Positions 1 to 64,000 of a stretch of DNA of 64,000 nucleotides are shown one piece after another. The stretch covers positions 186,001 to 250,000 of the IMG/VR virus record IMGVR_UViG_3300027621_000003. The stretch is one strand, 5' to 3'. Under the pieces are notes generated by a model, which worked only from the letters and a program-made list of their open reading frames with translations, did not search any database and was not told the DNA's origin. The translations under genes were made by a program, and so were the position numbers. Position 1 is the first letter of the stretch. Each line of letters starts with the position of its first letter.

Positions 1-61
1 AGTAATCTTTTACAGAATTTTTTGATTCTTCCCTTAAGACCCTTTTGATTAGTTCCTTCAT
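1..61 (-). CDS. Hypothetical protein, runs off the window edge (MKELIKRVLREESK..., leader type B)
   Basis: Hand-translated. ATG at 61 is preceded by TATTTAT (66-72). N-terminus matches the MKDLIRKILxEE leader. Confidence 0.65.
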   Translation of the reverse strand, partial: MKELIKRVLREESKNSVKDY

Positions 62-74
62 ATCAATAAATACC

Positions 75-248
75 TTACATTACAAAACTATCTTCCAATA
101 ATTTAGTTACCCGTTTAATATGTCCCAAATGAACACCCCTATCTCCACCCATACGTTCCCTCATTTTCTTTTCAACATACATCTTCTCAATTTTGTCTGT
201 ATATACACGATACTCCGACATCATCTGAATTACGGTCTTTGTTTCCAT
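75..248 (-). CDS. Small hypothetical protein, 57 aa (METKTVIQMM...), absent from the ORF track
   Basis: Hand-translated open frame. TATCTTTG promoter element 4 nt upstream of the ATG. Confidence 0.6.
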   Translation of the reverse strand: METKTVIQMMSEYRVYTDKIEKMYVEKKMRERMGGDRGVHLGHIKRVTKLLEDSFVM

Positions 249-278
249 ATTACAAAGATACTAAATTAATGGGAAATA

Positions 279-305
279 AAAAACCCCTCGGTAATGGAGG
301 GGTTG
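279..305 (-). terminator. Intrinsic terminator
   Basis: ACCCCTC/GAGGGGT hairpin followed by a T-run on the minus strand. Related copies at ~682-707 and ~1627-1652. Confidence 0.6.
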
Positions 306-578
306 TTAACAATCTTCTTGGGAATTAATATAATATTGAATGATATAATCTTTTAGGTTTTGTTTTACAAAATCAATAACCTCTTCAGGTTGAATCCTTT
401 TAATACCCTCTAAATCTAAAAAGGTTTCCAATTCATAAATTACCCCAATATAAAAATAAGATTCATTTGAATAATCACAGGGGTACATATTATCCAATAC
501 AACATCCAATACTTTTTTAATATAATAAAACCTTCTTCTTAATGACGTGTTCTGTTCCTCAGTGATAATGATTTTCAT
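306..578 (-). CDS. Hypothetical phage protein, leader type A (MKIIITEEQ)
   Basis: ORF track; TATTTAT at 584-590. Confidence 0.75.
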   Translation of the reverse strand: MKIIITEEQNTSLRRRFYYIKKVLDVVLDNMYPCDYSNESYFYIGVIYELETFLDLEGIKRIQPEEVIDFVKQNLKDYIIQYYINSQEDC

Positions 579-610
579 ATTCCATAAATATACGGGAGGG
601 TAAAATAGGA

Positions 611-671
611 AAATTTTCCCAAAAATTCTATTTCACATATAGGGTATCTTCATAAGAAGGGGGGTCATGTT
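611..671. repeat. ~60-bp intergenic direct repeat, copy 1
   Basis: aaattttcc(c)aaaaattctatttcacatataggg..ta(t/c)cttcataagaaggggggtcatgtt also occurs at 1483-1544. Confidence 0.85.
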
Positions 672-728
672 TATAGGAAATAAAAAACCCCTCTGTTGGG
701 AGGGGTTCCAAGTATTTTTTTAAATGTA

Positions 729-1427
729 TTACCCACAAGGTACTACACTATCTTTAACCGTACTGGCAAACCAGTTAATTTGTAATGTATCATCTTTACG
801 TTGAATTATTTTATCAAAAGGAATTTTTACACAAACGTTATAAAGAAACTTTTGTTGAGGATATTTTTCGGTGCCTGCTTCATAAGAGTCCACATCATAA
901 TACTCTATTGATTCTGCTTTGATAATAATACCATCTTTGTCTTTACGGATAACTTTAGCACCCTCGATGTCTACGAACAACTCTCTTTTATCTCCCATTG
1001 TACTTGAATAAGTATATGACCTACCAATAATCATTTGTCTATTAGTGATAAGACGAATTACCGTACCAGGATTGTACATTGAATTTTGTTTCTGAGACTC
1101 ATCTTCTTGTTGATTAACCAATTTCATTATCAAATTATAATCAATATGATATTCATTCTGTAACCATTGGTCCAAGTTTTGACCATCTTGAACACCAAAT
1201 GCTTTTTTAACCCCTTCCCAATCCTGCTTGTTATTAATTCTGTTTACTATAGTTTGTTGAATGTTTTTTGCGGCGTCGCTTGTAACATTTAACCCCGTCA
1301 TCAATTCTTTGAAATAATCAGCAATTTCTTTGTAGTCTTGTGGGGTAAGTTTTTTGGCTTGTTCACTAATTACTCTTCTAACAATTCTTGTTAAATCTGA
1401 TTCTGTTAATCTTATAATTTTTTTCAT
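729..1427 (-). CDS. Hypothetical phage protein, leader type A (MKKIIRLTESDL)
   Basis: ORF track; TATTTAT at 1445-1451. Confidence 0.8.
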   Translation of the reverse strand: MKKIIRLTESDLTRIVRRVISEQAKKLTPQDYKEIADYFKELMTGLNVTSDAAKNIQQTIVNRINNKQDWEGVKKAFGVQDGQNLDQWLQNEYHIDYNLIMKLVNQQEDESQKQNSMYNPGTVIRLITNRQMIIGRSYTYSSTMGDKRELFVDIEGAKVIRKDKDGIIIKAESIEYYDVDSYEAGTEKYPQQKFLYNVCVKIPFDKIIQRKDDTLQINWFASTVKDSVVPCG

Positions 1428-1482
1428 ATTAATTTTCTTTAGTTATAAATATATTAAAAAGAGAAAAGGAGTATTTTTCCCA

Positions 1483-1544
1483 AAATTTTCCAAAAATTCT
1501 ATTTCACATATAGGGGGTACCTTCATAAGAAGGGGGGTCATGTT
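1483..1544. repeat. ~60-bp intergenic direct repeat, copy 2
   Basis: Near-identical to 611-671. Confidence 0.85.
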
Positions 1545-1669
1545 CCCGAACGGTATTTTTTATAACCATATGTCCCCCACCCATATAATATATTCCCGAA
1601 CGGGAAACAATTCAGGGATGGGCAATAAAAAACCCCTCTTTATGGGAGGGGGTCTTTAAATTAGTTTTA

Positions 1670-2029
1670 TTAATTATCAGGAGTAATCGGCATCGGTAAA
1701 TCAATTCCGATTTTTTTATCAGGAAGTACCTCACCCACCTTACTAAAGAATTTAGATGATGCCTTTTGAAAGTCTTGGTCATATACTTGAGCCAATATCT
1801 TCCCTGTTGTAATGTCAGTTAATTTAACGTAGGTTGCAAATACGTCTTTCCAAACACAAACCATGTATGGGGTTTTAGTCCCCGTCCCACCTGTTCCTGT
1901 ATTACTATTACATAAAGGATTCTCAGATGTTCCTTGTTGTTTTTGAGGTGTAGACTGTTCCACTAAGTATCTACCCTCTAATCTCTTGTTTGCGTCTTCC
2001 ATAGAAGACAATTTTCTATATGTACTCAT
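1670..2029 (-). CDS. Hypothetical phage protein
   Basis: ORF track; co-oriented with neighbours and followed by a terminator. Confidence 0.7.
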   Translation of the reverse strand: MSTYRKLSSMEDANKRLEGRYLVEQSTPQKQQGTSENPLCNSNTGTGGTGTKTPYMVCVWKDVFATYVKLTDITTGKILAQVYDQDFQKASSKFFSKVGEVLPDKKIGIDLPMPITPDN

Positions 2030-2041
2030 ATTTTTTTATTA

Positions 2042-2428
2042 TTACCAAGTTCTACATGCCCAATATCTTGGTTTCCATCTTGGACCAGGAGTATCACAAT
2101 TATGTCTTGCTCTAAAGTTCTTTCTTCTTTCAGGATTATTCTTTTTAATCCTCATTATTTTACCTTTGGCTGATTTTCCACCAAAACCAAAGTTTACCTT
2201 AACAACCTTACCTTTATCGTTCTTAACATATACTTTGGACTTTTTAATGTCACCCTGCATTATCTTACCCAACTGAACTTTTCTTCCCTGATATTCTGCT
2301 TCGGTTAATAAATCACCAATAACAAAATTGGTCTCTTCTACCGAACCATATCCATCTTCATATAAAAATGAATTCTCATTTTCTAATACTAATCTTTTAT
2401 ACTGAGACTCACTAATGATTATTTCCAT
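2042..2428 (-). CDS. Hypothetical protein, leader type A plus a basic RRKNFRARHNCD...RYWACRTW module seen in T4-like phages
   Basis: Start corrected to ATG 2428 (TATTTAT at 2434-2440); motif recognition. Confidence 0.75.
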   Translation of the reverse strand: MEIIISESQYKRLVLENENSFLYEDGYGSVEETNFVIGDLLTEAEYQGRKVQLGKIMQGDIKKSKVYVKNDKGKVVKVNFGFGGKSAKGKIMRIKKNNPERRKNFRARHNCDTPGPRWKPRYWACRTW

Positions 2429-2717
2429 ATTCAATAAATACCTCTTTCCCTAAAAAATTTCCAGAAAATTTCATCGTTAGTATTGTACCCCCAAAACCAC
2501 CTGTCAGAATGTCATATAGGGGGGGATACGGGAGGGGGGACCCCCACCATGGGGGGTGTGCCGTACTACAGGGGGGGAGTATAGTGTGGATAACTTATGT
2601 CCCCCTCCCCATGTGTCATAGTGTCATGTGGATAAGTAATGTCCCCGACTGATAAGGAGGTGGATAACTCCCCCCCTAAAAAAAAGGTGGGGGTTTGGTA
2701 GTGTCAAATAGATTACC

Positions 2718-2725
2718 TATCTTTG
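2718..2725 (+). promoter_or_regulatory. Bacteroidota-type -7 promoter element TATCTTTG
   Basis: Matches TAnnTTTG. TGTCA lies 16 nt upstream, the same spacing as for the copy at 2847-2854. Confidence 0.6.
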
Positions 2726-2858
2726 TATTATGATTCAGTTGTATACTGAACTTGGGCGTGGGGGCTTTCAGTGGTCACGGGAGAGTAGACTCCAACCTGC
2801 CTTATATTTTTTTTATAAGGTATTAGGAAATGTCAAAGGTATGTTGTACCTTTGTATT

Positions 2859-3236
2859 ATGATGAAGTTAATGGAATCCCCCACTCAGATTAAAAGACTT
2901 AATAAGATTATGAAGGATAGGATTATTACCTGTGGTGTTGTATCCTATTACTATGAGAACCTTAAGGGTTACTACTCCCTTCATGCTAACAAGGGGGACA
3001 ATTATACAACCCCCCATTTATACCTTAAGTTTAATATCACTGAGTGTACGGGTAAAAGACAATATGGTGATAAAGGAACATACCCCATCTTTAGGGGTCA
3101 TCGTAGAGTTAGGGGTATTAACTCTTCCATCATATATAACATTACCCAAGACGGTGTTAAACTATTCCTTAAACACTTTGGGGTTAAGTACTATGAACTT
3201 GGTAAGACTATGTTTGTTTGGCCCATTCAGAAATAG
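2859..3236 (+). CDS. Hypothetical protein (basic)
   Basis: Start corrected to ATG 2859, 4 nt after TACCTTTG (2847-2854). Confidence 0.6.
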   Translation: MMKLMESPTQIKRLNKIMKDRIITCGVVSYYYENLKGYYSLHANKGDNYTTPHLYLKFNITECTGKRQYGDKGTYPIFRGHRRVRGINSSIIYNITQDGVKLFLKHFGVKYYELGKTMFVWPIQK

Positions 3237-3582
3237 TCTCATAGGCTATTGATGATAGAGTTGTTCTTGTAATGTTGAAATCCCCCTCGTTAAGATGGAA
3301 GTGTTTGTGAAGTAATTCATGTAATGGTCTTAAGTCACAGTCCACCATCATCCATACATTCTGACTGAGGGGTTTATTTACAAATCCTTTCTTACCCTTC
3401 TCGAACCATACTATTGCCTCAGGTAATACATTCCCCCTATTTGGAACAAACCTAAGTATAATCCCCTTGGAACTTTCATCTACTTGGGGGGTATAATACT
3501 TCTGTACAATTAATCTTATGTTATGGTCCGTAACATTGGATGGTTCCATCTGTCTTTCGTATATCGGTTGGTCTTCACTCAT
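3208..3582 (-). CDS. Hypothetical protein
   Basis: Start corrected to MSEDQ at 3582; TATTTAT at 3590-3596. Confidence 0.6.
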   Translation of the reverse strand: MSEDQPIYERQMEPSNVTDHNIRLIVQKYYTPQVDESSKGIILRFVPNRGNVLPEAIVWFEKGKKGFVNKPLSQNVWMMVDCDLRPLHELLHKHFHLNEGDFNITRTTLSSIAYETISEWAKQT

Positions 3583-4272
3583 ATTGTTCATAAATATATA
3601 CTTATCCACACTTTTGTCCATACCTGACACCCTGTCAGTTCATAAAAAAATATGGGTTTGTGGATAACTTTGGGGGTAAAAATTTGGAATTGTCAAAATG
3701 TCAGTCCCCTCTTTCGCATGGGGATAATGCCTTCACAAGGTTTTAGTTTCCCCCACTTTCTCCCACAGGTGTATATTACCATAGTGTTATTCCCCCTGAC
3801 GCTATTGTAAGGACCAATTTATCCCCTCTGTTGACCCCTACAGAACCACTTTTTTCTATAGTGTTAAACCCCAGAGAATAATAGTTGTTATGGTCTACGA
3901 GGGCGGGAGACCCTTTAGGGTCCTTTAATCCCCCTTCAACGAGGGATGAAGTCCTTTTTTAAGATGACAACTAATGGACAACTTAAGTGGGTAATCTATT
4001 CCTGTCCCCTTAGTTCTATGGATATTATATATGGTGGTAAAAAGTGGGACATTATGTTTTGTATCTCATTCATCAGGTGAAACCTGACATTTACGATACA
4101 ACTAATCAGTCCCCCACTATTATCTATTCTATATGACATTACATATAATTGGTCGTAGACCAATACTTTTATATGTCATTACATATACGAAGATAACATA
4201 TCACCATCTCATTGTATCCATCTCCTTTAGTGGGGGACAAACTATAAGTGGGGGGTTCTTATTGTGGGGGAA

Positions 4273-4725
4273 TTACTTTTCCGTAATGGCCGTTACGGTA
4301 ATCGGTGTTACCATAGGTTCTAAGAAATTACAGAGGTCAGTAAGATATTTCATACACTCAGGGTCTTTCATACTACAATCTATAAGTTCTATCCTCTTAG
4401 GGTCTTCTAAGTACCATAGAGCAAGTTTGATTGACTTAACCTTAGTATCATATACATCACCGAACTCATGGTCATCATTATACCATCCTGTTTGGGTTTT
4501 TTGTTTAGTAAACTCTATAGAGAAGTTTAGGTTTGAACCATCGGTATAATGTTCAGGAACGTAATGAATATATACACCATTATCTTCTAATGTCTTATAT
4601 GTGTTTAATGTTACATCACCTATTAATTCCATAATCTGTCTTGTAAGATGACCTGCAGTTTTATAACCATCTAAATTCCATTGTATAATAAGATGTTCTA
4701 TTGTTGAATGTAATTCTTTATCCAT
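4273..4725 (-). CDS. Hypothetical protein
   Basis: ORF track; first ATG (MDKELH) at 4725. Confidence 0.6.
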   Translation of the reverse strand: MDKELHSTIEHLIIQWNLDGYKTAGHLTRQIMELIGDVTLNTYKTLEDNGVYIHYVPEHYTDGSNLNFSIEFTKQKTQTGWYNDDHEFGDVYDTKVKSIKLALWYLEDPKRIELIDCSMKDPECMKYLTDLCNFLEPMVTPITVTAITEK

Positions 4726-4938
4726 AGTGTTAATAATAATATATTCCCCCTGTTTAATCAAATCATATACGCATTTATCCGTATATATACGAATGAATAT
4801 CCGATTGGTTTATAGTTGTTAGTTTACTATAAACAGAATGAAGTAAAATTATGAATGAATGTGTGGAACGGAGTGAAACACCATGAGTGAGTAAATTTAC
4901 TTTATGATGTATCAAATCTTAATGATGCCGGGAACTGA

Positions 4939-5562
4939 TTATTCCCCCACCCTTTTTTCTTCTTTTTTTGGAACAATTACCGCATATTGTCCATTCCATT
5001 CAGATGCTGGTGGAATGTTTGGATTACCAGGGAATGCGGTTAACAATGAATAAACATTTCCGTTTTTAATACCTTGTAATATTTCATCATCTTCTTTAAC
5101 ATCATCAGGAAGATATTCTGGATTTGATTTTCTTATAATTAATGTTAATGTATCGGTCTTAAAATTATCTGAAGATTTGCTAGTATAAATTAAAGGGACT
5201 TCAATATCATTACCTCGTTCTTTTTTTGTTGTGGTAGTTTCTTTTGCGTCTTCATAATTTATTGCTTCATCATATGGTTTAACCAAATCATAACCAATAT
5301 TAGGAACGTTAACTTCAAACGCTCCACCTTCACCCAATTCATTATTTTCCAATGCCATATTAATAAAATTATTAATATCTTCATCAGTTATTCCTTCTTT
5401 AAAGGTTGAACCTGTTCCAAATTGATTGTGAGTTTTTATATGGTTTTTTGTATAATCGGCAACTAAAACAACATTTCCATCGTTTGATTGAATTTTATCT
5501 GTGGCTTCAATGATTAATCCCATCATTGATTTAATTCTGTCTATGTTTTCTTGCAATTTCAT
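4939..5562 (-). CDS. Leader type C protein with a toxin-RNase-like domain
   Basis: MKLQENIDRIKSMMGL leader; HIKTHN..GSTF ... LLTAFPG pattern; TATTTAT at 5568-5574. Confidence 0.55.
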   Translation of the reverse strand: MKLQENIDRIKSMMGLIIEATDKIQSNDGNVVLVADYTKNHIKTHNQFGTGSTFKEGITDEDINNFINMALENNELGEGGAFEVNVPNIGYDLVKPYDEAINYEDAKETTTTKKERGNDIEVPLIYTSKSSDNFKTDTLTLIIRKSNPEYLPDDVKEDDEILQGIKNGNVYSLLTAFPGNPNIPPASEWNGQYAVIVPKKEEKRVGE

Positions 5563-5624
5563 AATTAATAAATATGACACCCTACCCCTTTTTATTATAT
5601 TTACTTTTACCTATATTTATAGTT

Positions 5625-5930
5625 ATGGAAGCATCCACCGAAATGATTAAAAGAGTATTAGAACACTTGGTTTCACCTAAGTGGAATGGTATTGTGGAAT
5701 ATGAGATTGAACCTTCTACACACGATGATACAGGTGTAGAATACTACATGATAGATGTTATATTTGATATTGCTGGATATTGGGCGAAATATCACGCAGG
5801 TGAATATGATTATTCAGACCAAATGGATGCAGAGATTGAAGCTGATGTTAGAAATGCGGTGAAGTATTTGGGTATTAACACAACATTTGTAACAATATAT
5901 GTTAGGGATGAAGATGGAAATAATAAATAG
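5625..5930 (+). CDS. Hypothetical acidic protein, paralog of 10096-10368
   Basis: Start corrected (TATTTAT at 5614-5620). Shares the LxxLVxPK...(K/R)YL(G/S)I pattern. Confidence 0.7.
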   Translation: MEASTEMIKRVLEHLVSPKWNGIVEYEIEPSTHDDTGVEYYMIDVIFDIAGYWAKYHAGEYDYSDQMDAEIEADVRNAVKYLGINTTFVTIYVRDEDGNNK

Positions 5931-5938
5931 AATTACTA

Positions 5939-6277
5939 TTATGGACAAACATATTGATGCATAAGACGTAATCTTTCACCATATTTGTCTTTAGCATATT
6001 TCTCCATCATCCTATACGCTTTACCCCACTCAGGTGAACTATCATCCACACTTTCAAAGTAATCCCAATATATTGTGTTTAATGTTTTAGAAATTGTTGC
6101 CTCAATAAATTCATCCTCATCAATTTTACATATAGAATATTGGACATTGACTTCATCTGCAGATAGAAAGATTAAATCATCAACATTACTTATTCTTCTT
6201 TGTACGGCAGCCAAAAGATTGGACTCATTTAATCCCATCATCTCTTGTATTCTATTTACCTGTTCCTGTAAGTTCAT
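5939..6277 (-). CDS. Hypothetical protein, leader type C (MNLQEQVNRIQEMMGL)
   Basis: ORF track. Confidence 0.75.
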   Translation of the reverse strand: MNLQEQVNRIQEMMGLNESNLLAAVQRRISNVDDLIFLSADEVNVQYSICKIDEDEFIEATISKTLNTIYWDYFESVDDSSPEWGKAYRMMEKYAKDKYGERLRLMHQYVCP

Positions 6278-6753
6278 TTCTTCTTCTTTACACAGTTAGG
6301 ATATCTTTTACCAAACATTGTCTTCATACCTTTTTGAGTATAACCTGCCCAACATCTTTCAGTTAATTCCCCCTCTTTCATCTCTTGGGTTTTCTTTTTA
6401 GATTGTTCTTTCTTAGACTCAATATATTCAAACGCAGTCTTTAATCTTTTTTTAACTTCAGGGTCTTTTGCTCTTTCTAAGGCAACTCTTAATCTTTGAT
6501 GAATCAGATTAATAATCTGAGATTGTCTGGCATGTGATTTTGACTTGAAACTTTCTTTGTTTAATGTGTCAACAATATCTTGTTTTGTTCTAAACTTTAC
6601 AGATACAGTATCACTTGGATTTTCATCCGTATATAATCTTCTGTCAGAACCTTCAGGTTTTTTACCTGTTCCTGATTTTGGGTCATTTTCACTAATAACA
6701 CGTTTTACTAATGATATTAATTCTGATTCTGTTAATCTAACTATTTTTTTCAT
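6274..6753 (-). CDS. Modular hypothetical protein: leader A + DPKxGTGKKP..RRLYTDENP module + CWxGY..G.K...PNCV module
   Basis: Motifs recognised from T4-like phage proteins. Confidence 0.75.
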   Translation of the reverse strand: MKKIVRLTESELISLVKRVISENDPKSGTGKKPEGSDRRLYTDENPSDTVSVKFRTKQDIVDTLNKESFKSKSHARQSQIINLIHQRLRVALERAKDPEVKKRLKTAFEYIESKKEQSKKKTQEMKEGELTERCWAGYTQKGMKTMFGKRYPNCVKKKK

Positions 6754-6754
6754 A

Positions 6755-7534
6755 TTACTTTCTGTTGTAAGGTCTAAATCTCAATGGATTTGCTTTTATT
6801 GCTGACTTAGGAAATCTTAATCCTACTCCTTGTCGTCTTGCGTTTTTTAATGTTCTTGCGTATTCATCAAGTTCATCATTGTTTTCTTCTGCTTGAATAC
6901 CTTTAGTCTTATCTAAATTATCCTTTGGTATTTGTTTAATAATTGAAAAGTTATATCCCCAATAGTTTCCTTCATCACCAATACTTGATATTCTTAATGG
7001 ACGGCTATTCATTGTATCGGCAAATGTTGTCTCAGGATAATCATTTATTTTATCCAATTTATTTTTTATTTCATCCCAATCAACATCAACATAATCACCA
7101 TACTTTGTTAACATTTCATCAAACGAATCAAAACCATCTGCGAATCCTCTCCATCCACTATTGTAATAAGGTTTGTCATGTTTAACAAAGATATATTTAA
7201 TTCCTAATGGGTTTTTATCTTCATCCACATCCCTTCGTCTCTTCTCAAAGTATTGTCTTAGTTCTTCACCATAGTTGTCGTTTAGATACTCTTTTATTTC
7301 ATCCCAAGCCTTATGATAATCATCACCATACTCCTCAAATTCTCTTGGCATGATATCATACATGGCTTTGTGAATTGTTCTGAGTGTGGCCATATCTAAT
7401 TCTGTTGGTTCCTCTTTCTGAAACGCACCTATTCTATGTTTTTTAATTATACTGTCAATATTGCTGAAATCTATTCTGCGTTTTATTGACGGTGTAAGTT
7501 CTTCTTTTAATATTTTTCTAATTAAATCTTTCAT
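6755..7534 (-). CDS. Hypothetical protein, leader type B (MKDLIRKILKEE)
   Basis: ORF track. Confidence 0.75.
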   Translation of the reverse strand: MKDLIRKILKEELTPSIKRRIDFSNIDSIIKKHRIGAFQKEEPTELDMATLRTIHKAMYDIMPREFEEYGDDYHKAWDEIKEYLNDNYGEELRQYFEKRRRDVDEDKNPLGIKYIFVKHDKPYYNSGWRGFADGFDSFDEMLTKYGDYVDVDWDEIKNKLDKINDYPETTFADTMNSRPLRISSIGDEGNYWGYNFSIIKQIPKDNLDKTKGIQAEENNDELDEYARTLKNARRQGVGLRFPKSAIKANPLRFRPYNRK

Positions 7535-7536
7535 AA

Positions 7537-8070
7537 TTAATAAAAAGTTTTTACACCCATGTATTTTGATAAATCATATTTATCTATTATCTGTTTGAAG
7601 ATTTGTTGTCTATATCTTACACCTAATGTATTTTTTTTAGTAAGGAATGTATAACCAAATCCAGAATCTCCACTTGTTCCCAAAACTTTGTAATATGTTT
7701 GGTCATGAAGTCTTTGTGGTCTCAATCTGGCATTAAAATTAAATTCGTGACCGTTTTTTGAACCAAATATGAATTTCCCCAATTCTTTTTCATCCGAATG
7801 CCAAGATTTACTTTCGTCTATTCCAAGTTCATCAACTAACGCCTTATGTAAATATAAATTCATTCTATCCAAAGACATATAAGCAAGTGGTGTAGTTGTA
7901 TCTTCACTAAACTTAATAATGTCACCGTCATAAAGAATTTTAATTAAATTTTCAACTCCACCCATAACTCTGGCAGCAGTTTCTAATCCTGATTTTTTTA
8001 TCAGGGATTTAATGGCATCTTTTTTAGATTCAGTTTGTTCTCTTAATATTTTTCTAATTAAATCTTTCAT
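7537..8070 (-). CDS. Hypothetical protein, leader type B (MKDLIRKILREQ)
   Basis: Start corrected to 8070. Confidence 0.75.
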   Translation of the reverse strand: MKDLIRKILREQTESKKDAIKSLIKKSGLETAARVMGGVENLIKILYDGDIIKFSEDTTTPLAYMSLDRMNLYLHKALVDELGIDESKSWHSDEKELGKFIFGSKNGHEFNFNARLRPQRLHDQTYYKVLGTSGDSGFGYTFLTKKNTLGVRYRQQIFKQIIDKYDLSKYMGVKTFY

Positions 8071-8071
8071 A

Positions 8072-8437
8072 TTAGCAAAGGTGGTCATCTTTAATGTCCT
8101 GTATTAAATTACCGCCAGTAAATTTATCGGAATACTTATCGTTAAAATATTTAATTATTGCCTTATTAATTTCTTTTTTAGACACACCAAAAGACCTTCC
8201 ATATTGTGTTAATCTTTTCCAATTATCACAATCTGTTGAAACCCAAAGATTCCCAAATATATTCTTATGAAAAGATAAAAATTTACTATCAGGTTGGTAA
8301 AATCTGACATAACCATTACCATCATTTATAACAACAAAGTCTTTTAATACTCTATCAAAGAAATGACTTAAGACATTATAGTAATTGTCCTCGGTCATTA
8401 AATTGGAAAGTTGACTCTCCGTGATAATAATTTTCAT
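8072..8437 (-). CDS. Hypothetical protein, leader type A (MKIIITESQL)
   Basis: TATTTAT at 8442-8448. Confidence 0.75.
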   Translation of the reverse strand: MKIIITESQLSNLMTEDNYYNVLSHFFDRVLKDFVVINDGNGYVRFYQPDSKFLSFHKNIFGNLWVSTDCDNWKRLTQYGRSFGVSKKEINKAIIKYFNDKYSDKFTGGNLIQDIKDDHLC

Positions 8438-8451
8438 ATCTATAAATATAA

Positions 8452-8733
8452 CTACATAGATTTAAGGATTACTTCCAACATCTGAATTTTATCCTTATCT
8501 TCTTTTGTCTTCCTTGGTTTACTCTTGAGGTAACCAATCGCGTCCATTATTTCTTTTTGCTTAGCGTTAACCACAGGTGCAGTTTCTTTTGTAGTCACAG
8601 GTTTTCTTACACTCTTAGTCTTAGTTACGGTTGTCTTTGGTTTCTCATTATATAGGACATCCATCAACATTTTGGCTTTCCTTTCATCTTTGGTGATTGC
8701 TAGTATCAACAGGTATGTAAGTATCTTATCCAT
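8452..8733 (-). CDS. Hypothetical protein, paralog of 27882-28202
   Basis: Start corrected (TATCTTTG at 8738-8745). Shared C-terminal SKxxKTxxDKD motif. Confidence 0.65.
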   Translation of the reverse strand: MDKILTYLLILAITKDERKAKMLMDVLYNEKPKTTVTKTKSVRKPVTTKETAPVVNAKQKEIMDAIGYLKSKPRKTKEDKDKIQMLEVILKSM

Positions 8734-8802
8734 ACAACAAAGATACGAAAAAACCCCCACGTTGCCATGAGGGTTCAATATTATATTCATCAAGACTTTT
8801 TC

Positions 8803-9348
8803 TTATTTTGCTTGTTCAATGTTATAACTCTCAAGCATTTTGGCATATTCATCGGTATCTCTCCTCCTTATACTTTCTCTCTTTGCTAATTCTTGAATTT
8901 TTATAAGTCCATCTATGATTTGTTCTGGACGTGGAGGACAACCCGGTACATACACATCAACGGGAATTATGTTATCAATACCTTGAAGAACGCTATATGT
9001 ATCAAATATTCCACCAGAACAAGCACAAGCACCAACCGACAATACCCATTTAGGTTCAGCCATTTGGTCATATACCTGTTTGAGCACAGGACCCATCTTT
9101 TTTGATATAGTACCCATGACCATCAATAAATCTGTTTGTCGTGGAGTAAAAGACAAACGTTCAGAGCCAAATCTAGCCAAATCATAATTGGCTCCCATTG
9201 TCGCCATAAACTCAATTCCGCAACAGGATGTGGCAAAAGGCAAAGGCCAAAGAGAATTTGCTCGAGCCAATCCAATAACTTTATCAAATGAAGTGGCAAA
9301 GAAACCTTGTCCTTCTACTCCTTCGGGTGAATCAACGATTTTTACCAT
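8803..9348 (-). CDS. nuoB: NADH-quinone oxidoreductase subunit B
   Basis: [29 protein letters not shown] and [14 protein letters not shown] signature motifs. Confidence 0.95.
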
Positions 9349-9391
9349 ACTTTATTATTTTTTATATAGTTACAAAGATACGAAAAACTCC

Positions 9392-9955
9392 TTATACTAA
9401 ATGAACAAACATCTCACTTATAGGTAATTTTTTGTGAAGTGTGTTCCATAAAGCTGTATAGTCTTTTTCATGTAATTGTTTTTTTAATCCAATATATAGT
9501 GAGAATTCAGGATAAGAATCACTTCTTGGATATATTGTTATCTCATCAAGTTCTGGTAATGTTTTACCCGTTTCAATTTGATATTCCATTTCAACATCTT
9601 CCCACTTATCATAAATTATTTTCTCCATCATTTTGATGAACTCTTGTTTATCATCAATTATGAATTTACTTAAAACTTCAAAATCATCTATACCAATATA
9701 CTTTATATTATTAGATATTACATCTTCAGCATTACTCATAAAATTATAGTAATCTTCGTTAAAGTCAGAAGTAACATTGTTGTACCTATATGGGTCAACG
9801 TGAATGTTTGCAATATATTTACGCCAAGTTGGATATTCTCCACTTTTATGTTGACTATCTGAAACAGGTTCAACACTTATTTTTACACCTTTTTTTTCAA
9901 ATAGTAACTTTGATAATAATTTTTCAATTTGGGTTGCAACTTGACTACGGTCCAT
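9392..9955 (-). CDS. Hypothetical protein
   Basis: ORF track. Confidence 0.7.
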   Translation of the reverse strand: MDRSQVATQIEKLLSKLLFEKKGVKISVEPVSDSQHKSGEYPTWRKYIANIHVDPYRYNNVTSDFNEDYYNFMSNAEDVISNNIKYIGIDDFEVLSKFIIDDKQEFIKMMEKIIYDKWEDVEMEYQIETGKTLPELDEITIYPRSDSYPEFSLYIGLKKQLHEKDYTALWNTLHKKLPISEMFVHLV

Positions 9956-10095
9956 TACTATTAAATATCATTACTTACCCCATTTTGTTTTGAATATCAT
10001 ATAATAAAGTACAAGTGGTAATGCTAATACCAACCATAACAGACAATTTAATCTTTCTTTATTTGACATTATCTTAATATACAATATTTATCAGT

Positions 10096-10368
10096 ATGTA
10101 TCAATCAAATGAAATGATATCAGTTAAAAAACTGTTAGATAAATTAATCAAACCAAAACATCCAAACATAATTAGATTTGATGTTCGTGCTTATGATACT
10201 GACAGAGTGGGTTCAATCCCACATGTTTATGTTTATTTAAAAGACCATGATGATGAAGATGAACTTAACATAGATTGGGAAATTAAAGATGTTTTAAGAT
10301 ATTTATCAATCAAAAATCACATGATAAGATTCACACTTGGTGATGATGATGATTCAGCCTCCCTGTAA
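10096..10368 (+). CDS. Hypothetical protein, paralog of 5625-5930
   Basis: TATTTAT at 10085-10091. Confidence 0.7.
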   Translation: MYQSNEMISVKKLLDKLIKPKHPNIIRFDVRAYDTDRVGSIPHVYVYLKDHDDEDELNIDWEIKDVLRYLSIKNHMIRFTLGDDDDSASL

Positions 10369-10478
10369 TCAGGGTGTTTTAGGACCGTTACCGTTTCGGT
10401 AACAAAAAAAAGAGGAATTCGCTACTCCTCTTTTTTATTTTGATACGGTATGATACGCAAATATACGAGAGTGATACT

Positions 10479-10913
10479 TTAGATGTAAATATTATATTTG
10501 GATTCTATTGTGTAGTAATAATGATTTTGTTGCAGGTATTGAAGTGTTGGATGTGGGTCAAAGTGCGGTAAAAATGTTCCATTTTCATTTTTAAAGATGC
10601 AACAATGTGGTTTTCCTCGTTGGGATGCACCTCTCATAATTACATATTCTTCTTTTGTCTCATCATCTAATGAATGTTTTTTAATACATTTTTGATGTTT
10701 TAAGTCTAACCATAAATTCATAACTTTAAACCACGCATGGTCCTCAGTTGTTTTGTCTTTTTCATCTAACCCATAAAATGTGTAGACATTAGGAACTTCA
10801 TCAATTGGTTCATCCAACAATGAAGCAACACAGGCAATTAAACAATTACCATATGTAAGCCTTTTACCATCTGAATAAAACAGAGAGTATTTTGTTTGGT
10901 TTGTAAGTTTCAT
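10479..10913 (-). CDS. Hypothetical protein, possible papain-like Cys/His/Asp fold
   Basis: GNCLIACVASLL...HCC...FDPHP pattern. Confidence 0.5.
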   Translation of the reverse strand: MKLTNQTKYSLFYSDGKRLTYGNCLIACVASLLDEPIDEVPNVYTFYGLDEKDKTTEDHAWFKVMNLWLDLKHQKCIKKHSLDDETKEEYVIMRGASQRGKPHCCIFKNENGTFLPHFDPHPTLQYLQQNHYYYTIESKYNIYI

Positions 10914-11833
10914 TATTTATTTTTTTTCATAAATTTGTAATCAAAGTCAACATCTAAGTTGAATGATTTTACAAATGGTCGTATTTTTTTAAATACTGAG
11001 GGATTAAAATCATCTTCCCAAATATAATCAGGTAAATCAAAATATCCAACATCTTCCCATGTATCATCCTCTTCATTACCTACCATTAATCTATTGATTA
11101 ATAAATAAATTGTACCTTCATATTGAATTGGTTCATCATCTTCTTGGACATCCGTTTTCCAAAAATGAGTACTTTCTTCATCAAAACTATATTCCATATA
11201 AACATCCACTCGTTCATTATCATCATATGGTGTTGAAAACCAAGTTTCAAACGTTGAGTTATCAGGAATGTATTTTTTTAATAATGAATTAAACATTTGA
11301 GTTGCTTTACCGTCAATATTATCTCTATGTGATTCTTGAATAAATTCTTTTGAGAATTTCTCTTTACTGTAATCAGTAAAATATCTAATCATTTTATAGT
11401 AATCAGATAATAAATCTAATTTATCAAATTCATTTTCTACTTGAGATTGAGATAAAATACTATTATTATCACCATACATCATAATTCCTGAAGGTGCTGC
11501 GTATTTACCACCCAAGTAATTATCATCTGGTTTATTAATGAATAACCCATATTTGGTATTACCTAATCTTTGAGCAATCTCAGGGTTTTTAATTACAAGA
11601 TATGCCAATGAACCCATTTCATTATGTTTATTAAACATGGTGTCATCACATCTAGTTGTTGTACACCATTTAGCGTTGGCTCCATATTTTTTACTTGCTT
11701 CAAATGTCAGTGGAACAACCAATTCAAAATTATTATTTTTGAATAGTTTAATGTACTCATCAGAACTTACTTTAAATTTTTCAGTAATCTGATGAGTCTC
11801 TTCTTTTAATACTTGAAGAATTAGTTGTTTCAT
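10913..11833 (-). CDS. Leader type B protein with a YGxxxKWC domain
   Basis: Start corrected (TATTTAT at 11839-11845); VVPLTFEASKKYGANAKWCTT. Confidence 0.7.
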   Translation of the reverse strand: MKQLILQVLKEETHQITEKFKVSSDEYIKLFKNNNFELVVPLTFEASKKYGANAKWCTTTRCDDTMFNKHNEMGSLAYLVIKNPEIAQRLGNTKYGLFINKPDDNYLGGKYAAPSGIMMYGDNNSILSQSQVENEFDKLDLLSDYYKMIRYFTDYSKEKFSKEFIQESHRDNIDGKATQMFNSLLKKYIPDNSTFETWFSTPYDDNERVDVYMEYSFDEESTHFWKTDVQEDDEPIQYEGTIYLLINRLMVGNEEDDTWEDVGYFDLPDYIWEDDFNPSVFKKIRPFVKSFNLDVDFDYKFMKKNK

Positions 11834-11914
11834 TAGTAATAAATAGTTGGTAAATAAAAAAACCCTCACGATTAGTGAGAGTTCATTATGTTATATGTTA
11901 TTGTTTGATTAAGA

Positions 11915-12217
11915 TTAATCAACAACTTCAGTGTTTGTTTCACCATCCTCAGGTTCAGGACCTAATTGAACAAATCCTCCTTCAGGAATATCTTGTTCAC
12001 ATGGTGCTATATGCACTTGGTTTTCTTTTTTAAACACAATAACTTTATTCACGTCATCTTGACCTTCAATTTTTGTCATTTCAGTTAAGTTAATAACAAC
12101 GCCTTCATTTTCTTGTAATAAAAACCCTAAAGTTTTTGCAAATATTAATGACGCTTTAAACCAGTCTCTTTGGTTAATTTGATTTTCGTTTTCTTCTGGG
12201 TTCGTATTATTTTCCAT
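11915..12217 (-). CDS. Hypothetical protein
   Basis: ORF track; first ATG MENNT. Confidence 0.65.
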   Translation of the reverse strand: MENNTNPEENENQINQRDWFKASLIFAKTLGFLLQENEGVVINLTEMTKIEGQDDVNKVIVFKKENQVHIAPCEQDIPEGGFVQLGPEPEDGETNTEVVD

Positions 12218-12271
12218 AAATGTAATTATACTATTTTTAATTTTATTTATCAAGTTAAAATACTTATTATT

Positions 12272-12406
12272 ATGTTTAAAATGTTATGGAATAAAATGTT
12301 ACTTTTTTTTGGTTTAAAATCAAAACCTAAAAAAGAGTTATTAAATGAAGTTGTAAAAACTGATGAACCAAAAGTTAAACGTTTAGTATATCAAAAAAGA
12401 ACTTAA
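12272..12406 (+). CDS. Small hypothetical protein
   Basis: ATG 12272 follows a TACTTAT variant; abuts the next gene. Confidence 0.45.
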   Translation: MFKMLWNKMLLFFGLKSKPKKELLNEVVKTDEPKVKRLVYQKRT

Positions 12407-12407
12407 T

Positions 12408-12722
12408 ATGAATTTATTAGAAGAGTCATTACGAATTAAAAAAATGATGGTTATTGAACAATCATCATCAGACAATTATTTTAAAGAATTCTCTGAAGGT
12501 AATTTTAATAATTTAAAAGAGTTTTTATCAAATAATTCAGAATTTGTAAATAAATTAAAAATAATATTACATCAAGATTCAATTGATTCTATTGAATCAT
12601 CTTTAGTTAAATCAAATAAAACAAATTTAATGAGAGGTATGTCTGACGCTAAAAAATCAAAAGACATGGACTTATATAAGTTTTTAGAAATCTTTCTAAA
12701 AAATGCCGATGTTTTATATTAA
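12408..12722 (+). CDS. Hypothetical protein, leader type C (MNLLEESLRIKKMM)
   Basis: ORF track. Confidence 0.65.
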   Translation: MNLLEESLRIKKMMVIEQSSSDNYFKEFSEGNFNNLKEFLSNNSEFVNKLKIILHQDSIDSIESSLVKSNKTNLMRGMSDAKKSKDMDLYKFLEIFLKNADVLY

Positions 12723-13270
12723 AAGCCTAACTCTGTCTCAATATCAGCCAACTTTGGAAGGACTCTGTCTTTGTCTGACATTATTAATTGGCTAACATCT
12801 ACACCCCAATCTATATTAATTTCAGGGTCATTATATATAATACCACCGTCTGCTGATGTCATATATAACTCATCACATTTATAATGGAATACAGCAACAT
12901 CTGAAAGTGTAACAAACCCATGAGCAAATCCTTTTGGAACCAACATCATTTTCATATTGTCTTCAGATAATTTAACACCAAACCATTGTTTGTAGGTGTC
13001 TGATGATTTTCTAAGGTCAACCACAACATCATATACTTCACCTACAATACATCTAACAAGTTTTGCTTGTGGTGCTATCTTTTGAAAGTGAAGTCCTCTT
13101 AAAACTCCTTTAACACTAATTGATTGGTTATCTTGTACAAAGTTTGTATAGATACCTTGTTCCCTGAAAAAACGTTGGTTATAAGTTTCAAAAAAATACC
13201 CTCTGTTATCTTCGTGAACTGTAGGACTAATAACATACAAATCTTTAATTGGTGTTTGTTCTATTTTCAT
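12719..13270 (-). CDS. rfbC: dTDP-4-dehydrorhamnose 3,5-epimerase
   Basis: DNRGYFFE, FVQDNQSIS, GVLRGLHFQ and PKGFAHGF motifs. Confidence 0.95.
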   Translation of the reverse strand: MKIEQTPIKDLYVISPTVHEDNRGYFFETYNQRFFREQGIYTNFVQDNQSISVKGVLRGLHFQKIAPQAKLVRCIVGEVYDVVVDLRKSSDTYKQWFGVKLSEDNMKMMLVPKGFAHGFVTLSDVAVFHYKCDELYMTSADGGIIYNDPEINIDWGVDVSQLIMSDKDRVLPKLADIETELGF

Positions 13271-15669
13271 ATTTTACTTAGTGTTTTTAATGTTTTTAAC
13301 AAAGAATCTGGTGTAACAGAAATACTATCAATACCTTCACTAACTAAAAATTCTGCAAAATCAGGAAAATCAGATGGTCCTTGTCCACAAATTCCTACCT
13401 TAGTGTTAGTTTTTTTTCCAACCTTAATAAGGTGTGATATTGCTCGTTTTACCGCAAGATTTCTCTCATCGTAAATTGAGGATACAAGTGCTGAATCTCG
13501 GTCCAATCCTAAAATCAATTGTGTTAAATCATTGGAACCAATTGAGAATCCATCAATATGTTCTGAAAATTCTTCAGCCATAAAAATATTTGATGGTAAT
13601 TCTGCCATCAAATAAACCTCAAGACCTTTTTCACCTCTTTTTAATCCATAAGATTCCATGACTTTATAAACTTTTAATAACTCGTCTATTGTTCTACAAA
13701 AAGGAATCATAACTACAACATTACTAAATCCCATTTTTTCTCTAACTCTTTTGATTGCTTTAATTTCCATACCAAAAGCATCTTTATATTTTTCAGAATA
13801 ATATCTTGAGGCACCCCTCCAACCAATCATTGGATTTTCTTCATCTGGTTCAAAATAAATCCCACCCAATAAATTTTTATATTCATTAGATTTAAAATCG
13901 GAAAGTCTAACAATAACTTTATTGGGATAAAATGCCGCAGCAATTCTTGCAATACCATAACTTAATTTTTTTACAAAGAATGTTTCTTCATCTTCATAAC
14001 CTTTGGTTATTGTATTTATTTGCTCACTTAATTTTTTATCACCAATCTGTTTGTGTTGTAATAATGCCATTGGGTGAACTTTAATGTAATTATTAATTAT
14101 AAATTCTTCTCGTGCTAAACCAACTCCGGCATTTGGTAAACTTGAAAATTTAAATGCTATTTCAGGAGATGCAACATTTAACATTATGGGTGTTGATATT
14201 TTTGGTAATTCTTCCAAATTCGTTTCAATTTTTTCATAATCAATAAAACCATCATAAACAAATCCAACATCTCCTTCTCCACAAGAGACCGTAACTTTTT
14301 GGTGATTTTTTAATATGTCGGTTGCGTTCATTGTTCCAACAATTGCTGGTAATCCCATTTCTCGTGCAACAATTGCTGCGTGACAGGTTCTACCACCTTT
14401 ATTTGTAATGATTGCGGATGCTTTTTTCATTATGGGTTCCCAATCAGGGTCAGTCATATCGGTAACTAAAACACTACCTTCAACAAAGTCAGAGACATCA
14501 AACGTACCGTCACGACCATCTAATGAATACATTATTGTAACTTCTCCATTTGCAATTTTATCTCCGACTGCTCCACCTTTAACAATTGGCGTTAAATTTT
14601 CGGTATTGATTTTATATTCAACAAGTGTATCAGTTTTTTTTCTTGAATGTATTGTTTCGGGTCTGGCTTGAACAATATATAATTCATTGGTTAAACCATC
14701 AATTGCCCATTCCACATCCATAGGACACCAATATCCTTTTAAATCGGAATAATATTTTTCAATTGATGTAACCCATTTTGAGATTTCTAATACTTGATTA
14801 TCATTGATACAAAAATTGTTTTTATGTTCCTCATCAATATTAATAATTTTGGTTAATTTACCTTGACCCTCACCATAAACCATTTTTTTATCTTTGTTAC
14901 CCAATTTTTTTTCAATAATACAAGAAAATCCTTCTTCCAATAATGGTTTGAATACAATAAATTCGTCAGGAGATACTGAACCTTGAACAACCATCTCACC
15001 CAACCCATAACTTCCATTTATAATTACAACATCTTTGAATCCACTTTCAGTATCTAATGAAAATGCAACACCAGAAGATGATAAATCAGAACGAACCATT
15101 TTTTGAACACAAACAGACAATCCAACATCAAAATGGTCATATCCAAAAGATGTTCTATAAGATATTGCTCTATCGGTAAACAGGGAAGCAAAACAATTTC
15201 TTACAGATTCTAAAATGGATTCTGTACCTCTAACGTTTAAAAAAGTTTCTTGTTGACCAGCAAAACTGGCATCAGGTAAATCTTCGGCGGTTGCAGATGA
15301 CCTTACAGCAACGTCAGTCATTGTTTGACCATATGTTTCCGATAACTCAAGATACTTTAATTGTATTTCATTTTTTAGTTTTTCAGGAAAAACTCCATTT
15401 CTGATTAATTCCCTAATTGCAAGACCAGTCTTACGAAGTGCGATTATGTCATTTGGGTTTAAATCTAAGATTAGTTTTCTGATAGATTTATCTAATTTAT
15501 TATGATTAATAAAATCATAATATCCTTTTACGGTTATAGCAAAACCATTTGGAACTTTAATTTTTAAAGTATTAAGATGTTGCAACATTTCACCCAAAGA
15601 TGCATTTTTTCCACCGACTACATGAATGTCTTTTAAAGACACATTGTTTAAATCAAGAATATATTTCAT
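13267..15669 (-). CDS. ppsA: Phosphoenolpyruvate synthase (pyruvate, water dikinase)
   Basis: VGGKNASLGEM, VAVRSSATAEDLPDASFAGQQ, GGRTCHAAIVARE and DGFSIGSNDLTQ motifs. Confidence 0.97.
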   Translation of the reverse strand: MKYILDLNNVSLKDIHVVGGKNASLGEMLQHLNTLKIKVPNGFAITVKGYYDFINHNKLDKSIRKLILDLNPNDIIALRKTGLAIRELIRNGVFPEKLKNEIQLKYLELSETYGQTMTDVAVRSSATAEDLPDASFAGQQETFLNVRGTESILESVRNCFASLFTDRAISYRTSFGYDHFDVGLSVCVQKMVRSDLSSSGVAFSLDTESGFKDVVIINGSYGLGEMVVQGSVSPDEFIVFKPLLEEGFSCIIEKKLGNKDKKMVYGEGQGKLTKIINIDEEHKNNFCINDNQVLEISKWVTSIEKYYSDLKGYWCPMDVEWAIDGLTNELYIVQARPETIHSRKKTDTLVEYKINTENLTPIVKGGAVGDKIANGEVTIMYSLDGRDGTFDVSDFVEGSVLVTDMTDPDWEPIMKKASAIITNKGGRTCHAAIVAREMGLPAIVGTMNATDILKNHQKVTVSCGEGDVGFVYDGFIDYEKIETNLEELPKISTPIMLNVASPEIAFKFSSLPNAGVGLAREEFIINNYIKVHPMALLQHKQIGDKKLSEQINTITKGYEDEETFFVKKLSYGIARIAAAFYPNKVIVRLSDFKSNEYKNLLGGIYFEPDEENPMIGWRGASRYYSEKYKDAFGMEIKAIKRVREKMGFSNVVVMIPFCRTIDELLKVYKVMESYGLKRGEKGLEVYLMAELPSNIFMAEEFSEHIDGFSIGSNDLTQLILGLDRDSALVSSIYDERNLAVKRAISHLIKVGKKTNTKVGICGQGPSDFPDFAEFLVSEGIDSISVTPDSLLKTLKTLSKI

Positions 15670-15691
15670 ACGTATTATTTTTTTTATTGTT

Positions 15692-15883
15692 TTAATCTTG
15701 TTTTGTTCCTAAAGCCCATACTGAATTTGGGAATAACTCTTGTCGTAATTTTAATATAATATCTCTGTGTCCCTGAAATTTATCTCCCATAACAGATTTG
15801 TGTCCGTTTAAAACCGCTTTAGTTATTTCATAATCTAATTTGGAAATCAATGCTGATTTTTCAATATCACTCATGTTTTCCAT
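15692..15883 (-). CDS. Small hypothetical protein
   Basis: ORF track; coupled to neighbours. Confidence 0.55.
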   Translation of the reverse strand: MENMSDIEKSALISKLDYEITKAVLNGHKSVMGDKFQGHRDIILKLRQELFPNSVWALGTKQD

Positions 15884-16245
15884 TATTCAAATATTTGTAT
15901 TTTAGCATCAACCTCTTTTAATTCTGTCCATGTTCCCAAATATGTAACCGCTCTAACTTTTCTATTATCAATCCACACATATTCCTGACCATCCTTAATT
16001 CGTGGTTTATCCATAACTAATCCATGATACTTAAAACCTTTTTCTTTTAACCACAATTCTGTCACCTCTTTGTCTTTACCTTCCCTTGCGGTGAAGAATG
16101 TAATTATATTACCTTCATCATACCATTTATTAATAATCAGTAACGCAGGCTCATAGTGATTTGCCGTTGAGTACAGATGACTTTCTTCATTTTTGATGTC
16201 ATCGCATATAGTACCATCAATATCAATTAGAAATACTTTGTTCAT
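15883..16245 (-). CDS. HAD-superfamily phosphatase
   Basis: DIDGT motif I, TAR motif II, KP...ID. Confidence 0.8.
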   Translation of the reverse strand: MNKVFLIDIDGTICDDIKNEESHLYSTANHYEPALLIINKWYDEGNIITFFTAREGKDKEVTELWLKEKGFKYHGLVMDKPRIKDGQEYVWIDNRKVRAVTYLGTWTELKEVDAKIQIFE

Positions 16246-16426
16246 TTAATTCAATCTCCTCTTCGTATTGTCGTTTTAATTCTATATATGCCAATTCGGC
16301 ACATTCAACTGTATTTAAATTAGGATGTTTTTTTCTACATTCATTAACTTTGTCATGCATCTCATTGTATTTACCAATCTCATTTGATAAATGATACAAT
16401 TCCTCAATCCATTCTTCGTTTGTCAT
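16223..16426 (-). CDS. Small hypothetical protein
   Basis: ORF track; first ATG MTNEEW. Confidence 0.55.
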   Translation of the reverse strand: MTNEEWIEELYHLSNEIGKYNEMHDKVNECRKKHPNLNTVECAELAYIELKRQYEEEIELNEQSISN

Positions 16427-16813
16427 ATTAACCAATTGTCTTTTTTATTGTTTCTTATAAACCGCATGATTATCGGTGCTGGTATTAAACATAATAAAAA
16501 AATAACAATATTGTCTAATATTTTTTTCATTTTATGATTTTTTTTTGAAATTAAAAATTGCATGTCCAACCAATGTTCCTGACATAAAACAACATAAGAT
16601 TGATAGTAAAAAATTAGACATGTTAAATGAAACCAACAAACATGCAATCGTAAATAATAAAAAAGTGAACCTATTCAAAAAATCTGTTAGGTTCATTTTT
16701 TTTTTACCATTTCTTTGATTTCCGACAATACTCCAAGTAAAATAAAACTCAAAAATAAAGTTAAAAATGGGTGTTCACTCATTACTTCAAACGCTTCTCT
16801 CATGCCAATAAAA

Positions 16814-16948
16814 TTAACCTTGTTGAGTTTGAGACTCTTTTAACTTAACTGCTTCAGCAATCATGTTTTCATTACTACCACCATACTTACATGAGCATGT
16901 TGGTTTACCGTGTTGTTTCAAAATTTCTTTTGCTTCTTCTAAGTTCAT
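16814..16948 (-). CDS. Small hypothetical protein, 44 aa (MNLEEAKEIL...CSC...), absent from the ORF track
   Basis: Hand-translated. Confidence 0.45.
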   Translation of the reverse strand: MNLEEAKEILKQHGKPTCSCKYGGSNENMIAEAVKLKESQTQQG

Positions 16949-16977
16949 AATAAAATAAGTATAATTGTTTTTTGTTT

Positions 16978-17628
16978 TTAAATCAATCTTTTTTCGTGAT
17001 GGTCTTTTGGAAGTGTTAGTTTAGCAATTGGTCTATTTCTTAACAATGAAATAACTTCTTCAACGTTCATTGGGTATAGATTATTTCCATCACAACCAAC
17101 ATCCATAGCACGACCTTCAGCTATTCTCAAATGAGGTGGTAAGTGAACGTGACCGTGTAAGTGCATTACATCAGCGTTCATACCATCCCAAGAACAAATT
17201 GGATAGTGCATACACACAAAAGTATATTTACGAGTTCCTGAACCATTTGGAATACGTAAGTCAAGGTGAATATAATCACTACAGGTTGTAAAAATGTCTT
17301 GAATATCACCTTTGTTTCTACGGATGTGATGGTCGTGATTTCCATGAATCAAGTGAAGATTTTTACAAACAATCCTACTCCTGAATTCTTGAATATTTTC
17401 AAACCCACCAAAACTGAAATCACCTAAGTGAATCAAAATATCATTCTCACCAACAGTTTCATTGATTCTATTAACCAACGTGTCATTCATGTGTTCAAGT
17501 GATTTAAAATCTCTTGTCGCTGAATCTGAATCGGCCCATTTTGTAGTTGCGCTACAAATATTAGAGTGACCGTAGTGGGTATCACTCGTAAAAAATAACC
17601 GTTGACCTTTTTCTAATACAACTTTCAT
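16978..17628 (-). CDS. Calcineurin-like metallophosphoesterase
   Basis: SDTH, LGD, GNHD, HYP and HGHVH motifs. Confidence 0.9.
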   Translation of the reverse strand: MKVVLEKGQRLFFTSDTHYGHSNICSATTKWADSDSATRDFKSLEHMNDTLVNRINETVGENDILIHLGDFSFGGFENIQEFRSRIVCKNLHLIHGNHDHHIRRNKGDIQDIFTTCSDYIHLDLRIPNGSGTRKYTFVCMHYPICSWDGMNADVMHLHGHVHLPPHLRIAEGRAMDVGCDGNNLYPMNVEEVISLLRNRPIAKLTLPKDHHEKRLI

Positions 17629-17773
17629 AACTTATTTACTTTGCATATAAAATGAAAAACATATAACCAAAATAAAGTAAAAACACCACAAATATAACGG
17701 TATTAATTTCTTTTGGAATTTCATATTACAAAGATAAACAAAAAACCCAAGATTCTCATCTCGGGTTTCAATT

Positions 17774-18499
17774 TTATTTCCTTTTGTAGTTATGTTTGTG
17801 ACACTCCATCCATTTCTTATATCTTGATTTACCAAGTATATCTAACACCTTATGTAGATACTCTTTTTCACAATCTTTTATTTTACCACACGCAGTCGCT
17901 CTATCCAAACTTGTTTTGATTTTCTCTTTTACCTGATTATTTAAATAGTGCATTTTACTTGCCCATGTTTTTTCTAAAGCGGTAAGTTTTTCTTTGTATT
18001 GAGATTCAGTTATTACACCCATTTTTAAATCATAATCTAATTTTGATTTTTCAGGCATGAACCAATTTAAGTAGTAGTTGTATTTCTGTGTTTTAGCCCA
18101 ACCTTCAATTTCTCTATTAATTCTTGCGACAATTATTTTGTTTTGTTTTTGACATTCAACTTTATTTAAATGAGCCTTATTTAAAAGTTCTTTTTCAGCC
18201 TTTGTAACTTCAATACCTTTTACACAAGAATCAATTTTACCTGTTCTTGATGTAACCATTGTAAATGGGTTGTAATCCAAAAATAATGGATAATCTATTA
18301 TTGTTGCATCAGTTATTGGTGTTATGTCAGATGTCATTGGGTTATCAAAGATAACGGTACCCATAGAATCTACTACAGCGTTTGGTTCTTCATCTACCAA
18401 AAGATTAACTGTTGGGTTTGGAGTTGGTATAGGTTCTTTTTCACAACCCATAAAACCAATCATACCAACTAAAACGAGCGATAATATTATTTTTTTCAT
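17774..18499 (-). CDS. Lipoprotein
   Basis: MKKIILSLVLVGMIGFMG-C signal peptide II followed by EKE. Confidence 0.7.
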   Translation of the reverse strand: MKKIILSLVLVGMIGFMGCEKEPIPTPNPTVNLLVDEEPNAVVDSMGTVIFDNPMTSDITPITDATIIDYPLFLDYNPFTMVTSRTGKIDSCVKGIEVTKAEKELLNKAHLNKVECQKQNKIIVARINREIEGWAKTQKYNYYLNWFMPEKSKLDYDLKMGVITESQYKEKLTALEKTWASKMHYLNNQVKEKIKTSLDRATACGKIKDCEKEYLHKVLDILGKSRYKKWMECHKHNYKRK

Positions 18500-18612
18500 G
18501 TTTTTATTTATAAATAGTTTTTATTTTTTTAAAATTTTTGGAATACGGAATGTTCTCTTACCCATTCTATACTTTTTTGGATTAATGTTAAAAATTGTTT
18601 TAATTTCATTTT

Positions 18613-20502
18613 TTATCTTATTAATGTAAAAGTTCCGTTGTATTGAGTGGATTTATTTTCTTTTGATATTATTTCTATTTTGTAGGTGTATACACTACTT
18701 GGTGACATTTTACCTAAGTAGGTACCGTCCCATCCTGTATTAATATCAACAGTTTCATACAACTTCTCTCCCCACCTGTTGTAAATTTCCATTCTAAAAG
18801 AATAACAATTTGAAATAAAGGGTTGAAAAGTGTTGTTGATAGCCGGGCCTTCTGGATTTGGGGTAAAAACATCGGGTATATACACCTGTAAATCACAAAG
18901 GGAATCTAAAATAGTAAATTTTCTAATAACTGAATCGCATCCGTTTATATTTTGAATAGTATCTTTAAACACCCCTGATATTTTAAATGTTAAATTTTCA
19001 TAAGAAAATTCCTCATCATCACATTTGCTAAATGTTTTATTAATATACTGTACTGTGGATTTGTAAAAATGAATAAATACATAAATGTTTGAGTCACATC
19101 CAGAGGTAGTTTGATTCCACTTGGTGAATTGTGTGTCATTACTGTACTTTTGTCCATCAAAAATAATCGGGTCATTACATGAATATAATTTAACTGTATC
19201 AAAATATGATAATCTATAGAGAGTGTCTATAAAGTAATTTACACACAAATTCTCTGTTTCTGTTTTATAAACAAAAGATTTTTTAGATGGGGGTTCGATG
19301 CTAATGCATTTAACATGTGGATTTAAATAGTAATTCACAGTATCTTTTGTTACTATTGTTAGATACAAAGGGTTTAAGGTGTTATCTAACTTATATGTAC
19401 CATCTTGACTATAGTATTTTTCATTTACATTTATAGAATCCCCTTTACATAAGGTCCTTATCTTAAAAGATATATCTTGAGTTTCTATACAGGTATTGTT
19501 ATTCAAATCAACCCAAAAATCGATGCCTGGATCTGGGTAGAAGTATTTTTGTTGAAATTTTTTATCTGAGGTTATGTAGTAATCGTGAACCTCCCCCGCC
19601 ATAATGTCGATAACATTCGAGTCGATAAACGTAAGATAACTTACAGCCCATGAATTTGGGTCTCTATAACAATATCCATTTTCACATAAATACAAAAAAT
19701 GTAAGCCGTCACATTGTCCTGAAATAGCAACTGCTGGGAAAGGTAAGTTAATCTTTCTCAGGACACGAATTGAATCAACTGAATAATTAAAAGTAAAAAC
19801 ATTTCCATCCTTATCTAGGGCTGATACAAATGCAGTTGTTGCTTTGATATCTACAATAGATTTTAATGCTAATCTGGATATTTTTGGATTTTTAATGAAT
19901 TCACCCCACCCTCCTACATTTATAAAATCAATGTACCCATTAGAATTTAAAGCAAAAAACTTCCCACCCGCTCCCATAGCAACACGTTTTACGTTATTAA
20001 CCCCGGTGATTTGTACAACCTCTTTTATGTAACTTGTGGAATTTGTCGGAGATGTCACCCATAGACTACCATCTTTTTTCACAAAAGCCACCCCGTTTAT
20101 TGCGGCATCACAAAATGATACATTACTTATCACTCCGATAGGGTATTGAATTTCACCCCACACATATCCACTGTCATTTGTTTTAATTATTCCCATAAAG
20201 TATCCACCAGAATGGTATTTTACTTCTGAAAGGTTATATGTCCATGTAGGTGATGTAATCACCGAACGCCAACCCCTTTTTATTAAACCTGTCATACTGT
20301 ATCCCCACCCGTAAAGTTTTCTTTCGGATCCACATATCATAAATCCACCGTAGGAGTACGAACTTAAATTTGTTGGTTTATACCACAAACGCCCTCCGAA
20401 ACCATCACCAACAATACTATTTTGAGACCAACAAACATTTGTAAAAAATATTAAAATATAAGGTATGATATATTTTGTCATAATTTGTTTATTGTTGCTC
20501 AT
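18613..20502 (-). CDS. T9SS type B CTD (gliding-motility-associated C-terminal/CHU_C) surface protein with an RCC1-like N-terminal region
   Basis: Signal peptide; C-terminal YIPDVFTPN...IYNRWGE...WDGTY...VYTY...GTFTLIR; GCDS repeats. Confidence 0.85.
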   Translation of the reverse strand: MSNNKQIMTKYIIPYILIFFTNVCWSQNSIVGDGFGGRLWYKPTNLSSYSYGGFMICGSERKLYGWGYSMTGLIKRGWRSVITSPTWTYNLSEVKYHSGGYFMGIIKTNDSGYVWGEIQYPIGVISNVSFCDAAINGVAFVKKDGSLWVTSPTNSTSYIKEVVQITGVNNVKRVAMGAGGKFFALNSNGYIDFINVGGWGEFIKNPKISRLALKSIVDIKATTAFVSALDKDGNVFTFNYSVDSIRVLRKINLPFPAVAISGQCDGLHFLYLCENGYCYRDPNSWAVSYLTFIDSNVIDIMAGEVHDYYITSDKKFQQKYFYPDPGIDFWVDLNNNTCIETQDISFKIRTLCKGDSINVNEKYYSQDGTYKLDNTLNPLYLTIVTKDTVNYYLNPHVKCISIEPPSKKSFVYKTETENLCVNYFIDTLYRLSYFDTVKLYSCNDPIIFDGQKYSNDTQFTKWNQTTSGCDSNIYVFIHFYKSTVQYINKTFSKCDDEEFSYENLTFKISGVFKDTIQNINGCDSVIRKFTILDSLCDLQVYIPDVFTPNPEGPAINNTFQPFISNCYSFRMEIYNRWGEKLYETVDINTGWDGTYLGKMSPSSVYTYKIEIISKENKSTQYNGTFTLIR

Positions 20503-20761
20503 AGTTTTTAATCTCTCGTTTTACTGCATCCCAATATCTATGCTCTGATTCCAAATTTTGAACTTCCATCCAATCAAAATCAATTGCTTCAATTATTTTA
20601 TTAATTGCAATCATTGCACATTGCTTGGCGTTCCATAATTTCATTCTTTGGGAATAAAATAAACCATCTTCCCTTATTGCTTCATTGGATGTAAATTCAA
20701 TAAATGATTCTATTAATTCCTCGGCTTGTTCTTTCGGTGTCTGTTGTTTATTGTTTGTCAT
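20489..20761 (-). CDS. Cassette-array protein (MTNNKQQTPKEQAEEL)
   Basis: ORF track; starts in a junction repeat. Confidence 0.7.
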   Translation of the reverse strand: MTNNKQQTPKEQAEELIESFIEFTSNEAIREDGLFYSQRMKLWNAKQCAMIAINKIIEAIDFDWMEVQNLESEHRYWDAVKREIKNYEQQ

Positions 20762-21143
20762 CTTCTTTATATTTAATTCCTTTTATTTGATATGATTTTA
20801 GACTTGGTACAAGTATTTCAAAAAATAGATTAGAGTCTATAAAATAACCGTAGCTGTAACCAATTCTTAAACCAACTAACCAAGCATCAAGTTCATAGTG
20901 AAATTGGTGCGGAAATGAGTAATTCTCTTTATCTTGAAGCAGGTGTCCTAATTCATGAAAAAAAATTGCTTTTTGTATTTCCTTATTGTCGCACTTACTT
21001 ATATAAATCTCCGCATTACACAGACTATTTCCACGAGATGAAAACCCAGTGTTATCTTCACCTTTGGCGTTCAAATACAAAGCAATGTTGTTTTGCTTGG
21101 CTATTTGTTCAATAGTGTAAGTTTGTTGTTTATTGTTTGTCAT
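20748..21143 (-). CDS. Cassette-array protein, ImmA/IrrE-like HExxH metallopeptidase
   Basis: IFFHELGHL...ELDAW. Confidence 0.6.
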   Translation of the reverse strand: MTNNKQQTYTIEQIAKQNNIALYLNAKGEDNTGFSSRGNSLCNAEIYISKCDNKEIQKAIFFHELGHLLQDKENYSFPHQFHYELDAWLVGLRIGYSYGYFIDSNLFFEILVPSLKSYQIKGIKYKEDDKQ

Positions 21144-21192
21144 TGCTTAGATTTTGTTTTTAATTGTCCGTACCATTCTGAAAATTTCTTGT

Positions 21193-21363
21193 TCATATTA
21201 TTTTTTTATTGTTTGTCATTGTTTTATCTTTTTCCATAAGTTCTTTAAGTTCTTTTTTTCTTTGTTCTCTTAGTTGTTCTCGGTTTTCAATACGCCATTT
21301 ATTTTTTGCTATTGAATCGGTTTTATACGCAGTAGACAATAAGTGTTTGATTTTGTCATTCAT
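21193..21363 (-). CDS. Cassette-array small protein (MNDKIKHLL)
   Basis: Start corrected; preceded by GGAGGTAACA. Confidence 0.55.
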   Translation of the reverse strand: MNDKIKHLLSTAYKTDSIAKNKWRIENREQLREQRKKELKELMEKDKTMTNNKKII

Positions 21364-21622
21364 TGTTACCTCCGAATGTTTCGTTGTAGTATTGTTGTGA
21401 AAAATCTTCTGCACTTTGTCGTTTTTCAAGATATTCTAAACCATAAGGCAAATTATTAAGATGAATAAACATATCCATTTGAGCATTTTTAATTTCATCC
21501 TTTCGCATTGCTTCGGCTTGTTCAAGTGCTTTGTCAATATCAAATCCTCTCAATCTCAAATTGATGTCTTTTTTGATTTGTTCAACCAACCACTCTACGC
21601 TACTCTGTTTATTGTTGCTCAT
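21356..21622 (-). CDS. Cassette-array protein (MSNNKQSSVEWL...YYNETFGG)
   Basis: Paralog of 22227-22484. Confidence 0.7.
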   Translation of the reverse strand: MSNNKQSSVEWLVEQIKKDINLRLRGFDIDKALEQAEAMRKDEIKNAQMDMFIHLNNLPYGLEYLEKRQSAEDFSQQYYNETFGGNNE

Positions 21623-21855
21623 TTGTTACCTCCTTTCTCCCTTGCAAAAATCTTAAATGTGTTTCCATTGCCATCACTAAATACAATGTTTGAAGTACTA
21701 GTATCACCAATTGTAAGGTTCATTTCTCTTTTTCCATTAATGTATTCAGCAATCATTACTGGTACATCATTATTAAATTGAAATGCCCATTCTAAGTTAT
21801 CAATTTTATGGTTTACAATTGTAACTGTTCCCAAGTTTTGTTTATTGTTGCTCAT
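21619..21855 (-). CDS. Cassette-array protein (MSNNKQNL)
   Basis: Start corrected to the junction ATG. Confidence 0.65.
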   Translation of the reverse strand: MSNNKQNLGTVTIVNHKIDNLEWAFQFNNDVPVMIAEYINGKREMNLTIGDTSTSNIVFSDGNGNTFKIFAREKGGNK

Positions 21856-22096
21856 TGTTACCTCCTTGTATTTTATCACGCATCCAAGTTGCACCACCTA
21901 AATAAGATACATCGTAAGGGTCAAATTCGTCAAACTCCATACCATCCAACTCCATCATTTTTTTAATCTCCTCATCACTTGGTAGTTCAATGGGTGTATA
22001 TTTCATTTCTTCTAATAATTCTTGAGGAGTTACAAAATACTCTCTGTTTAAATTACCGATTATTTGTAACACTTGTTCTTCCGTGTATAGTTTCAT
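21842..22096 (-). CDS. Cassette-array protein (MKLYTEEQV...IELPSDEEI...GATWMRDKIQGG)
   Basis: ORF track. Confidence 0.7.
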   Translation of the reverse strand: MKLYTEEQVLQIIGNLNREYFVTPQELLEEMKYTPIELPSDEEIKKMMELDGMEFDEFDPYDVSYLGGATWMRDKIQGGNNEQQ

Positions 22097-22230
22097 TGCT
22101 CACCTCCTCCGTCTGTTTTGCTTTTTGCATTTTTGCTCATTTTGTTGAATACTTCAACATACATTCTAATTGTTGGAGATACAATATAACTTGCTACTGC
22201 ACCTACCGTAAACCATATTAAATCATTCAT
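22093..22230 (-). CDS. Cassette-array small membrane protein, 45 aa (MNDLIWFTVGAVASY...GGGEQ), absent from the ORF track
   Basis: Hand-translated; ATGA overlaps at both ends. Confidence 0.6.
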   Translation of the reverse strand: MNDLIWFTVGAVASYIVSPTIRMYVEVFNKMSKNAKSKTDGGGEQ

Positions 22231-22484
22231 TGCTTGCCTCCTCCGTAGGTTTCGTTGTAGTATTGTTCAGCTGGTATTATTTCTCTATTAATTACCGAGT
22301 TTCTTCCCTCAATGTAATCATTTATTGTTCTTTCCTTGTCCATTTCTTTGGCTTGTTGATATGCTTTTGTTAGTTCTTCTGCATATTCAATTGGAGAAAG
22401 TTTGCCTAACCTTACTTCGATTTCTAGAATATCTCTTCTAACCGAAAACCATTCCACTGCTGTTTGTTGTTTATTCTTTGTCAT
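22227..22484 (-). CDS. Cassette-array protein (MTKNKQQTAVEWF...AEQYYNETYGG)
   Basis: ORF track. Confidence 0.7.
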   Translation of the reverse strand: MTKNKQQTAVEWFSVRRDILEIEVRLGKLSPIEYAEELTKAYQQAKEMDKERTINDYIEGRNSVINREIIPAEQYYNETYGGGKQ

Positions 22485-22572
22485 AACTTTTATTTTTTAA
22501 ATATTTTTCTATGTCGTTAATATACGAACAATCTTTCATAAAGCCAAATTTATTTTGAATAATTTTTTTTCT

Positions 22573-25500
22573 TTACCTTAGTAATGTAAAAGTTCCGTTG
22601 TATTGAAATACTTTATCTTCAAGTGACGTTACTATCATTTTATATACATATACACCATCTGGTGCAGGTTGTCCTTTATAATTACCATCCCATCCTTTTG
22701 TAAGGTCGGTTGTTTCATACATTTTTTCACCCCAACGATTAAAGATTAACATTTCATATGTTTTGTTATTAATAACATACGGTCTGAATGTATTGTTTTC
22801 ATTTGGTCCAGCACCATCAGGTGTAAATGCGTCAGGTACAAAGATAATGATATCAGGACCAATAACAACCTTTTTCATTGAAGAATCTTTACATCCTTTA
22901 TCTGTGGTAACAATTAACTTAATCCAATATGTCCCTGTATCCTTTCCAAATACAATGTTTGAGTTCTTAAGTGTATCACTACCAATCTTATATGATTTAC
23001 CCCAAGTCCAATTGTGTTTCATGTTGGTGACAAATGGATTCTGACTAACACTTGATGTGTTAATAGTTTTGAACTTAGGTAATGCCACCGTTGTTTTGTA
23101 CAATGGGTCGGTATTAAACACAACACTTGGTTTTGGATAAACATTAACGGTTTGTGTTATTGTTCTATTACATTGTTTTTTACCTTCTACGTTTGTAATT
23201 GATAAAGTTATTTGGTATTGTCCTTGTGTTGAGAACAAGTAAGGAACTGAACTGTTATTAGTGGAGATACTATTAGTATTTACATACCAATTATATGTTA
23301 ACAAAGAAGGGTTAATTCCTTTTCTTTCGGTGGGTGTAAAAGTGGTATTCAGTGGTTCACATCCATTTTGATATGTAAACATTGGGTCGGGATATTGGTG
23401 AATATAAACTCTTACGGTATCAAAAGGGTTTGGACATACATTTTTTGCAACACTCCAATCAACTCTAACATCAACATAACCTAACGCAGTATCAGTAATT
23501 GTTGGGACATACTTTTTATTCATGGTTGGTCCAAATGTTGCCATTGGTGTCCAATTAAATGTTCCACCATTTAAGTATTGGGTATCAATTTTTAATGTAA
23601 CTGTGTCAAACTCACATACTTCAATTGGTTTAACAAATTTAACTTTTGGTATATTAACAATTGTGATTTTAGCGTATTCAGTATCTTGACAGTTATATGG
23701 TGTAAGACCAATCATCATCCATTTGTATGGACCTGGTACATAACCTGTTAGAGTTGTTGTTCCGTTGAAGAATCTACCATCAGGATAACTCACAATGGTT
23801 CCACCTTTATTACTTACAGCTAATGTTAACACATCCAAAGGAATTGCGGATGCACATATTGTAGTATCTCTAACTCTCAAGTCCGATGTATCATGAACTA
23901 TGATATTAAAACTATCTATTTTTACACAACCAAATTGTGAACTTACATATTTTATGTTATACACACCAGGTCCTGTAGATGTTTTGAATAATCCTGTAGA
24001 AATGTTTGTAGTTACTTTTGGATGACTCCTATCACCATTTACATCTTGAACGTAAATTGTTCCTCCTGTTGGTTTAACACCATTAACGGTTATGTAGTCA
24101 AACATATTAACATTAATACCTGAGTTCACACAATAATCAGGAATTGTTTTAATAATAACTGTTGGTTCTGCAATTATATTTACGTCAACAGTATCGGTAC
24201 TTTGACATCCTGTAACTAAATCTCTAACAATAAGTTTGAATGTGTATTTTCCTTGATATTCATCTTGAAACGATAAACCAAAGTTAAATTTGATGTTTGG
24301 TGTTACACCACCTGAAATGTCATACAATAATTTTGATGTATCAATTCCTGATGGAGCTCTTACCACATCCCATCTCATATAAACACCTGATTTGGTTGCT
24401 GGTTTAGTTCTTAACACGTCCATCATCATTGACCCAATATCCTGACAAATAGTTTTTGGAACTAATGTAATCATTGGTGTACCATAAATTGTTTGTGTTG
24501 TTGAATCCATGTTGGAACAACTATTTGTGTCTGTGAACTTCACATACATTTTGGTGGTATAATTGTTTCCACCTTGTAATTTACTATTGTCAAGTAAAGT
24601 TGTGTTGAACAAAAATCTTCCATTATAAGGAATATATCCGTAAGTTATATTACCTGATTTTTTTAACTTATCTCCATTCCAAACATCATACGTTCCAAGA
24701 TTATGAGGTTTAACTAAGAATAGTTCCGACCATATACTACCATAAGAATAACATTGAGGTTTTAGTGGTTTTGGACTCCAACTAATTTTTGGTAATGGTT
24801 TAACCCTCACAAACATTGTATCCATATCTTCACAAGAACGTCCATTTTGAGTTAGAACAGTCTTTAATGTAAACATATAGGTTAATTTTGTTATATCAGA
24901 TTTTAGCTTATAGGTTGATAAATTACCCAATCCGCCCCAAGTATATGTAGGACTTAATAGTGGTGGTCTATGACTGGCAGTCAAGGTGAATGTGTCTTTA
25001 TCGCATATTGCTTGGTTTAGTCCTGCATTTGTTATTACAGTATCGTTTACAAAAACTGTTGCGGTATCATATTTTACACACTTCCACTTTGTTTCCATTA
25101 CCTGTACCCAATAGATGCCTTTTAAATTGGTTTTAAATATTCGTGTTGTATCACCAGTGCTCCACATATATTTAACCGTGTCTGAATTTTGAGCATCAAA
25201 TGTAGCAATTTCATAAGTACATATTTGTTGGTCAATTCCAATTCCCACCACTGGTAATGGTTTCTTATAAATTGTAGTTGTATCATAGAAAATACATCCA
25301 TCCCCATCAGTAATTTTTAGACGAACTGTAGAGTCACGATTAATATTAGGAATACTTAAAGTTTGAAAAGTATCTCCTAAAATATGCTCTTCAGATTTCC
25401 AAGCCGCTTTAGACCCTGTATCTTTCACTACTCTGGTCCAATAGTATTTGAATGGTGAATTACCAAACAATATGTTAGCATTTAACTTCATTGTAGTACC

Positions 25501-27114
25501 AAAACACGCAAAAGTGTCAGCATCAGCCATAACAACCTGAGGTGGATTTGGAATAATAACAGTATCCCTATATATGGTAGGACAGTTATCTGAGTTGTTT
25601 ACAGTATGTACAATAATGTATTTTCCACCACGGTAAAATGTCATAGTATCTGATTTTTTTGTACTATAAAATATCTCAGACTTGCCCAAGCTATCTCTTA
25701 CACTCCACTTAAATTGAGGAGCACCTTTAAAGGATAAACTAACAGATGCCGCCATGGCGAATTTACCACATTTTAAATTTGTGTATTTGCGAATACTAAA
25801 TGCTCGTGGATTTACTTTAACCTTAAAACCACGAATGGCTTGAGAAGGTTTTGGACAGTGTTCATCTGTTACTGTTACCGTGAAAGCATAAGAAATATCT
25901 GACGCCATACCCACAGAAGGTGTCCATTCAAAATAAGCCCATGCTTTTCTTTTTTCGGGCCAATCCTTCCTATTTGCCAAGGTAAACTTAGCGCCAGGAA
26001 TACCTTTATTCCATTTTAAATTTGTTGTATCTGGAATTGTTTGATTCGGAGTAAATGTTTCATCATCCGATTCTACCTTGAATTTTAGTGTTTCACCTTC
26101 ACAGACTTTCCAATTAAACGGACCTAACAATGTTGGTGCTTTGTTGTAACCACAATCATCTTTCACCCACAATTGCATATCTCTACGTGTTTTACCAACA
26201 ATGATATAACTGCCTGTGGCACTGTCTTTTCGCCATTCTGTAATTACAATCACCGCAATTGCAACTTCATCACATTTCGTGGGTGTTAAGATAATATCAC
26301 CAGAACTTGTATCAAAGAATAATCCTCTTGGAGGGTTCAGTCCGGGTTTAGGAGCACAGTTAATTGAAGTTGGTGGAATGCAATATGGCGTCATGAAATA
26401 ACGAGGAGTAAATGGCGAAGAATAAGATACAGAATTGTTGGGCAAAGTGTTAATACCATTTGTTAAACTGTATGAAAAAGAATCATAATCAACAGTATCA
26501 ATTGCACCATTATTAAAATAATATGCCTGATTACAACAAAGAAAGGCGATGGGAGCATTACTTAGTGTTGGAGAAGAGTTACACTTGTTTGTAGTCTTCT
26601 TTATATTACAGATGTTAATCATACAGGTAGTATAAAAACCTTGACTGGCGGGTCCAGTAGTAATGGCACCATTTCTACAACACTGTCCAATGTAAAATGT
26701 CACTTCACAACATGTAGATTTATTGAGATAACCACTTAATGGACTTGTATTAAAATCTACCGTAACTTCATAGGTATGTTCTTCAATTCCCTCACCAGTA
26801 CCATAAGTATTTTGAGGAGAACAAGGCGAACTCGCTGTTGAACATCGTGGCGTAACGTCTTTAATTCCCGTTCTGGTAATAGATAAAAGACTACTTCCGC
26901 ATCCATTTCCACCATTGGTTCCTGCAAATACACCAAATTCAGGAGAATTGAATGGGACACCTCTACAATCTCTATAAATTTTTGCTGTGATTTTATATTT
27001 TCCGTTACCCAAACATTTATAAGACATATCTCCACCCATCATGTGAGTGGATGTGGAAATGTTTGATAACAAAAACGTTAGAATAAAAAGTAATAATGGT
27101 AAAAGTTTTTTCAT
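22573..27114 (-). CDS. Large T9SS type B CTD surface protein with Ig/PKD-like repeats
   Basis: Signal peptide MKKLLPLLLF; THMMGGDMSYKCLG N-terminus; C-terminal FVPDAFTP...IFNRWGE...WDGNY...GVYVY...GTFTLLR. Confidence 0.9.
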   Translation of the reverse strand: MKKLLPLLLFILTFLLSNISTSTHMMGGDMSYKCLGNGKYKITAKIYRDCRGVPFNSPEFGVFAGTNGGNGCGSSLLSITRTGIKDVTPRCSTASSPCSPQNTYGTGEGIEEHTYEVTVDFNTSPLSGYLNKSTCCEVTFYIGQCCRNGAITTGPASQGFYTTCMINICNIKKTTNKCNSSPTLSNAPIAFLCCNQAYYFNNGAIDTVDYDSFSYSLTNGINTLPNNSVSYSSPFTPRYFMTPYCIPPTSINCAPKPGLNPPRGLFFDTSSGDIILTPTKCDEVAIAVIVITEWRKDSATGSYIIVGKTRRDMQLWVKDDCGYNKAPTLLGPFNWKVCEGETLKFKVESDDETFTPNQTIPDTTNLKWNKGIPGAKFTLANRKDWPEKRKAWAYFEWTPSVGMASDISYAFTVTVTDEHCPKPSQAIRGFKVKVNPRAFSIRKYTNLKCGKFAMAASVSLSFKGAPQFKWSVRDSLGKSEIFYSTKKSDTMTFYRGGKYIIVHTVNNSDNCPTIYRDTVIIPNPPQVVMADADTFACFGTTMKLNANILFGNSPFKYYWTRVVKDTGSKAAWKSEEHILGDTFQTLSIPNINRDSTVRLKITDGDGCIFYDTTTIYKKPLPVVGIGIDQQICTYEIATFDAQNSDTVKYMWSTGDTTRIFKTNLKGIYWVQVMETKWKCVKYDTATVFVNDTVITNAGLNQAICDKDTFTLTASHRPPLLSPTYTWGGLGNLSTYKLKSDITKLTYMFTLKTVLTQNGRSCEDMDTMFVRVKPLPKISWSPKPLKPQCYSYGSIWSELFLVKPHNLGTYDVWNGDKLKKSGNITYGYIPYNGRFLFNTTLLDNSKLQGGNNYTTKMYVKFTDTNSCSNMDSTTQTIYGTPMITLVPKTICQDIGSMMMDVLRTKPATKSGVYMRWDVVRAPSGIDTSKLLYDISGGVTPNIKFNFGLSFQDEYQGKYTFKLIVRDLVTGCQSTDTVDVNIIAEPTVIIKTIPDYCVNSGINVNMFDYITVNGVKPTGGTIYVQDVNGDRSHPKVTTNISTGLFKTSTGPGVYNIKYVSSQFGCVKIDSFNIIVHDTSDLRVRDTTICASAIPLDVLTLAVSNKGGTIVSYPDGRFFNGTTTLTGYVPGPYKWMMIGLTPYNCQDTEYAKITIVNIPKVKFVKPIEVCEFDTVTLKIDTQYLNGGTFNWTPMATFGPTMNKKYVPTITDTALGYVDVRVDWSVAKNVCPNPFDTVRVYIHQYPDPMFTYQNGCEPLNTTFTPTERKGINPSLLTYNWYVNTNSISTNNSSVPYLFSTQGQYQITLSITNVEGKKQCNRTITQTVNVYPKPSVVFNTDPLYKTTVALPKFKTINTSSVSQNPFVTNMKHNWTWGKSYKIGSDTLKNSNIVFGKDTGTYWIKLIVTTDKGCKDSSMKKVVIGPDIIIFVPDAFTPDGAGPNENNTFRPYVINNKTYEMLIFNRWGEKMYETTDLTKGWDGNYKGQPAPDGVYVYKMIVTSLEDKVFQYNGTFTLLR

Positions 27115-27172
27115 CTCTATAAGTATAGACAATATTAATGATAAAAAGTATTCTTGCTGTAAAAAAATAAAA

Positions 27173-27196
27173 AACCCCCAACTTTCGCTGAGGGTT
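27173..27196 (-). terminator. Repeated terminator hairpin, copy 1 of 3
   Basis: aacccccaactttcgctgagggtt, also at 30271-30295 and 32150-32174. Confidence 0.7.
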
Positions 27197-27221
27197 CTAT
27201 TATTACTGAGTAGTATTCTTC

Positions 27222-27506
27222 TTAGTAATTTGTTTCTCCTTCGTGTCTTGGGTCTAATTTTTCGTACATGTACGATTTGAACGCTGATGTTACACTTTGT
27301 TCTGCCTGAGCAATTTTAGAATTCATCCAATCTTCAAGTTCTTCATTTTCTTCCATCGCTTCCCACATTTTGTATGCGGTTACAGCAATTGTAAACAATT
27401 GTTGTTTTGCCATGTAGTTTCCATCAGAACCTTCAGTTGTTTCTGTTTTCATATCCTCAACTAATCTCTTAAGTTGGTCTTCAGTAATCATAAAATTTTT
27501 ACTCAT
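27222..27506 (-). CDS. Hypothetical protein, leader type A variant
   Basis: MSKNFMITEDQL; TATTTAT at 27513-27519; MAKQQL...LEDWMNSKI module. Confidence 0.7.
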   Translation of the reverse strand: MSKNFMITEDQLKRLVEDMKTETTEGSDGNYMAKQQLFTIAVTAYKMWEAMEENEELEDWMNSKIAQAEQSVTSAFKSYMYEKLDPRHEGETNY

Positions 27507-27530
27507 ATTAATATAAATACTTTAAAAGTA

Positions 27531-27558
27531 AAAAAGGTCAGACGAATCTGACCTTTTA
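27531..27558. terminator. Intrinsic terminator
   Basis: aaaggtcaga-cgaa-tctgaccttt hairpin. Confidence 0.65.
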
Positions 27559-27580
27559 TTGGGATTGACCGAATTCTCGG

Positions 27581-27892
27581 TCAATCAGCTCCACCACCCT
27601 CTTTTTTAGGAGAAGGGACTCCTGTAAAGATATTTAAAATATCTTCCACTTCTTCACCTGAACGGTAACTCATAACATCTGCACCACCACAGAACAGTTT
27701 TGTTACGAAATTACCACTACCGTTTTCTATTATAGCAATTTCAAATGTAGTTTCAAAATCACCATAAAGACCTTGTTTACCACCAACAATTGACACAACA
27801 TATTTACCAAAATCAAACAAACTTTGATAACCACCAAATTCTTTTAGTTTTTTCCTATCTTGTACGTCTTGTATGGTTAATTTAGTTTTCAC
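27581..27892 (-). CDS. Hypothetical phage protein
   Basis: SIVGG..GLYGD..TTFEIAI motif. Confidence 0.65.
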   Translation of the reverse strand: MKTKLTIQDVQDRKKLKEFGGYQSLFDFGKYVVSIVGGKQGLYGDFETTFEIAIIENGSGNFVTKLFCGGADVMSYRSGEEVEDILNIFTGVPSPKKEGGGAD

Positions 27893-28202
27893 GTAATTGT
27901 CTTAGTTTAATCCTTAGTAAATCTAAATTGTCTTTATCTCTTTGCGTCTTATTTCGTTTTGATACCAACTCATCAATTAAATCTTCAACCATCATAGTTT
28001 CACGTTCAAGGGTTAATTCTTTTTGAGTTTTTGCTGGTTCTATATTGGGTTGTTTTTCTTCAAGTTCCCTTTCTATTCTTTTTTTCTCATTCATATTGTG
28101 AATTGTTTTGACAACAATTGCACCTAAAACAACTCCACCAACAAATGGCCAAAATCCACCACGTTTCTGTTCTTTAACAACAACTATTCTTTCGTATCCC
28201 AT
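27882..28202 (-). CDS. Single-TM hypothetical protein
   Basis: TM segment FWPFVGGVVLGAIVV. Confidence 0.65.
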   Translation of the reverse strand: MGYERIVVVKEQKRGGFWPFVGGVVLGAIVVKTIHNMNEKKRIERELEEKQPNIEPAKTQKELTLERETMMVEDLIDELVSKRNKTQRDKDNLDLLRIKLRQLREN

Positions 28203-28203
28203 A

Positions 28204-28476
28204 TTATTTAGTAATTAATGCTTCAATTTTAGACTTAACCAACTCGGTCATAGATACCTCAGTTACATTGGTCATAATAACTGAATCTTTCAAGATACGA
28301 AAAGGGATGTGACTCAAGAAGTCTTCACCGTTGAAGAAGTCAAAGTCTGACTTATGAGCAAGACAACCATCCATTAAACGAAGGAACAACTTGAATTGTT
28401 CACCACTTGAAAATGTCTCACTTAATAATACACCCATTGACTCGTGTACAATCTTGATGTTAAATCCCTTATTCAT
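28204..28476 (-). CDS. Hypothetical protein
   Basis: Start corrected (TATCTTTG at 28481-28488). Confidence 0.65.
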   Translation of the reverse strand: MNKGFNIKIVHESMGVLLSETFSSGEQFKLFLRLMDGCLAHKSDFDFFNGEDFLSHIPFRILKDSVIMTNVTEVSMTELVKSKIEALITK

Positions 28477-28513
28477 AATACAAAGATACAATTAGTTTTT
28501 GAATTACCAAACT

Positions 28514-29539
28514 TTATTTTTCAGATAACAAGAATTTATTTGATATTGCTTTGAAAGAAATTGTGTTATCCAAAGAACGAACCACAACACCTTCACGTTC
28601 TGCAAGTTTGTTTAAACGAGATTTGTCTTCAGCCAATTTTACCATCCCTTCAACCGTTTCAGGTAATAAGAATGCTACATCTAAAATTGGTACAGATAAT
28701 AATTCTAACTCATCCAATAAGATTAAGAAGTCATTAATGGTCATTCTTGTTTGTGTATCAATATCAAACCCATTGAAGAAATGAACTGTTTGTCCTTTGA
28801 TTTTGTATGGGTTACCTTGGATACCTTCACCAATCAACTCACCTTGTAAACAAATGTTTCCTTTGATTTTGAATTTGTTTTCCAAGTCAAGTTCACGGGC
28901 AACTTTCCAAAAAGTATTTCCTTCAGTTTCAAGTAATTCCAAATTACGAGAACATACACCAAACTCACCCTCATTCATATAAAATGTTGCAGATGAACCA
29001 TCCAACTTTTCAGTCATGTAAAACTGATGCTCAGATGTTAGTTTATATTCTTCATACTCCTTAACCAAGTTCTGAACCCTTTCTTCATCTGTCTTACGTA
29101 AGAAAGATGGGAACCCACCTTTTACTTTACCAGATAGTTCGGCAGGAATTGGTGGTTCGTATTTCACAATACCCAACATTTCAGTTACATCCAAACCTTC
29201 AGGTAAATCGTGTCCTGTTGCAAATTGTGTGATTGGAACAACACTGATTGGAAGAATAAGTCCTTGAGATAATTGACCACGAAGTCTAATTGTCTTCAAT
29301 CTGAAACCTTCTTGGTCACCCATTTTCTTGTAAGATGATTTACGTAAAAACTCAAACTCTTCCTTGATAGGTAAGAATGAATCAATCTCACAATACACCA
29401 CACTGTTTCCCACTTTATGTTCAACATCTTTGGCCACAACAACATTCCAACCACCTACAATGGCTATTTCAATTTTGTCTGCACCTTCAATAGGTCGGAT
29501 GTCAGTAATTTTTCTAATAGTTGCTAATTTTCTTTCCAT
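28514..29539 (-). CDS. RNA ligase, DRB0094/Rnl2-like family
   Basis: RKLATIRKI..I.PIEGADKIE N-terminal domain; KTDEERVQN; EKLDGSS; GELIG; EGVV; FKAIS. Confidence 0.9.
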   Translation of the reverse strand: MERKLATIRKITDIRPIEGADKIEIAIVGGWNVVVAKDVEHKVGNSVVYCEIDSFLPIKEEFEFLRKSSYKKMGDQEGFRLKTIRLRGQLSQGLILPISVVPITQFATGHDLPEGLDVTEMLGIVKYEPPIPAELSGKVKGGFPSFLRKTDEERVQNLVKEYEEYKLTSEHQFYMTEKLDGSSATFYMNEGEFGVCSRNLELLETEGNTFWKVARELDLENKFKIKGNICLQGELIGEGIQGNPYKIKGQTVHFFNGFDIDTQTRMTINDFLILLDELELLSVPILDVAFLLPETVEGMVKLAEDKSRLNKLAEREGVVVRSLDNTISFKAISNKFLLSEK

Positions 29540-29543
29540 ATTT

Positions 29544-29726
29544 TTAATCTTTTCCAAAAGTATAACCAATCATAAATCCGTGTATCCAATATGTCTTTTC
29601 ATTGTCATCACCTTGATTATCCATCTCATCCCAAGTTTGTTCCGCCAATTTTTGAACTTTGAACTTTGTGTCCTTTCTTTCTTCTACGGCTTCGGGACTC
29701 AAATCAACTAACGGTTTATTTTTCAT
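29544..29726 (-). CDS. Small hypothetical protein
   Basis: Start corrected (TATCTTTG at 29731-29738). Confidence 0.55.
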   Translation of the reverse strand: MKNKPLVDLSPEAVEERKDTKFKVQKLAEQTWDEMDNQGDDNEKTYWIHGFMIGYTFGKD

Positions 29727-29774
29727 GAAACAAAGATACAAAAAATATTTCTAATTGACAAGGTATTTATTGAT

Positions 29775-30269
29775 ATGATTGGTATCACACCTAAAGAAAA
29801 AATGTTAGTTAGTGTTTTGGTAAAAATATATTCCAAAGAACAACTTGAGGAGGAACTAAATGATATTTTAGAAACTATTGACAGTTCAAAGTTAGTTCGT
29901 GGAGCCGCAAAGTTAATCGGTATTAATGCAAATGAAATTAGTAGAATTGGATTACAATATCTTAATTATGCCGTTGATAATTACGAAAAAATTAAAAACA
30001 AAGAATATCCTGAAGATATTGAAAGGGTACAACAAGTTTATTTTTATGCTGATGAAAGTGAAAATGTAGTAATGTTTAGTAGAAAAAGAGTTAGTATTAA
30101 TACTTTACCAAAATATATAGACCAAGTTGAGGACCATGTATATAATAATTTTTATGAATACGACCCAGATACTTTAGATGTTGATTACGGTGATGGTGAC
30201 CTTATAAGTTTTGAACCTGACAAAGAAATGATAACCATATTGGATATTTCTAATAACGTGTTAAATTAA
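29775..30269 (+). CDS. Hypothetical protein
   Basis: TATTTAT at 29764-29770. Confidence 0.7.
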   Translation: MIGITPKEKMLVSVLVKIYSKEQLEEELNDILETIDSSKLVRGAAKLIGINANEISRIGLQYLNYAVDNYEKIKNKEYPEDIERVQQVYFYADESENVVMFSRKRVSINTLPKYIDQVEDHVYNNFYEYDPDTLDVDYGDGDLISFEPDKEMITILDISNNVLN

Positions 30270-30270
30270 A

Positions 30271-30295
30271 AACCCCCAACTTTCGCTGAGGGTTT
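30271..30295 (-). terminator. Repeated terminator hairpin, copy 2 of 3
   Basis: See 27173-27196. Confidence 0.7.
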
Positions 30296-30317
30296 CATTA
30301 TCAAAGTTTTATTAAGT

Positions 30318-32069
30318 TTATTTAGTTACCACAACTTGGTAAACAATATTGTTATTACCACCTTGTATGTGGAAGAAATACAATCCACTATTCAAATCTG
30401 ATAAGTTTACATTTACAAAGTTATTGCCTGAAATAACACTCATTGTTGTCATTTTTCTAACCATTCTGCCGTTTAAATCCGTCACGAATACATCAGCGTT
30501 GAATGATTGTGTTGATGTGAATTCAACTGTATATTCACCGTTTGTTGGGTTAGGATAAGCACTTACTGATTTAACTTTACCAACTACTTTAACTTGAGTT
30601 ACACCATAAAAACCTAAAACACCATATTCAAAGTTTGGTAGTATGTTTAAATCTGCTGGTCTAAAATCAGGTGCTGTAAAGTTATTTGTATTAACTAAGA
30701 AACCTGGTTTGAAAGTATTTGTATCAATTGTATTATTGTTTATTGAATTACGAATCCAACTATCCAATACGGTTACATTACTACCTGAACTAACCTCAGC
30801 CAAACCTGTATTGGTTGTTCCGACAGGTGCGGATGCTTTAACACCATAGATGTAGTTGTTTCTAAACAAATTATTTTTGTCTGAAATTGTTTTTGATTTA
30901 ACACCTGAGTTAACCAATACTGAATCACCATCAAACATCACAAAGTTTCTATAACCCATAAAGATTGAGTTAACAATACTCAAACGAGAGTTTCTACGAA
31001 TTCTTATTCCACGTCTGAACGCTCCTTTTTGTGTTATTGATAATTGAGACCAAGTCATACCTGCAGGTATTGGACCAACACAAGTCATGTTTGAAAATAC
31101 TGCTGTTGTTAAAGGTAATCTTCCCGAACCTGATGCGTCATTGTCCGACTCAAATGTTTCTGAAGTTGATGCTCCTGATGATGAGTTCCAAGACAAATCA
31201 TAGTAAGATGAATCTTTAAAAGAAATACCGAACTGAACTGCTCCACGATATCCAAAGTCAGTATCAAAATCGTCATCAGTTGTTTTGAATGAAATCAAAT
31301 GTTTACAATTAACTGTTCCACCAAACCATTCATATGAATCATCACCTGAGAATGATACCTGTACATTATTGATAGTTGTGTTTCTTCCAACAGAACAAAA
31401 TGTTAATCCGTTGATTTCTTTGTTTGGTTCAAATGCAACACCACCAAATTCAATTCTTAAATTATTAATTGAACCGCTGTTGTCATCATCATTGATTCCA
31501 CCGTGTTTTGCTAATGTGTTATCCAAAGCCACGTTATTGAAACCTTCCATTTGAATGTCAGTTCCCTGATTGTTAATTGCTTTACCACACAACACTAATC
31601 CACCCCAATCCCCTCTGTCACGAGAACCAATTGGTTTTGCTGATGTTAAAACAACTGGATTAGTTACCGTTCCATCAATCTGAATGTAACCACCTCTTTC
31701 AACAACAATTGTTGCGTATTGTTTTGGTGATGATTGTGAGTTTGATTGTCCACGAATAATTGTACCAGCAGGGATAATTAATTTACCACCGTTTCTAACC
31801 ACAACCAAACTACGTAACAAATAAACCTTTGATGGGTCCAATGTAATAGTTGCTGTGATGTTAACTTCACCTGTTGGATTAGTCAAAGTGTTTGTATCAC
31901 TTACAGTTCCATAGGTTGTATTTTTAGGGTCCCATTGGGTCCAACTCTTTGTCCAATCTTTTGATGAGTTTGATTCAAGAGCTCCGATGTGATTTACTTT
32001 CTCAAAGAATTGAGCGTTTGCCGTTAAACACATAACAGCCGATAATAGAATGAATACTATTTTTTTCAT
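30318..32069 (-). CDS. T9SS type A CTD (Por secretion tail) secreted beta-helix-like protein
   Basis: Signal peptide ending ANA-Q; GDWGGLVLCG, EINGLT and DDSYEWFGGTVN; C-terminal YPNP...DLNGR...LNSGLYF. Confidence 0.85.
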   Translation of the reverse strand: MKKIVFILLSAVMCLTANAQFFEKVNHIGALESNSSKDWTKSWTQWDPKNTTYGTVSDTNTLTNPTGEVNITATITLDPSKVYLLRSLVVVRNGGKLIIPAGTIIRGQSNSQSSPKQYATIVVERGGYIQIDGTVTNPVVLTSAKPIGSRDRGDWGGLVLCGKAINNQGTDIQMEGFNNVALDNTLAKHGGINDDDNSGSINNLRIEFGGVAFEPNKEINGLTFCSVGRNTTINNVQVSFSGDDSYEWFGGTVNCKHLISFKTTDDDFDTDFGYRGAVQFGISFKDSSYYDLSWNSSSGASTSETFESDNDASGSGRLPLTTAVFSNMTCVGPIPAGMTWSQLSITQKGAFRRGIRIRRNSRLSIVNSIFMGYRNFVMFDGDSVLVNSGVKSKTISDKNNLFRNNYIYGVKASAPVGTTNTGLAEVSSGSNVTVLDSWIRNSINNNTIDTNTFKPGFLVNTNNFTAPDFRPADLNILPNFEYGVLGFYGVTQVKVVGKVKSVSAYPNPTNGEYTVEFTSTQSFNADVFVTDLNGRMVRKMTTMSVISGNNFVNVNLSDLNSGLYFFHIQGGNNNIVYQVVVTK

Positions 32070-32149
32070 ATTTTTTATTTTGTTCCCAATAAGTAGTAAA
32101 TTTTGGTCAGATAGTTGTTAATACAATATTAAGGTTAAGTTAAATAAAA

Positions 32150-32174
32150 AACCCCCAACTTTCGATGAGGGTTT
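32150..32174 (-). terminator. Repeated terminator hairpin, copy 3 of 3
   Basis: See 27173-27196. Confidence 0.7.
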
Positions 32175-32350
32175 ATGTGAATGTCCGTGTAATTAAATCT
32201 TTAAATAAGTTTTAACAGTTAAGTTTTGTTCCGTTTGACAAGTTGAACTTCTGAGTCTGTTGAGTTCTAATCAGTTTCAATTATCGGTTTTCAGTTGTGT
32301 AAAGTAGGATACCCTACCCAATTTAATCCACTGACAACAAACACAATATC
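32175..32350 (-). ncRNA. Putative 3' RNA element with short AAC(T/C)NA-type repeats
   Basis: ORF-free trailer between the stop of 32351-32815 and the terminator; contains aactgaa, aactgat, aactcaa, gactcag, aacttaa and aacttat. Confidence 0.35.
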
Positions 32351-32815
32351 TTAATTAGCCAATAGAGTGACTACGTTATGCGTATCCAACTCAGATTGAA
32401 GTGCATCAATCGCTGACTCATAATGTTCAATCATTTGGTCTCTTTGAACCTCAGTAATAACTGTGGTCAGTTGACGGTTTGATACATCACCGTAACGACT
32501 AAGAACAACAGTTCCTTCAGTACAGTTCATATTTTTCAACCACTTAACAAATGATTTGTATTCTGCCATACGGAAAATCTTATCATAAACTTTTATGTTT
32601 GCGGTATGAATTGATGTTTTCAATGAAATCAATTGTTCCATCACATCAATTGCTTGATTCAAACTTTCTTCAGGATTATATGAGCGAACAGCTCCATTAT
32701 CCACTGAGTTATACTTTTCAGTTCTTACCATCAAATCGGTTATTTTCTTCGCCAATTTGTTCTTTTCTTTAAGTCCGTCCTTAATAGTCATTTTGAGTGC
32801 TTCTTTAATGTTCAT
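32351..32815 (-). CDS. Coiled-coil protein, DIP1984/DUF6847-like
   Basis: MxIxEAL...LKTSIHTAN...IDALQSELDTHN pattern. Confidence 0.6.
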   Translation of the reverse strand: MNIKEALKMTIKDGLKEKNKLAKKITDLMVRTEKYNSVDNGAVRSYNPEESLNQAIDVMEQLISLKTSIHTANIKVYDKIFRMAEYKSFVKWLKNMNCTEGTVVLSRYGDVSNRQLTTVITEVQRDQMIEHYESAIDALQSELDTHNVVTLLAN

Positions 32816-32852
32816 ATGTTAAATTATATTATATATTTTTTGTATTGTCAAA

Positions 32853-33047
32853 TTACCAACTATCTATATCTGTAAAATCTTTTTCTACTTTAGCCGCATG
32901 ACTATAAACTCTTATCCCTACACCAATACCATTTGGTGTGAACGTAAAGTCAAATAAACCATATTCACCATAAACCTTTTTGATGGCATCTTGCCACTCT
33001 TTGATTTCGGTTTCTTCTTTTTCATTTAATTCAAATTTTGTAATCAT
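32853..33047 (-). CDS. Small conserved phage protein
   Basis: FTFTPNGIG...DFTDIDSW. Confidence 0.65.
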   Translation of the reverse strand: MITKFELNEKEETEIKEWQDAIKKVYGEYGLFDFTFTPNGIGVGIRVYSHAAKVEKDFTDIDSW

Positions 33048-33448
33048 AATTTTACCTCAAACCTATCTTTCATTATTTGTAATTTATCCTCAGGGACATT
33101 GTGTTGATTAACACCACCGTGTCTGTTCTCCACTATGATACTGAACACACGATAACCGTATTGGTTTGCCAATTCATAATAAGCATCCATTTCCCATGCT
33201 TGAGTGAATGTATTAGATACAACAATGTCTGAGTTATCCAAACCAGCTGTAACATGGTTGTTAATCATTGCAAGTTCAATTTGTGATTGACACCATTCAT
33301 GAGCCTTTCTTAATTTGGTTGGGTCAAACTTGTATTCACCTTCAACCATGAAAAAGGTATCGGTCTCAAAGTGAGAATCACCAAGTTGTTTTGCCAATGT
33401 GGACTTACCTGCGCCAGGGATTCCACGTAATAGATATAAATTTTTCAT
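33044..33448 (-). CDS. P-loop kinase (AAA_33/polynucleotide kinase-like)
   Basis: LLRGIPGAGKST, AHEWCQ, VVSNTF and HNVP. Confidence 0.85.
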   Translation of the reverse strand: MKNLYLLRGIPGAGKSTLAKQLGDSHFETDTFFMVEGEYKFDPTKLRKAHEWCQSQIELAMINNHVTAGLDNSDIVVSNTFTQAWEMDAYYELANQYGYRVFSIIVENRHGGVNQHNVPEDKLQIMKDRFEVKL

Positions 33449-33622
33449 ATTAGTCCATGTCTTTTTCTTGGGAACCATTGGTTGTTGGACCAACTAACCC
33501 AGCCTTAATACAATCATGCATACCCTCTTCAAGGTCTTTGATTTTCTTTTCCATTGGTCTGTACCACTCAAAATAAGTTAGCACTATACCAATCCACGTA
33601 CCGATTACTATATATAATAATG

Positions 33623-34663
33623 TCATAATTTTTTAAATTCAGGTTTTAATATATTCCATATCAATTTATCATAAGGTTTTCCATCCCACATTGCAAACAT
33701 GACCGCTCTATAAGGTGGATGTCCGTTTTCCATAACATGTTGAGCAAACTCTTTCTTGGTTGGTTCAACTTCTCTATCACTATACTTTCCATATCGGAAG
33801 TTATAGTGAGCCTTTCCACAATATTCATCTACTTGAAGGTATCCATAACTCAAATTACCAGCATATCCTTTTACTTTAGCATAGAACTCATCAGGTACAT
33901 CCTTCAAGAACTCATTGATGTCACCACCATTAGCCAAGAACTCCCATACACCAGTGGTAGATACATTTGTCATTATCTTATGAAGACGCAAATATTCCTC
34001 ACCTTTGATTTTCATTCGGTCTCCGTTAGAGAAACGAACAACGAACCCTTCAGTGTTCTGTTCAACTTTACCCTTTAATTCGGAATAATCCCTAATTCCA
34101 TCGTATTTTTTAACAATATCAAACCCTTCATACAATTCATTGTGTGGGAGTTCTTCACCAGTCTCAGTGTTGATTACACCAAGTAAAACCAAACGCTCCT
34201 CACCATTGTAGTCAACCACGATTCTGTTCTCAGGATAGATTATTTCAAACAAATAAGTGAACCTATCTACTATGATGTCTTGGTAGTTGTGCTTTATAGC
34301 AAAGTCGGTCATCCACTTTGATTGGTCAGAAGTAAATGAACCACGAGTGGCACATATCATCTCACCATTGTACTTGAACATGATTCCCAATGAACCATCC
34401 ATCTTATCAAATACCTCAAACTCAGATGTTGCTACGTGTTTGTTCTCCTCTAAGTTGAAGAACTTTTTGAATGGTCGGGCAACAACATTACCTCTGTTGT
34501 CTGTAACCAATCCACGACATGTCAATGTAACATCATCCCATAACTCACCGAACTGAACGTTAGGTGTATAGTTCCATATGGATAATGGCAAACTACGGTG
34601 TGTCTGTTTGAACAACAAACCCCTCTTTGTGTAGTCGTCTAATGTAACCATTGGAAATTTCAT
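33623..34663 (-). CDS. T4 Rnl1-like RNA ligase
   Basis: CRGLV..VVARPFKKFFN; KMDGSL; ATRGSF; FEIIYPENRIVV; EGFVV; KIKGEEY. Confidence 0.9.
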   Translation of the reverse strand: MKFPMVTLDDYTKRGLLFKQTHRSLPLSIWNYTPNVQFGELWDDVTLTCRGLVTDNRGNVVARPFKKFFNLEENKHVATSEFEVFDKMDGSLGIMFKYNGEMICATRGSFTSDQSKWMTDFAIKHNYQDIIVDRFTYLFEIIYPENRIVVDYNGEERLVLLGVINTETGEELPHNELYEGFDIVKKYDGIRDYSELKGKVEQNTEGFVVRFSNGDRMKIKGEEYLRLHKIMTNVSTTGVWEFLANGGDINEFLKDVPDEFYAKVKGYAGNLSYGYLQVDEYCGKAHYNFRYGKYSDREVEPTKKEFAQHVMENGHPPYRAVMFAMWDGKPYDKLIWNILKPEFKKL

Positions 34664-34705
34664 AGTACAAAGATACAATTAATTTTTGATTATTTCATTT
34701 TTATT

Positions 34706-35251
34706 TTAATCTTTCACTCTAAATTGAATTGTAATCCTGTGATATCCTTTCCAAGCACTCTTGATAACTGTAGTCCTAAACTCAAGGTTCTCAATCGGAA
34801 TAAAACCATCTAAAGTAACAATACCAATACTATTCTCAGTCATCTTCTTGATAATGGTATCAAACGTACCGTTCTTACAATTCAACTCGTAAAACTCATC
34901 AACAAACCTATTGTACTCCTGAAGACCAATCTTGTTAAGGTTACTCCTTGTTGCAACCTTAAAATAAGGTTCAGAATACAATGTCCACGTTGATAACTTC
35001 TTCTTAATATATCTCTTAGCATCTGCGGTCTTGGTACTGTCCATCTTAGAAATCAAATCCCACTTCTTGAATGTAGAATTCTCCATCAAATAGAACTTAT
35101 GTACATCAAACCCAACACTCTTAATCCTCTCATAAACATTCCTACCCTCACCTGTCCAAACAAACGATGGTTTGGTTGGGTTCTTAACCCATTCCACATC
35201 GGAAATACTATCTTCAAATTCTTGACCTGTCCTTACACGAGTCTGTTTCAT
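34706..35251 (-). CDS. Hypothetical protein, possible PD-(D/E)xK nuclease
   Basis: GQEFE...WD...ADAK pattern; lies next to a methyltransferase. Confidence 0.4.
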   Translation of the reverse strand: MKQTRVRTGQEFEDSISDVEWVKNPTKPSFVWTGEGRNVYERIKSVGFDVHKFYLMENSTFKKWDLISKMDSTKTADAKRYIKKKLSTWTLYSEPYFKVATRSNLNKIGLQEYNRFVDEFYELNCKNGTFDTIIKKMTENSIGIVTLDGFIPIENLEFRTTVIKSAWKGYHRITIQFRVKD

Positions 35252-35274
35252 AATTCAAATATAAAAATAAAAAT

Positions 35275-36072
35275 TTAAAATATTTTAATTTGACTATTTT
35301 TTTTATCGTAATCTTCAAGTCTTTTTATTGACATATCAATATACTCCTGATGTAATTCAATACCCAAACAATCTCTATTTAATTTTTTTGCCGATAACAA
35401 TGTAGTACCAGAACCTAAAAAAGGGTCCAATATCATATCACCAACAAAAGAATAATATTTAACAATTTTATCTGAAAGTTCTTCAGGATATGGTGCTAAA
35501 TGTTTTGAATGAGTTTCAGGGTTTATATACCAAACATTACTTCTTTCATATTCTTCAGTTACTAACGATTCTTTTAAAGTATCACCTGAGTATGAACGAA
35601 CTATTTTATCAATTAAAAAATTTGCCGGCTTTTGAAAGACAAATATTGTTTCTGACACTAAATTTGGTTTATAAGCAACAGGTTTTCTGTGTTGGAAAAA
35701 ACCACCATTTCTATTTATTGCCGAACCTTCTGGTTTAACCCACACGATATCTTCAAGATATTTCCAACCAATTTTTTCCATTATTGAAAAAAAATGAAAC
35801 GGTATTGGTAGTCTTTTACTTTCTGAGTTTCTATTGGCTCTTTGTACTATTACTGGTGATAAATTTACCACACACATACGACCATCTTTAGTTACTCTAA
35901 AAACTTCTAAGAAGACTTTTTCTAAAAAAATTAAATATTCATCGTATGTTGGCCATTGAGAATATGATTTTGCATTATAATATGGTGGTGATGTCCATGT
36001 TAAATGGATTGATGAATCTAATATTTCTTTTAACTTTAATTCACAATCACCTAAAATTATTTCATATTTCAT
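35275..36072 (-). CDS. DNA N4/N6 methyltransferase (beta class)
   Basis: TSPPY ... HLAPYP ... LDPFLGSGTT. Confidence 0.92.
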   Translation of the reverse strand: MKYEIILGDCELKLKEILDSSIHLTWTSPPYYNAKSYSQWPTYDEYLIFLEKVFLEVFRVTKDGRMCVVNLSPVIVQRANRNSESKRLPIPFHFFSIMEKIGWKYLEDIVWVKPEGSAINRNGGFFQHRKPVAYKPNLVSETIFVFQKPANFLIDKIVRSYSGDTLKESLVTEEYERSNVWYINPETHSKHLAPYPEELSDKIVKYYSFVGDMILDPFLGSGTTLLSAKKLNRDCLGIELHQEYIDMSIKRLEDYDKKNSQIKIF

Positions 36073-36497
36073 TAATTAAATTTTCTACCTGTTGGTTTAG
36101 TATTTGAACAGTCACCTTTTTCAATACTTTTACGATTATGACAAAGTTTACAATATGTTCTTACATTGTAAATATCATTATTGTTATGATTACCATCTAT
36201 ATGGTCTAAATCCAAACATCCTATTTCAAATCCAAACCAACTTTCTTTATTAGGTACTGGACATTTAAAACCTAAATGACCATCAATGTTCTCACAATAT
36301 TTTTTCTTATGAATTGTAATTCCTTCTCGGATTATACCTTTTTTTCTATCATTTTGACATTTAGAACATTCCGTTTTAAATGACCAATTAGACCAACTTC
36401 TTACAGCAACTTTATTTTCACAACCAACATTAATACATTTTGGTAATGTATTACCCATTTCATAAAATTTACGTTTTTGAATCTCAGAAATTTTCAT
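36072..36497 (-). CDS. HNH endonuclease
   Basis: LDLDHIDGNHNNN...N...CKLCH; zinc-binding Cys pairs. Confidence 0.8.
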   Translation of the reverse strand: MKISEIQKRKFYEMGNTLPKCINVGCENKVAVRSWSNWSFKTECSKCQNDRKKGIIREGITIHKKKYCENIDGHLGFKCPVPNKESWFGFEIGCLDLDHIDGNHNNNDIYNVRTYCKLCHNRKSIEKGDCSNTKPTGRKFN

Positions 36498-36570
36498 ACA
36501 TCAAAGATACAAATAAAAAGTAACATAAAAAAGAACCCCCCAACTTTTTATTGTTAGGGGAGTTACTTAA

Positions 36571-37308
36571 TTAGTTTTCCACATAAAATTCAAAACCTTG
36601 TAAACCAAAGTATTTAATGTGATTATTTATTCTTCTTACTTTTTCAACATTACTAGTGTTTGTCCAAACAACATAATTTCCAACCCAAACACTACAATTG
36701 TTCATTTTATTCTCTTCATAATCAAATCCAAGTTCTTCAATTGAAGTTGATATGTGTGGTTCACGAGTATCCAAATTATCCCATCCAACAATTTCAGCAA
36801 TCTTTGTCATACCCAAAACAAAAGTTTCTTTAGCATTTTCTTGAGTCATGTCTTCACCATTTAATTTAAAAACTACTCTTGACGGACTGTTACGTTTAAT
36901 AACACTAGTCATCTCACCTTTATCATTTTGTGAAATTGTTTTGTCCTCAGCGATTTTTTGAATCATATCAATTTCAACGGCCCCCATTAACTTGGTCAAT
37001 TTGCTAACACGACTATTTAATATTTCAATATCTGAAACATCAAACCATTCTGTAGTAATATTACGTCTATAATCGTACTGTTTTTCTACTCTATAATCTT
37101 CAAAACAAGTATGTAAAATACTTTCCAATTGTGACATTTCTTCAGTTTCAAAAACACGAACAAATGTTACATCAAAAGGTAAATGGGTAGAATTTAATTG
37201 GGTCTCTCTCAATTTATATTGAATTGATTTACCAATTTTGTGATACCCGTTTACAAACTTACCACCATGGTCAATAATTCGTGCGATGTATACATATCCT
37301 TTATCCAT
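36571..37308 (-). CDS. GIY-YIG-superfamily (T5orf172/Mug113-like) nuclease
   Basis: GYVYI..KIGKS..R..QL..LE..LH...EWF; start corrected (TATCTTTG at 37313-37320). Confidence 0.8.
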   Translation of the reverse strand: MDKGYVYIARIIDHGGKFVNGYHKIGKSIQYKLRETQLNSTHLPFDVTFVRVFETEEMSQLESILHTCFEDYRVEKQYDYRRNITTEWFDVSDIEILNSRVSKLTKLMGAVEIDMIQKIAEDKTISQNDKGEMTSVIKRNSPSRVVFKLNGEDMTQENAKETFVLGMTKIAEIVGWDNLDTREPHISTSIEELGFDYEENKMNNCSVWVGNYVVWTNTSNVEKVRRINNHIKYFGLQGFEFYVEN

Positions 37309-37348
37309 ATAACAAAGATATGGAATAGTTTTAAAACCACCAAATATA

Positions 37349-37384
37349 AAAAAAAGAAACCCCAAATAATTTCTTATTCGGGGT
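37349..37384 (-). terminator. Terminator of the large ncRNA
   Basis: Minus strand ACCCCGAATAA-GAAA-TTATTTGGGGT followed by TTCTTTTTTT. Confidence 0.75.
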
Positions 37385-38247
37385 CGGACATAGGATACTA
37401 TCCTATGTGGGGTTTTGGCTAAAACGATGAGATTACTCGTTTAGTTGACCTGTCTTTTGTAGAGATTATACCCGACTAAGGTTTCCTCTCGTATCCACTA
37501 ATGTTGCCATCAGTATCAAGTCATCACCGATTGTTTACGACAATCACACGTTTCGGTCAAACTTACTCAACTATTACTTGCCTCTATAGAATCTTGCGAA
37601 CTCTCTAAACCCGTGCCCAGGTACTAGGACTTTCTTAGTCAAAACTGAAGGACTTGGGGTCCTGTCAATTTCCTTGTTGGTATTTCTACCCAAGGAATTA
37701 GGTGACTTTCAGTTTAACCGCTCAGAGACTTTTCCTTTTCTGTAGTTTATTTTTTCATAATAAATCAACATAGTGAGTGTGATGAAAGATGAGCTCTGAG
37801 GTGGATAGCTTCTCTTTTGAAGAAGTAAATACCACTCACCTTTCTGTAATCCGCCAAGACTACGACTTATCTTGATATCGTTGTGTCACCACTTGGATAC
37901 CTGTGATAAATTGGTGACCTAGCCCTACATCCACTTGGCGGCGGAGTCGAACCATTCCCTTTACCTTTTCCTATTGATGTCTCCATCTCAACCCTGACAC
38001 CTCACGTGGTCAAAATAAATAACTTCTCTCAGCTGTTGCCCATAAGAAATCATTCGTAGGTAATTTGTTTAGTTGTGAGCCACTTTCGTGACACCGAGAT
38101 ATTTGTACCGTTGAGTACTTTCTCCCCTATAGTCCCGTTACCGGGGTTATCTTAATCGACGCTAAACCGCCGAATACAAACCAAACTTCAATTTAAGGGG
38201 GTGAAGTTGGCGTTTCAAAGAACGTTTTGAGATGTTATTCTCAATTG
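37350..38247 (-). ncRNA. Large structured non-coding RNA (~880 nt), GOLLD-like candidate
   Basis: ORF-free and GC-richer than its flanks. TAACTTTG promoter at 38253-38260, boxA-like GTTCTTTGAAA at 38213-38223, many GNRA-capped hairpins, long-range helices and a terminator. Confidence 0.75.
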
Positions 38248-38252
38248 TTTCA

Positions 38253-38284
38253 CAAAGTTAAGACTATTTTTTCAAACTGTCAAA
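38253..38284 (-). promoter_or_regulatory. Bacteroidota sigma promoter for the ncRNA
   Basis: Minus strand TTTG-N20-TAACTTTG. Confidence 0.7.
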
Positions 38285-38375
38285 TAAACTTTGTTTTTTT
38301 TATTTGGTAAGTAATAAATATATCCTTATTTACCAAAGTTATAAAAACATAACATCTTTTTTTTCAGTTGTCAAA

Positions 38376-38783
38376 TCATTTTAGAACATTTTTTAAATAT
38401 TCTTTCAAATTCTCACCGAGTGGTTCAGGTAACTCATCAATTGAAAAGTATCCACACTCTGAATGTTCTTCCCCGTACTCAGCATTTTCCAAGTCAGGGT
38501 GAATAGGCTTGTCAACCTCATTTAAGAATACATACATTACTGAAGATTGTTTTGTTCCTTTACGGTTCATTCTACTCATCACCCCAAGGAATTCTAAGTC
38601 ACCCGTTAATTCTTTACCAGTCTCTTCATAGAACTCACGATGTGCCGTGTCAATGATTTCTTCATCTGGTTCTACTTTACCACCAGGAATACTCCATTCC
38701 CCTGAGTAAGTTTCAACATTACTCCTTTTACACAAAAGACATTTGTTTCCTGATTTAACGATTACTCCGGCTGATTTCTTCAT
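38376..38783 (-). CDS. NUDIX hydrolase
   Basis: GGKVEPDEEIIDTAHREFYEETG Nudix box. Confidence 0.92.
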   Translation of the reverse strand: MKKSAGVIVKSGNKCLLCKRSNVETYSGEWSIPGGKVEPDEEIIDTAHREFYEETGKELTGDLEFLGVMSRMNRKGTKQSSVMYVFLNEVDKPIHPDLENAEYGEEHSECGYFSIDELPEPLGENLKEYLKNVLK

Positions 38784-38802
38784 ATCTTATATTTATCACT
38801 AT

Positions 38803-39147
38803 ATGTATATTTCAATCAATAATAATAAATTTAATTGTAAAGTGGTATCCACACCCGAAAAAATTCGTTTGGGTATGATGGGTCAGAGTTTCAGTAACTT
38901 TGATGGGATGCTATTTGTAATGCCTGAAGATACAACACAGAGTTTTTGGATGAAAAATTGTGTGGTTCCTTTAGATATTGTCTTTATTAAAAAAAATATT
39001 ATTAATGATATTTCCCCTAACTGCCCACCATGTGATACAGAAGAATGTGAAACGTATGAAGGTGACGGTGGTTTTGTATTGGAACTGCCTGCTAATTCAT
39101 GCAGGAGTCTTGGTATCAAAATCGGAGACAGGGTTGATTATCAGTAA
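38803..39147 (+). CDS. DUF192 family protein
   Basis: GMLF..SFWMKNCVVPLDIVFI..VLELPA; start corrected. Confidence 0.85.
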   Translation: MYISINNNKFNCKVVSTPEKIRLGMMGQSFSNFDGMLFVMPEDTTQSFWMKNCVVPLDIVFIKKNIINDISPNCPPCDTEECETYEGDGGFVLELPANSCRSLGIKIGDRVDYQ

Positions 39148-39168
39148 TTTTAGCCATACCTTTGGGTT

Positions 39169-39516
39169 ATGGAAAACAAATTAAAAGTTTATTGGACCAA
39201 AACATCAGAACAAATTAAGAAGTTCTTTAGTCATGTTTTTTGGGTTGTATTAGTACTTGGCGGAATTGGCATAGGATTTGGAGTAGGGTTCTACTATAAA
39301 CAAATCAAGACCGTTGAAATGCCATCTAAGATGGTTGTCGTAGAAAAACAAGACATTATATTAGCGGTTGATGAAAACCAACGTCTAATGTTGATTGATA
39401 AAAATACCGGGAACTATACCATCTATGATAATGAGATTGGTAAAACTATCTTTACCCTTTATGCTCGTAATATTTGGGGTCAACACAATCCAAATCAAGC
39501 ACCACCTGTAAAATAA
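39169..39516 (+). CDS. Single-TM membrane protein
   Basis: TM segment VFWVVLVLGGIGIGFGVGFYY. Confidence 0.65.
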   Translation: MENKLKVYWTKTSEQIKKFFSHVFWVVLVLGGIGIGFGVGFYYKQIKTVEMPSKMVVVEKQDIILAVDENQRLMLIDKNTGNYTIYDNEIGKTIFTLYARNIWGQHNPNQAPPVK

Positions 39517-39518
39517 TT

Positions 39519-40079
39519 ATGAAAAATGTAGATTTTAAAACCGCGATATTCCTTTGGTTCTTTGTAATCTTTGGAGCTCTTGGAGTGGCAATCTACAGTA
39601 TTGAAAAAATACAGGAACAAGCTGAAGAAGAATATTTGGAGTTGTTGGGTTCTGAACCTACATCTCCAAATTGTCTTAGGATGTATAACTCAATTGAGAA
39701 ATACTCTAAGATGTATCGTGTACCTAAGTACATTGCTTACAATGTGGCTTATAAGGAAACACATTATCAAGGACCTTTTCATTGGTCTTATGACCCATAC
39801 CAAACATCATATGCAAACGCTGTGGGTCCAATGCAAATCATTACCAAATATGCTCACCCTTATGCTGGTAGACATGTTAGTCAAAAAGAACTTACTAGAA
39901 ACATTGAATTGAATGTTATGGTTAGTATGAAGATGTTAAGAGCCCGATATAACACTTACCATAGTTGGGCACTCTCTTGTGGTGGTTATAACACTGGTAG
40001 TCCAATAGTTAATGAGTACGCAAGTTATTGTGCATCAAACAAGAACTATAAAAAGAATTGGGTTACTTACTCTCGTTAA
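39519..40079 (+). CDS. Membrane-anchored lytic transglycosylase (SLT family)
   Basis: N-terminal TM; AYKET, AVGPMQI, N..S.KML and GYNTG. Confidence 0.8.
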   Translation: MKNVDFKTAIFLWFFVIFGALGVAIYSIEKIQEQAEEEYLELLGSEPTSPNCLRMYNSIEKYSKMYRVPKYIAYNVAYKETHYQGPFHWSYDPYQTSYANAVGPMQIITKYAHPYAGRHVSQKELTRNIELNVMVSMKMLRARYNTYHSWALSCGGYNTGSPIVNEYASYCASNKNYKKNWVTYSR

Positions 40080-41466
40080 TCTTTTCCTGAAGTTTGTTTA
40101 CAAATTCGGTTTGTAATTTCTTCAATACATTAATGTATGCCGCTCCACTTCTTTCAGGGTCGTATTTGTATTGTCCACTTGGTGGTCTATTACTCCTACC
40201 AAGATAGTTAATACCTGAAATATTTGTGATACATTTATGTCCTCCTGAATTGGCTTGGATTAAATCCCACGCACTTACACCAAACTTATCAAGGACTTCA
40301 AATTCCTTGTCAGTTAAGTTGTTTGTAGGTTTATCCATCAACCTATCAATAATCTGAAGATACTCATCGCCATTCTCCATTCTACTAAATTTTTCACCAT
40401 AAAGAGCTTTAAAATCTTTAAATGTAAATCCAACAGACTCTGGTCCTATGGAAACCTCAGAAATATATTTGATAGTTGATAATGGAATCATTCTACCTTT
40501 AAGTTGGTCTTCGTGTTTTGCTAACACTTCTTGAGCGATATCTCCCAAGTTAACCCCTTTAAGTTCACGTTCCTTTTTAAATGGATTACACGATGCTTGT
40601 AGTAATCCAAGTGGCCAAGCTATTACCAAGAAATCCGCTTCAGGGTTGTTCTTAAATGGCGTGTATCTATCGTATGAACCCGGATTGAACATACTACCTC
40701 CTCCATATTGTACAATGATGTTATCAACCACCTTAACGTTTGGTGATGTCTCCATCTGTTTAACATACTCTGATTTATTCTTTTCTAATGTTTGTGTACC
40801 TGGTAATTTTCTTTCATCCATTTCTTTCTTAACTTGCATTAAGATTGAATATAAAGATGGTTCAGAATTCATTACCAAATTCTCCATAAAGCCTGGCTTA
40901 TTCTTAAATGCCAAGATTAGTTTGTTTAAAACCAATCCCATAGCAAATTTGTTTTGTAAAAAACTTTTGTCCTTATCAAGTTTAAACATATAGTTCATTA
41001 CTTGTTCAGGTGTAATATCATATTTTGCATAATCCGCAGAGTCAACAGTTGAAATTAATCTCAAATCTGTTTCAGGGAATATGTCTTTTGGTGATACTAT
41101 TTGTGATATTGTTTCCACGTTTGAACGTGATGACCTAAATGATGTCGCTCCTGTTTCATCAGCACCTGCTTGTTTATCGTGGTGGTCAGTATGGATAATA
41201 AACATTGGTTTACCGTGTGCAAAGTCAACAAGAACTGGCATTGTATCACCATTAGCATCAAGTTTTTTAACCGAGAATTCTTTATCACCATATTGAATTA
41301 TTTCAGTATCAACTACATTGATACCGTTATCCTCCAAATATTTCTTCATAGCAATTGCTGTTGTAACACCATCTAAATCTTGGTGAAAGTATATTTTTGC
41401 TTTTGGATATCTTTTAGCCAAAGCTTTAATATCACGTAATCCCGATTCTTTAATTAACCTTTTCAT
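40063..41466 (-). CDS. DHH-family phosphoesterase-like protein
   Basis: HQDLDG, VDFA, TDHH and SGGH motifs. Confidence 0.75.
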   Translation of the reverse strand: MKRLIKESGLRDIKALAKRYPKAKIYFHQDLDGVTTAIAMKKYLEDNGINVVDTEIIQYGDKEFSVKKLDANGDTMPVLVDFAHGKPMFIIHTDHHDKQAGADETGATSFRSSRSNVETISQIVSPKDIFPETDLRLISTVDSADYAKYDITPEQVMNYMFKLDKDKSFLQNKFAMGLVLNKLILAFKNKPGFMENLVMNSEPSLYSILMQVKKEMDERKLPGTQTLEKNKSEYVKQMETSPNVKVVDNIIVQYGGGSMFNPGSYDRYTPFKNNPEADFLVIAWPLGLLQASCNPFKKERELKGVNLGDIAQEVLAKHEDQLKGRMIPLSTIKYISEVSIGPESVGFTFKDFKALYGEKFSRMENGDEYLQIIDRLMDKPTNNLTDKEFEVLDKFGVSAWDLIQANSGGHKCITNISGINYLGRSNRPPSGQYKYDPERSGAAYINVLKKLQTEFVNKLQEKINESK

Positions 41467-42620
41467 TATACAACGTTAGATGTTATTGGACCAAATAGTA
41501 AATTAGTTAAGAAGTTTTTACCTTGTTCTTCATAATTAGTTGATGATTTAGATGGTTGACTATTATCATCACCATCAAAATTAGGTTCAGTATACAATCC
41601 TTCCTCTTCGGGAACGTCTTTAAAATCATTTTCCCAATTCTTTTTGGCTTCAGCTGTTTTAGCGTATTCTTCCATTTTTTCATTAAACTCTTTTGGTCCC
41701 ATGCGTCTAATTGTTTCATCAGGGCCAACGAAGTTTCCTACACCAATATAATCCAAGAAACCTGTCCAAAGTTTTGTTCTTCTCATTAAACTTCTTGTTG
41801 CTTTATTTCCAAACAATCTTGGCATTCCTGACATTTTATAATTTTTCATACCAGATAACCCTTTTGCTGCCGTACCACCAAATTCTCTAAATAATCTTGT
41901 GTCTGCCTTAACTGCTGATTTCATATCAGTTAATACTTTAATGGCATCTGTTTTAGTTAATCCTCTAAATGTTTTTGCCAATCCAACAGCTTTTGCCGAA
42001 CCAGCTCCGGCCTTTGAAAATAATCTCAACCAATCTTTTACAGTATTTTTTAGTGGTTGTCCCAATTTACCTAATGGAATATTATCAATAATGTCAATTA
42101 ATTTTGGTACCCATTGTCTTACAGTTCCCAATAATTTAGCCATTAAACCACTTTCTTTACCAATATCTTCTATCATCTTAGTGGCCTGACTTATCGCTTC
42201 AGGTGTACCTTTATTAGCAAGTTTCAAAGCGGCGTCTGTTGATTTAACAACTTTAGAACCTCTTCCTGCTAACATAACTCCTTTACCAATTGCATCTCCA
42301 ACATAAGGTACCGCAGATATAAAAGATAACATTGCGTAAAATTTATCCCCTTGTTTTAAATATGAAATACCATTTAATGTATCAACTATTGGTGTTGGGT
42401 CTACAACACCCAAAATGTCTAATACTGTATTATACCATTCAGCCTCATTTAATTGTAGTTTAAGGTGTGGATTAAAATATTCAATCAATGAAACACACAA
42501 TTCTTTATCATCGTCTGACATATTAGAATATCTTTCTTTTAATTCAGTAATGGCATGTTCTTCTGAATTAATCGTATTGATTACTTTTTTTAAATCAGAT
42601 TCGTTAATAACAATTTTCAT
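41466..42620 (-). CDS. Leader type A protein with a pre-toxin-TG-like segment
   Basis: LDILGVVDP..VDTLNGISY..GD..AMLSFISAVPYVGDAIGK. Confidence 0.6.
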   Translation of the reverse strand: MKIVINESDLKKVINTINSEEHAITELKERYSNMSDDDKELCVSLIEYFNPHLKLQLNEAEWYNTVLDILGVVDPTPIVDTLNGISYLKQGDKFYAMLSFISAVPYVGDAIGKGVMLAGRGSKVVKSTDAALKLANKGTPEAISQATKMIEDIGKESGLMAKLLGTVRQWVPKLIDIIDNIPLGKLGQPLKNTVKDWLRLFSKAGAGSAKAVGLAKTFRGLTKTDAIKVLTDMKSAVKADTRLFREFGGTAAKGLSGMKNYKMSGMPRLFGNKATRSLMRRTKLWTGFLDYIGVGNFVGPDETIRRMGPKEFNEKMEEYAKTAEAKKNWENDFKDVPEEEGLYTEPNFDGDDNSQPSKSSTNYEEQGKNFLTNLLFGPITSNVV

Positions 42621-42670
42621 ATTATATTTCTATATAAATATCAAGTAATATAAAAAATAAACCCCCACTA

Positions 42671-43543
42671 TTAAGTGAGGGTTGTAGTTTCTTCAAAATC
42701 TAATACTTGTTGTCGTCTACCTTCAACAAATACGTTGACTCGTTTCTTGGCAATCTCTGAATAATTTGGACTGAGTTCCACTCCAATCCATCTGCGACCC
42801 AAGGTTTCTGCGGCAACTAAACTAGTCCCGCTACCAGCGAATGGGTCCAAAACAATATCATTCTTATATGTAAGAATCTTAATTGCCTTTGTTGGGATGT
42901 CCATTGAAAATGTTGCTTTGGTCATACTCTTTGTGTCTGCAAAGTAATGCCATTGACCAAATACCAAATCAATAAAATCACGTTTTTGGGTGTCGGTGTA
43001 CATCATTTTGTTTTTCATAACACCGTTCTTATCTTCAACCTCACCCATTTCACCAACCCATTCAGGAACTCCCTTTACAATCTTAATGTGTTTCTTCTTG
43101 TAAGCTAATATAACACACTCTTTTGGATTATAGATGTATGGAGCTGATGGAGACATCCAAGAACCCCAGGCGGTTGTTCTGCTCCTGTGTGGTGATTCTT
43201 CTTCAAGGTCAACAACCCCAAAGAATTTATAACCAATCTTCTTCATTATTTGCCATACTTCACTCACCATGAATATACGTCCACCTTTTGCTTGACGGTT
43301 GGTTTCATAAGGAACGTTAATAGCGATACGACCATCATCCTTCAAAACTCTGAATGCTTCGGTCATCCACTCTTCAGTGAACTTTAAATAATCCTCAACA
43401 AACATATCATCATCGTGAACATCATATTCAATTCCAACTCCGTATGGTGGGCTGGTTACAATCAGGTCAATACAACCTTCTTCCATAGTTTTCATCACCT
43501 CACGACAATCACCGTTTACTACTTTTCCTATAAAATTCTCCAT
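42671..43543 (-). CDS. DNA N4/N6 methyltransferase (beta class)
   Basis: VTSPPY ... LDPFAGSGTS. Confidence 0.92.
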   Translation of the reverse strand: MENFIGKVVNGDCREVMKTMEEGCIDLIVTSPPYGVGIEYDVHDDDMFVEDYLKFTEEWMTEAFRVLKDDGRIAINVPYETNRQAKGGRIFMVSEVWQIMKKIGYKFFGVVDLEEESPHRSRTTAWGSWMSPSAPYIYNPKECVILAYKKKHIKIVKGVPEWVGEMGEVEDKNGVMKNKMMYTDTQKRDFIDLVFGQWHYFADTKSMTKATFSMDIPTKAIKILTYKNDIVLDPFAGSGTSLVAAETLGRRWIGVELSPNYSEIAKKRVNVFVEGRRQQVLDFEETTTLT

Positions 43544-44028
43544 TAAAAATCTTCGTTTGTTATTCTTAAATCATAATCATTAAAGTCTGTAAAGTCCAAC
43601 TCATCAGCTTCAATTCTTCTTGTTAATGTATCACCTGGCATTTTTCTGTCAGCCAATCTTTTCTTTCTAATAAACAAGTAAATGTCTACATATATAATAA
43701 ATGAACTTACCCTGTCTTCAGGTTTGATATGTGATATACCTGCTGGTGTCATAATGAATAGGTCATCAGTAAAAAATTGGTTTACCGTAGTTCCATACAA
43801 CCAACCATTAAAATAAACATGTTCATAAAACATATTGGATTCAATCATTTTGGTGGCCTCTTCATCTGTGATAAATAAATAATCTTTACCATCAATCTCA
43901 CCTTCTCTTGGTGGTCTTGTGGTATAAGTAACCGCATATTTGAATCCACGTGATTCAAACTTTTTTCTCAAGTGGTCTTTACCTGAGGCTGCCTTACCGA
44001 CAAGGATAATCCTTTTATGGTTTCTCAT
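43543..44028 (-). CDS. gmk: Guanylate kinase-like protein
   Basis: GKAASGKD; YTTRPPREGEIDGKDY; YGT. Start placed at MRNHK (uncertain). Confidence 0.8.
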   Translation of the reverse strand: MRNHKRIILVGKAASGKDHLRKKFESRGFKYAVTYTTRPPREGEIDGKDYLFITDEEATKMIESNMFYEHVYFNGWLYGTTVNQFFTDDLFIMTPAGISHIKPEDRVSSFIIYVDIYLFIRKKRLADRKMPGDTLTRRIEADELDFTDFNDYDLRITNEDF

Positions 44029-44212
44029 CAGTGTCAACATCTTTCTTATGCACTTTGCGATATACTTCCTTGAAACATTCGGAACATAATTGTCCCGCAC
44101 CTTCTACATAAGTCTTGCGGGAATCAACATGGTCATTGATTGAATGACCAGTCTCACATCCACAACTTATACATTTCTCAATATTAATTTTGTCCATCAT
44201 AAAAGTTTGCAA
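44015..44212 (-). CDS. Small zinc-ribbon protein
   Basis: CISC...YVEGAGQLCSEC. Confidence 0.65.
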   Translation of the reverse strand: MQTFMMDKINIEKCISCGCETGHSINDHVDSRKTYVEGAGQLCSECFKEVYRKVHKKDVDTDEKP

Positions 44213-45215
44213 GTTTTAAACTATCCAAAATTACTTTAACAATTCTGTATGGGTCAGCGTTTGAACCTGGTCTTCTATCTTCCAAATAACCAGTCCAATT
44301 AGTTGCGGTAGACAAAGGAACTCTAATTGACGCTCCACGGTCAGCAATACCCCAAGAGAATTTATCCATTGATTGTGTCTCGTGTTTACCTGTTAATCTA
44401 AACTCATTACCCGAACCATAATTTTTAATATGAACATCATGTCTTGATTCAAATGCATTAAAAATAGATTTGAAGTATTCTTCTCCGCCTTCACTTCTCA
44501 TTCTTTCATTGGAGAAATTACAGTGCATCCCTGAACCATTCCAATCACCATGTCTTATTGGTTTTGGGTTCAAATCAATAATCAAGTCATAATACTCAGC
44601 AGTTTTGTACAACAAATAACGAGAAATCCATAAGTCATCAGATGATTTAATAGCCCCTTTGGAAAATAGTTGGTATTCCCATTGACCTAATAACACTTCA
44701 GCATTTACGCCAGTAATATCCAATCCAGCATTTAGACATAATTGTAAGTGAGTATCCACAAATTCTCTTTGTGCAACATTTTTTGTACCTATACCACAAT
44801 AATACTCACCCTGTGGTGCTGGAAATCCATACTTGGGGAATCCAGCGATGTTACCATCTTTAGTCTTTAAGACATACTCTTGTTCAAATCCAAACCATAC
44901 TGAATCATCATCTAAACCTATTTCAGCTCTTAAATTAGATTTATGTTCATTACCAGTCATTGGGTCCATTACTTCACACAAAACATATGTGGTTGGGTAT
45001 TGAGTAATGTCAAATGAAGGATAAAGTCTTACAGGTCTAAGAATACAATCTGAAAAATTACCTTCCGCTTGTTTAGTTGATGAACCATCAAAAGACCACA
45101 ATGGTAAATCTTCTAATTGAAATTCCATTGGGAGGTCAAGGATTTTAATCTTGCTTCTCAAGTTTGGTTCAGGTGTATACCCGTCTAACCAAATATATTC
45201 TAATTTTGTTTTCAT
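44184..45215 (-). CDS. glnII: Glutamine synthetase type II
   Basis: LEYIWLDG, WSFDGSSTKQA, WFGFEQEY, NAEV..GQWE, DWNGSGMHCNFS, RLTGKHET and GYLEDRRPGSNADPY. Confidence 0.93.
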   Translation of the reverse strand: MKTKLEYIWLDGYTPEPNLRSKIKILDLPMEFQLEDLPLWSFDGSSTKQAEGNFSDCILRPVRLYPSFDITQYPTTYVLCEVMDPMTGNEHKSNLRAEIGLDDDSVWFGFEQEYVLKTKDGNIAGFPKYGFPAPQGEYYCGIGTKNVAQREFVDTHLQLCLNAGLDITGVNAEVLLGQWEYQLFSKGAIKSSDDLWISRYLLYKTAEYYDLIIDLNPKPIRHGDWNGSGMHCNFSNERMRSEGGEEYFKSIFNAFESRHDVHIKNYGSGNEFRLTGKHETQSMDKFSWGIADRGASIRVPLSTATNWTGYLEDRRPGSNADPYRIVKVILDSLKLANFYDGQN

Positions 45216-45397
45216 TATTTGTTCCCGTAATAACCAGATGATAATGAAGACTCTTCAATCACTCCTTCATCAATTAATTTATCCAATATCTTTTTTGTTT
45301 CTTTTTCAGTCAACTTCAAAATGTATTTTGAAATATAACTGATGTGTACTGGTTGTCTTAATTTTGTGTTAAGTAATTTTTTAGTCTTGTCATCCAT
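45215..45397 (-). CDS. Small winged-helix-like protein
   Basis: ILDKLIDEGVIEE pattern. Confidence 0.5.
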   Translation of the reverse strand: MDDKTKKLLNTKLRQPVHISYISKYILKLTEKETKKILDKLIDEGVIEESSLSSGYYGNK

Positions 45398-45454
45398 GTT
45401 GTTTTATGTTTTTTTAAACTCCATAATTTTTTTCTTACAAGTTCACCCAAGACA

Positions 45455-45691
45455 TTATCGTTTGGATTTTCTAGAACTTCTTTTTCCGTAAGACACACTT
45501 TTTTGTCCTTCATCATTAGATTGTTTTGTCTTTTTATCCGGCATCTCTACAGTCACCACAGACTTATCTTTTTTCCATTCAGACTTGGGTGTGTATACCC
45601 AACCTAAGAAAGTTTGCAATACTAATTTGTGAGCGGCTTGGTCGTGTAATCGTTTGATTTCACCTGACTTTGAGTTTTTTAGTGTTTTCAT
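45455..45691 (-). CDS. Small basic protein
   Basis: GWVYTPKSEWK. Confidence 0.6.
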   Translation of the reverse strand: MKTLKNSKSGEIKRLHDQAAHKLVLQTFLGWVYTPKSEWKKDKSVVTVEMPDKKTKQSNDEGQKSVSYGKRSSRKSKR

Positions 45692-45709
45692 AGTATAAAA
45701 TATATGTTT

Positions 45710-45922
45710 TTAATTTTGTTCAATCAAGGGTGCTGAATTTTTTAAAATAAATTCTTTTATTTCTTGGTCAGAAACACCTTCATTATGTAATTGATATGCT
45801 TGATGTGACACTTCATCTGTAAATATACATATGTCAGAAGCAAAATAATTCTTCAGTGGATAATCTTTGTTTATCTCACGTAAAATTAACTCTTTGGAAA
45901 AGTACCGTCTATTAAAACCCAT
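45710..45922 (-). CDS. Hypothetical protein
   Basis: ORF track. Confidence 0.55.
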   Translation of the reverse strand: MGFNRRYFSKELILREINKDYPLKNYFASDICIFTDEVSHQAYQLHNEGVSDQEIKEFILKNSAPLIEQN

Positions 45923-46287
45923 TGACCTTCAGTATTTAGTTTAACACTACAAATATACAAAAATTTACATTCATGTGGAGCAATCATTGATAAAAAATTT
46001 ATAGTTTTTTCATTCTGATACACATAATAAGTGTCGCCTACTATTGGTTCAAATTTAAGGTCAATACTAAAGATAAATTCATTGAGTTTATAAGCATCAA
46101 CCAATTTTTCCATTTCGGATTTTAGTTCACTAAATCTTTTGTCAACAAAATTATTGAACTTAGTGACTTGTTTTCTTTTAAAATGGTCTGTGTCTTCAAC
46201 AACAATAACTGGTGACCCTACATTACTTGCGTAAGGTAATAAGTTAAACTTTGTCTCAGCCTTTTCATAGTGAGATGGTGTACTCAT
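45886..46287 (-). CDS. DUF2452-like protein
   Basis: LPYASNVGSP...FEPIVGDTYYVY...FLSMIAP.E. Confidence 0.7.
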   Translation of the reverse strand: MSTPSHYEKAETKFNLLPYASNVGSPVIVVEDTDHFKRKQVTKFNNFVDKRFSELKSEMEKLVDAYKLNEFIFSIDLKFEPIVGDTYYVYQNEKTINFLSMIAPHECKFLYICSVKLNTEGQWVLIDGTFPKS

Positions 46288-47012
46288 ACTAACTGAGTGA
46301 AGTAAGATTGTACTTTCCTCTTGAATAAAGGTAATAATGTATGTTCCAACGGTAGGTTCTGTGTTGAAAATGCTTCAAAGATTGGATACGCTAAACTTTT
46401 TGTGTCTGAATACTCACGGATAACTTCTGTGAATTTTTTATCGTGACCCTTGTATATTAAATTGAAATCTATTTTAGTATCGTGTTTTTTATTGGATAGT
46501 TGTTCAAACTTTCCTTCCCACACATAAACCTCTTTGTTAAACAAATCTTGATATACCACATATGAATTGTTAAGTAATAGATTCTTTTTGTTCTTTCTTA
46601 ATTTAATTGATGTTGACTGGTAAGATAATTCCCATATTCCTTTACAGATTGTAAAATATTGAAGTAGTTTTTCTTGTGAGTACTCAAGTATTTGTTTAAT
46701 CTCATCTAACTCAGTGGTTGTAAATTTCTTTCTTGTCTTTTTTGATTTGAGTTCATATAACATAATCTCATCATCAATGGAATTTAATTCCTTATTAATA
46801 AAAACATATTTGTTTGATTTAAGAAAACTTCCAATGGATGCCATGTGAAGCGATATCTCAGTAAAGAACGGATAAATTTCACCTCTTGATAAAGCATCCT
46901 CCACTTTCATCAAAAACGAATTTAATACATATTCCTTGTGCTCAAAATCAATTGGGTCTTTTAAAAACCAATCTGAGGGGAGTATAAATTTTATTTGTTT
47001 TTTGTCTTCCAT
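46284..47012 (-). CDS. Hypothetical protein
   Basis: DW..DPIDFEHKEYVL...TLLPLFKRK. Confidence 0.7.
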   Translation of the reverse strand: MEDKKQIKFILPSDWFLKDPIDFEHKEYVLNSFLMKVEDALSRGEIYPFFTEISLHMASIGSFLKSNKYVFINKELNSIDDEIMLYELKSKKTRKKFTTTELDEIKQILEYSQEKLLQYFTICKGIWELSYQSTSIKLRKNKKNLLLNNSYVVYQDLFNKEVYVWEGKFEQLSNKKHDTKIDFNLIYKGHDKKFTEVIREYSDTKSLAYPIFEAFSTQNLPLEHTLLPLFKRKVQSYFTQLV

Positions 47013-47055
47013 AAACTAATAATAAAAAAGGTTTATGGATTATGAATACTAAAGA

Positions 47056-48840
47056 TTAATGAAAGTCGCCATCATAGAAAATGTAGTACGTTTCACCTTC
47101 AAAAGATACACTTTCTTCACTTCCGTCATAGTTATTCAAAATTGTACCATATCCATCAGCATCAACAACCGCTTGAGCAAAATCATCTTCATCAATAAAA
47201 CCATTACTTGTTGCCCATTCACTAAAGTCATTACCACCCAAATAATTTTCATAAAAATCTTTAGCGTCATATCTATGTTCAGATATTTTATCTGCAACTA
47301 TAGAATCTAACTTATACTCATCATACTCACCATCTGGGTCATCTTCAATTTCTTCAATTTCATTATTTGCCTCATCAATCTCATCACCCATTCTGTCATA
47401 TTCATCACTATAATCTTCATCTTCATCATCTAAACTATCCCTTTCAGACTCTAAATTTAAAACCATTTGTTTTAATTCTACAATTCTGGCTTCTTGACTA
47501 CGGCTCAATTCTTTATCACTATCATCTAAATAAACTTCAGGATTATTGTAAACATCCTCTTCAAAAAAATCTTTTAAATATACCCTAAAACTATCATCAT
47601 CAAAATGTTCCATTACAAATGATTCATTATAACCATCATATCCTACATCATCCAACATATCTTTTACATATCTCACGGCTTCTCTTTCAGTATCATCAGA
47701 ATCACCAACTTTCCATCTACCTTGAAATTCTGTTGTTGTAAATTCTTTTAAAACATAATCACCAGTAGGTAACATATTATACACATCCATCTTGGCGTCT
47801 AATTCGGTTAACTCATCTTCCAACTCACTTATTTCATCCAACAAATCTCCTCTAACTTCTTCGTCATTATCATATTCCGCTTGAAGTCTGGTAATTTCAT
47901 TTTCAATTCTTGCAATTTCACTTTTATCTTCAGGTGTTTTTTCTTCAATTGTTCCTTCACTAATTAAAAAGTTAAAAAGAGCGTGAGCACAAGAACCCAT
48001 ATCACCTTGAGATAAATTATCTAAACTCCACTCATCATCTTCTCTTCTTTGATTAGCAGATTCAATTAAACCATTTTCAACTCTTTGTTGTTCTACTCTT
48101 GCTAATCTTTTTCTTTCAATCGCAAGCGTTTCTTTATCACCCCAAATTTCAAGTTCCTTGGCATATTTCTCTCTGATATATAAATCAATGTATTGTTTTA
48201 TACGAGCAAGTTCATTTGTTCCCATAATCCAACCACTGGTGAATTTATCGTCAGGAGCATCAAAATAAGATTCATCACCATCAAACTTTTTCAATAACGC
48301 AACTTTGTAGAATCTATCAGATGTTGCTTTTGTTTTATCTAAGATATAAAACAATTTCCCATCCTTCATATAGTTGTTAAAGTGTGTATTGTCAGCACTT
48401 GATGCTGTACACCATTTGGTACCAGCACCATAATAACAAGACGCTGTGGTTGTAAGTGGTGCGACAACGGTAAATTGGTCATTTTCAAAAACAATGTCCG
48501 CACCTTCAATAGATTTTACCGTTCTTCTTATTCTAGTTTCATATTCTTCAATCGCAGAATATAACTCAGCAAATGTTTTGTATTGATTAATATCTTTGAT
48601 TTGTAAATTGGGACCGATAGATACAAACTTCTTTAAAGTGTCTTTTATTTTTTCATCTAATAATCCACCAGCAATTGTTGGAGGTAATGCTCTACCTAAG
48701 AAAGTCAAAAACTTTGAACCATTTGGAATTTCATTAACCATCTTAATAATGGCATCTAACTTTTCAGGAGAAAACTTTTTCCCGTAAGTTGTTTTGAAGT
48801 CTTCTTCTCTTCCCTCTAATAACAAATTAATAAATTTCAT
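47056..48840 (-). CDS. Acidic protein with a YGxxxKWC domain and coiled coils
   Basis: ASCYYGAGTKWCTA; TATTTAT at 48854-48860. Confidence 0.75.
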   Translation of the reverse strand: MKFINLLLEGREEDFKTTYGKKFSPEKLDAIIKMVNEIPNGSKFLTFLGRALPPTIAGGLLDEKIKDTLKKFVSIGPNLQIKDINQYKTFAELYSAIEEYETRIRRTVKSIEGADIVFENDQFTVVAPLTTTASCYYGAGTKWCTASSADNTHFNNYMKDGKLFYILDKTKATSDRFYKVALLKKFDGDESYFDAPDDKFTSGWIMGTNELARIKQYIDLYIREKYAKELEIWGDKETLAIERKRLARVEQQRVENGLIESANQRREDDEWSLDNLSQGDMGSCAHALFNFLISEGTIEEKTPEDKSEIARIENEITRLQAEYDNDEEVRGDLLDEISELEDELTELDAKMDVYNMLPTGDYVLKEFTTTEFQGRWKVGDSDDTEREAVRYVKDMLDDVGYDGYNESFVMEHFDDDSFRVYLKDFFEEDVYNNPEVYLDDSDKELSRSQEARIVELKQMVLNLESERDSLDDEDEDYSDEYDRMGDEIDEANNEIEEIEDDPDGEYDEYKLDSIVADKISEHRYDAKDFYENYLGGNDFSEWATSNGFIDEDDFAQAVVDADGYGTILNNYDGSEESVSFEGETYYIFYDGDFH

Positions 48841-48949
48841 TATTCAATTTACTATAAATATTAATAAACTTGTAATATACACACAAACTTAATAAACAGA
48901 TTGTATTAAACAACTATTTATGTATAATAAACCTTAATAATATAAAACC

Positions 48950-49099
48950 ATGGGATGCGGATGTAAAAACAACGGTATAGTGCAACAACCACAAGCACAA
49001 CCACAGGGTCAACCAATTAACAGAACACAGAACCAAAGTCAAACGATTCAACAGTCAATTAAAAAGACGGTTCAAAAGTATTACAATCAAAAAAAATAA
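48950..49099 (+). CDS. Small MGCGCK protein, 49 aa, absent from the ORF track
   Basis: Hand-translated; followed by a terminator at 49110-49139. Confidence 0.65.
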   Translation: MGCGCKNNGIVQQPQAQPQGQPINRTQNQSQTIQQSIKKTVQKYYNQKK

Positions 49100-49153
49100 T
49101 ACTCTTTAATATGGGAAGTGAAAACTTCCCATTTTTTTTGTATTTATATTACT

Positions 49154-50179
49154 ATGGAAGATAAAATATCAGCCTTAATAGATAAATTTTATGATAATCC
49201 GTCTGGTGTTGCCAAAAACTTTGGTGGACCAGAACAATTCATAAAATTTGTTTTAACAAAAGGTAATCCTGAAGAACATTATTTGGACCCAAAAAATCAA
49301 TTCTTCTATGATGAAGGATTACAAGACTTATTGATTTGGGAACAATACCAATCCACACCTAATAAACTTGAGTATCTTAAACGTTTTATTAGTGATTTTT
49401 TAGAAAGTGATTTGGTTGTTGAAAATGATAGAATTATTTGGTTAATAGATAAAGATGATTTATTGATGGTTTTTGATGATAGGGGTAGAGATGGTACCGC
49501 TAAATATGCTGCTGAAATGGTATTTAACGAGGATTATAATGAACATTTTAATGATGTTATAGATGATTTTTATAATGATTGTGTAAGAACATTAAACGAC
49601 AAAAATGAAATTTTATTGGCAAATAAAATTGTTTCTGAATTACCACCATTAACTTCAGAGGATATTGAACAAACATCATTTTTAGAAGAGCTTTGGGAGA
49701 TTGAAGGTCAAAGTGGTTTTTTAAGTATTACTTCCGATAATATTTCAGAATTATTGGGGGACAATGAAACAACCGACTATATTATAACTAATTTTTTTCC
49801 TGATTTAAAAAATGATATGATGAATGCTTACCATAACGCATTTAACACAGCATATGAAGATGAATTATCCAAAGAAGTTTATAGCAATTTAGAAGGGTTT
49901 TTTGGTGATTCAGGTAAGATGGTTAATGTAGGTACCAATCGTGCCGGAAATGATATTTGGACTTACGCAATTGATGTAACCAACACATTTGATTATTTAT
50001 TCAAAGAATTTTTTATGAATTGGAGCAACCATTACAACCCAATTGAATATTATGGTTCTTTCAAGGAAATGTTAAACCAATTATTTGATGATGGTCTTAA
50101 CAAAATTGACTTTACCATTCCTGATTATCCAGATTCAGATGAAATTGAAAGTGCGTATAACGAATACGTTGAAATTTAA
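49154..50179 (+). CDS. Acidic hypothetical protein
   Basis: Start corrected (TATTTAT at 49141-49147). Confidence 0.75.
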   Translation: MEDKISALIDKFYDNPSGVAKNFGGPEQFIKFVLTKGNPEEHYLDPKNQFFYDEGLQDLLIWEQYQSTPNKLEYLKRFISDFLESDLVVENDRIIWLIDKDDLLMVFDDRGRDGTAKYAAEMVFNEDYNEHFNDVIDDFYNDCVRTLNDKNEILLANKIVSELPPLTSEDIEQTSFLEELWEIEGQSGFLSITSDNISELLGDNETTDYIITNFFPDLKNDMMNAYHNAFNTAYEDELSKEVYSNLEGFFGDSGKMVNVGTNRAGNDIWTYAIDVTNTFDYLFKEFFMNWSNHYNPIEYYGSFKEMLNQLFDDGLNKIDFTIPDYPDSDEIESAYNEYVEI

Positions 50180-50224
50180 TTAACCCTTTATACTATCAAA
50201 TTAAATTCATAAGTTTTAACCAAT

Positions 50225-51040
50225 ATGAATTTAATCAACCCCGATTCTATAGAAGGAATTATTAATCATTTTGCAAATCATTTATTAGAACAAGTTGGTG
50301 ATAACTTAATTAACGAGAACACCTTCCAAGTATCATATTATTTTCCATCCATTATGGTTGTGTCAGGTTCAATTACATCTGATAATGAATTCTTTAATCT
50401 ACCAAAACAATTTGAAATCTTTAAGGAAAAATACAAATATGAATTTCCAAGTACGAAATTAAGATTCATTGATAATATCAGATACAACACATCATCATCA
50501 TACAATCAAAATTGGCACAGGTTCTACAATACCCCAAGACCGTTGTATAATGAATATCAACTCAGTACATACATTGAGAAAGATTATAGGTCAATGAAGT
50601 CAAGTGCTATTGTTAGTATTGGTGAAGACTATTCAAACGTATCCACATTCTTTTTTGATGATAATCGTTTAACATATCTTTCAAATTCCACACATCATAG
50701 TCAATACCCACACGGTTATTCAAAAGAATTAAGAAAGAAATTATACTCAATGGAGTTTATTGCCTACAACATGTTCAGGGTATCTAAATCAAAAGTGATG
50801 GACATCCATACTTGGGGTGAAACACCTGAAACATTTACAATGAATGATAATATGTTCAAAATAAGAACAAACTCAAGATGGAGCAATGAAAAATTGTCAT
50901 CAGTTGCACTTGATGTTTTATGTGATTATAACATCAATGAAGCAATTGAAGACTACGATATTAATGATGATTTGTTTCTACCAATAGCCGACAAGCCATG
51001 GAATGAACATTATAAGATGGATGAATTAATTCTATTTTAA
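50225..51040 (+). CDS. Hypothetical protein
   Basis: ORF track. Confidence 0.7.
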   Translation: MNLINPDSIEGIINHFANHLLEQVGDNLINENTFQVSYYFPSIMVVSGSITSDNEFFNLPKQFEIFKEKYKYEFPSTKLRFIDNIRYNTSSSYNQNWHRFYNTPRPLYNEYQLSTYIEKDYRSMKSSAIVSIGEDYSNVSTFFFDDNRLTYLSNSTHHSQYPHGYSKELRKKLYSMEFIAYNMFRVSKSKVMDIHTWGETPETFTMNDNMFKIRTNSRWSNEKLSSVALDVLCDYNINEAIEDYDINDDLFLPIADKPWNEHYKMDELILF

Positions 51041-51044
51041 TAAG

Positions 51045-51080
51045 TTTCGTAACAAATACTATATACTATTTGTTACGAAA
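51045..51080. terminator. Perfect 14-bp hairpin between convergent genes
   Basis: tttcgtaacaaata-ctatatac-tatttgttacgaaa. Confidence 0.6.
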
Positions 51081-51101
51081 TCCCTTCAACTGAATGACCA
51101 G

Positions 51102-51374
51102 TTAAGCAATTTGTTCCTGAATAAGAGTAATCGCTTCTTCCAACTCTTGAAAGTCCCTGTCAGGTGCATAAAACTTAGCATCTGTTGTACCTTCCTCAAT
51201 AATCATTATTGCCGGTACATATTCATTATCAGTTACTTTAACAAACAAACTATATTCTTCTTCGTTTTCATTAATATCCGCTTCAATATATTCAATACCC
51301 TCTTTGGTTAACATATCTTTGAAGTCAGTACAATGTGGACATCCATCCATCGTGAAAACTAAAACGTGTTTCAT
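51102..51374 (-). CDS. Glutaredoxin-like protein
   Basis: GCPHC motif; VP. Confidence 0.85.
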   Translation of the reverse strand: MKHVLVFTMDGCPHCTDFKDMLTKEGIEYIEADINENEEEYSLFVKVTDNEYVPAIMIIEEGTTDAKFYAPDRDFQELEEAITLIQEQIA

Positions 51375-51670
51375 TAATTTAAGAAACTATCAAATTCAGA
51401 TTCTTGTAGGATACCTGTATGAGATTTAACTACTGAAGAACCTTCATAAAGTTTAAGTGTTGGTACACTACGGACGTTTTGTTCTAATGTAAATTTAATG
51501 TCAGAATCTACATCAAATTTGTAAATTGGAACACCCAATTTGTCACCACTTGTTTCCAAGATACGACCTAACATTTTGCATGGTCCACACCATTTGGCAA
51601 AATAATCAATTATGAATCTCTCACCAGATTCCATCTTCTCTCTTAGTTGTTCAACTGTTAGTTCTTGCAT
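51374..51670 (-). CDS. trxA: Thioredoxin
   Basis: WCGPCK; VRSVPT. Confidence 0.9.
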   Translation of the reverse strand: MQELTVEQLREKMESGERFIIDYFAKWCGPCKMLGRILETSGDKLGVPIYKFDVDSDIKFTLEQNVRSVPTLKLYEGSSVVKSHTGILQESEFDSFLN

Positions 51671-51971
51671 TTTGTTTTTTCTTTAGTCTTGTTATAAAAA
51701 ATACAACCTCGTCATATTGTTCAGGTTTAAAGTGTATCTTTAAACTATAAAATGATGGGTTAATTTGTTTTATATAAATATAGAAAGATGCACTTGTTTC
51801 GTAAATACCTTTGACAATATTTCCAGTGGATGTAACGTCAAAGTATATTGGTTTCATTTTGAAAATTTCATCCACAACGGTAAGTTCCCCCACCTCAATT
51901 TCGGATAGGGGAACTCCATTTTCTTTTTCAAGATGTAGGATTACTCTTTCTATTTTATTGGGGTAATCCAT
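51651..51971 (-). CDS. Hypothetical protein
   Basis: ORF track. Confidence 0.6.
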   Translation of the reverse strand: MDYPNKIERVILHLEKENGVPLSEIEVGELTVVDEIFKMKPIYFDVTSTGNIVKGIYETSASFYIYIKQINPSFYSLKIHFKPEQYDEVVFFITRLKKKQNARTNS

Positions 51972-52123
51972 TAACCTTGACCGCGATACGCTTTTTTATA
52001 ATTTTTGGATTGTTTGTGTTTGGATGTCTTTGTTTTTGCTTGGACACCAGGACGAGACACTTTTGCCTTTTCTTTGTACTTCAATGAGTAACTTGAGGTT
52101 GATTTTACGGGTTTCTTAGCCAT
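51971..52123 (-). CDS. Small Lys-rich protein, 50 aa, ending KNYKKAYRGQG; absent from the ORF track
   Basis: Hand-translated; TATCTTTG at 52157-52164. Confidence 0.7.
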   Translation of the reverse strand: MAKKPVKSTSSYSLKYKEKAKVSRPGVQAKTKTSKHKQSKNYKKAYRGQG

Positions 52124-52174
52124 TTCTTATATGTTTTATATTGTTAGATTGTTATACAAAGATACTGATAATTT

Positions 52175-53854
52175 TTAGAAATCCAAATCAAACATCAGAA
52201 TATTTTGTAAATATTCTTCATTGGTTATTTCTGAATTGTCATTTGTGTCTGTAATACCATCCTGTAGTATTCTATATTCACTCATAGAATTTTTAACCAC
52301 ATTATATTTGATGGTTTCTGTTTGTGTTGTTTTTGTCATTTTGAAATCTTCAAACTTAAAATGTTTGACAGCCAACATAACTTGATTATCAAGTTCTTCA
52401 AGTGCGAAGTTCCATTTGGAATCCAAATTTTTATTAAACCTTCCAAGACTTTGTTTTCTTTCAAATTTTGAATTAGAGTAATTCCATCGGTATTCAATAG
52501 TTGCTCTTTCTTTTGATTCAGAACTACCTTCCCTTAACGATATAATAAAACAGTGTATGTTTTTATGATAAGTTTTAACACAATTTGATTGATATTCTGA
52601 TTCGTCAAAATATTCGTATTGTTTTGTAAACAAAATTGGATAATATACACCACCTTGAGGTGTGGCTATTTCTTTACCTATACCATCGAAGAATCGTTGT
52701 GAGTATATTCTATTCCATTCACCATCTTTATGAAGAGATATTTTATTTGAAAATTCTATGTGTTCAACTGTAAACTCATTATTAGTTTTACTTTTCCATA
52801 CAACATCTTCATTATATCGTAATTTCAATGTAAGATAAAATTTAATGTGGTCCATAAAGGTATAGACACTACCACCATTCATAATAGAATTAACAAGACA
52901 TGTATAAAGATTAATTCTTTCTTTATTAGTAATGTGTTTGTTTAAAAGTCTGGTATAATTTCTTACATCAAAATAATCTTTGTACTGAAACAATTCTAAA
53001 ATTTCATTATCAGGTCGTGATTTAAGATATTTTGGTGGAACAATATTTTGAACAAAATTAATAACATTTGAATTAATAGTATTCACCAAATGTAAAACAC
53101 GATGGAATTTTTTACCACTTAAATCATATTTTTTTTCCGCAGCCTCAATCAAGTTAAAATGTGATTTTCTTAACTGTTTCATTGTCATACTTTCCCCATT
53201 GTTAAAAAATGCCAAATAATTGTTGGGTACTACAACATTGTGTAATGTAAGATAGTTTGTTATAAGTAAGTTGTTGGGACTAAATTTTCCATCTTTAGTT
53301 ATGTCAATGTCATGACCAAAAACTTTATTAAAAAAAGTACTGGAATAATTTATAAATAACCTTTCACCATCATCAGGGAAATGTGTCTTACATAGGGCAG
53401 ATAATCTACTAAAAAAATCAGTAATCATACCATTCCAAGCGTTAGACCTGACATATGATTGATTACCCTTGTTGTATTTTGTACCAACATATACAATTTT
53501 AGTTTTTTTATTAAAAGTTAAGAACTCAACTCTTTTATTGGTAACAAAATAATGTTTCCCTTCATTTCTATACTTCACATAGTAATACGCCTTTAAACTT
53601 ACTTTATCTTCACTATCTTCTAATACTAATGTAACTCTATTAAGATGAATATGCCATAACTTATTTCCATAGTTCTCTAAATAAGTTTCTTTTTCAATTG
53701 TATTTACACGACCATCAGGTCTAAAAAAATAACGTTTTTTCTTACCATCACGATTCATACTCTGAGCCAATTCAAAATCTCTTTGTATATCACAATGGTC
53801 ATGGAATTTTCTACCATGAAATTCTTCAAACACATTTTTTAATAGTGGTTCCAT
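52175..53854 (-). CDS. PcfJ-like domain protein
   Basis: EYFDESEYQSNCVKTY...IISLR...RATIEY...QSLGRFN. Confidence 0.7.
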   Translation of the reverse strand: MEPLLKNVFEEFHGRKFHDHCDIQRDFELAQSMNRDGKKKRYFFRPDGRVNTIEKETYLENYGNKLWHIHLNRVTLVLEDSEDKVSLKAYYYVKYRNEGKHYFVTNKRVEFLTFNKKTKIVYVGTKYNKGNQSYVRSNAWNGMITDFFSRLSALCKTHFPDDGERLFINYSSTFFNKVFGHDIDITKDGKFSPNNLLITNYLTLHNVVVPNNYLAFFNNGESMTMKQLRKSHFNLIEAAEKKYDLSGKKFHRVLHLVNTINSNVINFVQNIVPPKYLKSRPDNEILELFQYKDYFDVRNYTRLLNKHITNKERINLYTCLVNSIMNGGSVYTFMDHIKFYLTLKLRYNEDVVWKSKTNNEFTVEHIEFSNKISLHKDGEWNRIYSQRFFDGIGKEIATPQGGVYYPILFTKQYEYFDESEYQSNCVKTYHKNIHCFIISLREGSSESKERATIEYRWNYSNSKFERKQSLGRFNKNLDSKWNFALEELDNQVMLAVKHFKFEDFKMTKTTQTETIKYNVVKNSMSEYRILQDGITDTNDNSEITNEEYLQNILMFDLDF

Positions 53855-53876
53855 ATTCACAAAGATAATAAAAAAA

Positions 53877-54185
53877 TTAGTTTAAACCAACCAAACCAAA
53901 GCCAGTTTCCATAAATGGTGACTTTTTTACTTTAACATCAATTTTGTGTGTTTCATTGAATAATTCAAAAATTAAATCCACCATTTCTTTTCGGGTCAAT
54001 TCAACTTCATCACCCTTGTCAGCATGTTCATAAACCTTGACTTTAATCTTGTCATAGAATTTGTCTTTGCTCATTTCACCAATCAATATTTTTAATTGGT
54101 CAGGATTGACATCAAAGAAATGAAAAATTTGTTTTAAATAGATTTCAACATCTACATTCATAAACATTAATTTTGAACGAACCAA
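53877..54185 (-). CDS. Hypothetical protein (probable start ~54161)
   Basis: ORF track. Confidence 0.6.
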   Translation of the reverse strand: MVRSKLMFMNVDVEIYLKQIFHFFDVNPDQLKILIGEMSKDKFYDKIKVKVYEHADKGDEVELTRKEMVDLIFELFNETHKIDVKVKKSPFMETGFGLVGLN

Positions 54186-55525
54186 ACATCACCACCATTT
54201 TCAACAAAACGTTGTTGAAGTCTTTCAGGTATTTTCAAATCGGAGTTACTTCCTTTAACAGACAACGCAATCAAATTTGGAAGGTCAGCAATCCATTCAG
54301 GAAGTTCTTTCAAATTAGGGTTGTTTGGAAGTGATAAGAACTCAAGGTTCTTAAGGTCTTTCAATTCATCAGGAACTTTACTCAAACCGTTTTCAACGTA
54401 GAACGTTTGAAGGTTTTTCAAGTTAGCCAACTCTTTAGGGAATAATAAATCCAAAGACTCTCTTGAAGTGTTTGTGAAATCTATTCTTTCAGTTTGTGGG
54501 TCAATGTTCTTGAATAATTCATCCCAACCATACAAGGCAACATACTTAGATGAAGCATCTCTTGGGTAATCAATAACCAATTCTTTACCTGACTTGGCGT
54601 CTTTAGATAAACCTTTTACAAATTCAGGTTTGAAGTAATTTTTCAACTCTTTCATTGGTCCGTTCAATAATTGAACCAAATCTTGTTGACGGTCATGAAC
54701 ATCCATAAACTGATTAGATGGGAAGTGGAACTGATATCTTTCAGCAGGAAGACCAGATACATCACCACGTTTTCCTTCAGTAGTATTAGGAATAATAACA
54801 TATAAAGGACCATCTTTAATGTAACGGTCAAACCAACTTAAACCAGGTGCTGATGTACACCATCTTGTTTCACCTTTACTTGGTTCCAACTGGTTACCAC
54901 CATAGAAACAAGCCGCGTCTTTACCCAACTGACCTTTGTCTTCAACTTTAGCAATTGTCCATTCAGGTCCACGGAATACAATCTCTCCACCTGGATGCTC
55001 ATAAGTTTGAGAAGCAATTTTCTTTTCCTCCTTTGATGCTTTGGTTTTTTCCATTGAGAAATCTTTAACCAAATCGTAAAGTTTTTCAGGTGTTAATTTA
55101 TTAATATCTCTTAATTCTGAAGGTATTTTACCCTTATGTCTGTCGAACTTTTGTAAGTCACCAGTAATTTTATAAAGGTCTTCCATGAATTGAGATTTCA
55201 TCATTTTTGCAGCATTTGCAGCCACTTTATCTGATAAATCAAGGAATTGACCTTCCTCATCTTTTGGACGTTGGTTAAGGTAAGTTTTGATTATCCATTG
55301 AGCGTATGGTCCAACTTTTTTAACAACAGAAAAGTCACCACTAAAACTGTCTACATCAACACCTTCAGTAACTTTTGTCTGTGGGTCAGCTATAACCAAC
55401 GCAAATAACTCCTGAGGAGTTAACAAAGGTTTCTTACCCTTTTCGGCTTTAGTAAGCTTGTCCGCCAAGACATCCATTCTTGACTGTTCAACAATAACCC
55501 TTCTTAATAAATCTTGAAATCTCAT
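54167..55525 (-). CDS. Leader protein with a YG..RWC domain and C-terminal leucine-rich repeats
   Basis: AACFYGG...ETRWCTSA; LxxLxxLxLxNN repeats (LKNLEFLSLPNNPNLKELPEWI). Confidence 0.75.
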   Translation of the reverse strand: MRFQDLLRRVIVEQSRMDVLADKLTKAEKGKKPLLTPQELFALVIADPQTKVTEGVDVDSFSGDFSVVKKVGPYAQWIIKTYLNQRPKDEEGQFLDLSDKVAANAAKMMKSQFMEDLYKITGDLQKFDRHKGKIPSELRDINKLTPEKLYDLVKDFSMEKTKASKEEKKIASQTYEHPGGEIVFRGPEWTIAKVEDKGQLGKDAACFYGGNQLEPSKGETRWCTSAPGLSWFDRYIKDGPLYVIIPNTTEGKRGDVSGLPAERYQFHFPSNQFMDVHDRQQDLVQLLNGPMKELKNYFKPEFVKGLSKDAKSGKELVIDYPRDASSKYVALYGWDELFKNIDPQTERIDFTNTSRESLDLLFPKELANLKNLQTFYVENGLSKVPDELKDLKNLEFLSLPNNPNLKELPEWIADLPNLIALSVKGSNSDLKIPERLQQRFVENGGDVWFVQN

Positions 55526-55569
55526 TTCGGTATCTTTTGTCATATAAATATCTATAAATTGTGGTTTTT

Positions 55570-56409
55570 TTAATAATTCATTATTAAAAGTTCTTGACCC
55601 ATGTTCTGTGTCTTACCTTTGGTCGCTGAAGCCGCCTTAGCGAACTCCTTCATTTCCCATTTGTAAGTTTCTTTTGGATACCACAAAGATAGTAAATCAA
55701 AGTCATAATATGACAAAGAAAATTTTCCACTTATTGATGTTAACTTGTCAGCAAGTCTTTTGTGGTCGTCCACATCAAAGTCGTGATTAGAATAATAGTT
55801 CTCTGTTTTCCAATATGGAGGGTCAACATAGAAGTATGTTGTAGGACTATCAAACTCATCAATTACATTACCAAAGTCCCCCAACCTGAAATGTGATATT
55901 CTATTGAAATGTTCAACCCAATCAGGTTTTGATAACTTATCCCTGAACGTCAAGAACTTTGATTTGTACTTACCCTTAAGGTCAATGAACCCTGATGTTT
56001 CAGGTCGTGAACCACTGAAGATTGATGTAAGAATGTAAGCATACTTGGCTGCCACATCATAGTCAGGATAGTTAATCGTAAACCCCGTAGCAAACAACTC
56101 TTTCTGAAACAAATTAAATTGTTCTTTATAGATACTCGGAGTGTCCTCAACACCCCTTTCCTGACATGGAATACTATTCACTGCGTTTAATAGAACTGAA
56201 GGGTTCTGAAGACACAAGAATAGGTTGTAATTCAATGGATTGAAGTCATTGTATACCACTCGTTTAAGATTTGGGTATTTACTCAAATCCATATTGAAGA
56301 AACACCAAAACATTCCACCGAATGTTTCAACATATGTTTCCATATCGGTTGGATAGTAATCCTTAATCCACTTACCGATTTTTGATTTTCCGCCTATGTA
56401 ACTTAACAT
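55570..56409 (-). CDS. Dam-like (D12 class) DNA adenine methyltransferase
   Basis: YIGGKS, YVETFGG, VYND, FYVDPPY and ELLIMNY. Confidence 0.9.
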   Translation of the reverse strand: MLSYIGGKSKIGKWIKDYYPTDMETYVETFGGMFWCFFNMDLSKYPNLKRVVYNDFNPLNYNLFLCLQNPSVLLNAVNSIPCQERGVEDTPSIYKEQFNLFQKELFATGFTINYPDYDVAAKYAYILTSIFSGSRPETSGFIDLKGKYKSKFLTFRDKLSKPDWVEHFNRISHFRLGDFGNVIDEFDSPTTYFYVDPPYWKTENYYSNHDFDVDDHKRLADKLTSISGKFSLSYYDFDLLSLWYPKETYKWEMKEFAKAASATKGKTQNMGQELLIMNY

Positions 56410-56482
56410 ACAACAAATATAAGAAAGTTTTACCTAAAAAGCAAATGTTTACAAGAAATATTTATTGTAATATATTAGAACT

Positions 56483-56614
56483 ATGGGATGTCAAACTTGT
56501 AAAGAAAAAGGTGAAAGTAAAATTAACTGGATGGTAGTACTTGCCGTTGAGGTATTAATTGTGTCAGTTTATGGACACGTTAAATTATTTGAGGTTCTTT
56601 CTACCCTCTTTTAA
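56483..56614 (+). CDS. Small MGCQTCK membrane protein, 43 aa, absent from the ORF track
   Basis: Hand-translated; TATTTAT at 56459-56465. Confidence 0.55.
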
Positions 56615-57545
56615 ATTTAACAATATTTTTCACATACATATCCCCAACTCTTTCTCTTCTAAAACCTTTTCCTCTAACCCTCATTGGTGTTGATGTATCA
56701 AACACTTCAGGGTATTTGATTGATATTTTTCCGTCAGGGTGTGGTATTTCAATACTTTCTTTTTGTAACCCTTCAAAATCAACAATATTAATATAAATCA
56801 AATCATCACCAAGTTTCTCCCAATCGGGATGTTTAACCATATTGACTTTTATTAATAAGTTTCCGTAATTTCCATTATGGAAATCACCAGCGTTTTCCAT
56901 TCTATAATATTCACCATCATCTATTCCGTGATTTAGATTAATTTTAAGATTTTTAAATTCACCTACTGTTGACCTTCCTCCACACTGAAAACAAGCTTTA
57001 ATTAACATGGTACCTTTACCTTGACATATGGGACAAACATTCCTAATGACTTGTGTAAATAAACCATTTCCAACCTGTTGTACAATCTGACCAGTACCAC
57101 GACAATTGGTACACGTGGTGCGGTCACCACCAGTTCCATTACAAGGTTGACACCCAATCTCTCGTCTGTAGTTTATTTCTTTCTCAGAACCCAAATAAGA
57201 CTCAATTGGTGTAACATCAATTGATATGATTTTTTCAGGTGCTTTAGGTTTTCTTTGTTGTCCCTCAAAAGGATTTCCATTGAAACCCATTTGACTTAAG
57301 AAGTCTTCAAATCCCATTCCACCAGGTCCACCAGTACCAAACATGCTTGACATAGGGTTATCATACTTTTGTTTTTTGTCAGGACTACTTAAGGTATCGT
57401 AAGCCTCAGCAATCTCTTTAAACTTTTCCTCACCATCAGGGTTTACATCTGGATGAAATTGTTTACTTAATTTCCTATATGCTTTTTTGATTTCGTCAGG
57501 GGATGCATTTTTATCAACACCTAATATACCGTAATAATCTTTCAT
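56601..57545 (-). CDS. dnaJ: DnaJ chaperone
   Basis: J-domain with HPD; CxxCxGxG zinc repeats; C-terminal domain. Confidence 0.93.
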
Positions 57546-58203
57546 GAACTACCTTGTTGTTTTGTTTAAAAATAAGTCAAAGAAAAGGATAATCAATAAA
57601 TTTATGACTTCCAAAAAAGCGTCTGACTTTTATAAAAATTTATTGGATGAAAACGAAGATATAATCTTTGATACCAAAACACAAAATGGTAGTCCAGTTA
57701 AGTACGAATTGGCTCTCCTTGAAAAGAAAGGTAATCAACTATTTCCTATATACACCAAAGATGAATACGGTAGAAATGTTAAATTGGAATTTGATAATGA
57801 TGAATATAACATCATTAAAATATCAGAATACAGGGAACCTGAACTCATTCACGATTACCAAACAAAAAACAAAATTAATGTTAATACGTTCTTAAGTAAG
57901 TATTTGTCTAAACAAGGTGTTAAGATGGTATCTAAATTGAATAACAAGATTATTGTTCAGAATGAAGAGGACATTAATTTGTTTGTTCTTAAATCTGATA
58001 ATGACGCATTAAGATTCATTGAAAGTTTAACTGAAAGATTTGTTAAATTAAAAAGGGGTGACTGTATGTTTGTAAATGACTCATCAGGACCTCAAAAGAA
58101 ATATTTGTATAATTTACTTGAAGAAAAAGGTTTCAATAAAGATTTCCTTTATAGAAAGGAAACCACTTATTCTGTGGGTTCTTCCAATTTATTTAAAATG
58201 TAA
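57544..58203 (+). CDS. Hypothetical protein
   Basis: 219-aa ORF divergent from dnaJ. Confidence 0.7.
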
Positions 58204-58403
58204 ATAAATTCTACATTAGAAATATCAATCTTAAATTTTTCGTTTTTTCTATCAATTTCTCTAAACATACTCAAAGTTGATAGATACTCTTCCTTATCTA
58301 ATTCAAATATAATTGTAGCCTTACCACGGTATATATCAGTAACTCTATCGGCAATTTCCGCTAAATCACTTAAAACCCCAAACTCTTTTTTATTCTCGTC
58401 CAT
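58167..58403 (-). CDS. Hypothetical protein
   Basis: ORF track. Confidence 0.6.
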   Translation of the reverse strand: MDENKKEFGVLSDLAEIADRVTDIYRGKATIIFELDKEEYLSTLSMFREIDRKNEKFKIDISNVEFIYILNKLEEPTE

Positions 58404-58552
58404 AATGTATATTTTTTAATTACGATAATATCTTCTTTCTTCAAACCTTTTATAGAATTAATCATTTGTTGTTTGTAGTTGTCAACAAATACTTTGTCTT
58501 TGGCTTGTTCTTTTTTTAACCAATCATCTTCAATTTTCAACTTCTTGCTCAT
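58370..58552 (-). CDS. Small hypothetical protein
   Basis: ORF track. Confidence 0.55.
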   Translation of the reverse strand: MSKKLKIEDDWLKKEQAKDKVFVDNYKQQMINSIKGLKKEDIIVIKKYTLWTRIKKSLGF

Positions 58553-58949
58553 CTTTCAACAAATGGTCTAATTCATCCATATCATCATGTTCAAGATTAA
58601 TTTTCAATCCTTTGAGTTCATCTAAACTTGATGTTTTAAATATTTCTTTTAACTCCATAACTTTGGATTTAAGTAGTCTTTCTTTCTCTTCTCTTTCAAG
58701 GTTGTGGTTAATAAGTTCGGCAATTACTTCAACCATATGATTAAAGTCATCATTTAATTGACTAACAAAGATTAAAAAATAACCTTCACCAGTATATTTT
58801 TCATTTTGTTCAACCTGTGCTTTTTGTAAAATTTCATTTGGAAACTCCCAAGTCTTCGGGAAAATCAACTCAACACTAACATAAGTTTTTAGTTTTCTTA
58901 TGCCGTGAAAATATGGGAATAAATATTGTAATACTTCTTGGAATGTCAT
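58530..58949 (-). CDS. Hypothetical protein
   Basis: ORF track. Confidence 0.65.
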   Translation of the reverse strand: MTFQEVLQYLFPYFHGIRKLKTYVSVELIFPKTWEFPNEILQKAQVEQNEKYTGEGYFLIFVSQLNDDFNHMVEVIAELINHNLEREEKERLLKSKVMELKEIFKTSSLDELKGLKINLEHDDMDELDHLLKDEQEVEN

Positions 58950-59125
58950 GATAAAATGTATGTGATTAAATATGATAATGCGATGGCGTTAATTAAGCGG
59001 TCCTTATCAGTCATTACAAATTTAGTAGGGACTGACAAGGCTAACGCGAAATTGGTTAATGTTCTCATAAGTATTAAAGATGAGAATACAGATAGAAATA
59101 ATAATATAGGTACTATATTAATCAT
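58946..59125 (-). CDS. Small membrane protein
   Basis: Hydrophobic; start corrected to MINIV. Confidence 0.5.
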   Translation of the reverse strand: MINIVPILLFLSVFSSLILMRTLTNFALALSVPTKFVMTDKDRLINAIALSYLITYILS

Positions 59126-59294
59126 TCTGTTTTTTGTTTTCAAGGATTTCACCTCTTAGTTGTTGCAAAAGCGCTTTCATATCTTGAGAAAGTTTACGAG
59201 CTCTTGTACCCGCACTTTTGTTACCTTTGAAGAATTTTGTAGTATCTACAGAAAGTTCTTCCATTAAGACTTTAAGTTGTTCTAATGTTTCCAT
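59118..59294 (-). CDS. Histone H1-like (Hc1 family) protein, 58 aa, absent from the ORF track
   Basis: Hand-translated: METLEQLK...KFFKGNKSAGTRARKLSQDMK..LR.EI. Confidence 0.8.
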   Translation of the reverse strand: METLEQLKVLMEELSVDTTKFFKGNKSAGTRARKLSQDMKALLQQLRGEILENKKQND

Positions 59295-59360
59295 GTTTTT
59301 TTTTAAATTTAATTAAATCATAATTTTTTATTGCTGGTAGTAAATAAAATAAAGGTTTTT

Positions 59361-59828
59361 TTATACTAAGTTTTTATTTAAAAGTTTGTAAATGTCTGTT
59401 ACCATATCCAAATCTGATTTAGTATAAACTTTTGTTTCGTCAAATAACTCATCAAAAAATTTATTAATGTTTTCAGATATTGTTTTATTATCAGGGTTAT
59501 AAAATAAATCCTCATAAAAATTCTGATAATACTCTTTATGGTCACCATTAGTTTTGAACCTAATATTTTCTTTAGCAAAATTTTCCACTGTCTTGGACCA
59601 GCACCAATCAAAGTGTGAATTTTTTTCTTCTTGGGATAATAAAACTCTGGTTTCAGTTGCATCTTCGGGTTCATTACCCAAATAGGTTTCTTTTATTAAA
59701 GAATCCAAACTAAACGTAAAATCTGCAAATAATTCACGTTTCTCATAAATCATATTGTTCATGTTGAACCAAACTTCAACATCTTCCCGAGTTACAGGCT
59801 TCATCATCCAAGAATAAAAATTCTCCAT
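59361..59828 (-). CDS. Hypothetical protein
   Basis: TYLG...HFDWCW..TVENF..E.I.F. Confidence 0.7.
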   Translation of the reverse strand: MENFYSWMMKPVTREDVEVWFNMNNMIYEKRELFADFTFSLDSLIKETYLGNEPEDATETRVLLSQEEKNSHFDWCWSKTVENFAKENIRFKTNGDHKEYYQNFYEDLFYNPDNKTISENINKFFDELFDETKVYTKSDLDMVTDIYKLLNKNLV

Positions 59829-59876
59829 AGAAAGGTATCTATGGAGAATATAAGTATAATCTTTATTAAATGTATA

Positions 59877-61343
59877 TTATTGAGTTTTTTTCTTGTAACC
59901 CAAAAGATGTTTCATTTTGTCCATCTCTTCGTTAATCAATTTACTCTTTTTGTTATCAGATTCGCCAAGTTTATTGAAAAGGCTATCCAAAGAATTATTG
60001 TGAGTTTCTTCACCCGCTTGGTCAACTGGTTGTGGTACTCTATTATAAGACCTATTCTTTTCTGCTCCGTATAAGTTTTTCTTTCTCTTAGCATTAATCT
60101 TCTTACCTAAACCTGTATCAATAGCGTTTCCACCAGCTCCGTTTCCTGTCTTAGAAGAACCTTCAATGTTCGCCTTTAACCAATCTTCATTTGGTTTAAT
60201 CTCATCGTATTGTAAGTTTTCCATACCAGGTGAATAAGCAAAGTTCTCAATGTATTCCTCAACAGCACTTGATGGTGTGTATGCCTTCTTAGTCATTTTA
60301 GCTAACTCACCATTACCTTTTGGAAATTGTGTTGGGTTTGCATCGTACTTACCTTTAGAAGCATCTTTTAAATAAGTCTGCATTTTTTTAGTAACAGATT
60401 TAATATAATCATCATTTTCAGTCTTTGATGATTTTAATGATTTGTTAGTTACAGGAACCGTAGTCTGTTCGTTAACAATTTTTTCAATCAAATCAATAAG
60501 TTCATCCTCTGTAAGTTGAATTGATTCTTTTACAGGATATGTTTTACCATCAACCTCAAAAGATTTATCACCACTTTTTTTAGCGTTTGCTAAAGCTCCC
60601 GAAAATTCATTACCCTCTTCCATTTCCCCATCTTCTGAGTCTTTTGGGTCTTTGTCAAATCTACCTTGACCAGGTCCAACATAGTGCCAACCTCTAATAT
60701 CGTCATAATCATATCCTATATTTCCTAAATATGGATTTTCTTTTTTATCTTTTTCACGAGCAACTTCAGGGTCTTCCTTTTTACCAAACATTTTCTTGAA
60801 CATGTTTTCATCAACTTCACCCTCACTGAATTCTTTAGATACTTTTCTTTCGTATTTGTCACCAACATTTTTTACTTTGTGTGGTGTTTTAATTTGTTTT
60901 TCGTAATCAGCATTTGGTAACATATCATCATAACTTAAATCATCATCAGTCGCTGTATCACCAAATGAATATTCATTGATGTCTTCTTTAACGAATTTAG
61001 TACCTCTATATAAAGGTTCGTTCTTAGATAATTTGTTTGCCTCAGACCATCCTTGACCATCACTTTTATCATCCCAATTTTCATCAACATCACCTGAAAC
61101 AATCTCACCATGTTCAAATCCTGCTTGTGTTTTTGATTTTTGTTTCTTACTTCTTAATTTTTCAAAATCAGCTGCGGTTATTTTACCTTTTGGTTCTGCA
61201 ACATCAATTTTTTTCTGACCACCATGAAGTGATTCTGTAATGCCATTTTTAGCTTTGTTAAGTATATTATCAGCTTTAAAACTAATTGCTTCAGCTAAAA
61301 CTTTTGATACTATTTCATCAATATGTGTTTCAATGTTTCTCAT
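59877..61343 (-). CDS. Large low-complexity modular protein (putative virion internal protein)
   Basis: LHGGQKKIDVA..GKIT.ADF, EGNEFSGAL..AK..FEVDGKTY and internal LTEDEL..LIEKIVNEQ modules. Confidence 0.7.
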   Translation of the reverse strand: MRNIETHIDEIVSKVLAEAISFKADNILNKAKNGITESLHGGQKKIDVAEPKGKITAADFEKLRSKKQKSKTQAGFEHGEIVSGDVDENWDDKSDGQGWSEANKLSKNEPLYRGTKFVKEDINEYSFGDTATDDDLSYDDMLPNADYEKQIKTPHKVKNVGDKYERKVSKEFSEGEVDENMFKKMFGKKEDPEVAREKDKKENPYLGNIGYDYDDIRGWHYVGPGQGRFDKDPKDSEDGEMEEGNEFSGALANAKKSGDKSFEVDGKTYPVKESIQLTEDELIDLIEKIVNEQTTVPVTNKSLKSSKTENDDYIKSVTKKMQTYLKDASKGKYDANPTQFPKGNGELAKMTKKAYTPSSAVEEYIENFAYSPGMENLQYDEIKPNEDWLKANIEGSSKTGNGAGGNAIDTGLGKKINAKRKKNLYGAEKNRSYNRVPQPVDQAGEETHNNSLDSLFNKLGESDNKKSKLINEEMDKMKHLLGYKKKTQ

Positions 61344-61368
61344 TGTAATTTTATTTATAAATACTTTA

Positions 61369-62019
61369 TTATTTTTGTTTAATTGTCTTTAACTCTAATT
61401 CGTGTTGAATTATTGCTTTGATTACGTTTTCATGAATTCCCATTTTTTTAGATAAATTAGTAATTGATTCTTTAACTAACTTATTTTCATATAATTTTAG
61501 CGCATTAATATCGCCTTGATTACAATATGGAAACGTTTGGCATTTCTTTTTTATTTGTACAAATTTACCACCAGGTATTTGAGTTTTAGACGCTCCTCTC
61601 CAATTCTTTTTATTTGGTGCCACCCAACCTGGTGTTGAGTATTGTCCTGATGATGAAGAACTTGTTGCTTCAGTTGTTTCACCACCCTCTATACTTTCCT
61701 GAACTTTAGTAACAGGGTCCTTTGGAGTTGCAAGAGAGAATAAAGGTGCTGAGTATTGTCCTGAAGATGCTGTGCTAGTGGCTTCAACGGCTTCTTTTTT
61801 CTTTTTTCCTTGACAATGAGCCTTTTGACTAAACCCTTTTGGATTACTGCAGTCAATACTACTTTTATATTTTTGACTCCATTTTTCGTCAATTTCAGTT
61901 TCTTCTCCTACAGATTTTTTAAAATTATTAAGTTGCTTTGAAGTCTCTGATGTTTTATCAGAATTTCTTCTTAGTGAAGATTCAACACTACTTACCAATT
62001 TTTTAGTCATATTATCCAT
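61369..62019 (-). CDS. Modular protein with a KWSQKYKxSIDCSNPKGFSQKAHC module
   Basis: Module recognised from T4-like phages; repeated EATSxxSSGQYSxP. Confidence 0.7.
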   Translation of the reverse strand: MDNMTKKLVSSVESSLRRNSDKTSETSKQLNNFKKSVGEETEIDEKWSQKYKSSIDCSNPKGFSQKAHCQGKKKKEAVEATSTASSGQYSAPLFSLATPKDPVTKVQESIEGGETTEATSSSSSGQYSTPGWVAPNKKNWRGASKTQIPGGKFVQIKKKCQTFPYCNQGDINALKLYENKLVKESITNLSKKMGIHENVIKAIIQHELELKTIKQK

Positions 62020-62264
62020 TACGCATTTTTTAATCTACCTTGCCACATACTTCTTTGTTGGTACATCATACCATAAAATTCTGTAAACATTTTTATGACC
62101 AAGTCTTTAATTTCTTTCTCACTCTTACCTCGTTTCATATCCTTTATGACAATATCCAACAATTTATCCTCAAATTGTTTTACTGTATTTGTCCCAATAA
62201 AATCTTTAATTTCTTTACGAACTAAAGTTTCAATTTCTTTTTTTTCTGGTGCGGTTAGTGCCAT
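62019..62264 (-). CDS. Hypothetical protein
   Basis: Start corrected (TATTTAT at 62269-62275). Confidence 0.65.
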   Translation of the reverse strand: MALTAPEKKEIETLVRKEIKDFIGTNTVKQFEDKLLDIVIKDMKRGKSEKEIKDLVIKMFTEFYGMMYQQRSMWQGRLKNA

Positions 62265-62277
62265 GTTTATAAATATC

Positions 62278-62709
62278 TTATAAGAACAATATTGATAGAA
62301 TAACACTTAAAATACCACCACCAATTGCAATATTTTTTAATCTTTTTTGTTTATCCGCCTCACTTTTATAAAAATTACCTCTTTCTTCGTGTTCTGCATC
62401 AATTTTTTTAATCTGTTTTACATTATCTTCCAATAAAATAATTTCTTGATTTTTATTTAAAATAATTGTGTCTTGTTGATAATTGACACTATCTAACAAA
62501 GAAATTGAGTCTCTAGCAATTTTAAGTTGATTATAACAATAATCATATTTAACTTTTAATTTGAGCGCGTTCTTTAAAGCACTACATGGAACAATACAAT
62601 TATCATTTGAAGGTGTTTGAGAATACACGGATGATATCATCATTAGACATATCATTAATAATATCCAATTCTTCTTTATACTTTTTTTCATAAAATTTAG
62701 ATTTTTCAT
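62278..62709 (-). CDS. Envelope coiled-coil protein (spanin-like candidate)
   Basis: Signal-like N-terminus, coiled coil, C-terminal TM; overlaps the next gene. Confidence 0.5.
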   Translation of the reverse strand: MKNLNFMKKSIKKNWILLMICLMMISSVYSQTPSNDNCIVPCSALKNALKLKVKYDYCYNQLKIARDSISLLDSVNYQQDTIILNKNQEIILLEDNVKQIKKIDAEHEERGNFYKSEADKQKRLKNIAIGGGILSVILSILFL

Positions 62710-62941
62710 TTAATTTTGTTAATTTGTACGACAATTCACCAATTTTTTTTTGTCTATCACTATTTTCTAACCGTAATGAATCATAAAGTTTATTATTGTT
62801 TTCTACAATAAGACTTAAAGAATCAATTCTTTTTTGAAACGACTTCTCATCAAATTTTGATGGTATTTGTATTTTAGTCAGAATTAAAATTCCAATTAAA
62901 ATAATAATAATTAGAATCCAAAAAATTTCTCTATTTTTCAT
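62603..62941 (-). CDS. N-terminal-TM coiled-coil protein (i-spanin-like candidate)
   Basis: IFWILIIIILIGILIL followed by a coiled coil. Confidence 0.5.
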   Translation of the reverse strand: MKNREIFWILIIIILIGILILTKIQIPSKFDEKSFQKRIDSLSLIVENNNKLYDSLRLENSDRQKKIGELSYKLTKLNEKSKFYEKKYKEELDIINDMSNDDIIRVFSNTFK

Positions 62942-63564
62942 TATTGGTCCTCTTCTGAAGTTTGAGTTTTTTTCCTAGCAGCCAATACTTTAGCCCATTT
63001 TGTTTTAAACTTTTGAAAGTATCCTTTAAGTTTTGTAATAAAATTTAAAAACTCATCATCAACTCTACTCATAGTACCATTTATGTAAACACCATTGTTT
63101 TCACCAATAGAGTAGAAAAATTCTAAATCTTGGTCAATAACTTTACCAGACCATTCAACTGATGTTGGGTATACATTTAATGGGTAAAAATCAACCATTT
63201 CAGAAACTTCATTTATAAACTCATCCATAGTTTCTTGGTAAGCTCTTTTTTCCTCAGTAGTAATTTCTAAATCACCTTTATTTTTACCATGCATTACTAA
63301 CACACCACCTGATACACGATAGGCTTGTTGTTTATCTTCTTTTGGGTTTGCAGACATTTCAAGTTCTTCTTCAGTATCAGCCGCTAAATTAGGTCTTGGA
63401 CTACCTAAAGTATTACTAGCACTTTCATAACCTTCAGAACCTTGTTCAGTAAGTAATCCACTTTTTTTCAAAGTATTTCTAACTTCATTTAATAAGGTGT
63501 CATCACCTCTCATTGCTCTTGATGATTCCAAGAGTTTTTTTATTTCATCATACGAGTTGCTCAT
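62941..63564 (-). CDS. Hypothetical protein
   Basis: Probable start MSNSYDEIKKLLESS. Confidence 0.7.
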   Translation of the reverse strand: MSNSYDEIKKLLESSRAMRGDDTLLNEVRNTLKKSGLLTEQGSEGYESASNTLGSPRPNLAADTEEELEMSANPKEDKQQAYRVSGGVLVMHGKNKGDLEITTEEKRAYQETMDEFINEVSEMVDFYPLNVYPTSVEWSGKVIDQDLEFFYSIGENNGVYINGTMSRVDDEFLNFITKLKGYFQKFKTKWAKVLAARKKTQTSEEDQ

Positions 63565-64000
63565 TTTTAATATATGTTGTAAATTTTTCAAAATTAAATG
63601 CCGGACTTACATCGGTATATATTGTTTCAAAGTTACTTTTGGATACAATCCCACCTAACTTATCTACGTTATCTATCTTTGTATTATGACCAATACACTT
63701 TTTTTCTATTTTATGTTCTGTTACTAATTTTATACAAAGTTCAGCCGCGGATTGCATTTGAATCTCTGTGTAAGGTTCCCATAAAAAGTAATCTCTCCAT
63801 TTCTTTTCATAAGCACTTCCTTTATAAATATTACCAATCCAGTTAGTGTAATAATCTTTTAACGGAACTTTTTCTAACCAACCAAGATTTTCAAAGGAAA
63901 CTATAATTGAGTTTCTATTAAAATTAGGTTCAGTAAAATAATTTGAGTAGGCTTCATCAGAAAGAGTTTGAATTATCTTTCCATCTTTAGTCACAATATA
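63548..64000 (-). CDS. N-acetylmuramoyl-L-alanine amidase-like protein, 5' part outside the window
   Basis: IVTKDGKIIQ, SIIVSFEN.G, YT..Q..S...L, IGH and DVSPAF. Catalytic residues not fully visible. Confidence 0.6.
   Translation of the reverse strand, partial: YIVTKDGKIIQTLSDEAYSNYFTEPNFNRNSIIVSFENLGWLEKVPLKDYYTNWIGNIYKGSAYEKKWRDYFLWEPYTEIQMQSAAELCIKLVTEHKIEKKCIGHNTKIDNVDKLGGIVSKSNFETIYTDVSPAFNFEKFTTYIKNEQLV

What the first reader, a model, noticed from the sequence alone, without database searches (positions are those of the whole stretch)
17774..32069. Phage encodes three type IX secretion cargo proteins and a lipoprotein: remodelling of the host surface
Seen: two type B CTD proteins (629 aa and ~1513 aa) whose 3' ends share an identical 25-nt stretch (taatgtaaaagttccgttgtattga; QYNGTFTL(L/I)R), one type A CTD protein (583 aa) and a lipoprotein, all with intact signal peptides. 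Known: type A/B CTDs direct export through the Bacteroidota T9SS, and type B cargo normally needs a PorP/SprF partner, none of which is visible here. Inference: the infected cell displays phage-encoded adhesin-like or scavenging proteins (receptor masking, grazing defence, aggregation, nutrient capture), which implies a long-lived infected state.
Basis: partly seen in the sequence, partly recalled or inferred. Interest (0 to 1): 0.78.

Follow-up and report, generated by a model that had tools for sequence, protein, structure and literature searches.

The report
Jumbo phage carries host-secretion surface proteins
A roughly 295-kb freshwater phage of Bacteroidota carries three host-derived genes for proteins exported by the host's type IX secretion system, plus a lipoprotein gene. 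The genes are intact and kept under purifying selection, so the phage probably alters the infected cell's surface; this general idea has already been reported for another phage.

Summary
Three minus-strand genes encode a Sec signal peptide plus a T9SS C-terminal domain (CTD) scoring above curated cut-offs: two type B (629 aa, 1513 aa) and one type A (583 aa). A 241-aa lipoprotein gene and the shared 25-nt stretch are also real.

The region is not misassembled host DNA. The same gene order was assembled independently in many samples, on contigs up to 295 kb that IMG/VR lists as viral. The best cellular homologues are only 44-58% identical.

New findings:
- In cells, the 583-aa beta-helix protein is the conserved downstream partner of a TonB-dependent receptor. 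The phage has the partner only.
- Phage copies form one clade, occur in non-syntenic phage genomes, and have dN/dS of 0.07-0.3.
- The adhesin passenger region diverges fast, while its CTD and the adjacent lipoprotein stay conserved.
- No PorP/SprF gene is present in the window, but cellular homologues are also "orphan" type B cargo, so this is not an anomaly.

Phage-encoded type A T9SS cargo was described in 2019-2020. Type B cargo and a transporter partner in a phage are new variants of that. Function is inferred, and the "long-lived infection" inference has no support.

The parts
17742..17769 (-). Intrinsic terminator-like hairpin and T-run directly after the lipoprotein gene. It is the likely end of the transcription unit.
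   Evidence: 12-pair stem, 4 G-C pairs, followed by a T-run
17774..18499 (-). 241-aa lipoprotein. It has a signal peptide with lipobox Cys19, a Pro-rich linker and a long three-helix bundle, with conserved Cys92, Cys116, Cys210 and Cys233. It lies directly downstream of a type B CTD gene in this phage and in its relatives.
   Evidence: alignment, invariant Cys19; AF2 pLDDT 80.8, >90 for residues 100-230; only 21 representative homologues in 1.84 billion; adjacency in L119-L122; no fold match
18613..20502 (-). Type B T9SS cargo of 629 aa (probable start at 20481, M8). It has a signal peptide, an RCC1-like beta-propeller, a Cys-rich middle region and a type B CTD.
   Evidence: TIGR04131 50.6 bits; homologues carry PF25390/PF00415 plus CHU_C; conserved signal peptide...SQNSIVGDGFGGR
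18622..18646 (+). First copy of the 25-nt identical stretch, at the 3' end of the 629-aa gene (QYNGTFTL).
20480..22510 (-). Block of eight small ORFs (84-131 aa) between the two type B genes. Their starts share a ~20-nt box (M(S/T)NNKQ). This block and the 629-aa gene are both absent from the sister genome.
   Evidence: repeat families D1-D4; joints between the boxes in other strains
22573..27114 (-). Type B T9SS cargo of 1513 aa. It has a signal peptide, a conserved THMMGGDMSYKCLG N-terminal module, PKD/Ig-like repeats (adhesin-like) and a type B CTD.
   Evidence: TIGR04131 42.1 bits, PKD_4 55.5 bits; full-length homologues from 94% down to 34% identity
22582..22606 (+). Second copy of the 25-nt identical stretch, at the 3' end of the 1513-aa gene.
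27161..27198 (-). Copy of the 32-nt hairpin terminator (AACCCTCAKCGAAAGTTGGGGGTTTTT), directly upstream of the 1513-aa gene.
30260..30296 (-). Copy of the same hairpin terminator, directly downstream of the 583-aa gene, between convergent genes.
30318..32069 (-). Type A T9SS cargo of 583 aa. It has a signal peptide (…ANA|QFF), a pectate-lyase-like beta-helix (PF28492) and a type A CTD. It is a phage copy of the surface partner of a TonB-dependent receptor.
   Evidence: TIGR04183 44 bits; PF28492; receptor synteny in cells; phage clade; beta-helix modelled with confidence for residues 50-270
32139..32174 (-). Copy of the same hairpin terminator, about 70 nt upstream of the 583-aa gene start. 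With the downstream copy, it insulates the 583-aa gene on both sides, a moron-like layout.

Best explanation
The window is part of the accessory region of a ~295-kb freshwater jumbo phage that infects a T9SS-bearing Bacteroidota host. The sister cellular sequences come from Flavobacteriales/Bacteroidia-type MAGs.

The phage carries host-derived genes for three T9SS substrates and one lipoprotein.

Shown:
- The genes are intact and have a Sec signal peptide and a CTD above curated cut-offs.
- They are under purifying selection and are shared by several non-syntenic phage genomes.
- They are bracketed by terminators.
- They are present in lake metatranscriptomes.

Inferred:
- During infection the proteins cross the inner membrane by host Sec and the outer membrane by the host T9SS.
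- The 583-aa beta-helix protein (type A CTD) takes the general PorV route. It joins, or substitutes for, the host's own partner of a TonB-dependent receptor. This adds substrate-capture capacity, probably for a glycan. The logic is the same as cyanophage pstS, where the phage supplies only the capture subunit.
- The two type B proteins are orphan cargo. They must borrow a host PorP/SprF-type shuttle. In F. johnsoniae these shuttles are scarce and used stoichiometrically. The phage proteins would therefore both add phage-specified adhesin-like proteins and displace host type B adhesins on the surface.
- The fast-diverging passenger region with a conserved CTD fits a surface-conflict role, such as receptor replacement or superinfection exclusion.
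- The lipoprotein, always directly downstream of a type B gene, is a candidate accessory of that cargo.

The confidence given (0.6) is for export through the host T9SS with display or release at the cell surface. The specific roles (transporter partner, shuttle competition, lipoprotein accessory) are each less certain.
For: CTDs above curated cut-offs at the extreme C-terminus. All type B motifs are present in the alignment with cellular CTDs.

Signal peptides and mature N-termini are conserved between phage and cellular homologues.

Viral setting:
- The identical 583-aa protein occurs in 49 collection blocks with the same gene order, on contigs up to 295,095 bp.
- IMG/VR holds UViGs of 294,914 and 232,874 bp.
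- Neighbouring genes are T4-type Rnl1, an Rnl2-like ligase, a kinase, DNA methyltransferases, T5orf172, SbcCD-like proteins, a sigma factor and an amidase.

Host origin: full-length cellular homologues have the same architecture at 57-58% (583-aa), 44-47% (1513-aa) and about 30-35% identity (629-aa).

Receptor partnership:
- An orthologous same-strand TonB-dependent receptor ends less than 600 bp upstream in 42 of 59 cellular loci with enough flank, and within about 900 bp in about 10 more.
- It is the only conserved neighbour.
- No such receptor is found in the window or in the other phage loci.

Retention in phages:
- All sequences more than 60% identical form one clade (100/99 support), sister to the receptor-linked cellular clade. 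This includes the three with known phage context.
- Those contexts are non-syntenic.
- dN/dS is 0.07-0.22 (583-aa), 0.13-0.22 (adhesin) and 0.21-0.30 (lipoprotein).

Against the sister genome, enzymes are 90-93% identical, while the adhesin is 62%, the lipoprotein 66% and the beta-helix protein 77%. CTDs are more conserved than passenger regions.

Shuttle logic comes from PMC12618676. The phage CTDs are 49-53% identical to each other and 45-60% identical to cellular homologues' CTDs. That lies within the range where shuttle sharing was shown.

Terminators flank the genes. Contigs in four metatranscriptomes cover the lipoprotein gene, the 629-aa gene and the small ORFs. Depth is very uneven (0 to 69 within 2 kb in X2), which argues against plain DNA carry-over.
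Against: - No experiment shows secretion. The host is unknown, so the presence of a T9SS and of a matching shuttle in the host is assumed.
- No virion structural gene was seen in the ~90 kb inspected. The viral assignment therefore rests on IMG/VR listing and on gene content.
- The substrate of the receptor/beta-helix pair is unknown. No riboswitch was found in 10 loci. The AF2 model of the C-terminal half is poor (pLDDT below 50) and Foldseek found no PDB match.
- RNA-library contigs do not prove transcription, and the 3' part of the adhesin gene is barely covered.
- The lipoprotein is absent from one relative (L124). Its cellular homologue is not next to a type B gene.
Confidence: 0.6

Rival explanations
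1. Superinfection exclusion or receptor masking is the main purpose of all four proteins. The phage uses host surface structures as its receptor: type B adhesins and the TonB-dependent receptor. It then covers or replaces them, as the T5 Llp lipoprotein blocks FhuA. This stops later phages, and it stops progeny being lost on cell debris.
For: - The adhesin passenger region is the most divergent large gene between sister genomes, while its CTD is conserved.
- Type B shuttles are limiting, so phage cargo would displace host cargo (PMC12618676).
- The beta-helix protein is a physical partner of an outer-membrane receptor in cells.
- A lipoprotein is co-encoded.
- Bellas et al. proposed the same role for variable T9SS cargo.
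- From my own knowledge, not tested here: T9SS and gliding mutants of Flavobacterium are phage resistant.
Against: - The phage receptor is unknown.
- dN/dS is well below 1 for all genes, so there is no gene-wide signal of positive selection.
- The 583-aa protein keeps the family's invariant residues, as expected if it keeps its native activity.
Confidence: 0.25
2. The 583-aa beta-helix protein is a secreted polysaccharide depolymerase. It degrades the host capsule or extracellular polysaccharide during infection to free progeny. It is not a transporter partner.
For: PF28492 is a pectate-lyase-like beta-helix. Beta-helices are the usual fold of phage depolymerases (my own knowledge). The N-terminal half is confidently modelled as a beta-helix.
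Against: - It is not virion-associated, because it has a Sec signal and a T9SS CTD.
- Its cellular orthologues are tied to a TonB-dependent receptor in about 52 of 59 loci, not to capsule loci.
- No structural match to a known lyase or hydrolase was found.
Confidence: 0.1
3. The CTD-like domains are Ig-like decoration domains of virion proteins, and the proteins are structural rather than secreted.
For: Type A CTDs are Ig-like beta-sandwiches. In crAss-like contigs, T9SS-sorting-domain ORFs lie near head genes (PMC6949934). In another phage the adhesin homologue lies near Gp23-like and Mtd_N genes.
Against: - All three have N-terminal Sec signal peptides conserved with cellular cargo.
- Homology to cellular T9SS substrates runs the full length.
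- Virions assemble in the cytoplasm.
- There are no structural genes nearby in this window.
Confidence: 0.03
4. The region is host DNA, either misassembled or from a genomic island or plasmid. The genes are then ordinary cellular T9SS cargo.
For: No capsid, terminase or tail gene was found in the inspected ~90 kb. Some MAG bins contain related contigs.
Against: - The same order was assembled independently in at least 24 contigs from JGI, ENA and Logan samples.
- G+C content is even and a single strand dominates across 64 kb.
- Flanks on both sides are phage-type genes.
- IMG/VR lists the genome twice, at nearly the same length as the JGI contig.
- No cellular genome holds anything closer than 58%.
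Confidence: 0.04

Closest known systems
'Cryophage' T9SS type A cargo genes (Bellas et al. 2020, Nat Commun, PMC7468147)
   Same: A phage of a Bacteroidota host encodes proteins with T9SS sorting domains. The cargo genes are among the most variable genes between phage variants. The proposed roles are extra enzymatic capacity, or competition and superinfection exclusion.
   Different: That report covered type A CTDs only (an endoglucanase, a GH39 and a PA14 protein) and called it a unique occurrence. Here there are two type B CTD proteins, which use a different, shuttle-limited route. There is also a transporter-partner beta-helix protein and a linked lipoprotein. The genes were traced across several phage lineages with a phage-specific clade.
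[quoted passage not shown]
   Same: Type B CTD proteins with no adjacent porP/sprF-like gene. They are predicted adhesins, and the CTD identity between cargoes (49-53% here) is in the range at which a shuttle is shared.
   Different: These are encoded by a virus, so the shuttle must be the host's. No secretion data exist.
Cyanophage pstS and similar auxiliary genes for nutrient capture (my own knowledge, not tested here)
   Same: The phage carries only the substrate-capture subunit of a host uptake system and relies on the host for the transporter itself. Here that is the beta-helix partner without the TonB-dependent receptor.
   Different: The compartment and machinery differ: an outer-membrane surface protein delivered by the T9SS rather than a periplasmic binding protein of an ABC transporter. 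The substrate is unknown.
Phage T5 Llp lipoprotein blocking FhuA (my own knowledge, not tested here)
   Same: A phage-encoded outer-membrane lipoprotein or surface protein aimed at a TonB-dependent receptor, as a model for receptor masking.
   Different: There is no sequence or fold similarity. Here the receptor link is through the beta-helix protein's cellular synteny. No demonstrated receptor role supports it.
PeSL mobile regulatory cassettes of T4-type phages (my own knowledge, not tested here)
   Same: Repeated stem-loop elements bracket accessory ORFs in a hyperplastic region, and gene order is shuffled between relatives.
   Different: Only the hairpin and T-run are repeated. A shared promoter could not be shown: TTAATATTGT occurs 3 times against 1.1 expected, which is not significant. 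The element is absent from the other phage lineages that carry these cargo genes.

Membership tests
T9SS type A CTD substrate (583-aa protein) | C-terminal TIGR04183 / PF18962 domain at the extreme C-terminus, above the curated cut-off | tested here: met
   TIGR04183 44 bits (cut-off 23), residues 505-581 of 583. PF18962 50 bits (cut-off 27).
T9SS type A CTD substrate (583-aa protein) | N-terminal Sec (SPI) signal peptide | tested here: met
   MKKIVFILLSAVMCLTANA|QFF. The signal peptide and Gln at +1 are conserved across phage and cellular homologues. Judged by inspection; no predictor was available.
T9SS type A CTD substrate (583-aa protein) | Export depends on the T9SS (PorV shuttle, CTD removal by PorU) | not testable with these tools
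   Needs expression in wild-type versus T9SS-mutant cells.
T9SS type B CTD substrate (629-aa and 1513-aa proteins) | C-terminal TIGR04131 / PF13585 domain above the curated cut-off, with the conserved motifs | tested here: met
   50.6 and 42.1 bits (cut-off 35); CHU_C 43 and 46 bits (cut-off 27). The motifs IPDxFTPN, NRWGEK, GWDG, GVYxY and GTxTLxR align with cellular CTDs.
T9SS type B CTD substrate (629-aa and 1513-aa proteins) | N-terminal Sec signal peptide | tested here: met
   MTKYIIPYILIFFTNVCWS|QNS and MKKLLPLLLFILTFLLSNISTS|THMMG. Both match the signal peptides of homologues. Judged by inspection.
T9SS type B CTD substrate (629-aa and 1513-aa proteins) | Cognate porP/sprF-like shuttle gene directly downstream (common, but not universal) | tested here: not met
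   - No PF11751 match in any window ORF long enough.
- None downstream of type B genes in 10 other viral loci.
- Cellular homologues also lack one within 7-8 kb.
This places them in the 'orphan' subclass (PMC12618676). The rest of the genome was not inspected.
Bacterial lipoprotein (241-aa protein) | SPII signal peptide with a lipobox Cys | tested here: met
   MKKIILSLVLVGMIGFMG|C. Cys19 is invariant in 11 family members. The weak NCBIfam lipoprotein hit covers the N-terminus only and is below cut-off.
Bacterial lipoprotein (241-aa protein) | Bacteroidota surface-export signal (acidic residues just after the Cys) | tested here: inconclusive
   The sequences after the Cys are CEKE or CKKE. These are only partly like the consensus as I recall it.
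Tailed jumbo phage | Virion hallmark genes (major capsid, terminase, portal, tail) | tested here: inconclusive
   None were found in the window or in about 17 kb of flanks. About 205 kb of the genome could not be fetched.

Indirect support:
- IMG/VR lists UViGs of 294,914 and 232,874 bp.
- The Rnl1 homologue matches 1572 phage records.
- SbcCD-like proteins, a sigma factor and an amidase are present.
Phage moron / auxiliary gene | Host-derived gene, dispensable for replication, with its own transcription signals, variably present among relatives | tested here: met
   - Cellular homologues exist.
- Terminators flank the genes.
- The 629-aa gene block is absent from the sister genome, and the lipoprotein gene is absent from L124.
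Promoters were not demonstrated.
Beta_helix_4 (PF28492) partner of a TonB-dependent receptor | PF28492 domain, with the gene immediately downstream of a TonB-dependent receptor gene | tested here: not met
   The domain is present and the family's invariant residues are kept. The phage gene has no receptor gene beside it. In cells the synteny holds in 42 of 59 loci, plus about 10 more. It is a homologue by descent that has been detached from the operon.

The most novel reading that the evidence does not exclude
Phages of Bacteroidota exploit the scarcity of type B shuttles. By flooding the host's orphan PorP/SprF-type shuttle with their own fast-evolving adhesins, they strip the host's own type B adhesins from the surface and replace them. 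Those host adhesins are likely phage receptors and gliding proteins. The conserved helical lipoprotein encoded directly downstream would help in this, as a phage-specific accessory that takes the genomic place of porP/sprF. Together this would be a T9SS-based superinfection-exclusion and motility-shutdown system. In parallel, the detached beta-helix partner would re-tune a host TonB-dependent transporter.
Probability: 0.15. Interest if true: 0.85.

Novelty: new variant of a known kind. Interest (0 to 1): 0.6.

Why it matters
The T9SS builds the outer surface of Bacteroidota, including adhesins, gliding machinery and nutrient-capturing enzymes. The same surface is what phages and grazers see.

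Three things would follow from showing that large environmental phages keep their own cargo for both T9SS routes under purifying selection across several lineages:
- It would extend the auxiliary-gene concept from metabolism to host surface architecture.
- It would give a natural test of how orphan type B signals find a shuttle.
- It would point to a widespread but uncharacterised receptor/beta-helix uptake pair in freshwater Bacteroidota, important enough for phages to copy.

The system can be tested in the harmless model organism F. johnsoniae.

Tried and rejected
Searches that found nothing useful:
- Megablast of the region against GenBank phages found no match. There are no tRNAs in the window.
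- PHROGs and Pfam scans for virion genes in the window and flanks found none.
- Using a Gp23-like protein from another phage (L018) to find a capsid gene in IMG/VR found no relatives. One look-up of a window-end protein failed, probably because of a start-codon mismatch.
- An Rfam scan of 10 cellular receptor/beta-helix loci, run to guess the substrate, gave no hits.

Structure attempts:
- The profile search of the 583-aa family against PDB sequences matched only the CTD.
- The AF2 model of the 583-aa protein is good only for residues 50-270, and Foldseek against PDB matched only Ig-like domains to the CTD.
- The AF2 model of the lipoprotein is confident but is a generic helical bundle with no significant match.

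Ideas considered and not retained:
- Lipoprotein homologue contexts were short contigs and uninformative.
- A cobalamin link was considered. A PduO-type adenosyltransferase gene lies between the receptor and beta-helix genes in 15 loci, and MetH occurs in one phage. I rejected it as a conclusion: there is no cobalamin riboswitch, the receptor is not BtuB-like, and the synteny is confined to one lineage.
- A shared promoter motif, TTAATATTGT, is not significant. The T4 late-promoter motif TATAAATA is not enriched.
- The idea that the 629-aa CTD is a recent recombinant of the adhesin CTD is not supported beyond the last 25 nt.

Full report
**Observation**

- The 629-aa ORF (18613-20502) scores 50.6 bits on TIGR04131 (curated cut-off 35) and 43 bits on Pfam CHU_C.
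- The large ORF (22573-27132) scores 42.1 bits on TIGR04131 and 46 bits on CHU_C, and has a PKD domain.
- The 583-aa ORF (30318-32069) scores 44 bits on TIGR04183 (cut-off 23) and 50 bits on Por_Secre_tail.

All three CTDs end at the last residue of the protein. The quoted 25-nt string occurs exactly twice, at 18622-18646 and 22582-22606, against none expected by chance.

The N-termini are canonical signal peptides and are conserved with homologues. The adhesin most likely starts at the ATG at 27114 (1513 aa). Public gene calls start at M31 and so lose the signal peptide. The 629-aa protein probably starts at its eighth codon. The 241-aa ORF (17774-18499) has a lipobox cysteine that is invariant in its family.

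**Is it a phage, and is it misassembled?**

The identical 583-aa protein is recorded in 49 blocks of the assembly collection. All 24 contigs read show the same neighbours. The longest is a 295,095-bp JGI contig, on which the window maps to about 185-249 kb.

IMG/VR lists the same genome as UViGs of 294,914 and 232,874 bp. G+C content is even at 0.28-0.38, and nearly all genes share one strand.

The neighbours are typical of large phages:
- a T4 gp63-type RNA ligase whose homologues occur in 1572 GenBank phage records;
- a second RNA ligase, a kinase, several DNA methyltransferases and T5orf172;
- just beyond the window, SbcCD-like proteins, a sigma factor and an amidase.

No virion gene was seen in the ~90 kb I could inspect. 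The viral assignment is therefore strong but indirect. No cellular genome holds anything closer than 58% identity. Misassembled host DNA is therefore excluded.

**The 583-aa protein**

It combines a pectate-lyase-like beta-helix (PF28492) with a type A CTD. It belongs to a large family in freshwater Bacteroidota; 298 loci were confirmed in species-representative genomes.

In those genomes an orthologous TonB-dependent receptor lies on the same strand. It has a CarboxypepD_reg domain and a Plug domain, and is TIGR01782-like. It ends less than 600 bp upstream in 42 of 59 loci with enough flank. It lies within about 900 bp in about 10 more. It is the only conserved neighbour.

The phage has the partner but not the receptor. 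A maximum-likelihood tree puts the window protein, two other copies with proven phage context and every metagenomic protein above 60% identity in one clade (100/99 support). That clade is sister to a receptor-linked cellular clade.

The phage contexts share no other genes:
- The 89%-identical copy sits among cohesin-CTD, GH19, GDSL, MetH and AdoHcyase genes.
- The 62%-identical copy sits beside gp32, UvsX, DnaB and RNR genes.

Between phage copies dN/dS is 0.07-0.22, and the family's invariant residues are kept. The gene was therefore captured once from a host lineage. It has since been kept, under selection, in different phages. The substrate is unknown.

**The two type B proteins**

The 1513-aa protein is an adhesin-like chain of PKD/Ig-type repeats behind a conserved N-terminal module. 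Full-length homologues run from 94% down to 34% identity. Chromosomal ones, at 44-47%, are annotated as gliding-motility-associated CTD proteins. A 61%-identical copy lies in a T4-like phage contig with Gp23, ClpP, ThyA and Mtd_N genes and two further type A cargo genes.

The 629-aa protein is an RCC1-like propeller with a Cys-rich region. Its cellular homologues are about 30-35% identical.

The cellular homologues of both families have no porP/sprF gene within 7-8 kb. None occurs in the window. None lies downstream of type B genes in ten other viral loci.

Recent work in F. johnsoniae bears on this (PMC12618676):
- Such orphan type B substrates share one unlinked shuttle.
- Shuttle sharing occurs at CTD identities of about 44-68%.
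- Shuttles are scarce and used stoichiometrically.

The two phage CTDs are 49-53% identical to each other. They are 45-60% identical to the CTDs of cellular homologues, and CTDs are consistently more conserved than passenger regions. The absent partner is thus expected. It implies that the phage cargo must borrow, and would compete for, a host shuttle.

**Evolution of the island**

In the closest sister genome (IMG/VR 3300047476_001337) gene order is collinear. The enzymes are 90-93% identical. The adhesin is 62%, the lipoprotein 66% and the beta-helix protein 77% identical.

In that genome, and in a second group of relatives, the lipoprotein gene directly follows the adhesin gene. In the second group it is 96% identical, next to an adhesin that is 63% identical overall but has a 92%-identical CTD.

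In the window, a block of eight small paralogous ORFs plus the 629-aa gene lies between the adhesin and the lipoprotein. The small ORFs share a ~20-nt start box. Metatranscriptome contigs join these boxes in other orders. One contig joins the sequence downstream of the adhesin gene to a 629-type CTD end. Cassettes are therefore being shuffled among strains.

A 32-nt hairpin terminator occurs only three times in 64 kb, against 0.04 expected. The copies lie upstream and downstream of the 583-aa gene and upstream of the adhesin gene. A separate terminator follows the lipoprotein gene.

The shared 25 nt encode the terminal motif common to type B CTDs. Synonymous sites differ elsewhere in the CTDs. 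The identity may therefore reflect local gene conversion, but I could not show more than that.

**Expression**

Four lake metatranscriptome runs hold contigs on the lipoprotein gene, including one error-free contig spanning it. They also hold contigs on the 629-aa gene and the small ORFs. Depth in one run ranges from 0 to 69 within 2 kb, which is unlike DNA carry-over. The 3' part of the adhesin gene is barely covered. These are assembler contigs from RNA libraries and do not prove transcription.

**How it most likely works**

Shown: intact, selected, host-derived cargo genes for both T9SS routes lie in a viral accessory region. One of them is a detached partner of an outer-membrane transporter.

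Inferred: host Sec and the host T9SS export the proteins.
- The beta-helix protein adds capture capacity to a host TonB-dependent receptor, following the logic of cyanophage pstS.
- The type B proteins occupy a limiting host shuttle and re-dress the surface with phage-specified adhesins.
- The lipoprotein may assist them.

A pure receptor-masking or superinfection-exclusion role is the main rival, and sequence alone cannot exclude it. Nothing in the sequence speaks to a long-lived infected state.

**Comparison and novelty**

Phage-encoded T9SS cargo has been reported before:
- type A cargo (an endoglucanase, a GH39 and a PA14 protein) in 'Cryophage', where it was called a unique occurrence and noted as hypervariable (PMC7468147);
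- T9SS sorting-domain ORFs in crAss-like contigs (PMC6949934).

My searches found no report of type B cargo in phages. Type B CTD genes are nevertheless in at least 23 IMG/VR loci. They also occur in two 634-642-kb uncultured phage genomes in GenBank, but in no cultured phage.

I rate this a new variant of a known kind. It is of solid interest to specialists in phage-Bacteroidota biology and is testable in F. johnsoniae. It is not a new principle.

Noticed in passing
window 20480-22510: Eight small minus-strand ORFs (84-131 aa) form a paralogous family. They share a ~20-nt start box (ATGAGCAACAATAAACAAA, M(S/T)NNKQ), and some share a C-terminal YNETxGG motif. The same box sits at the annotated start of the 629-aa gene. 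RNA-library contigs from other samples join these boxes in different orders, so copy number and order vary between strains.
   Followed up: partly
window 32139-32174, 30260-30296, 27161-27198: A 32-nt hairpin terminator (AACCCTCAKCGAAAGTTGGGGGTTTTT) occurs three times in 64 kb (0.04 expected), only around the cargo genes. It is absent from the other phage lineages that carry homologous cargo. It may mark a cassette boundary.
   Followed up: partly
window 12719-15669: A full-length phosphoenolpyruvate synthase (800 aa, 1136 bits on the NCBIfam equivalog) overlaps the end of a dTDP-4-dehydrorhamnose 3,5-epimerase gene (RmlC). The PEP synthase has no match in the sister genome, where a shorter segment occupies its place.
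   Followed up: partly
window 28514-29569, 33623-34678 and the adjacent AAA_33 gene: Two RNA ligases (an Rnl2-like ligase with a PHA02142 OB-fold, and a T4 gp63/Rnl1-like ligase) plus a polynucleotide-kinase-like protein. This looks like a T4-style RNA-repair set, presumably against host anticodon nucleases.
   Followed up: no
window 8803-9348, 43543-44100, 44184-45215, 56601-57545, 54167-55543: Further host-like genes: a NuoB-like protein (Oxidored_q6), a guanylate kinase, a glutamine-synthetase-like protein, a full DnaJ and a leucine-rich-repeat protein. There are also at least four DNA methyltransferases (35275-36072, 42671-43543, 55570-56409 and others by PHROGs).
   Followed up: no
L044, L046, L049, L053, L068, L074 and others (cellular loci): In 15 cellular loci of one Flavobacteriales lineage, a PduO-type cob(I)alamin adenosyltransferase gene lies on the opposite strand between the TonB-dependent receptor gene and the beta-helix gene. 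One phage with the beta-helix gene (L101) also encodes B12-dependent methionine synthase and AdoHcy hydrolase. No cobalamin riboswitch was found, so a corrinoid link remains only a lead.
   Followed up: partly
L018 2401-5534 and 14693-23208; L014 12214-17746; L101 2105-4000: The T4-like phage lineage that shares the adhesin and beta-helix genes carries additional type A cargo (a cohesin + Por_Secre_tail protein of ~630 aa and a 282-aa Por_Secre_tail protein). It also has C-type lectin/Laminin_G proteins, and Mtd_N (tropism-determinant-like) genes near the adhesin.
   Followed up: no
L033, L037, L057 (titled Rhizobium), L024, L093 (Bifidobacterium), L053 (Sphingomonadales): Species-representative MAGs titled as Rhizobium, Bifidobacterium or Sphingomonadales hold typical Bacteroidota receptor + T9SS-cargo contigs. 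These are most likely binning contamination or mislabelled records.
   Followed up: no
GenBank LR745206.1 (634,780 bp) and LR756502.1 (642,428 bp): Two of the largest uncultured phage genomes in GenBank carry several type B CTD-like ORFs (4 and 2-3 places). LR745206.1 also has a relative of the beta-helix domain. The records are unannotated.
   Followed up: no

Follow-up and report, generated by a model that had tools for sequence, protein, structure and literature searches.

Is the short sequence that recurs along a row of small genes in a giant freshwater phage a junction at which genes are ended, started and exchanged, or is it only a conserved peptide tag? We examined this in a 64,000-nt stretch of DNA (positions 186,001 to 250,000 of IMG/VR record IMGVR_UViG_3300027621_000003, referred to as the window), which is part of a 295-kb viral contig. 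The first-pass annotation, made from the sequence alone, had described a 14-nt sequence that occurs seven times in 2 kb, starts six genes and at three junctions also supplies the stop of the upstream gene, with GGAGG-type junctions elsewhere and with differing cargo, the last being a 629-aa T9SS protein whose own signal peptide lies behind a fused MSNNKQI. From this it had inferred an integrase-free gene-shuffling and capture platform, in which microhomology recombination at a self-punctuating junction keeps any inserted gene terminated and translationally coupled. Our analysis confirmed what had been observed, whereas only part of the interpretation was supported by the evidence presented below.

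ATGASMAASAATAA has seven exact matches in the window, all on the minus strand within 20489-22484, against 0.02 expected from dinucleotide-preserving shuffles, none of 100 of which reached seven. When 3 mismatches were allowed on an 18-mer, only two extra chance-like hits appeared in the 64 kb and no further array was found. Six of the seven copies start ORFs and one starts an 8-codon stub. At 20489, 20748 and 21842 the same bases, read in another frame, give the upstream C-termini YEQQ, DDKQ and NEQQ, each followed by the stop. GGAGG lies 5-9 nt before the ATG of genes B, C, D, E and F and encodes the tails GGGKQ, GGGEQ, GGNNEQQ, GGNK and GGNNE, each followed by a stop. The features of the locus are listed in Table 1.

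Table 1. Features of the gene array and its flanks (window coordinates; family designations F0, F1 and F62 are ours)
Position	Strand	Feature	Remarks
22573-27132	-	1519-aa PKD/CHU_C protein	At the 5' edge of the array
22485-22572	-	Intergenic region upstream of the array	Holds a Bacteroidota-type -7 box match, TAAATTTG (22545-22552); possible array promoter, inferred from the consensus only (PMC6847099)
22471-22484	-	Motif copy 1 (ATGACAAAGAATAA)	Starts gene A, the first gene of the array
22227-22484	-	Gene A, 85 aa	Member of the abundant phage family F0 (MTNNKQQTAVEW...YYNETYGG); predicted helical hairpin with a disordered N-terminal 8 residues
22093-22230	-	Gene B, 45-aa hydrophobic peptide	No motif; ATG overlaps the TGA of A; GGAGGAGG lies upstream at 22237-22244
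21842-22096	-	Gene C, 84 aa	No motif at its start; ends GGNNEQQ using the TAA inside motif copy 2; relatives of C carry other tails (EDNDKQ, GGEQ, GGDK, each before a stop)
21842-21855	-	Motif copy 2 (ATGAGCAACAATAA)	Start of D and stop of C
21619-21855	-	Gene D, 78 aa	Family F62
21609-21622	-	Motif copy 3	Start of E; D stops at the TGA of its ATGA
21356-21622	-	Gene E, 88 aa	F0 paralogue of A
21193-21363	-	Gene F, 56 aa	ATG overlaps the end of E (ATGAATGA); reads in frame through motif copy 4 and ends MTNNKKII
21140-21219	-	76-nt mini-cassette plus the stop overlap	Motif copy 4 (21206-21219), an 8-codon stub (MTNNKKII and stop), then an 18-aa ORF, MNKKFSEWYGQLKTKSKQ and stop (21140-21196)
21130-21143	-	Motif copy 5	Start of G
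20748-21143	-	Gene G, 131 aa	Small HExxH protein, ImmA/IrrE-like by weak hits (Pfam M78, E 0.002; PHROG metalloprotease, 1e-7); ends DDKQ on the TAA of motif copy 6
20748-20761	-	Motif copy 6	Start of H and stop of G
20489-20761	-	Gene H, 90 aa	Family F1, PHROG 21441
20489-20502	-	Motif copy 7	Stop of H; supplies an in-frame 7-codon prefix (MSNNKQI) before the native ATG (20481) of the T9SS protein
18613-20502	-	629-aa RCC1-like propeller protein	Signal peptide and CHU_C (T9SS type B) tail; at the 3' edge of the array; probably a resident phage gene

Next, we asked how widely the motif occurs and whether it is conserved as DNA or as a peptide. It was found in 319 distinct contexts in uncultured viral contigs, whereas 596 Gb of bacterial genomes gave only 16 single hits. 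The logo of the 319 contexts has a sharp 5' edge at the ATG, and the conserved block covers nt 0-22; the 14-mer is the core of an 18-23-nt block, ATGA(CA/GC)AACAATAAACAA(CAAAC), that begins exactly at a start codon. A codon-degenerate pattern recovered 129 peptide-level instances, in which Thr was ACA in 99/100, Ser AGC in 28/29, Asn3 AAC in 122/125, Asn4 AAT in 125/129, Lys AAA in 129/129 and Gln CAA in 128/129. The background usage of the same codons is ACA 37-44%, AGC 8-15%, AAC 33-47%, AAT 53-67%, AAA 60-77% and CAA 72-91%; overall, codon choice is 97-100% fixed against a background of 15-60%. We concluded that the block is conserved as DNA and not as a peptide. A functional N-terminal tag (MTNNKQQ), for example for targeting, packaging or degradation, is therefore already disfavored and very unlikely, although the peptide is shared by unrelated proteins and is predicted to be disordered. 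In addition to the near absence of synonymous codons, the tag sits in front of the signal peptides of a lipoprotein family and of the T9SS protein, where it would be expected to be cleaved off with the signal peptide, and one copy starts only the 8-codon stub.

The motif heads about 28 unrelated small-gene families (28 families plus 14 singletons). It is the 5' end of the very abundant family of ~85-aa phage proteins F0, to which genes A and E belong and in which 243 of 460 members start with it, whereas only minorities of other families do. In family F1, only 18 of 105 members carry it, at five or more different join points, and the join points of 77 non-F0 genes spread over nt 14-33, a dozen or more of these genes keeping their own ATG right behind the motif. 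The motif is thus not a platform specific to this locus. One could argue that no special junction function exists and that in-frame deletions fused the start of an F0 gene to its downstream neighbor. This reading is consistent with the F0-specific codons 8-11 (TAVE) included in many grafts and with the other conserved F0 blocks, which are equally codon-frozen. However, a dozen or more grafts end exactly at the ATG of the cargo, which random deletions would rarely do, and codons 2-6 are 97-100% fixed while the adjacent conserved codons 8-10 vary synonymously (Val GTG/GTA/GTT 52/16/12). It also does not explain the use of the out-of-frame stops described below, motif starts break more often than neighboring small-gene starts (see below), and we regard it as unlikely.

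To determine whether the motif bounds exchanged genes, we compared cassettes between contigs (L numbers denote individual contigs). The 277-bp H cassette (20485-20761) is 99.3% identical in L003 and 97.8% identical in L004; homology ends exactly at the two motifs, and nothing else of L003 matches the window. The 76-nt mini-cassette is 99% identical in 5 contexts with different neighbors, including contigs L023, L130, L173 and L188. Gene order also differs among relatives. In Logan metagenome contigs we found in-register joints: 21613->21847 (10 bases shared) in one metatranscriptome contig, in which gene D is deleted from motif to motif; 21362->21623 (11 bases shared in GGAGGTAACAATGA, depth 168), a variant lacking gene E; and a head-to-tail joint, 21618->21216, going back 403 (depth 351). 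The E-F segment has 5-6x depth, but a tandem array, a circle or other phages cannot be told apart from contigs, and all these joints may come from other phages that carry the same cassettes. The duplication in the sister contig is not a simple motif crossover, as its junction carries about 150 nt of diverged sequence.

In alignments of related genome pairs, breaks fell at 45% of motif starts, compared to 26% for non-motif small genes inside arrays and 15% for genes elsewhere. Invariant gene order or breakpoints unrelated to the repeat would have spoken against shuffling, and neither was observed. The preference is nevertheless modest. Most clean indels in these phages lie away from the motif, and of 45 simple insertions between flanks at least 93% identical, none had both ends at a motif. 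Replacement ends fall at motifs in 9.5% of cases, only slightly above the 7.9% of gene starts that carry the motif, and the enrichment over neighboring gene starts is only about 2-3-fold. The loci were fished with the motif or with cassette proteins and alignment counts are not independent, therefore the statistics overstate significance.

The proposed self-punctuating character of the junction holds at scale: of 304 upstream ORFs, 134 (44%) stop at the TGA of ATGA and 84 (28%) at the TAA at nt 12-14, so that in 72% of contexts one of the two out-of-frame stops ends the upstream gene. The junction RNAs match no Rfam family and fold at 0 to -5 kcal/mol with the motif unpaired. These results are also compatible with a second, possible but less likely reading, in which the block is above all an RNA-level expression signal, either a downstream A/C-rich translation enhancer or reinitiation site suited to ribosomes that ignore Shine-Dalgarno sequences, or the operator of a phage translational regulator of the RegA kind, and recombination is an incidental by-product. 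The block starts exactly at the ATG, its overlap with upstream stops has the geometry of termination-reinitiation, and cargo genes often keep their own ATG directly behind it, as behind a leader; the relative L246 keeps CAACAATAAACAA as an untranslated leader 6 nt before its ATG. The other genes of the window lack SD sequences, and initiation in Bacteroidia depends on an unstructured A-rich start region (PMC6847099). A RegA-type regulon has a common sequence that overlaps the AUG of several early genes, and the motif here overlaps the AUG of several genes in the same way. On the other hand, the Bacteroidia determinants are adenines upstream of the ATG at -3, -6, -12 and -13 (PMC6847099), positions that are only weakly conserved here, and an enhancer needs composition and not a fixed order of bases. 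The motif is confined to 2 kb of the 64-kb window, no regulator and no candidate for a cognate RNA-binding repressor encoded by the phage has been identified in material that included no complete genomes, and this reading does not by itself explain 99%-identical cassettes bounded by the motif in unrelated contigs.

The capture of the T9SS gene by the array was not supported. The 629-aa protein has a signal peptide and a CHU_C domain (E 4.9e-11), and its homologues are annotated as gliding-motility C-terminal-domain or T9SS type B sorting proteins of Bacteroidota, all beginning with a hydrophobic leader before a conserved QNSIVGDGFGGRLWYKP segment. Its closest non-identical homologue (87% identity, 622 aa) starts at MKKYII, without the MSNNKQI prefix. 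This homologue is found in a related large phage, likewise a few genes upstream of the same metallophosphatase-like gene, at a locus with no array and no motif ATG. The window holds two more T9SS-tailed genes that have no motif. The gene therefore looks resident in the phage lineage.

With moderate confidence, we favor the interpretation that the block is a coding-embedded homology linker for cassette shuffling that also serves as a translation junction. In this view, the nucleotide-frozen 5' end of F0 has been grafted in frame, at many different join points, onto at least 27 other small-gene families, and here sits in front of the native start of the T9SS protein. Together with a codon-frozen GGAGG-containing 3' tail it would form a junction that ends the upstream ORF in either non-zero frame and starts the next ORF in an unstructured, A/C-rich stretch. 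Since the same ~20-35 nt sit at many gene boundaries in many phages of the same hosts, they would act as patches of homology at which phage recombination swaps, deletes and duplicates single-gene cassettes. ERF annealing protein and YqaJ exonuclease are encoded near the arrays in the small phages, and Rad52-like annealing proteins promote relaxed recombination and phage mosaicism (PMC3945230). Our data demonstrate the DNA-level conservation, the near-identical cassettes bounded by the motif, the in-register joints, the breakpoint enrichment and the use of the stops, whereas the recombination enzymes, the coupling of translation, and recombination (with or without selection for translation) as the force that keeps the sequence frozen are inferred. 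The terms integrase-free and microhomology recombination are likewise inferences, as no recombinase was found in the window, and 14-23 nt is short for efficient homologous recombination. The freeze is not unique to the junction, since internal conserved blocks of F0 are codon-frozen too, so another cause, such as recent spread or an RNA-level function, could act.

We then compared the junction with related systems. The PeSLs (promoter-early stem-loops) of T4-type phages (PMC2839356, PMC4122927) are also short repeats at the boundaries of small accessory genes in hyperplastic regions, where recombination between copies gives indels, replacements and duplications between close relatives and head-to-tail joints are compatible with mini-circles. 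PeSLs, however, are intergenic composites of a sigma-70 promoter and a terminator hairpin. The junctions studied here leave no intergenic space and overlap coding sequence, starting at the ATG and carrying stops for the two other frames. Promoter-like sites numbered 27 against 23.4 in shuffles (Bacteroidota-type promoters were outside the scope of this prediction), and 0 terminator-like sites were found. The element is shared by phages as different as a 295-kb contig and small ERF/YqaJ/DnaB phages. In the modular theory of lambdoid phage evolution (Susskind and Botstein), short conserved sequences between exchangeable modules serve as homology for recombination, and conserved gene-boundary sequences are reported for HK620-type phages. 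The motif shares with these linkers its conservation at boundaries in otherwise unrelated genomes with homology ending there, but the unit here is a single small gene, and the linker is one nearly invariant sequence found in hundreds of contexts that doubles as start and stop. Nucleotide-conserved blocks also flank hypervariable segments in the glycine-rich motifs of T4-superfamily gp38 adhesins (PMC3157838), resembling the three frozen blocks of F0; those blocks act within one gene, whereas the end blocks here bridge different genes. Ordinary translational coupling by overlapping stop/start (ATGA, TAATG) resembles the ATGA junctions, but the TAA-type junctions use a 14-nt overlap with a fixed TAA, and the whole overlap is one conserved sequence shared by unrelated gene pairs.

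Integron gene cassettes likewise form arrays of promoterless cassettes that all point one way, with unrelated cargo and variable order. However, the motif has no inverted repeat or hairpin of the attC type and its logo shows no symmetric element, the junction is translated, and the join points downstream of it vary over 20 nt. The flanking genes encode CHU_C proteins, a 241-aa protein with no family match and a metallophosphatase-like protein, and no integrase or attI was found next to the array among the neighbors scanned, within the 64 kb of the 295-kb contig that was analyzed. Recognition of the motif by a dedicated site-specific recombinase or nuclease, as in an attC-like or homing system, is therefore very unlikely, even though the joints are in register and HNH and GIY-YIG endonuclease genes are common in the same contigs; arrays also occur in very different phage backbones. 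At the edges of the array, the 3' 175 bp of the 1519-aa PKD/CHU_C gene is 70% identical to the 3' end of the 629-aa gene, so the two form direct repeats flanking the block.

We first examined the gene content of the array. All of its genes lie on the minus strand, in the order A (85 aa), B (45 aa, hydrophobic), C (84 aa), D (78 aa), E (88 aa, a paralogue of A), F (56 aa), a 76-nt mini-unit with an 18-aa ORF, G (131 aa, HExxH), H (90 aa) and a 629-aa protein with a CHU_C type IX secretion (T9SS) tail. The pattern ATGASMAASAATAA matched seven times, against 0.02 expected, and a relaxed 18-mer search added no further array in the 64 kb. The observation made in the first-pass annotation was correct in all its details: the three shared TAA stops, the GGAGG junctions (GGAGG-N5-9-ATG), the nature of the cargo and the residues MSNNKQI ahead of a signal peptide were all found again. 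Replication iterons or a promoter were considered and rejected, since every copy is in frame at a gene start, the spacing is irregular (76-629 nt) and there is no promoter excess.

The window was identical to IMG/VR contig 3300027621_000003 (294,914 bp) over the 12 kb compared (16000-28000). Megablast of the locus and tblastn of genes A and H against 50,697 GenBank phages gave no match to a cultured phage. The genes of the window almost never have a Shine-Dalgarno (SD) sequence (only 3 of 66, two of these three in the array), whereas many have a Bacteroidota-type -7 box TAnnTTTG (for example TATCTTTG) 5-8 nt before the ATG, which suggests near-leaderless transcripts and a repeated phage promoter. 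Three encoded proteins carry type IX secretion sorting domains, two CHU_C and one Por_Secre_tail. Together these features point to a Bacteroidota host, an assignment that is inferred. There are no tRNAs in the window.

Coordinates of the array, its junctions, the joints in metagenome contigs and other features (window coordinates unless a contig is named)
Feature	Coordinates	Strand
Array, gene A to the 629-aa gene	22484 to 18613	minus
Seven motif matches	within 20489-22484	minus
76-nt mini-unit	21144-21219	minus
629-aa T9SS gene	18613-20502	minus
Further genes with T9SS sorting domains	22573-27132; 30318-32069	
GGAGG sites at array junctions	22237-22244; 22103-22110; 21861-21865; 21629-21633; 21369-21373	
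Gene starts with a TAnnTTTG box	36497; 34663; 28476; 37308; 53854; 56409; 35251	
Joint that loses D	21613->21847	
Head-to-tail joint	21618->21216	
Joint that loses E	21362->21623	
Segment of raised depth (genes E-F)	21173-21673	
Joint from the 3' end of the 629-aa gene to the region upstream of the array	22570->18612	
175-bp direct repeats	18601-18774; 22560-22734	
Second copy of D-E-F-G in the sister contig	L001 (IMGVR_UViG_3300027772_000006) 8527-9143	
Leader of the related T9SS gene	L246 9960-10003	
Regions matched by the distant relatives L166 and L183	40073-41466; 42762-43502	
Pyruvate phosphate dikinase / PEP synthase-like gene	13267-15669	

Next, we examined how widely the motif occurs and whether it is conserved as DNA or as peptide. 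A 20-mer version hit more than 120 viral stretches, a lower bound, but only 16 single sites in 596 Gb of bacterial genomes. In 319 distinct contexts the conserved block runs from the A of the ATG to about nt 22, with a sharp 5' edge and a gradual 3' decay. A search pattern that allows every synonymous codon found 129 instances of M[TS][NK]NKQ, which use ACA in 99/100, AGC in 28/29, AAC in 122/125 at Asn3, AAT in 125/129 at Asn4, AAA in 129/129 and CAA in 128/129, whereas the next conserved codons do vary synonymously (for example, Val GTG/GTA/GTT 52/16/12). Background usage is 37-44% for ACA, 8-15% for AGC, 33-47% for AAC and 60-77% for AAA. A peptide tag was therefore rejected on codon usage and is considered unlikely. 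In the AlphaFold2 model of gene A, these eight residues form a disordered tail outside the predicted helical hairpin. A full-text literature search for the motif or the peptide found no paper that mentions either.

To determine which genes carry the motif, we clustered 5,129 ORFs from the fetched loci, and found that 28 families and 14 singletons have members that start with it. The main carrier is a large family termed F0 here, with the consensus MTNNKQQTAVEW...QAKEMEKE...EQYYNETYGG, in which 243 of 460 members start with the motif. In family F1 (gene H) the native start is MTPKEKAKEL, and only 18 of 105 members carry the motif, grafted at five or more different points. A lipoprotein family (F26) shows the same pattern, often with its own ATG directly behind the graft. 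Over 77 non-F0 genes the join point ranges from nt 14 to nt 33, with a mode at nt 18, and a dozen or more keep their own ATG immediately after the block. Plain paralogue ancestry, with deletion fusions to neighboring genes, is a rival reading that we consider unlikely. Pfam and PHROGs gave almost nothing for the function of the cargo, and ESM Atlas and Foldseek searches with the AlphaFold2 model of A returned only uncharacterised viral proteins.

The 3' side behaves alike. Sixty-five families or singletons end in a GG tail, which is written GGAGG(T/A) in 214 of 242 cases in the related loci, with the first Gly as GGA in 94% against 31-40% background. The same cargo (family C) carries four different tails depending on how it meets the motif. 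The GGAGG fixed at the DNA level in these C-terminal tails of unrelated families is SD-like, yet the same contigs almost never have an SD before DnaB (2/81), ERF (0/28) or YqaJ (0/36), and Bacteroidia ribosomes ignore SD sequences unless they lack bS21 (PMC9976891, PMC13000453).

The junction punctuates upstream genes in any frame. Of 304 distinct contexts, the upstream ORF ends at the TGA of ATGA in 134, at the TAA at nt 12-14 in 84 and a few bases upstream of the ATG in 50; it runs in frame into the motif in 3, and there is no upstream ORF in 24. The junction RNAs are essentially unstructured, no Rfam match was found in 17500-23500, sigma-70 promoter-like sites are not in excess and no terminator hairpin was found. 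The main rival to our reading is that the block is first of all a translation or regulatory signal and that recombination there is incidental, which we regard as possible but less likely. The known Bacteroidia start-site determinants are upstream adenines and low structure (PMC6847099), of which the motif matches the second but not the first.

We then looked for evidence that genes move at the junction. The 277-bp H cassette is 99.3% identical in contig L003 and 97.8% identical in contig L004, and identity stops exactly at its own motif ATG and at the end of the next motif; L003 is a small phage contig with ERF, YqaJ and DnaB genes, and nothing else in it matches the 64-kb window. The 76-nt mini-unit is 99% identical in contigs L023, L130, L173 and L188, each time with different neighbors. 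In Logan contigs of two DNA and two RNA runs, one joint loses D and shares 10 bases, a head-to-tail joint goes back 403 bp at depth 351, one joint loses E, shares 11 bases of the GGAGG tail and has depth 168, and several joints link the last motif to upstream junctions. Over genes E-F the summed contig depth is 5-6x that of the flanks in DNA run X12 and in RNA run X16, which could be tandem amplification, a free circle, or the same cassettes in other abundant phages. One metatranscriptome contig joins the 3' end of the 629-aa gene to the region upstream of the array, going back 3959 bp. The block is flanked there by 175-bp direct repeats at 70% identity with an identical stretch of about 25 nt, which are the CHU_C ends of the two T9SS genes, and this joint could be a duplication, a circle, or gene conversion in a variant strain. 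Among related genome pairs, alignments end at 45% of motif starts, 26% of other small-gene starts inside arrays and 15% of starts elsewhere.

This evidence has limits, since the loci were fished with the motif or with cassette proteins and the alignment counts are not independent. Of 45 clean insertions between nearly identical flanks among IMG/VR contigs, none has both ends at a motif, and replacement ends fall at motifs in 9.5% of cases, while 7.9% of gene starts carry the motif. These phages are therefore mosaic everywhere, and the junction is a hotter spot, not the only one. The 233-kb sister contig (L001, 99.7% identity) has the block D-E-F-G twice, but this duplication is not a plain motif crossover: about 150 nt around its junction are diverged, as if imported from a relative with the order G-D. 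The first G copy ends in KKL before the stop instead of EDDKQ, the following D copy starts MTNDKQQTAIGIV, and the same junction letters occur at depth 131 in run X12. The internal conserved blocks of F0 (alignment columns for AKEMEKE and YYNETYGG) are codon-frozen as well (TAC 93-96% against 39-45% background, GCC 93% against about 20%, GGA 98%), while the segments between them are unalignable, a mosaic-gene pattern. This fits recombination at every conserved block, but it also leaves room for another cause.

The 629-aa T9SS gene belongs to a family typical of Bacteroidota cells. Its closest non-identical homologue, 87% identical and 622 aa long, lies in a related large phage contig (L246), likewise a few genes upstream of the same metallophosphatase-like gene. 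That homologue has no array and starts at its own ATG, preceded by CAACAATAAACAA as an untranslated leader; the sequence before the ATG reads AATCAACAATCAACAATAAACAAAGA, the 3' half of the motif without the motif's own ATG. The two further T9SS-tailed genes of the window lack the motif. The gene therefore looks resident in the lineage, with the array abutting it and the last junction fused in frame to its start. The interpretation in the first-pass annotation, a platform for gene shuffling and capture, was thus only partly supported: capture of the T9SS gene by the array is not supported.

Our best reading, held with moderate confidence, is a coding-embedded homology linker: the ends of F0 genes would have become a common junction at which phage recombination exchanges, deletes and duplicates single genes. 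ERF/YqaJ-type recombination in the small phages is the likely machinery, given the relaxed recombination by Rad52-like proteins (PMC3945230), although a search of the window with ERF, YqaJ, DnaB and VRR-NUC queries found no recombinase. In this view the same bases would keep the result expressible, because they provide a stop in either other frame, a start codon and an open A/C-rich start region. The analysis establishes a real and widespread sequence feature, whereas the mechanism, including the enzymes and any effect on translation, is inferred. A site-specific system is unlikely. The closest system is the PeSL of T4-type phages (PMC2839356, PMC4122927), which plays the same role in the same kind of region, but PeSLs are intergenic promoter-plus-hairpin units, and neither defining feature, a sigma-70-type promoter in the repeat or a hairpin, was found here. 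The integron features looked for, an attC hairpin and an integrase among the adjacent genes scanned, were not found either. Shuffling of modules at linkers is a known idea; what differs here is that the unit is a single small gene and that the proposed linker is one nearly invariant sequence that doubles as start and stop. A more far-reaching possibility, which we consider doubtful although the evidence does not rule it out, is that the GGAGG tail, the ATG block and its two out-of-frame stops form an evolved, portable, frame-independent gene adaptor. Adaptor-to-adaptor recombination would then produce tandem amplifications or free mini-circles of single cassettes that move between co-infecting phages, and the codon-frozen GGAGG, in genomes that otherwise lack SD sequences, would make array genes readable mainly by bS21-free, SD-competent Bacteroidia ribosomes, giving the array its own translation regime.

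The junction gives a concrete, sequence-defined example of how single genes flow between very different phages in nature, and bears on the old question of whether phage mosaicism arises at conserved linkers or by random joining plus selection; here the linker is known, abundant and easy to recode. The motif also marks accessory-gene arrays in uncultured Bacteroidota phages, which are the likely home of host-takeover or anti-defence genes, and it suggests a natural design for stacking genes in one operon regardless of reading frame. The frozen SD-like GGAGG poses a testable question about translation in Bacteroidia.

The position of the array in the genome differs among relatives of the window phage. 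Contigs L166 and L183, distant relatives at 68-70% DNA identity to two regions of the window, carry a motif array with other cargo only about 2 kb from those genes. The window also encodes an 800-aa pyruvate phosphate dikinase / PEP synthase-like protein with all three domains at strong E-values, a probable auxiliary metabolic gene.

What the first reader, a model, noticed from the sequence alone, without database searches (positions are those of the whole stretch)
37350..38284. Giant structured ncRNA (~880 nt) expressed like an rRNA operon
Seen on the minus strand: promoter TTTG-N20-TAACTTTG; boxA-like GTTCTTTGAAA (38213-38223); hairpins CCCG-GUAA-CGGG (38134-38145), GUCAC-GAAA-GUGGC (38079-38092), GAUG-GAGA-CAUC (37976-37987), GGUA-GAAA-UACC (37679-37690), GAUUGU-CGUAA-ACAAUC (37529-37545) and CUGAUG-GCAA-CAUUAG (37498-37513); long-range pairs CCGCCAAG/CUUGGCGG, GUCACCA/UGGUGAC, CUCAGAG/CUCUGAG and AAACUGAA/UUCAGUUU; a T-loop-like GGUUCGACUCC; and a strong terminator. 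No ORF of 60 aa or more. Known: GOLLD (~800 nt) and ROOL (~600 nt) are large phage-associated RNAs of unresolved function, and boxA recruits Nus antitermination for untranslated RNA. Inference: a GOLLD member or a new large RNA class, here without adjacent tRNAs but flanked by nucleases and a NUDIX gene.
Basis: partly seen in the sequence, partly recalled or inferred. Interest (0 to 1): 0.85.

Follow-up and report, generated by a model that had tools for sequence, protein, structure and literature searches.

The report
Phage GOLLD RNA with rRNA-type leader
The ~900-nt non-coding RNA is a clear member of the known GOLLD family of giant phage RNAs, not a new RNA class, but in this jumbo phage it has its own promoter and a leader box identical to the commonest anti-termination box (boxA) in Bacteroidota-type ribosomal RNA operon leaders.

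Summary
Rfam GOLLD (RF02032) matches window 37424-37844(-) end to end at 309.6 bits (threshold 150). The upstream ~400 nt, which Rfam does not model, is a conserved GOLLD 5' domain. It aligns with 31 distinct viral-contig homologs, 41-42 of its ~80 predicted pairs show compensatory changes, and a model of its core also hits env-38-like GOLLDs.

The other two, and the 'T-loop', are not supported.

The window is 100% identical to a 295-kb IMG/VR jumbo-phage contig. Promoter type, absence of Shine-Dalgarno motifs and the leader box all point to a Bacteroidota host.

The added value is the leader. All 32 sequences have a -33/-7 Bacteroidota promoter followed by GTTCTT(TGAAA). The exact 11-mer GTTCTTTGAAA is the commonest boxA-type motif in 107 Bacteroidota-type 16S leaders fetched from metagenomes (33 exact on the sense strand, 0 antisense, 0 in shuffles). 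'Expressed like an rRNA operon' is therefore supported by sequence, though Nus-factor binding is untested.

No tRNAs are nearby. The biological role of GOLLD remains unknown.

The parts
38253..38284 (-). Dedicated promoter of Bacteroidota sigma-A type: -33 TTTG(ACA) at 38281-38284, 20-nt spacer, -7 box TAACTTTG at 38253-38260. Inferred transcription start is about 38248.
   Evidence: The sequence is confirmed. The same -33/-7 layout occurs in all 32 sequences, with variable 'nn' and spacer bases. TAnnTTTG spans -12 to -5 in flavobacteria (PMC9723704). The start site is inferred, not measured.
38227..38244 (-). Small leader hairpin UUGAGA-AUAACA-UCUCAA immediately 5' of the box, in the position of a boxB-like element.
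   Evidence: The sequence is. A different hairpin occupies the same place in many homologs, for example GAUGA-GAAA-UCAUC and CAGUA-AGAG-UACUG. It is absent in about ten homologs, where the box starts at about +2. Many Bacteroidota-type rrn leaders have a hairpin before the box.
38213..38223 (-). boxA-like element GUUCUUUGAAA.
   Evidence: It is the only exact copy in the 64-kb window. GTTCTT is invariant in all 32 sequences and the full 11-mer is exact in 24 of them. It is identical to the commonest boxA-type motif in 107 Bacteroidota-type 16S leaders: 33 exact on the sense strand, 0 antisense, 0 in shuffles. Compare the B. subtilis consensus AUGAUCUUUGAAA and the E. coli consensus UGCUCUUUAACA (PMC13753749).
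38181..38210 (-). Leader hairpin with a C-rich loop (CCCCC at 38197-38201).
   Evidence: The fold is. The CC in the loop is invariant (C84 and C85). RNAalifold pairs CCC with a distant GGG (alignment columns 133-135 with 453-455), but that pairing is weakly supported and broken in the window clade.
37845..38172 (-). GOLLD 5' domain, starting at the invariant hairpin CGGCGGUUUAGCGUCG (38157-38172). It contains the covarying hairpins CCCG-GUAA-CGGG, GUCAC-GAAA-GUGGC and GAUG-GAGA-CAUC (a conserved GNRA loop), and a three-way-junction core at 37956-38068.
   Evidence: nhmmer finds homologs at E 1e-26 to 1e-137 in about 45 viral loci. RNAalifold finds 41 of 79 pairs compensated. My own count is 98.8% canonical with 42 double changes, against 5-16 when partners are slid and a shuffle maximum of 34. 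Core model R1 hits env-38-like L017/L035 and L026.
37936..37940 (-). Loop arm CGCCA of a covarying loop-loop (kissing) interaction.
   Evidence: It pairs with 37852-37856 (UGGCG). The pairing is 97.1% canonical and 4 of 5 pairs have double changes (CUGCCA/UGGCAG, CUGCAA/UUGCAG, CUGUCA/UGACAG). These data cannot tell whether the contact is within one RNA or between copies.
37852..37856 (-). Partner loop arm UGGCG, in the last hairpin of the 5' domain (stem 37846-37863).
   Evidence: The stem of this hairpin also covaries (alignment columns 506-512 with 517-523).
37424..37844 (-). GOLLD 3' domain, the part modelled by Rfam RF02032.
   Evidence: 309.6 bits against a gathering score of 150, E 1e-87, model positions 1-416 of 416. 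The hit is reproduced.
37721..37800 (-). Pseudoknot-like helix CUCAGAG (37794-37800) with CUCUGAG (37721-37727), enclosing the A/U-rich variable linker.
   Evidence: It is 100% canonical in 31 unique rows and 4 of 7 pairs are doubly compensated (CCCGAAG/CUUCGGG, CCUGAAG/CUUCAGG, CUCGAAG/CUUCGAG). Slid controls give 0. The Rfam consensus structure does not draw it.
37350..37408 (-). 3' tail: hairpin at 37388-37408, then an intrinsic terminator (12-bp stem at 37358-37385 plus U8 at 37350-37357).
   Evidence: A strong stem plus U-run terminator sits at the same place in most homologs.
38376..38783 (-). NUDIX hydrolase gene immediately upstream on the same strand. It is listed as conserved context, not as a proven functional partner.
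   Evidence: Pfam NUDIX at E 1e-22. A NUDIX gene at 41-51% identity lies upstream of GOLLD in about 25 homologous loci, together with a DHH-like gene and a methyltransferase gene.

Best explanation
This is a GOLLD RNA gene of a ~295-kb jumbo phage that most likely infects a member of the Bacteroidota.

Shown:
- A ~897-nt ORF-free transcript unit runs from about 38248 to about 37352 on the minus strand.
- Its 3' half matches the Rfam GOLLD model end to end.
- Its 5' half is a conserved, covarying variant of the GOLLD 5' domain.
- It has its own conserved promoter, a leader box identical to the commonest boxA-type motif of Bacteroidota-type rrn leaders, and an intrinsic terminator.

Inferred:
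- Host sigma-A RNA polymerase starts at the TTTG-N20-TAACTTTG promoter.
- The nascent GUUCUUUGAAA box recruits NusB/NusE (S10) and the other Nus factors, as on rRNA operons. The long untranslated RNA is then made quickly, resists Rho-dependent termination and is helped to fold during transcription.
- By homology with the solved env-38 and Streptococcus agalactiae GOLLDs, the 5' 'cap' and 3' 'ring' domains assemble, through kissing loops and A-minor contacts, into a multimeric RNA cage. The A/U-rich linker would sit inside that cage.

What the cage does for the phage is unknown. My sub-confidences are: GOLLD identity 0.97, independent transcription unit 0.85, Nus-dependent boxA function 0.55-0.6, cage formation 0.6.
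For: - Rfam GOLLD scores 309.6 bits at E 1e-87 over the full model.
- The 5' half is homologous in about 45 viral loci.
- Compensatory changes occur at 41 of 79 pairs by RNAalifold and 42 of 83 by my count, against slid controls of 5-16.
- The core model hits env-38-like GOLLDs just upstream of their 3' domains.
- The fold z-score is -4.7.
- No ORF of 40 aa or more lies inside.
- The promoter and box are conserved in all 32 sequences at variable spacing of 5-66 nt.
- The same hairpin-plus-box leader occurs in L017, which has a different, env-38-like 5' domain.
- The box equals the rrn-leader consensus: of 107 Bacteroidota-type 16S leaders, 75 have the loose motif and 33 the exact 11-mer, against 8 and 0 on the antisense strand and about 6 and 0 in shuffles.
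- Published boxA consensus sequences and NusB binding to the B. subtilis box are in PMC13753749.
- Six promoters of this type lie directly upstream of genes in the window, and Shine-Dalgarno motifs are not enriched.
- The window is 100% identical to IMG/VR UViG_3300027621_000003, a 294,914-bp contig.
- Cage formation by GOLLD RNAs is reported in PMC12286853 and PMC12990946.
Against: - There is no expression, 5'-end or Nus-binding data for this RNA.
- GOLLDs of Caulobacter, Brevundimonas, Vibrio and Mycobacterium phages have no boxA-like motif within 1 kb upstream, so the leader is not a family-wide feature.
- The cryo-EM construct of env-38 begins downstream of the position of the box, by my reading of its sequence. 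The box is therefore not needed for assembly in vitro.
- Five homologs have a diverged second half (GTTCTTACACT).
- The 16S signature used to fetch rrn leaders is typical of Bacteroidota but was not classified taxonomically. Only 58 of 107 also carry CAAGTCGAGG.
- The host assignment is indirect.
- Oligomer state cannot be predicted from sequence, and GOLLDs are known to vary between 10, 12 and 14 copies.
Confidence: 0.8

Rival explanations
1. The RNA is GOLLD, but the conserved GUUCUUUGAAA box is not a Nus-recruiting boxA. It could instead be a promoter-proximal DNA element, an RNase processing site, or a structural or tertiary element of the RNA. On this view its identity with rrn leaders reflects a shared non-Nus function or shared promoter context.
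For: In about ten homologs the box starts only 5 nt after the -7 box, at about +2, which is compatible with an initial-transcribed-region element. GOLLDs from other host phyla lack any such box. No binding data exist. The MFE fold pairs the box with the conserved AAAAGAC of the 3' domain.
Against: The distance from the -7 box varies from 5 to 66 nt in GOLLD loci, and from about 46 to 114 nt (first base to first base) in the rrn leaders listed. That argues for an RNA-level element and against a fixed DNA promoter element. The motif closely matches experimentally supported boxA sequences of B. subtilis and E. coli. The variants GTTCTTACACT show no compensating change in the 3' AAAGAC. By my reading of its sequence, env-38 assembles without this region.
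Confidence: 0.3
2. It is a new large RNA class unrelated to, or only superficially resembling, GOLLD.
For: The 5' 400 nt are not covered by the Rfam model. They give no blastn hit in GenBank phages and no nhmmer hit to the 5' regions of L014, L017, L026 and L035.
Against: The 3' half matches GOLLD over all 416 model positions at twice the gathering score. GOLLD is defined as having a variable 5' domain. The structural core of the 5' domain is found by a covariance model in env-38-like GOLLDs at the expected position.
Confidence: 0.01
3. The RNA has no independent transcription unit. It would be the long structured 3' UTR or a processed tail of the upstream NUDIX mRNA, which would explain the conserved NUDIX-GOLLD adjacency.
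For: NUDIX is on the same strand and directly upstream in about 25 loci. No canonical terminator lies between the NUDIX stop codon (38376) and the GOLLD promoter.
Against: A full -33/-7 promoter is conserved in front of every homolog, while the surrounding intergenic sequence is not. The flanking genes, from methyltransferase and DHH-like upstream to thymidylate synthase downstream, recur across most homologous loci, so the adjacency is explained by common descent of related phages.
Confidence: 0.1

Closest known systems
GOLLD RNA (Rfam RF02032; Weinberg et al. 2009; cryo-EM structures of env-38 and S. agalactiae GOLLD, PMC12286853 and PMC12990946)
   Same: The 3' domain matches end to end. 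The two-domain architecture has a variable internal linker. The size is about 900 nt. The gene is phage-encoded. The 5' domain core (GUUGAG, GNRA hairpin, CAAUAGGAA junction) is shared with env-38-like GOLLDs. Loop-loop contacts covary.
   Different: There is no tRNA within 64 kb, and none in any locus of this subfamily, whereas GOLLD is usually described as lying near tRNA arrays. The 5' domain is a distinct sequence variant. The gene has its own Bacteroidota-type promoter and an rrn-type boxA leader, which I could not find reported for GOLLD.
rRNA operon leader antitermination signals (boxB-boxA; NusB/NusE/NusA/NusG/SuhB complex)
   Same: The order is the same: promoter, small hairpin, then a single-stranded box. 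The box sequence is identical to the commonest one in Bacteroidota-type 16S leaders. In both cases the downstream product is a long, untranslated, highly structured RNA.
   Different: The element sits in a phage gene for a non-ribosomal RNA. No boxC or leader-trailer helix was identified. Nus-factor binding is untested. GOLLD is about 0.9 kb, against about 5 kb for an rrn operon.
ROOL RNA (Rfam RF03087), the other phage-associated cage-forming giant RNA
   Same: It is a large, ornate, phage- or prophage-associated non-coding RNA that forms homo-oligomeric cages.
   Different: No ROOL match was found, even at E up to 1. Its sequence and secondary structure are unrelated.
Phage lambda nut sites (boxA plus boxB with N protein)
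   Same: A phage transcript carries a host-type boxA next to a hairpin, to make RNA polymerase resistant to termination.
   Different: In lambda the order is boxA then boxB, and a phage N protein binds boxB. Here the order is hairpin then box, as in rrn operons. The hairpin is not conserved in sequence and is absent in some homologs. No N-like protein is implicated.

Membership tests
GOLLD RNA (RF02032) | Score at or above the curated gathering threshold of the Rfam covariance model for the conserved 3' domain | tested here: met
   309.6 bits against 150, E 1e-87, model positions 1-416 of 416, window 37424-37844(-).
GOLLD RNA (RF02032) | Helices of the 3' domain are maintained by compensatory changes among relatives | tested here: met
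   The multistem-closing Rfam helix CGGUUAAACU/AGUUUGACCG is 97.7% canonical with 5 doubly changed pairs. The linker-closing helix is 100% canonical with 4 of 7 doubly changed. Only these two 3'-domain helices were counted.
GOLLD RNA (RF02032) | A large structured 5' domain upstream of the 3' domain, variable between subtypes | tested here: met
   About 330-400 nt, with 41-42 compensated pairs. Core model R1 hits L026 (E about 1e-8) and env-38-like L017/L035 (E about 2e-5) just upstream of their 3' domains. It gives no hit in the Caulobacter, Brevundimonas, Vibrio or Mycobacterium phage GOLLDs or in L014.
GOLLD RNA (RF02032) | Phage or prophage context | tested here: met
   The window is identical to a 294,914-bp IMG/VR viral contig. 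Neighbours are phage-type genes. The nearest GenBank relatives are 634-642 kb uncultured phages.
GOLLD RNA (RF02032) | Location next to or within tRNA arrays (frequent, not obligatory) | tested here: not met
   There are 0 tRNAs in the 64-kb window and 0 in 17 subfamily loci. Three of four cultured-phage GOLLDs are in tRNA arrays.
GOLLD RNA (RF02032) | Self-assembly into a 10- to 14-mer RNA cage | not testable with these tools
   Known for env-38 and S. agalactiae GOLLD. Here there are only conserved loops and a covarying loop-loop pair.
GOLLD RNA (RF02032) | Expression that rises during lytic growth | not testable with these tools
rrn-type boxA antitermination leader | Sequence matching the host-phylum rrn-leader boxA consensus | tested here: met
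   GTTCTTTGAAA is the top 11-mer in 107 Bacteroidota-type 16S leaders: 33 exact, with 0 antisense and 0 in shuffles. It is close to the B. subtilis and E. coli consensus sequences.
rrn-type boxA antitermination leader | Position in the 5' leader, downstream of the promoter and often after a small hairpin | tested here: met
   The box lies 5-66 nt after the -7 box in all 32 sequences, and a hairpin is present in many of them. rrn leaders show the same layout.
rrn-type boxA antitermination leader | Binding of NusB-NusE, and Nus-dependent read-through of Rho or intrinsic terminators | not testable with these tools
   This needs biochemistry or a reporter assay.
Bacteroidota sigma-A promoter | -33 TTTG and -7 TAnnTTTG separated by about 19-21 nt | tested here: met
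   TTTG-N20-TAACTTTG at 38253-38284. It is conserved in all 32 sequences. Five further instances in the window all lie directly upstream of genes. The consensus is from PMC9723704.
ROOL RNA / group I and II introns / RNase P / tmRNA / tRNA | A match to the Rfam model | tested here: not met
   None appears at the gathering threshold over the whole window, nor at E up to 1 over 37300-38400. ARAGORN finds nothing.

The most novel reading that the evidence does not exclude
GOLLD RNAs of Bacteroidota phages, both this subfamily and the env-38-like subtype used for cryo-EM, are transcribed as 'honorary rRNAs'. On this reading, a host rrn-type boxA leader loads the Nus antitermination and RNA-chaperone complex onto RNA polymerase. 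That would ensure fast, Rho-resistant synthesis and co-transcriptional folding and assembly of the RNA cage. If so, GOLLD would be a phage-encoded, non-ribosomal, non-coding RNA that uses the rRNA antitermination machinery, and cage assembly in vivo might depend on that machinery.
Probability: 0.5. Interest if true: 0.55.

Novelty: new member of a known kind. Interest (0 to 1): 0.33.

Why it matters
GOLLD is among the largest bacterial or phage non-coding RNAs, and its function is still unknown even though its cage structure has been solved. This locus adds no new class, but it gives three usable facts.

1. A coherent GOLLD subfamily, with 31 distinct homologs fetched here, lives in large aquatic phages with Bacteroidota-type expression signals. 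None of its members sits near a tRNA. This weakens the idea that GOLLD function is tied to tRNA arrays.
2. These GOLLDs have a dedicated promoter and a leader box identical to the host-phylum rrn boxA. That suggests how a 0.9-kb untranslated RNA escapes Rho, and it may matter for folding in vivo. The cryo-EM construct omits this leader.
3. The covarying loop-loop pair and the linker-closing pseudoknot give testable contacts for this 5' domain variant.

Tried and rejected
- **blastn against GenBank phages.** The 935-nt region found nothing. GOLLD homologs are too diverged for DNA similarity search, so I used a motif scan of IMG/VR instead.
- **Genome-collection scan.** I used the invariant 16-mer CGGCGGTTTAGCGTCG. 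It returned 120 loci, almost all GC-rich genomes. The 5'-domain profile found no full-length match among them, only one marginal 66-position hit in L097 at E 4.5e-4.
- **Literature searches.** Searches for GOLLD with boxA, for the exact motif, for a phylum-wide boxA comparison, and for GOLLD in Bacteroidota or jumbo phages gave nothing relevant. The 2009 GOLLD paper is not held.
- **Rejected reader claims.** GUCACCA/UGGUGAC and AAACUGAA/UUCAGUUU are not conserved. The T-loop reading conflicts with covarying pairs.
- **Leader-trailer helix.** The MFE pairs the box with the 3'-domain AAAAGAC. I judged this coincidental, because AAAAG is conserved in the Rfam consensus and box variants are not compensated.
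- **NUDIX as a functional partner.** I considered it, but the flanking genes on both sides recur across the homologous loci. The adjacency alone is therefore not evidence.
- **A register error of my own.** My first coordinates for the Rfam helix were off by 2. The +2 slid control revealed the correct register.
- **A tool I avoided.** I did not use the count of structure pairs, to avoid sending a 524-character dot-bracket string. I ran equivalent counts with slide and shuffle controls in Python.
Full report
**1. What is there**

The region contains no ORF of 40 aa or more. It ends in a 12-bp stem plus U8 terminator. It is richer in G+C (41%) than the window (32%). The 897-nt stretch 38248-37352 folds at -256.7 kcal/mol, z = -4.7 against dinucleotide shuffles.

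**2. Identity**

An Rfam 15 scan of the whole window at gathering thresholds gives one hit. GOLLD (RF02032) matches 37424-37844(-) at 309.6 bits (threshold 150), E 1e-87, covering model positions 1-416 of 416. A permissive scan (E up to 1) of 37300-38400 adds only two sub-threshold noise hits. It finds no tRNA, tmRNA, RNase P, intron or ROOL. ARAGORN finds no tRNA in the 64 kb.

The Rfam model covers only the conserved 3' domain. The literature describes GOLLD as a universally conserved 3' domain plus a less conserved 5' domain, separated in three dimensions into a 'ring' and a 'cap' (PMC12286853; PMC12990946).

**3. The 5' half**

A motif scan of IMG/VR with the GOLLD 3'-end signature returned 54 loci. 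nhmmer shows that about 45 of them are homologous to both halves of the window RNA, with 5'-half E-values from 1e-26 to 1e-137. That gave 31 distinct full-length homologs.

The 32-sequence alignment of the 5' half (A1) has long invariant blocks. RNAalifold predicts 79 pairs, 41 of them with compensatory double changes. My own count on unique rows gives 83 pairs, 98.8% canonical, with 42 double changes. Slid partners give 5-16 and the maximum over 500 column shuffles is 34.

A covariance model of the core (window 37956-38068; A2 and R1) hits other GOLLD subtypes just upstream of their Rfam 3' domains. These are L026 (E about 1e-8) and the env-38-like L017/L035 (E about 2e-5). They keep the GUUGAG, GNRA hairpin, CAAUAGGAA junction (Rfam confirmation of those loci). 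The 5' half is therefore a sequence variant of the canonical GOLLD 5' domain, not a new class.

**4.

- **Hairpins.** CCCG-GUAA-CGGG, GUCAC-GAAA-GUGGC and GAUG-GAGA-CAUC covary. The three 3'-half hairpins are Rfam consensus helices.
- **CCGCCAAG/CUUGGCGG.** Its core is a loop-loop pairing between two hairpins (window 37936-37940 with 37852-37856). It is 97.1% canonical and four of five pairs are doubly compensated. Cryo-EM GOLLD 5' domains contain both intramolecular and intermolecular kissing loops. Which kind this one is cannot be told from sequence.
- **CUCAGAG/CUCUGAG.** It is 100% canonical in 31 rows with four compensated pairs. It closes the variable linker and is a pseudoknot relative to the first hairpin's internal loop, so the Rfam structure line does not show it.
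- **GUCACCA/UGGUGAC.** Not conserved: 42% canonical, and broken in the nearest relatives.
- **AAACUGAA/UUCAGUUU.** No better than shuffles, and it competes with an Rfam helix that is 97.7% canonical.
- **The 'T-loop' GGUUCGACUCC.** The stretch GGUUCGA is invariant, but its bases belong to two helices supported by covariation: alignment columns 400/435 and 411/423.

**5. Genome and host**

The window is 100% identical over 11.3 kb to L053, which is IMG/VR UViG_3300027621_000003, a 294,914-bp contig. It also matches a 232,874-bp contig. Neighbouring genes are phage-like: NUDIX, a T5orf172/MUG113 endonuclease, an HNH endonuclease, two N6/N4 DNA methyltransferases, Rnl1-like and Rnl2-like RNA ligases, and a DHH-like protein. 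The nearest GenBank phages, at 39-43% protein identity, are 634-642 kb uncultured phages.

Three independent sequence signals point to a Bacteroidota host:
- **Promoters.** The GOLLD promoter TTTG-N20-TAACTTTG fits the phylum's -33/-7 sigma-A consensus (PMC9723704). All six instances of this pattern in the window lie directly upstream of genes on the correct strand.
- **No Shine-Dalgarno.** Shine-Dalgarno cores are not enriched upstream of genes: 3 of 49 against a 9% background. This matches what is known for the phylum (abstract of PMC6847099).
- **The leader box**, described next.

**6. The leader**

All 32 sequences have the same layout: a -33 TTTGAC, 19-20 nt, a -7 TAnnTTTG, then 5-66 nt, then GTTCTT(TGAAA). 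The spacer between the -7 box and the box contains a non-conserved hairpin in many of them. In about ten homologs the box starts at about +2.

L017 has a different, env-38-like 5' domain, yet it has the same -7 box, hairpin and AUGUUCUUUGAAAUG. By my comparison with the published construct sequence, this lies about 55 nt upstream of where the env-38 cryo-EM construct begins.

| 107 leaders with at least 300 nt upstream | Loose motif [GT]NTCTTT[AG]A | Exact GTTCTTTGAAA |
|---|---|---|
| Sense strand | 75 | 33 |
| Antisense strand | 8 | 0 |
| Shuffled sequences (mean) | 6.2 | 0 |

GTTCTTTGAAA is the commonest 11-mer. The motif lies a median of about 176 nt before the 16S start. In the leaders listed it starts 46-114 nt after the start of a TAnnTTTG box, often after a hairpin.

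The published B. subtilis rrn consensus is AUGAUCUUUGAAA. It sits directly after a small 5' hairpin and binds NusB. The E. coli consensus is UGCUCUUUAACA (PMC13753749). The GOLLD leader box is thus identical to the commonest boxA-type motif in rRNA operon leaders of the presumed host phylum. It is the only exact copy in the 64-kb window.

GOLLDs of Caulobacter, Brevundimonas, Vibrio and Mycobacterium phages have no such box within 1 kb, and three of the four sit in tRNA arrays. I found no paper that connects GOLLD with boxA.

**7. Context**

No locus of this subfamily has a tRNA nearby. The order methyltransferase, DHH-like, NUDIX, GOLLD, small ORFs, thymidylate synthase recurs across most homologous loci. 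The NUDIX adjacency is therefore best read as common descent of related phages. The T5orf172 and HNH genes directly downstream are found only in the window's phage, which looks like an insertion of homing endonucleases.

**8. Mechanism**

What is shown is the transcript unit, its GOLLD identity, its conserved structure and its conserved expression signals.

What is inferred is the following chain. Host sigma-A polymerase initiates at about 38248. The nascent box loads NusB/S10 and the other Nus factors, as on rrn operons. This gives fast, Rho-resistant synthesis and assisted folding of a long untranslated RNA. The RNA then assembles into a multimeric cage like the solved GOLLDs, with the A/U-rich linker inside. 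The role of the cage for the phage remains unknown.

**9. Verdict**

This is a real, strongly supported RNA gene, but it belongs to a known family, which removes the 'new class' reading. The residual novelty lies in three things: a tRNA-free subfamily of large phages that most likely infect Bacteroidota, its 5'-domain variant, and the rrn-type boxA leader, which appears to be unreported and is easy to test.

Noticed in passing
window 36072-37344 (-): T5orf172/MUG113 (36571-37305) and HNH (36072-36497) endonuclease genes lie directly downstream of GOLLD, with their own TATCTTTG promoter at 37313-37344. They are present only in the window's phage (L053, L051). Relatives have small ORFs and thymidylate synthase there. 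This looks like an insertion of homing endonucleases next to the RNA gene.
   Followed up: partly
window 28514-29569 (-) and 33623-34678 (-): The window encodes two RNA ligases: one Rnl2-like (phrog_968, E 2.5e-84) and one T4 Rnl1-like (phrog_562, E 3e-73). In L007 the Rnl1 gene lies about 1 kb downstream of GOLLD. This could be an RNA-repair theme near GOLLD, in place of the usual tRNA array.
   Followed up: no
L017:8219-8316 (+): An env-38-like GOLLD locus has a tRNA-like stretch between its promoter and its boxA-like box. By eye it has acceptor-like ends GGUCGGU/ACCGACU and a GUUCGAUUCC T-arm-like segment. Neither ARAGORN nor Rfam (E up to 1) calls it a tRNA.
   Followed up: partly
window 2694-2725(+), 28481-28511(-), 37313-37344(-), 52157-52187(-), 56414-56445(-): Five further TTTG-N19-21-TAnnTTTG promoter matches all lie directly upstream of genes on the matching strand. 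Shine-Dalgarno cores are not enriched (3 of 49 genes). Both point to a Bacteroidota host.
   Followed up: yes
window 37912-37918 (-), alignment A1 columns 437-443: At alignment columns 438-443, the four sequences of the window's clade read GUCACC or GUCUCC, while the other 28 of 32 aligned sequences have the palindrome GGUACC. A six-base palindrome in an exposed position could make a symmetric contact between RNA copies. The window-only complementarity GUCACCA/UGGUGAC may replace it. This remains unexplained.
   Followed up: partly
window 40063-41466 (-): A 467-aa protein has only a weak DHH N-terminal match (E 2e-4) yet is the best conserved gene of the neighbourhood. It is 60-65% identical across about 30 loci and 39-43% identical to proteins of 634-642 kb uncultured phages. 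Its function is unknown.
   Followed up: partly
window 38290-38374 (-): Between the NUDIX stop codon and the GOLLD promoter there is a second TAACTTTG box without a proper -33 element. It is followed by an imperfect hairpin GGUAAAUAAGG...UUAUUACUUACC and an A-run. It is not a canonical terminator on either strand.
   Followed up: no
window 22573-27132 (-): A 1519-aa ORF, and several other ORFs of 450-630 aa, have no PHROG family at E up to 1e-5. The phage is poorly represented among known phage protein families.
   Followed up: no
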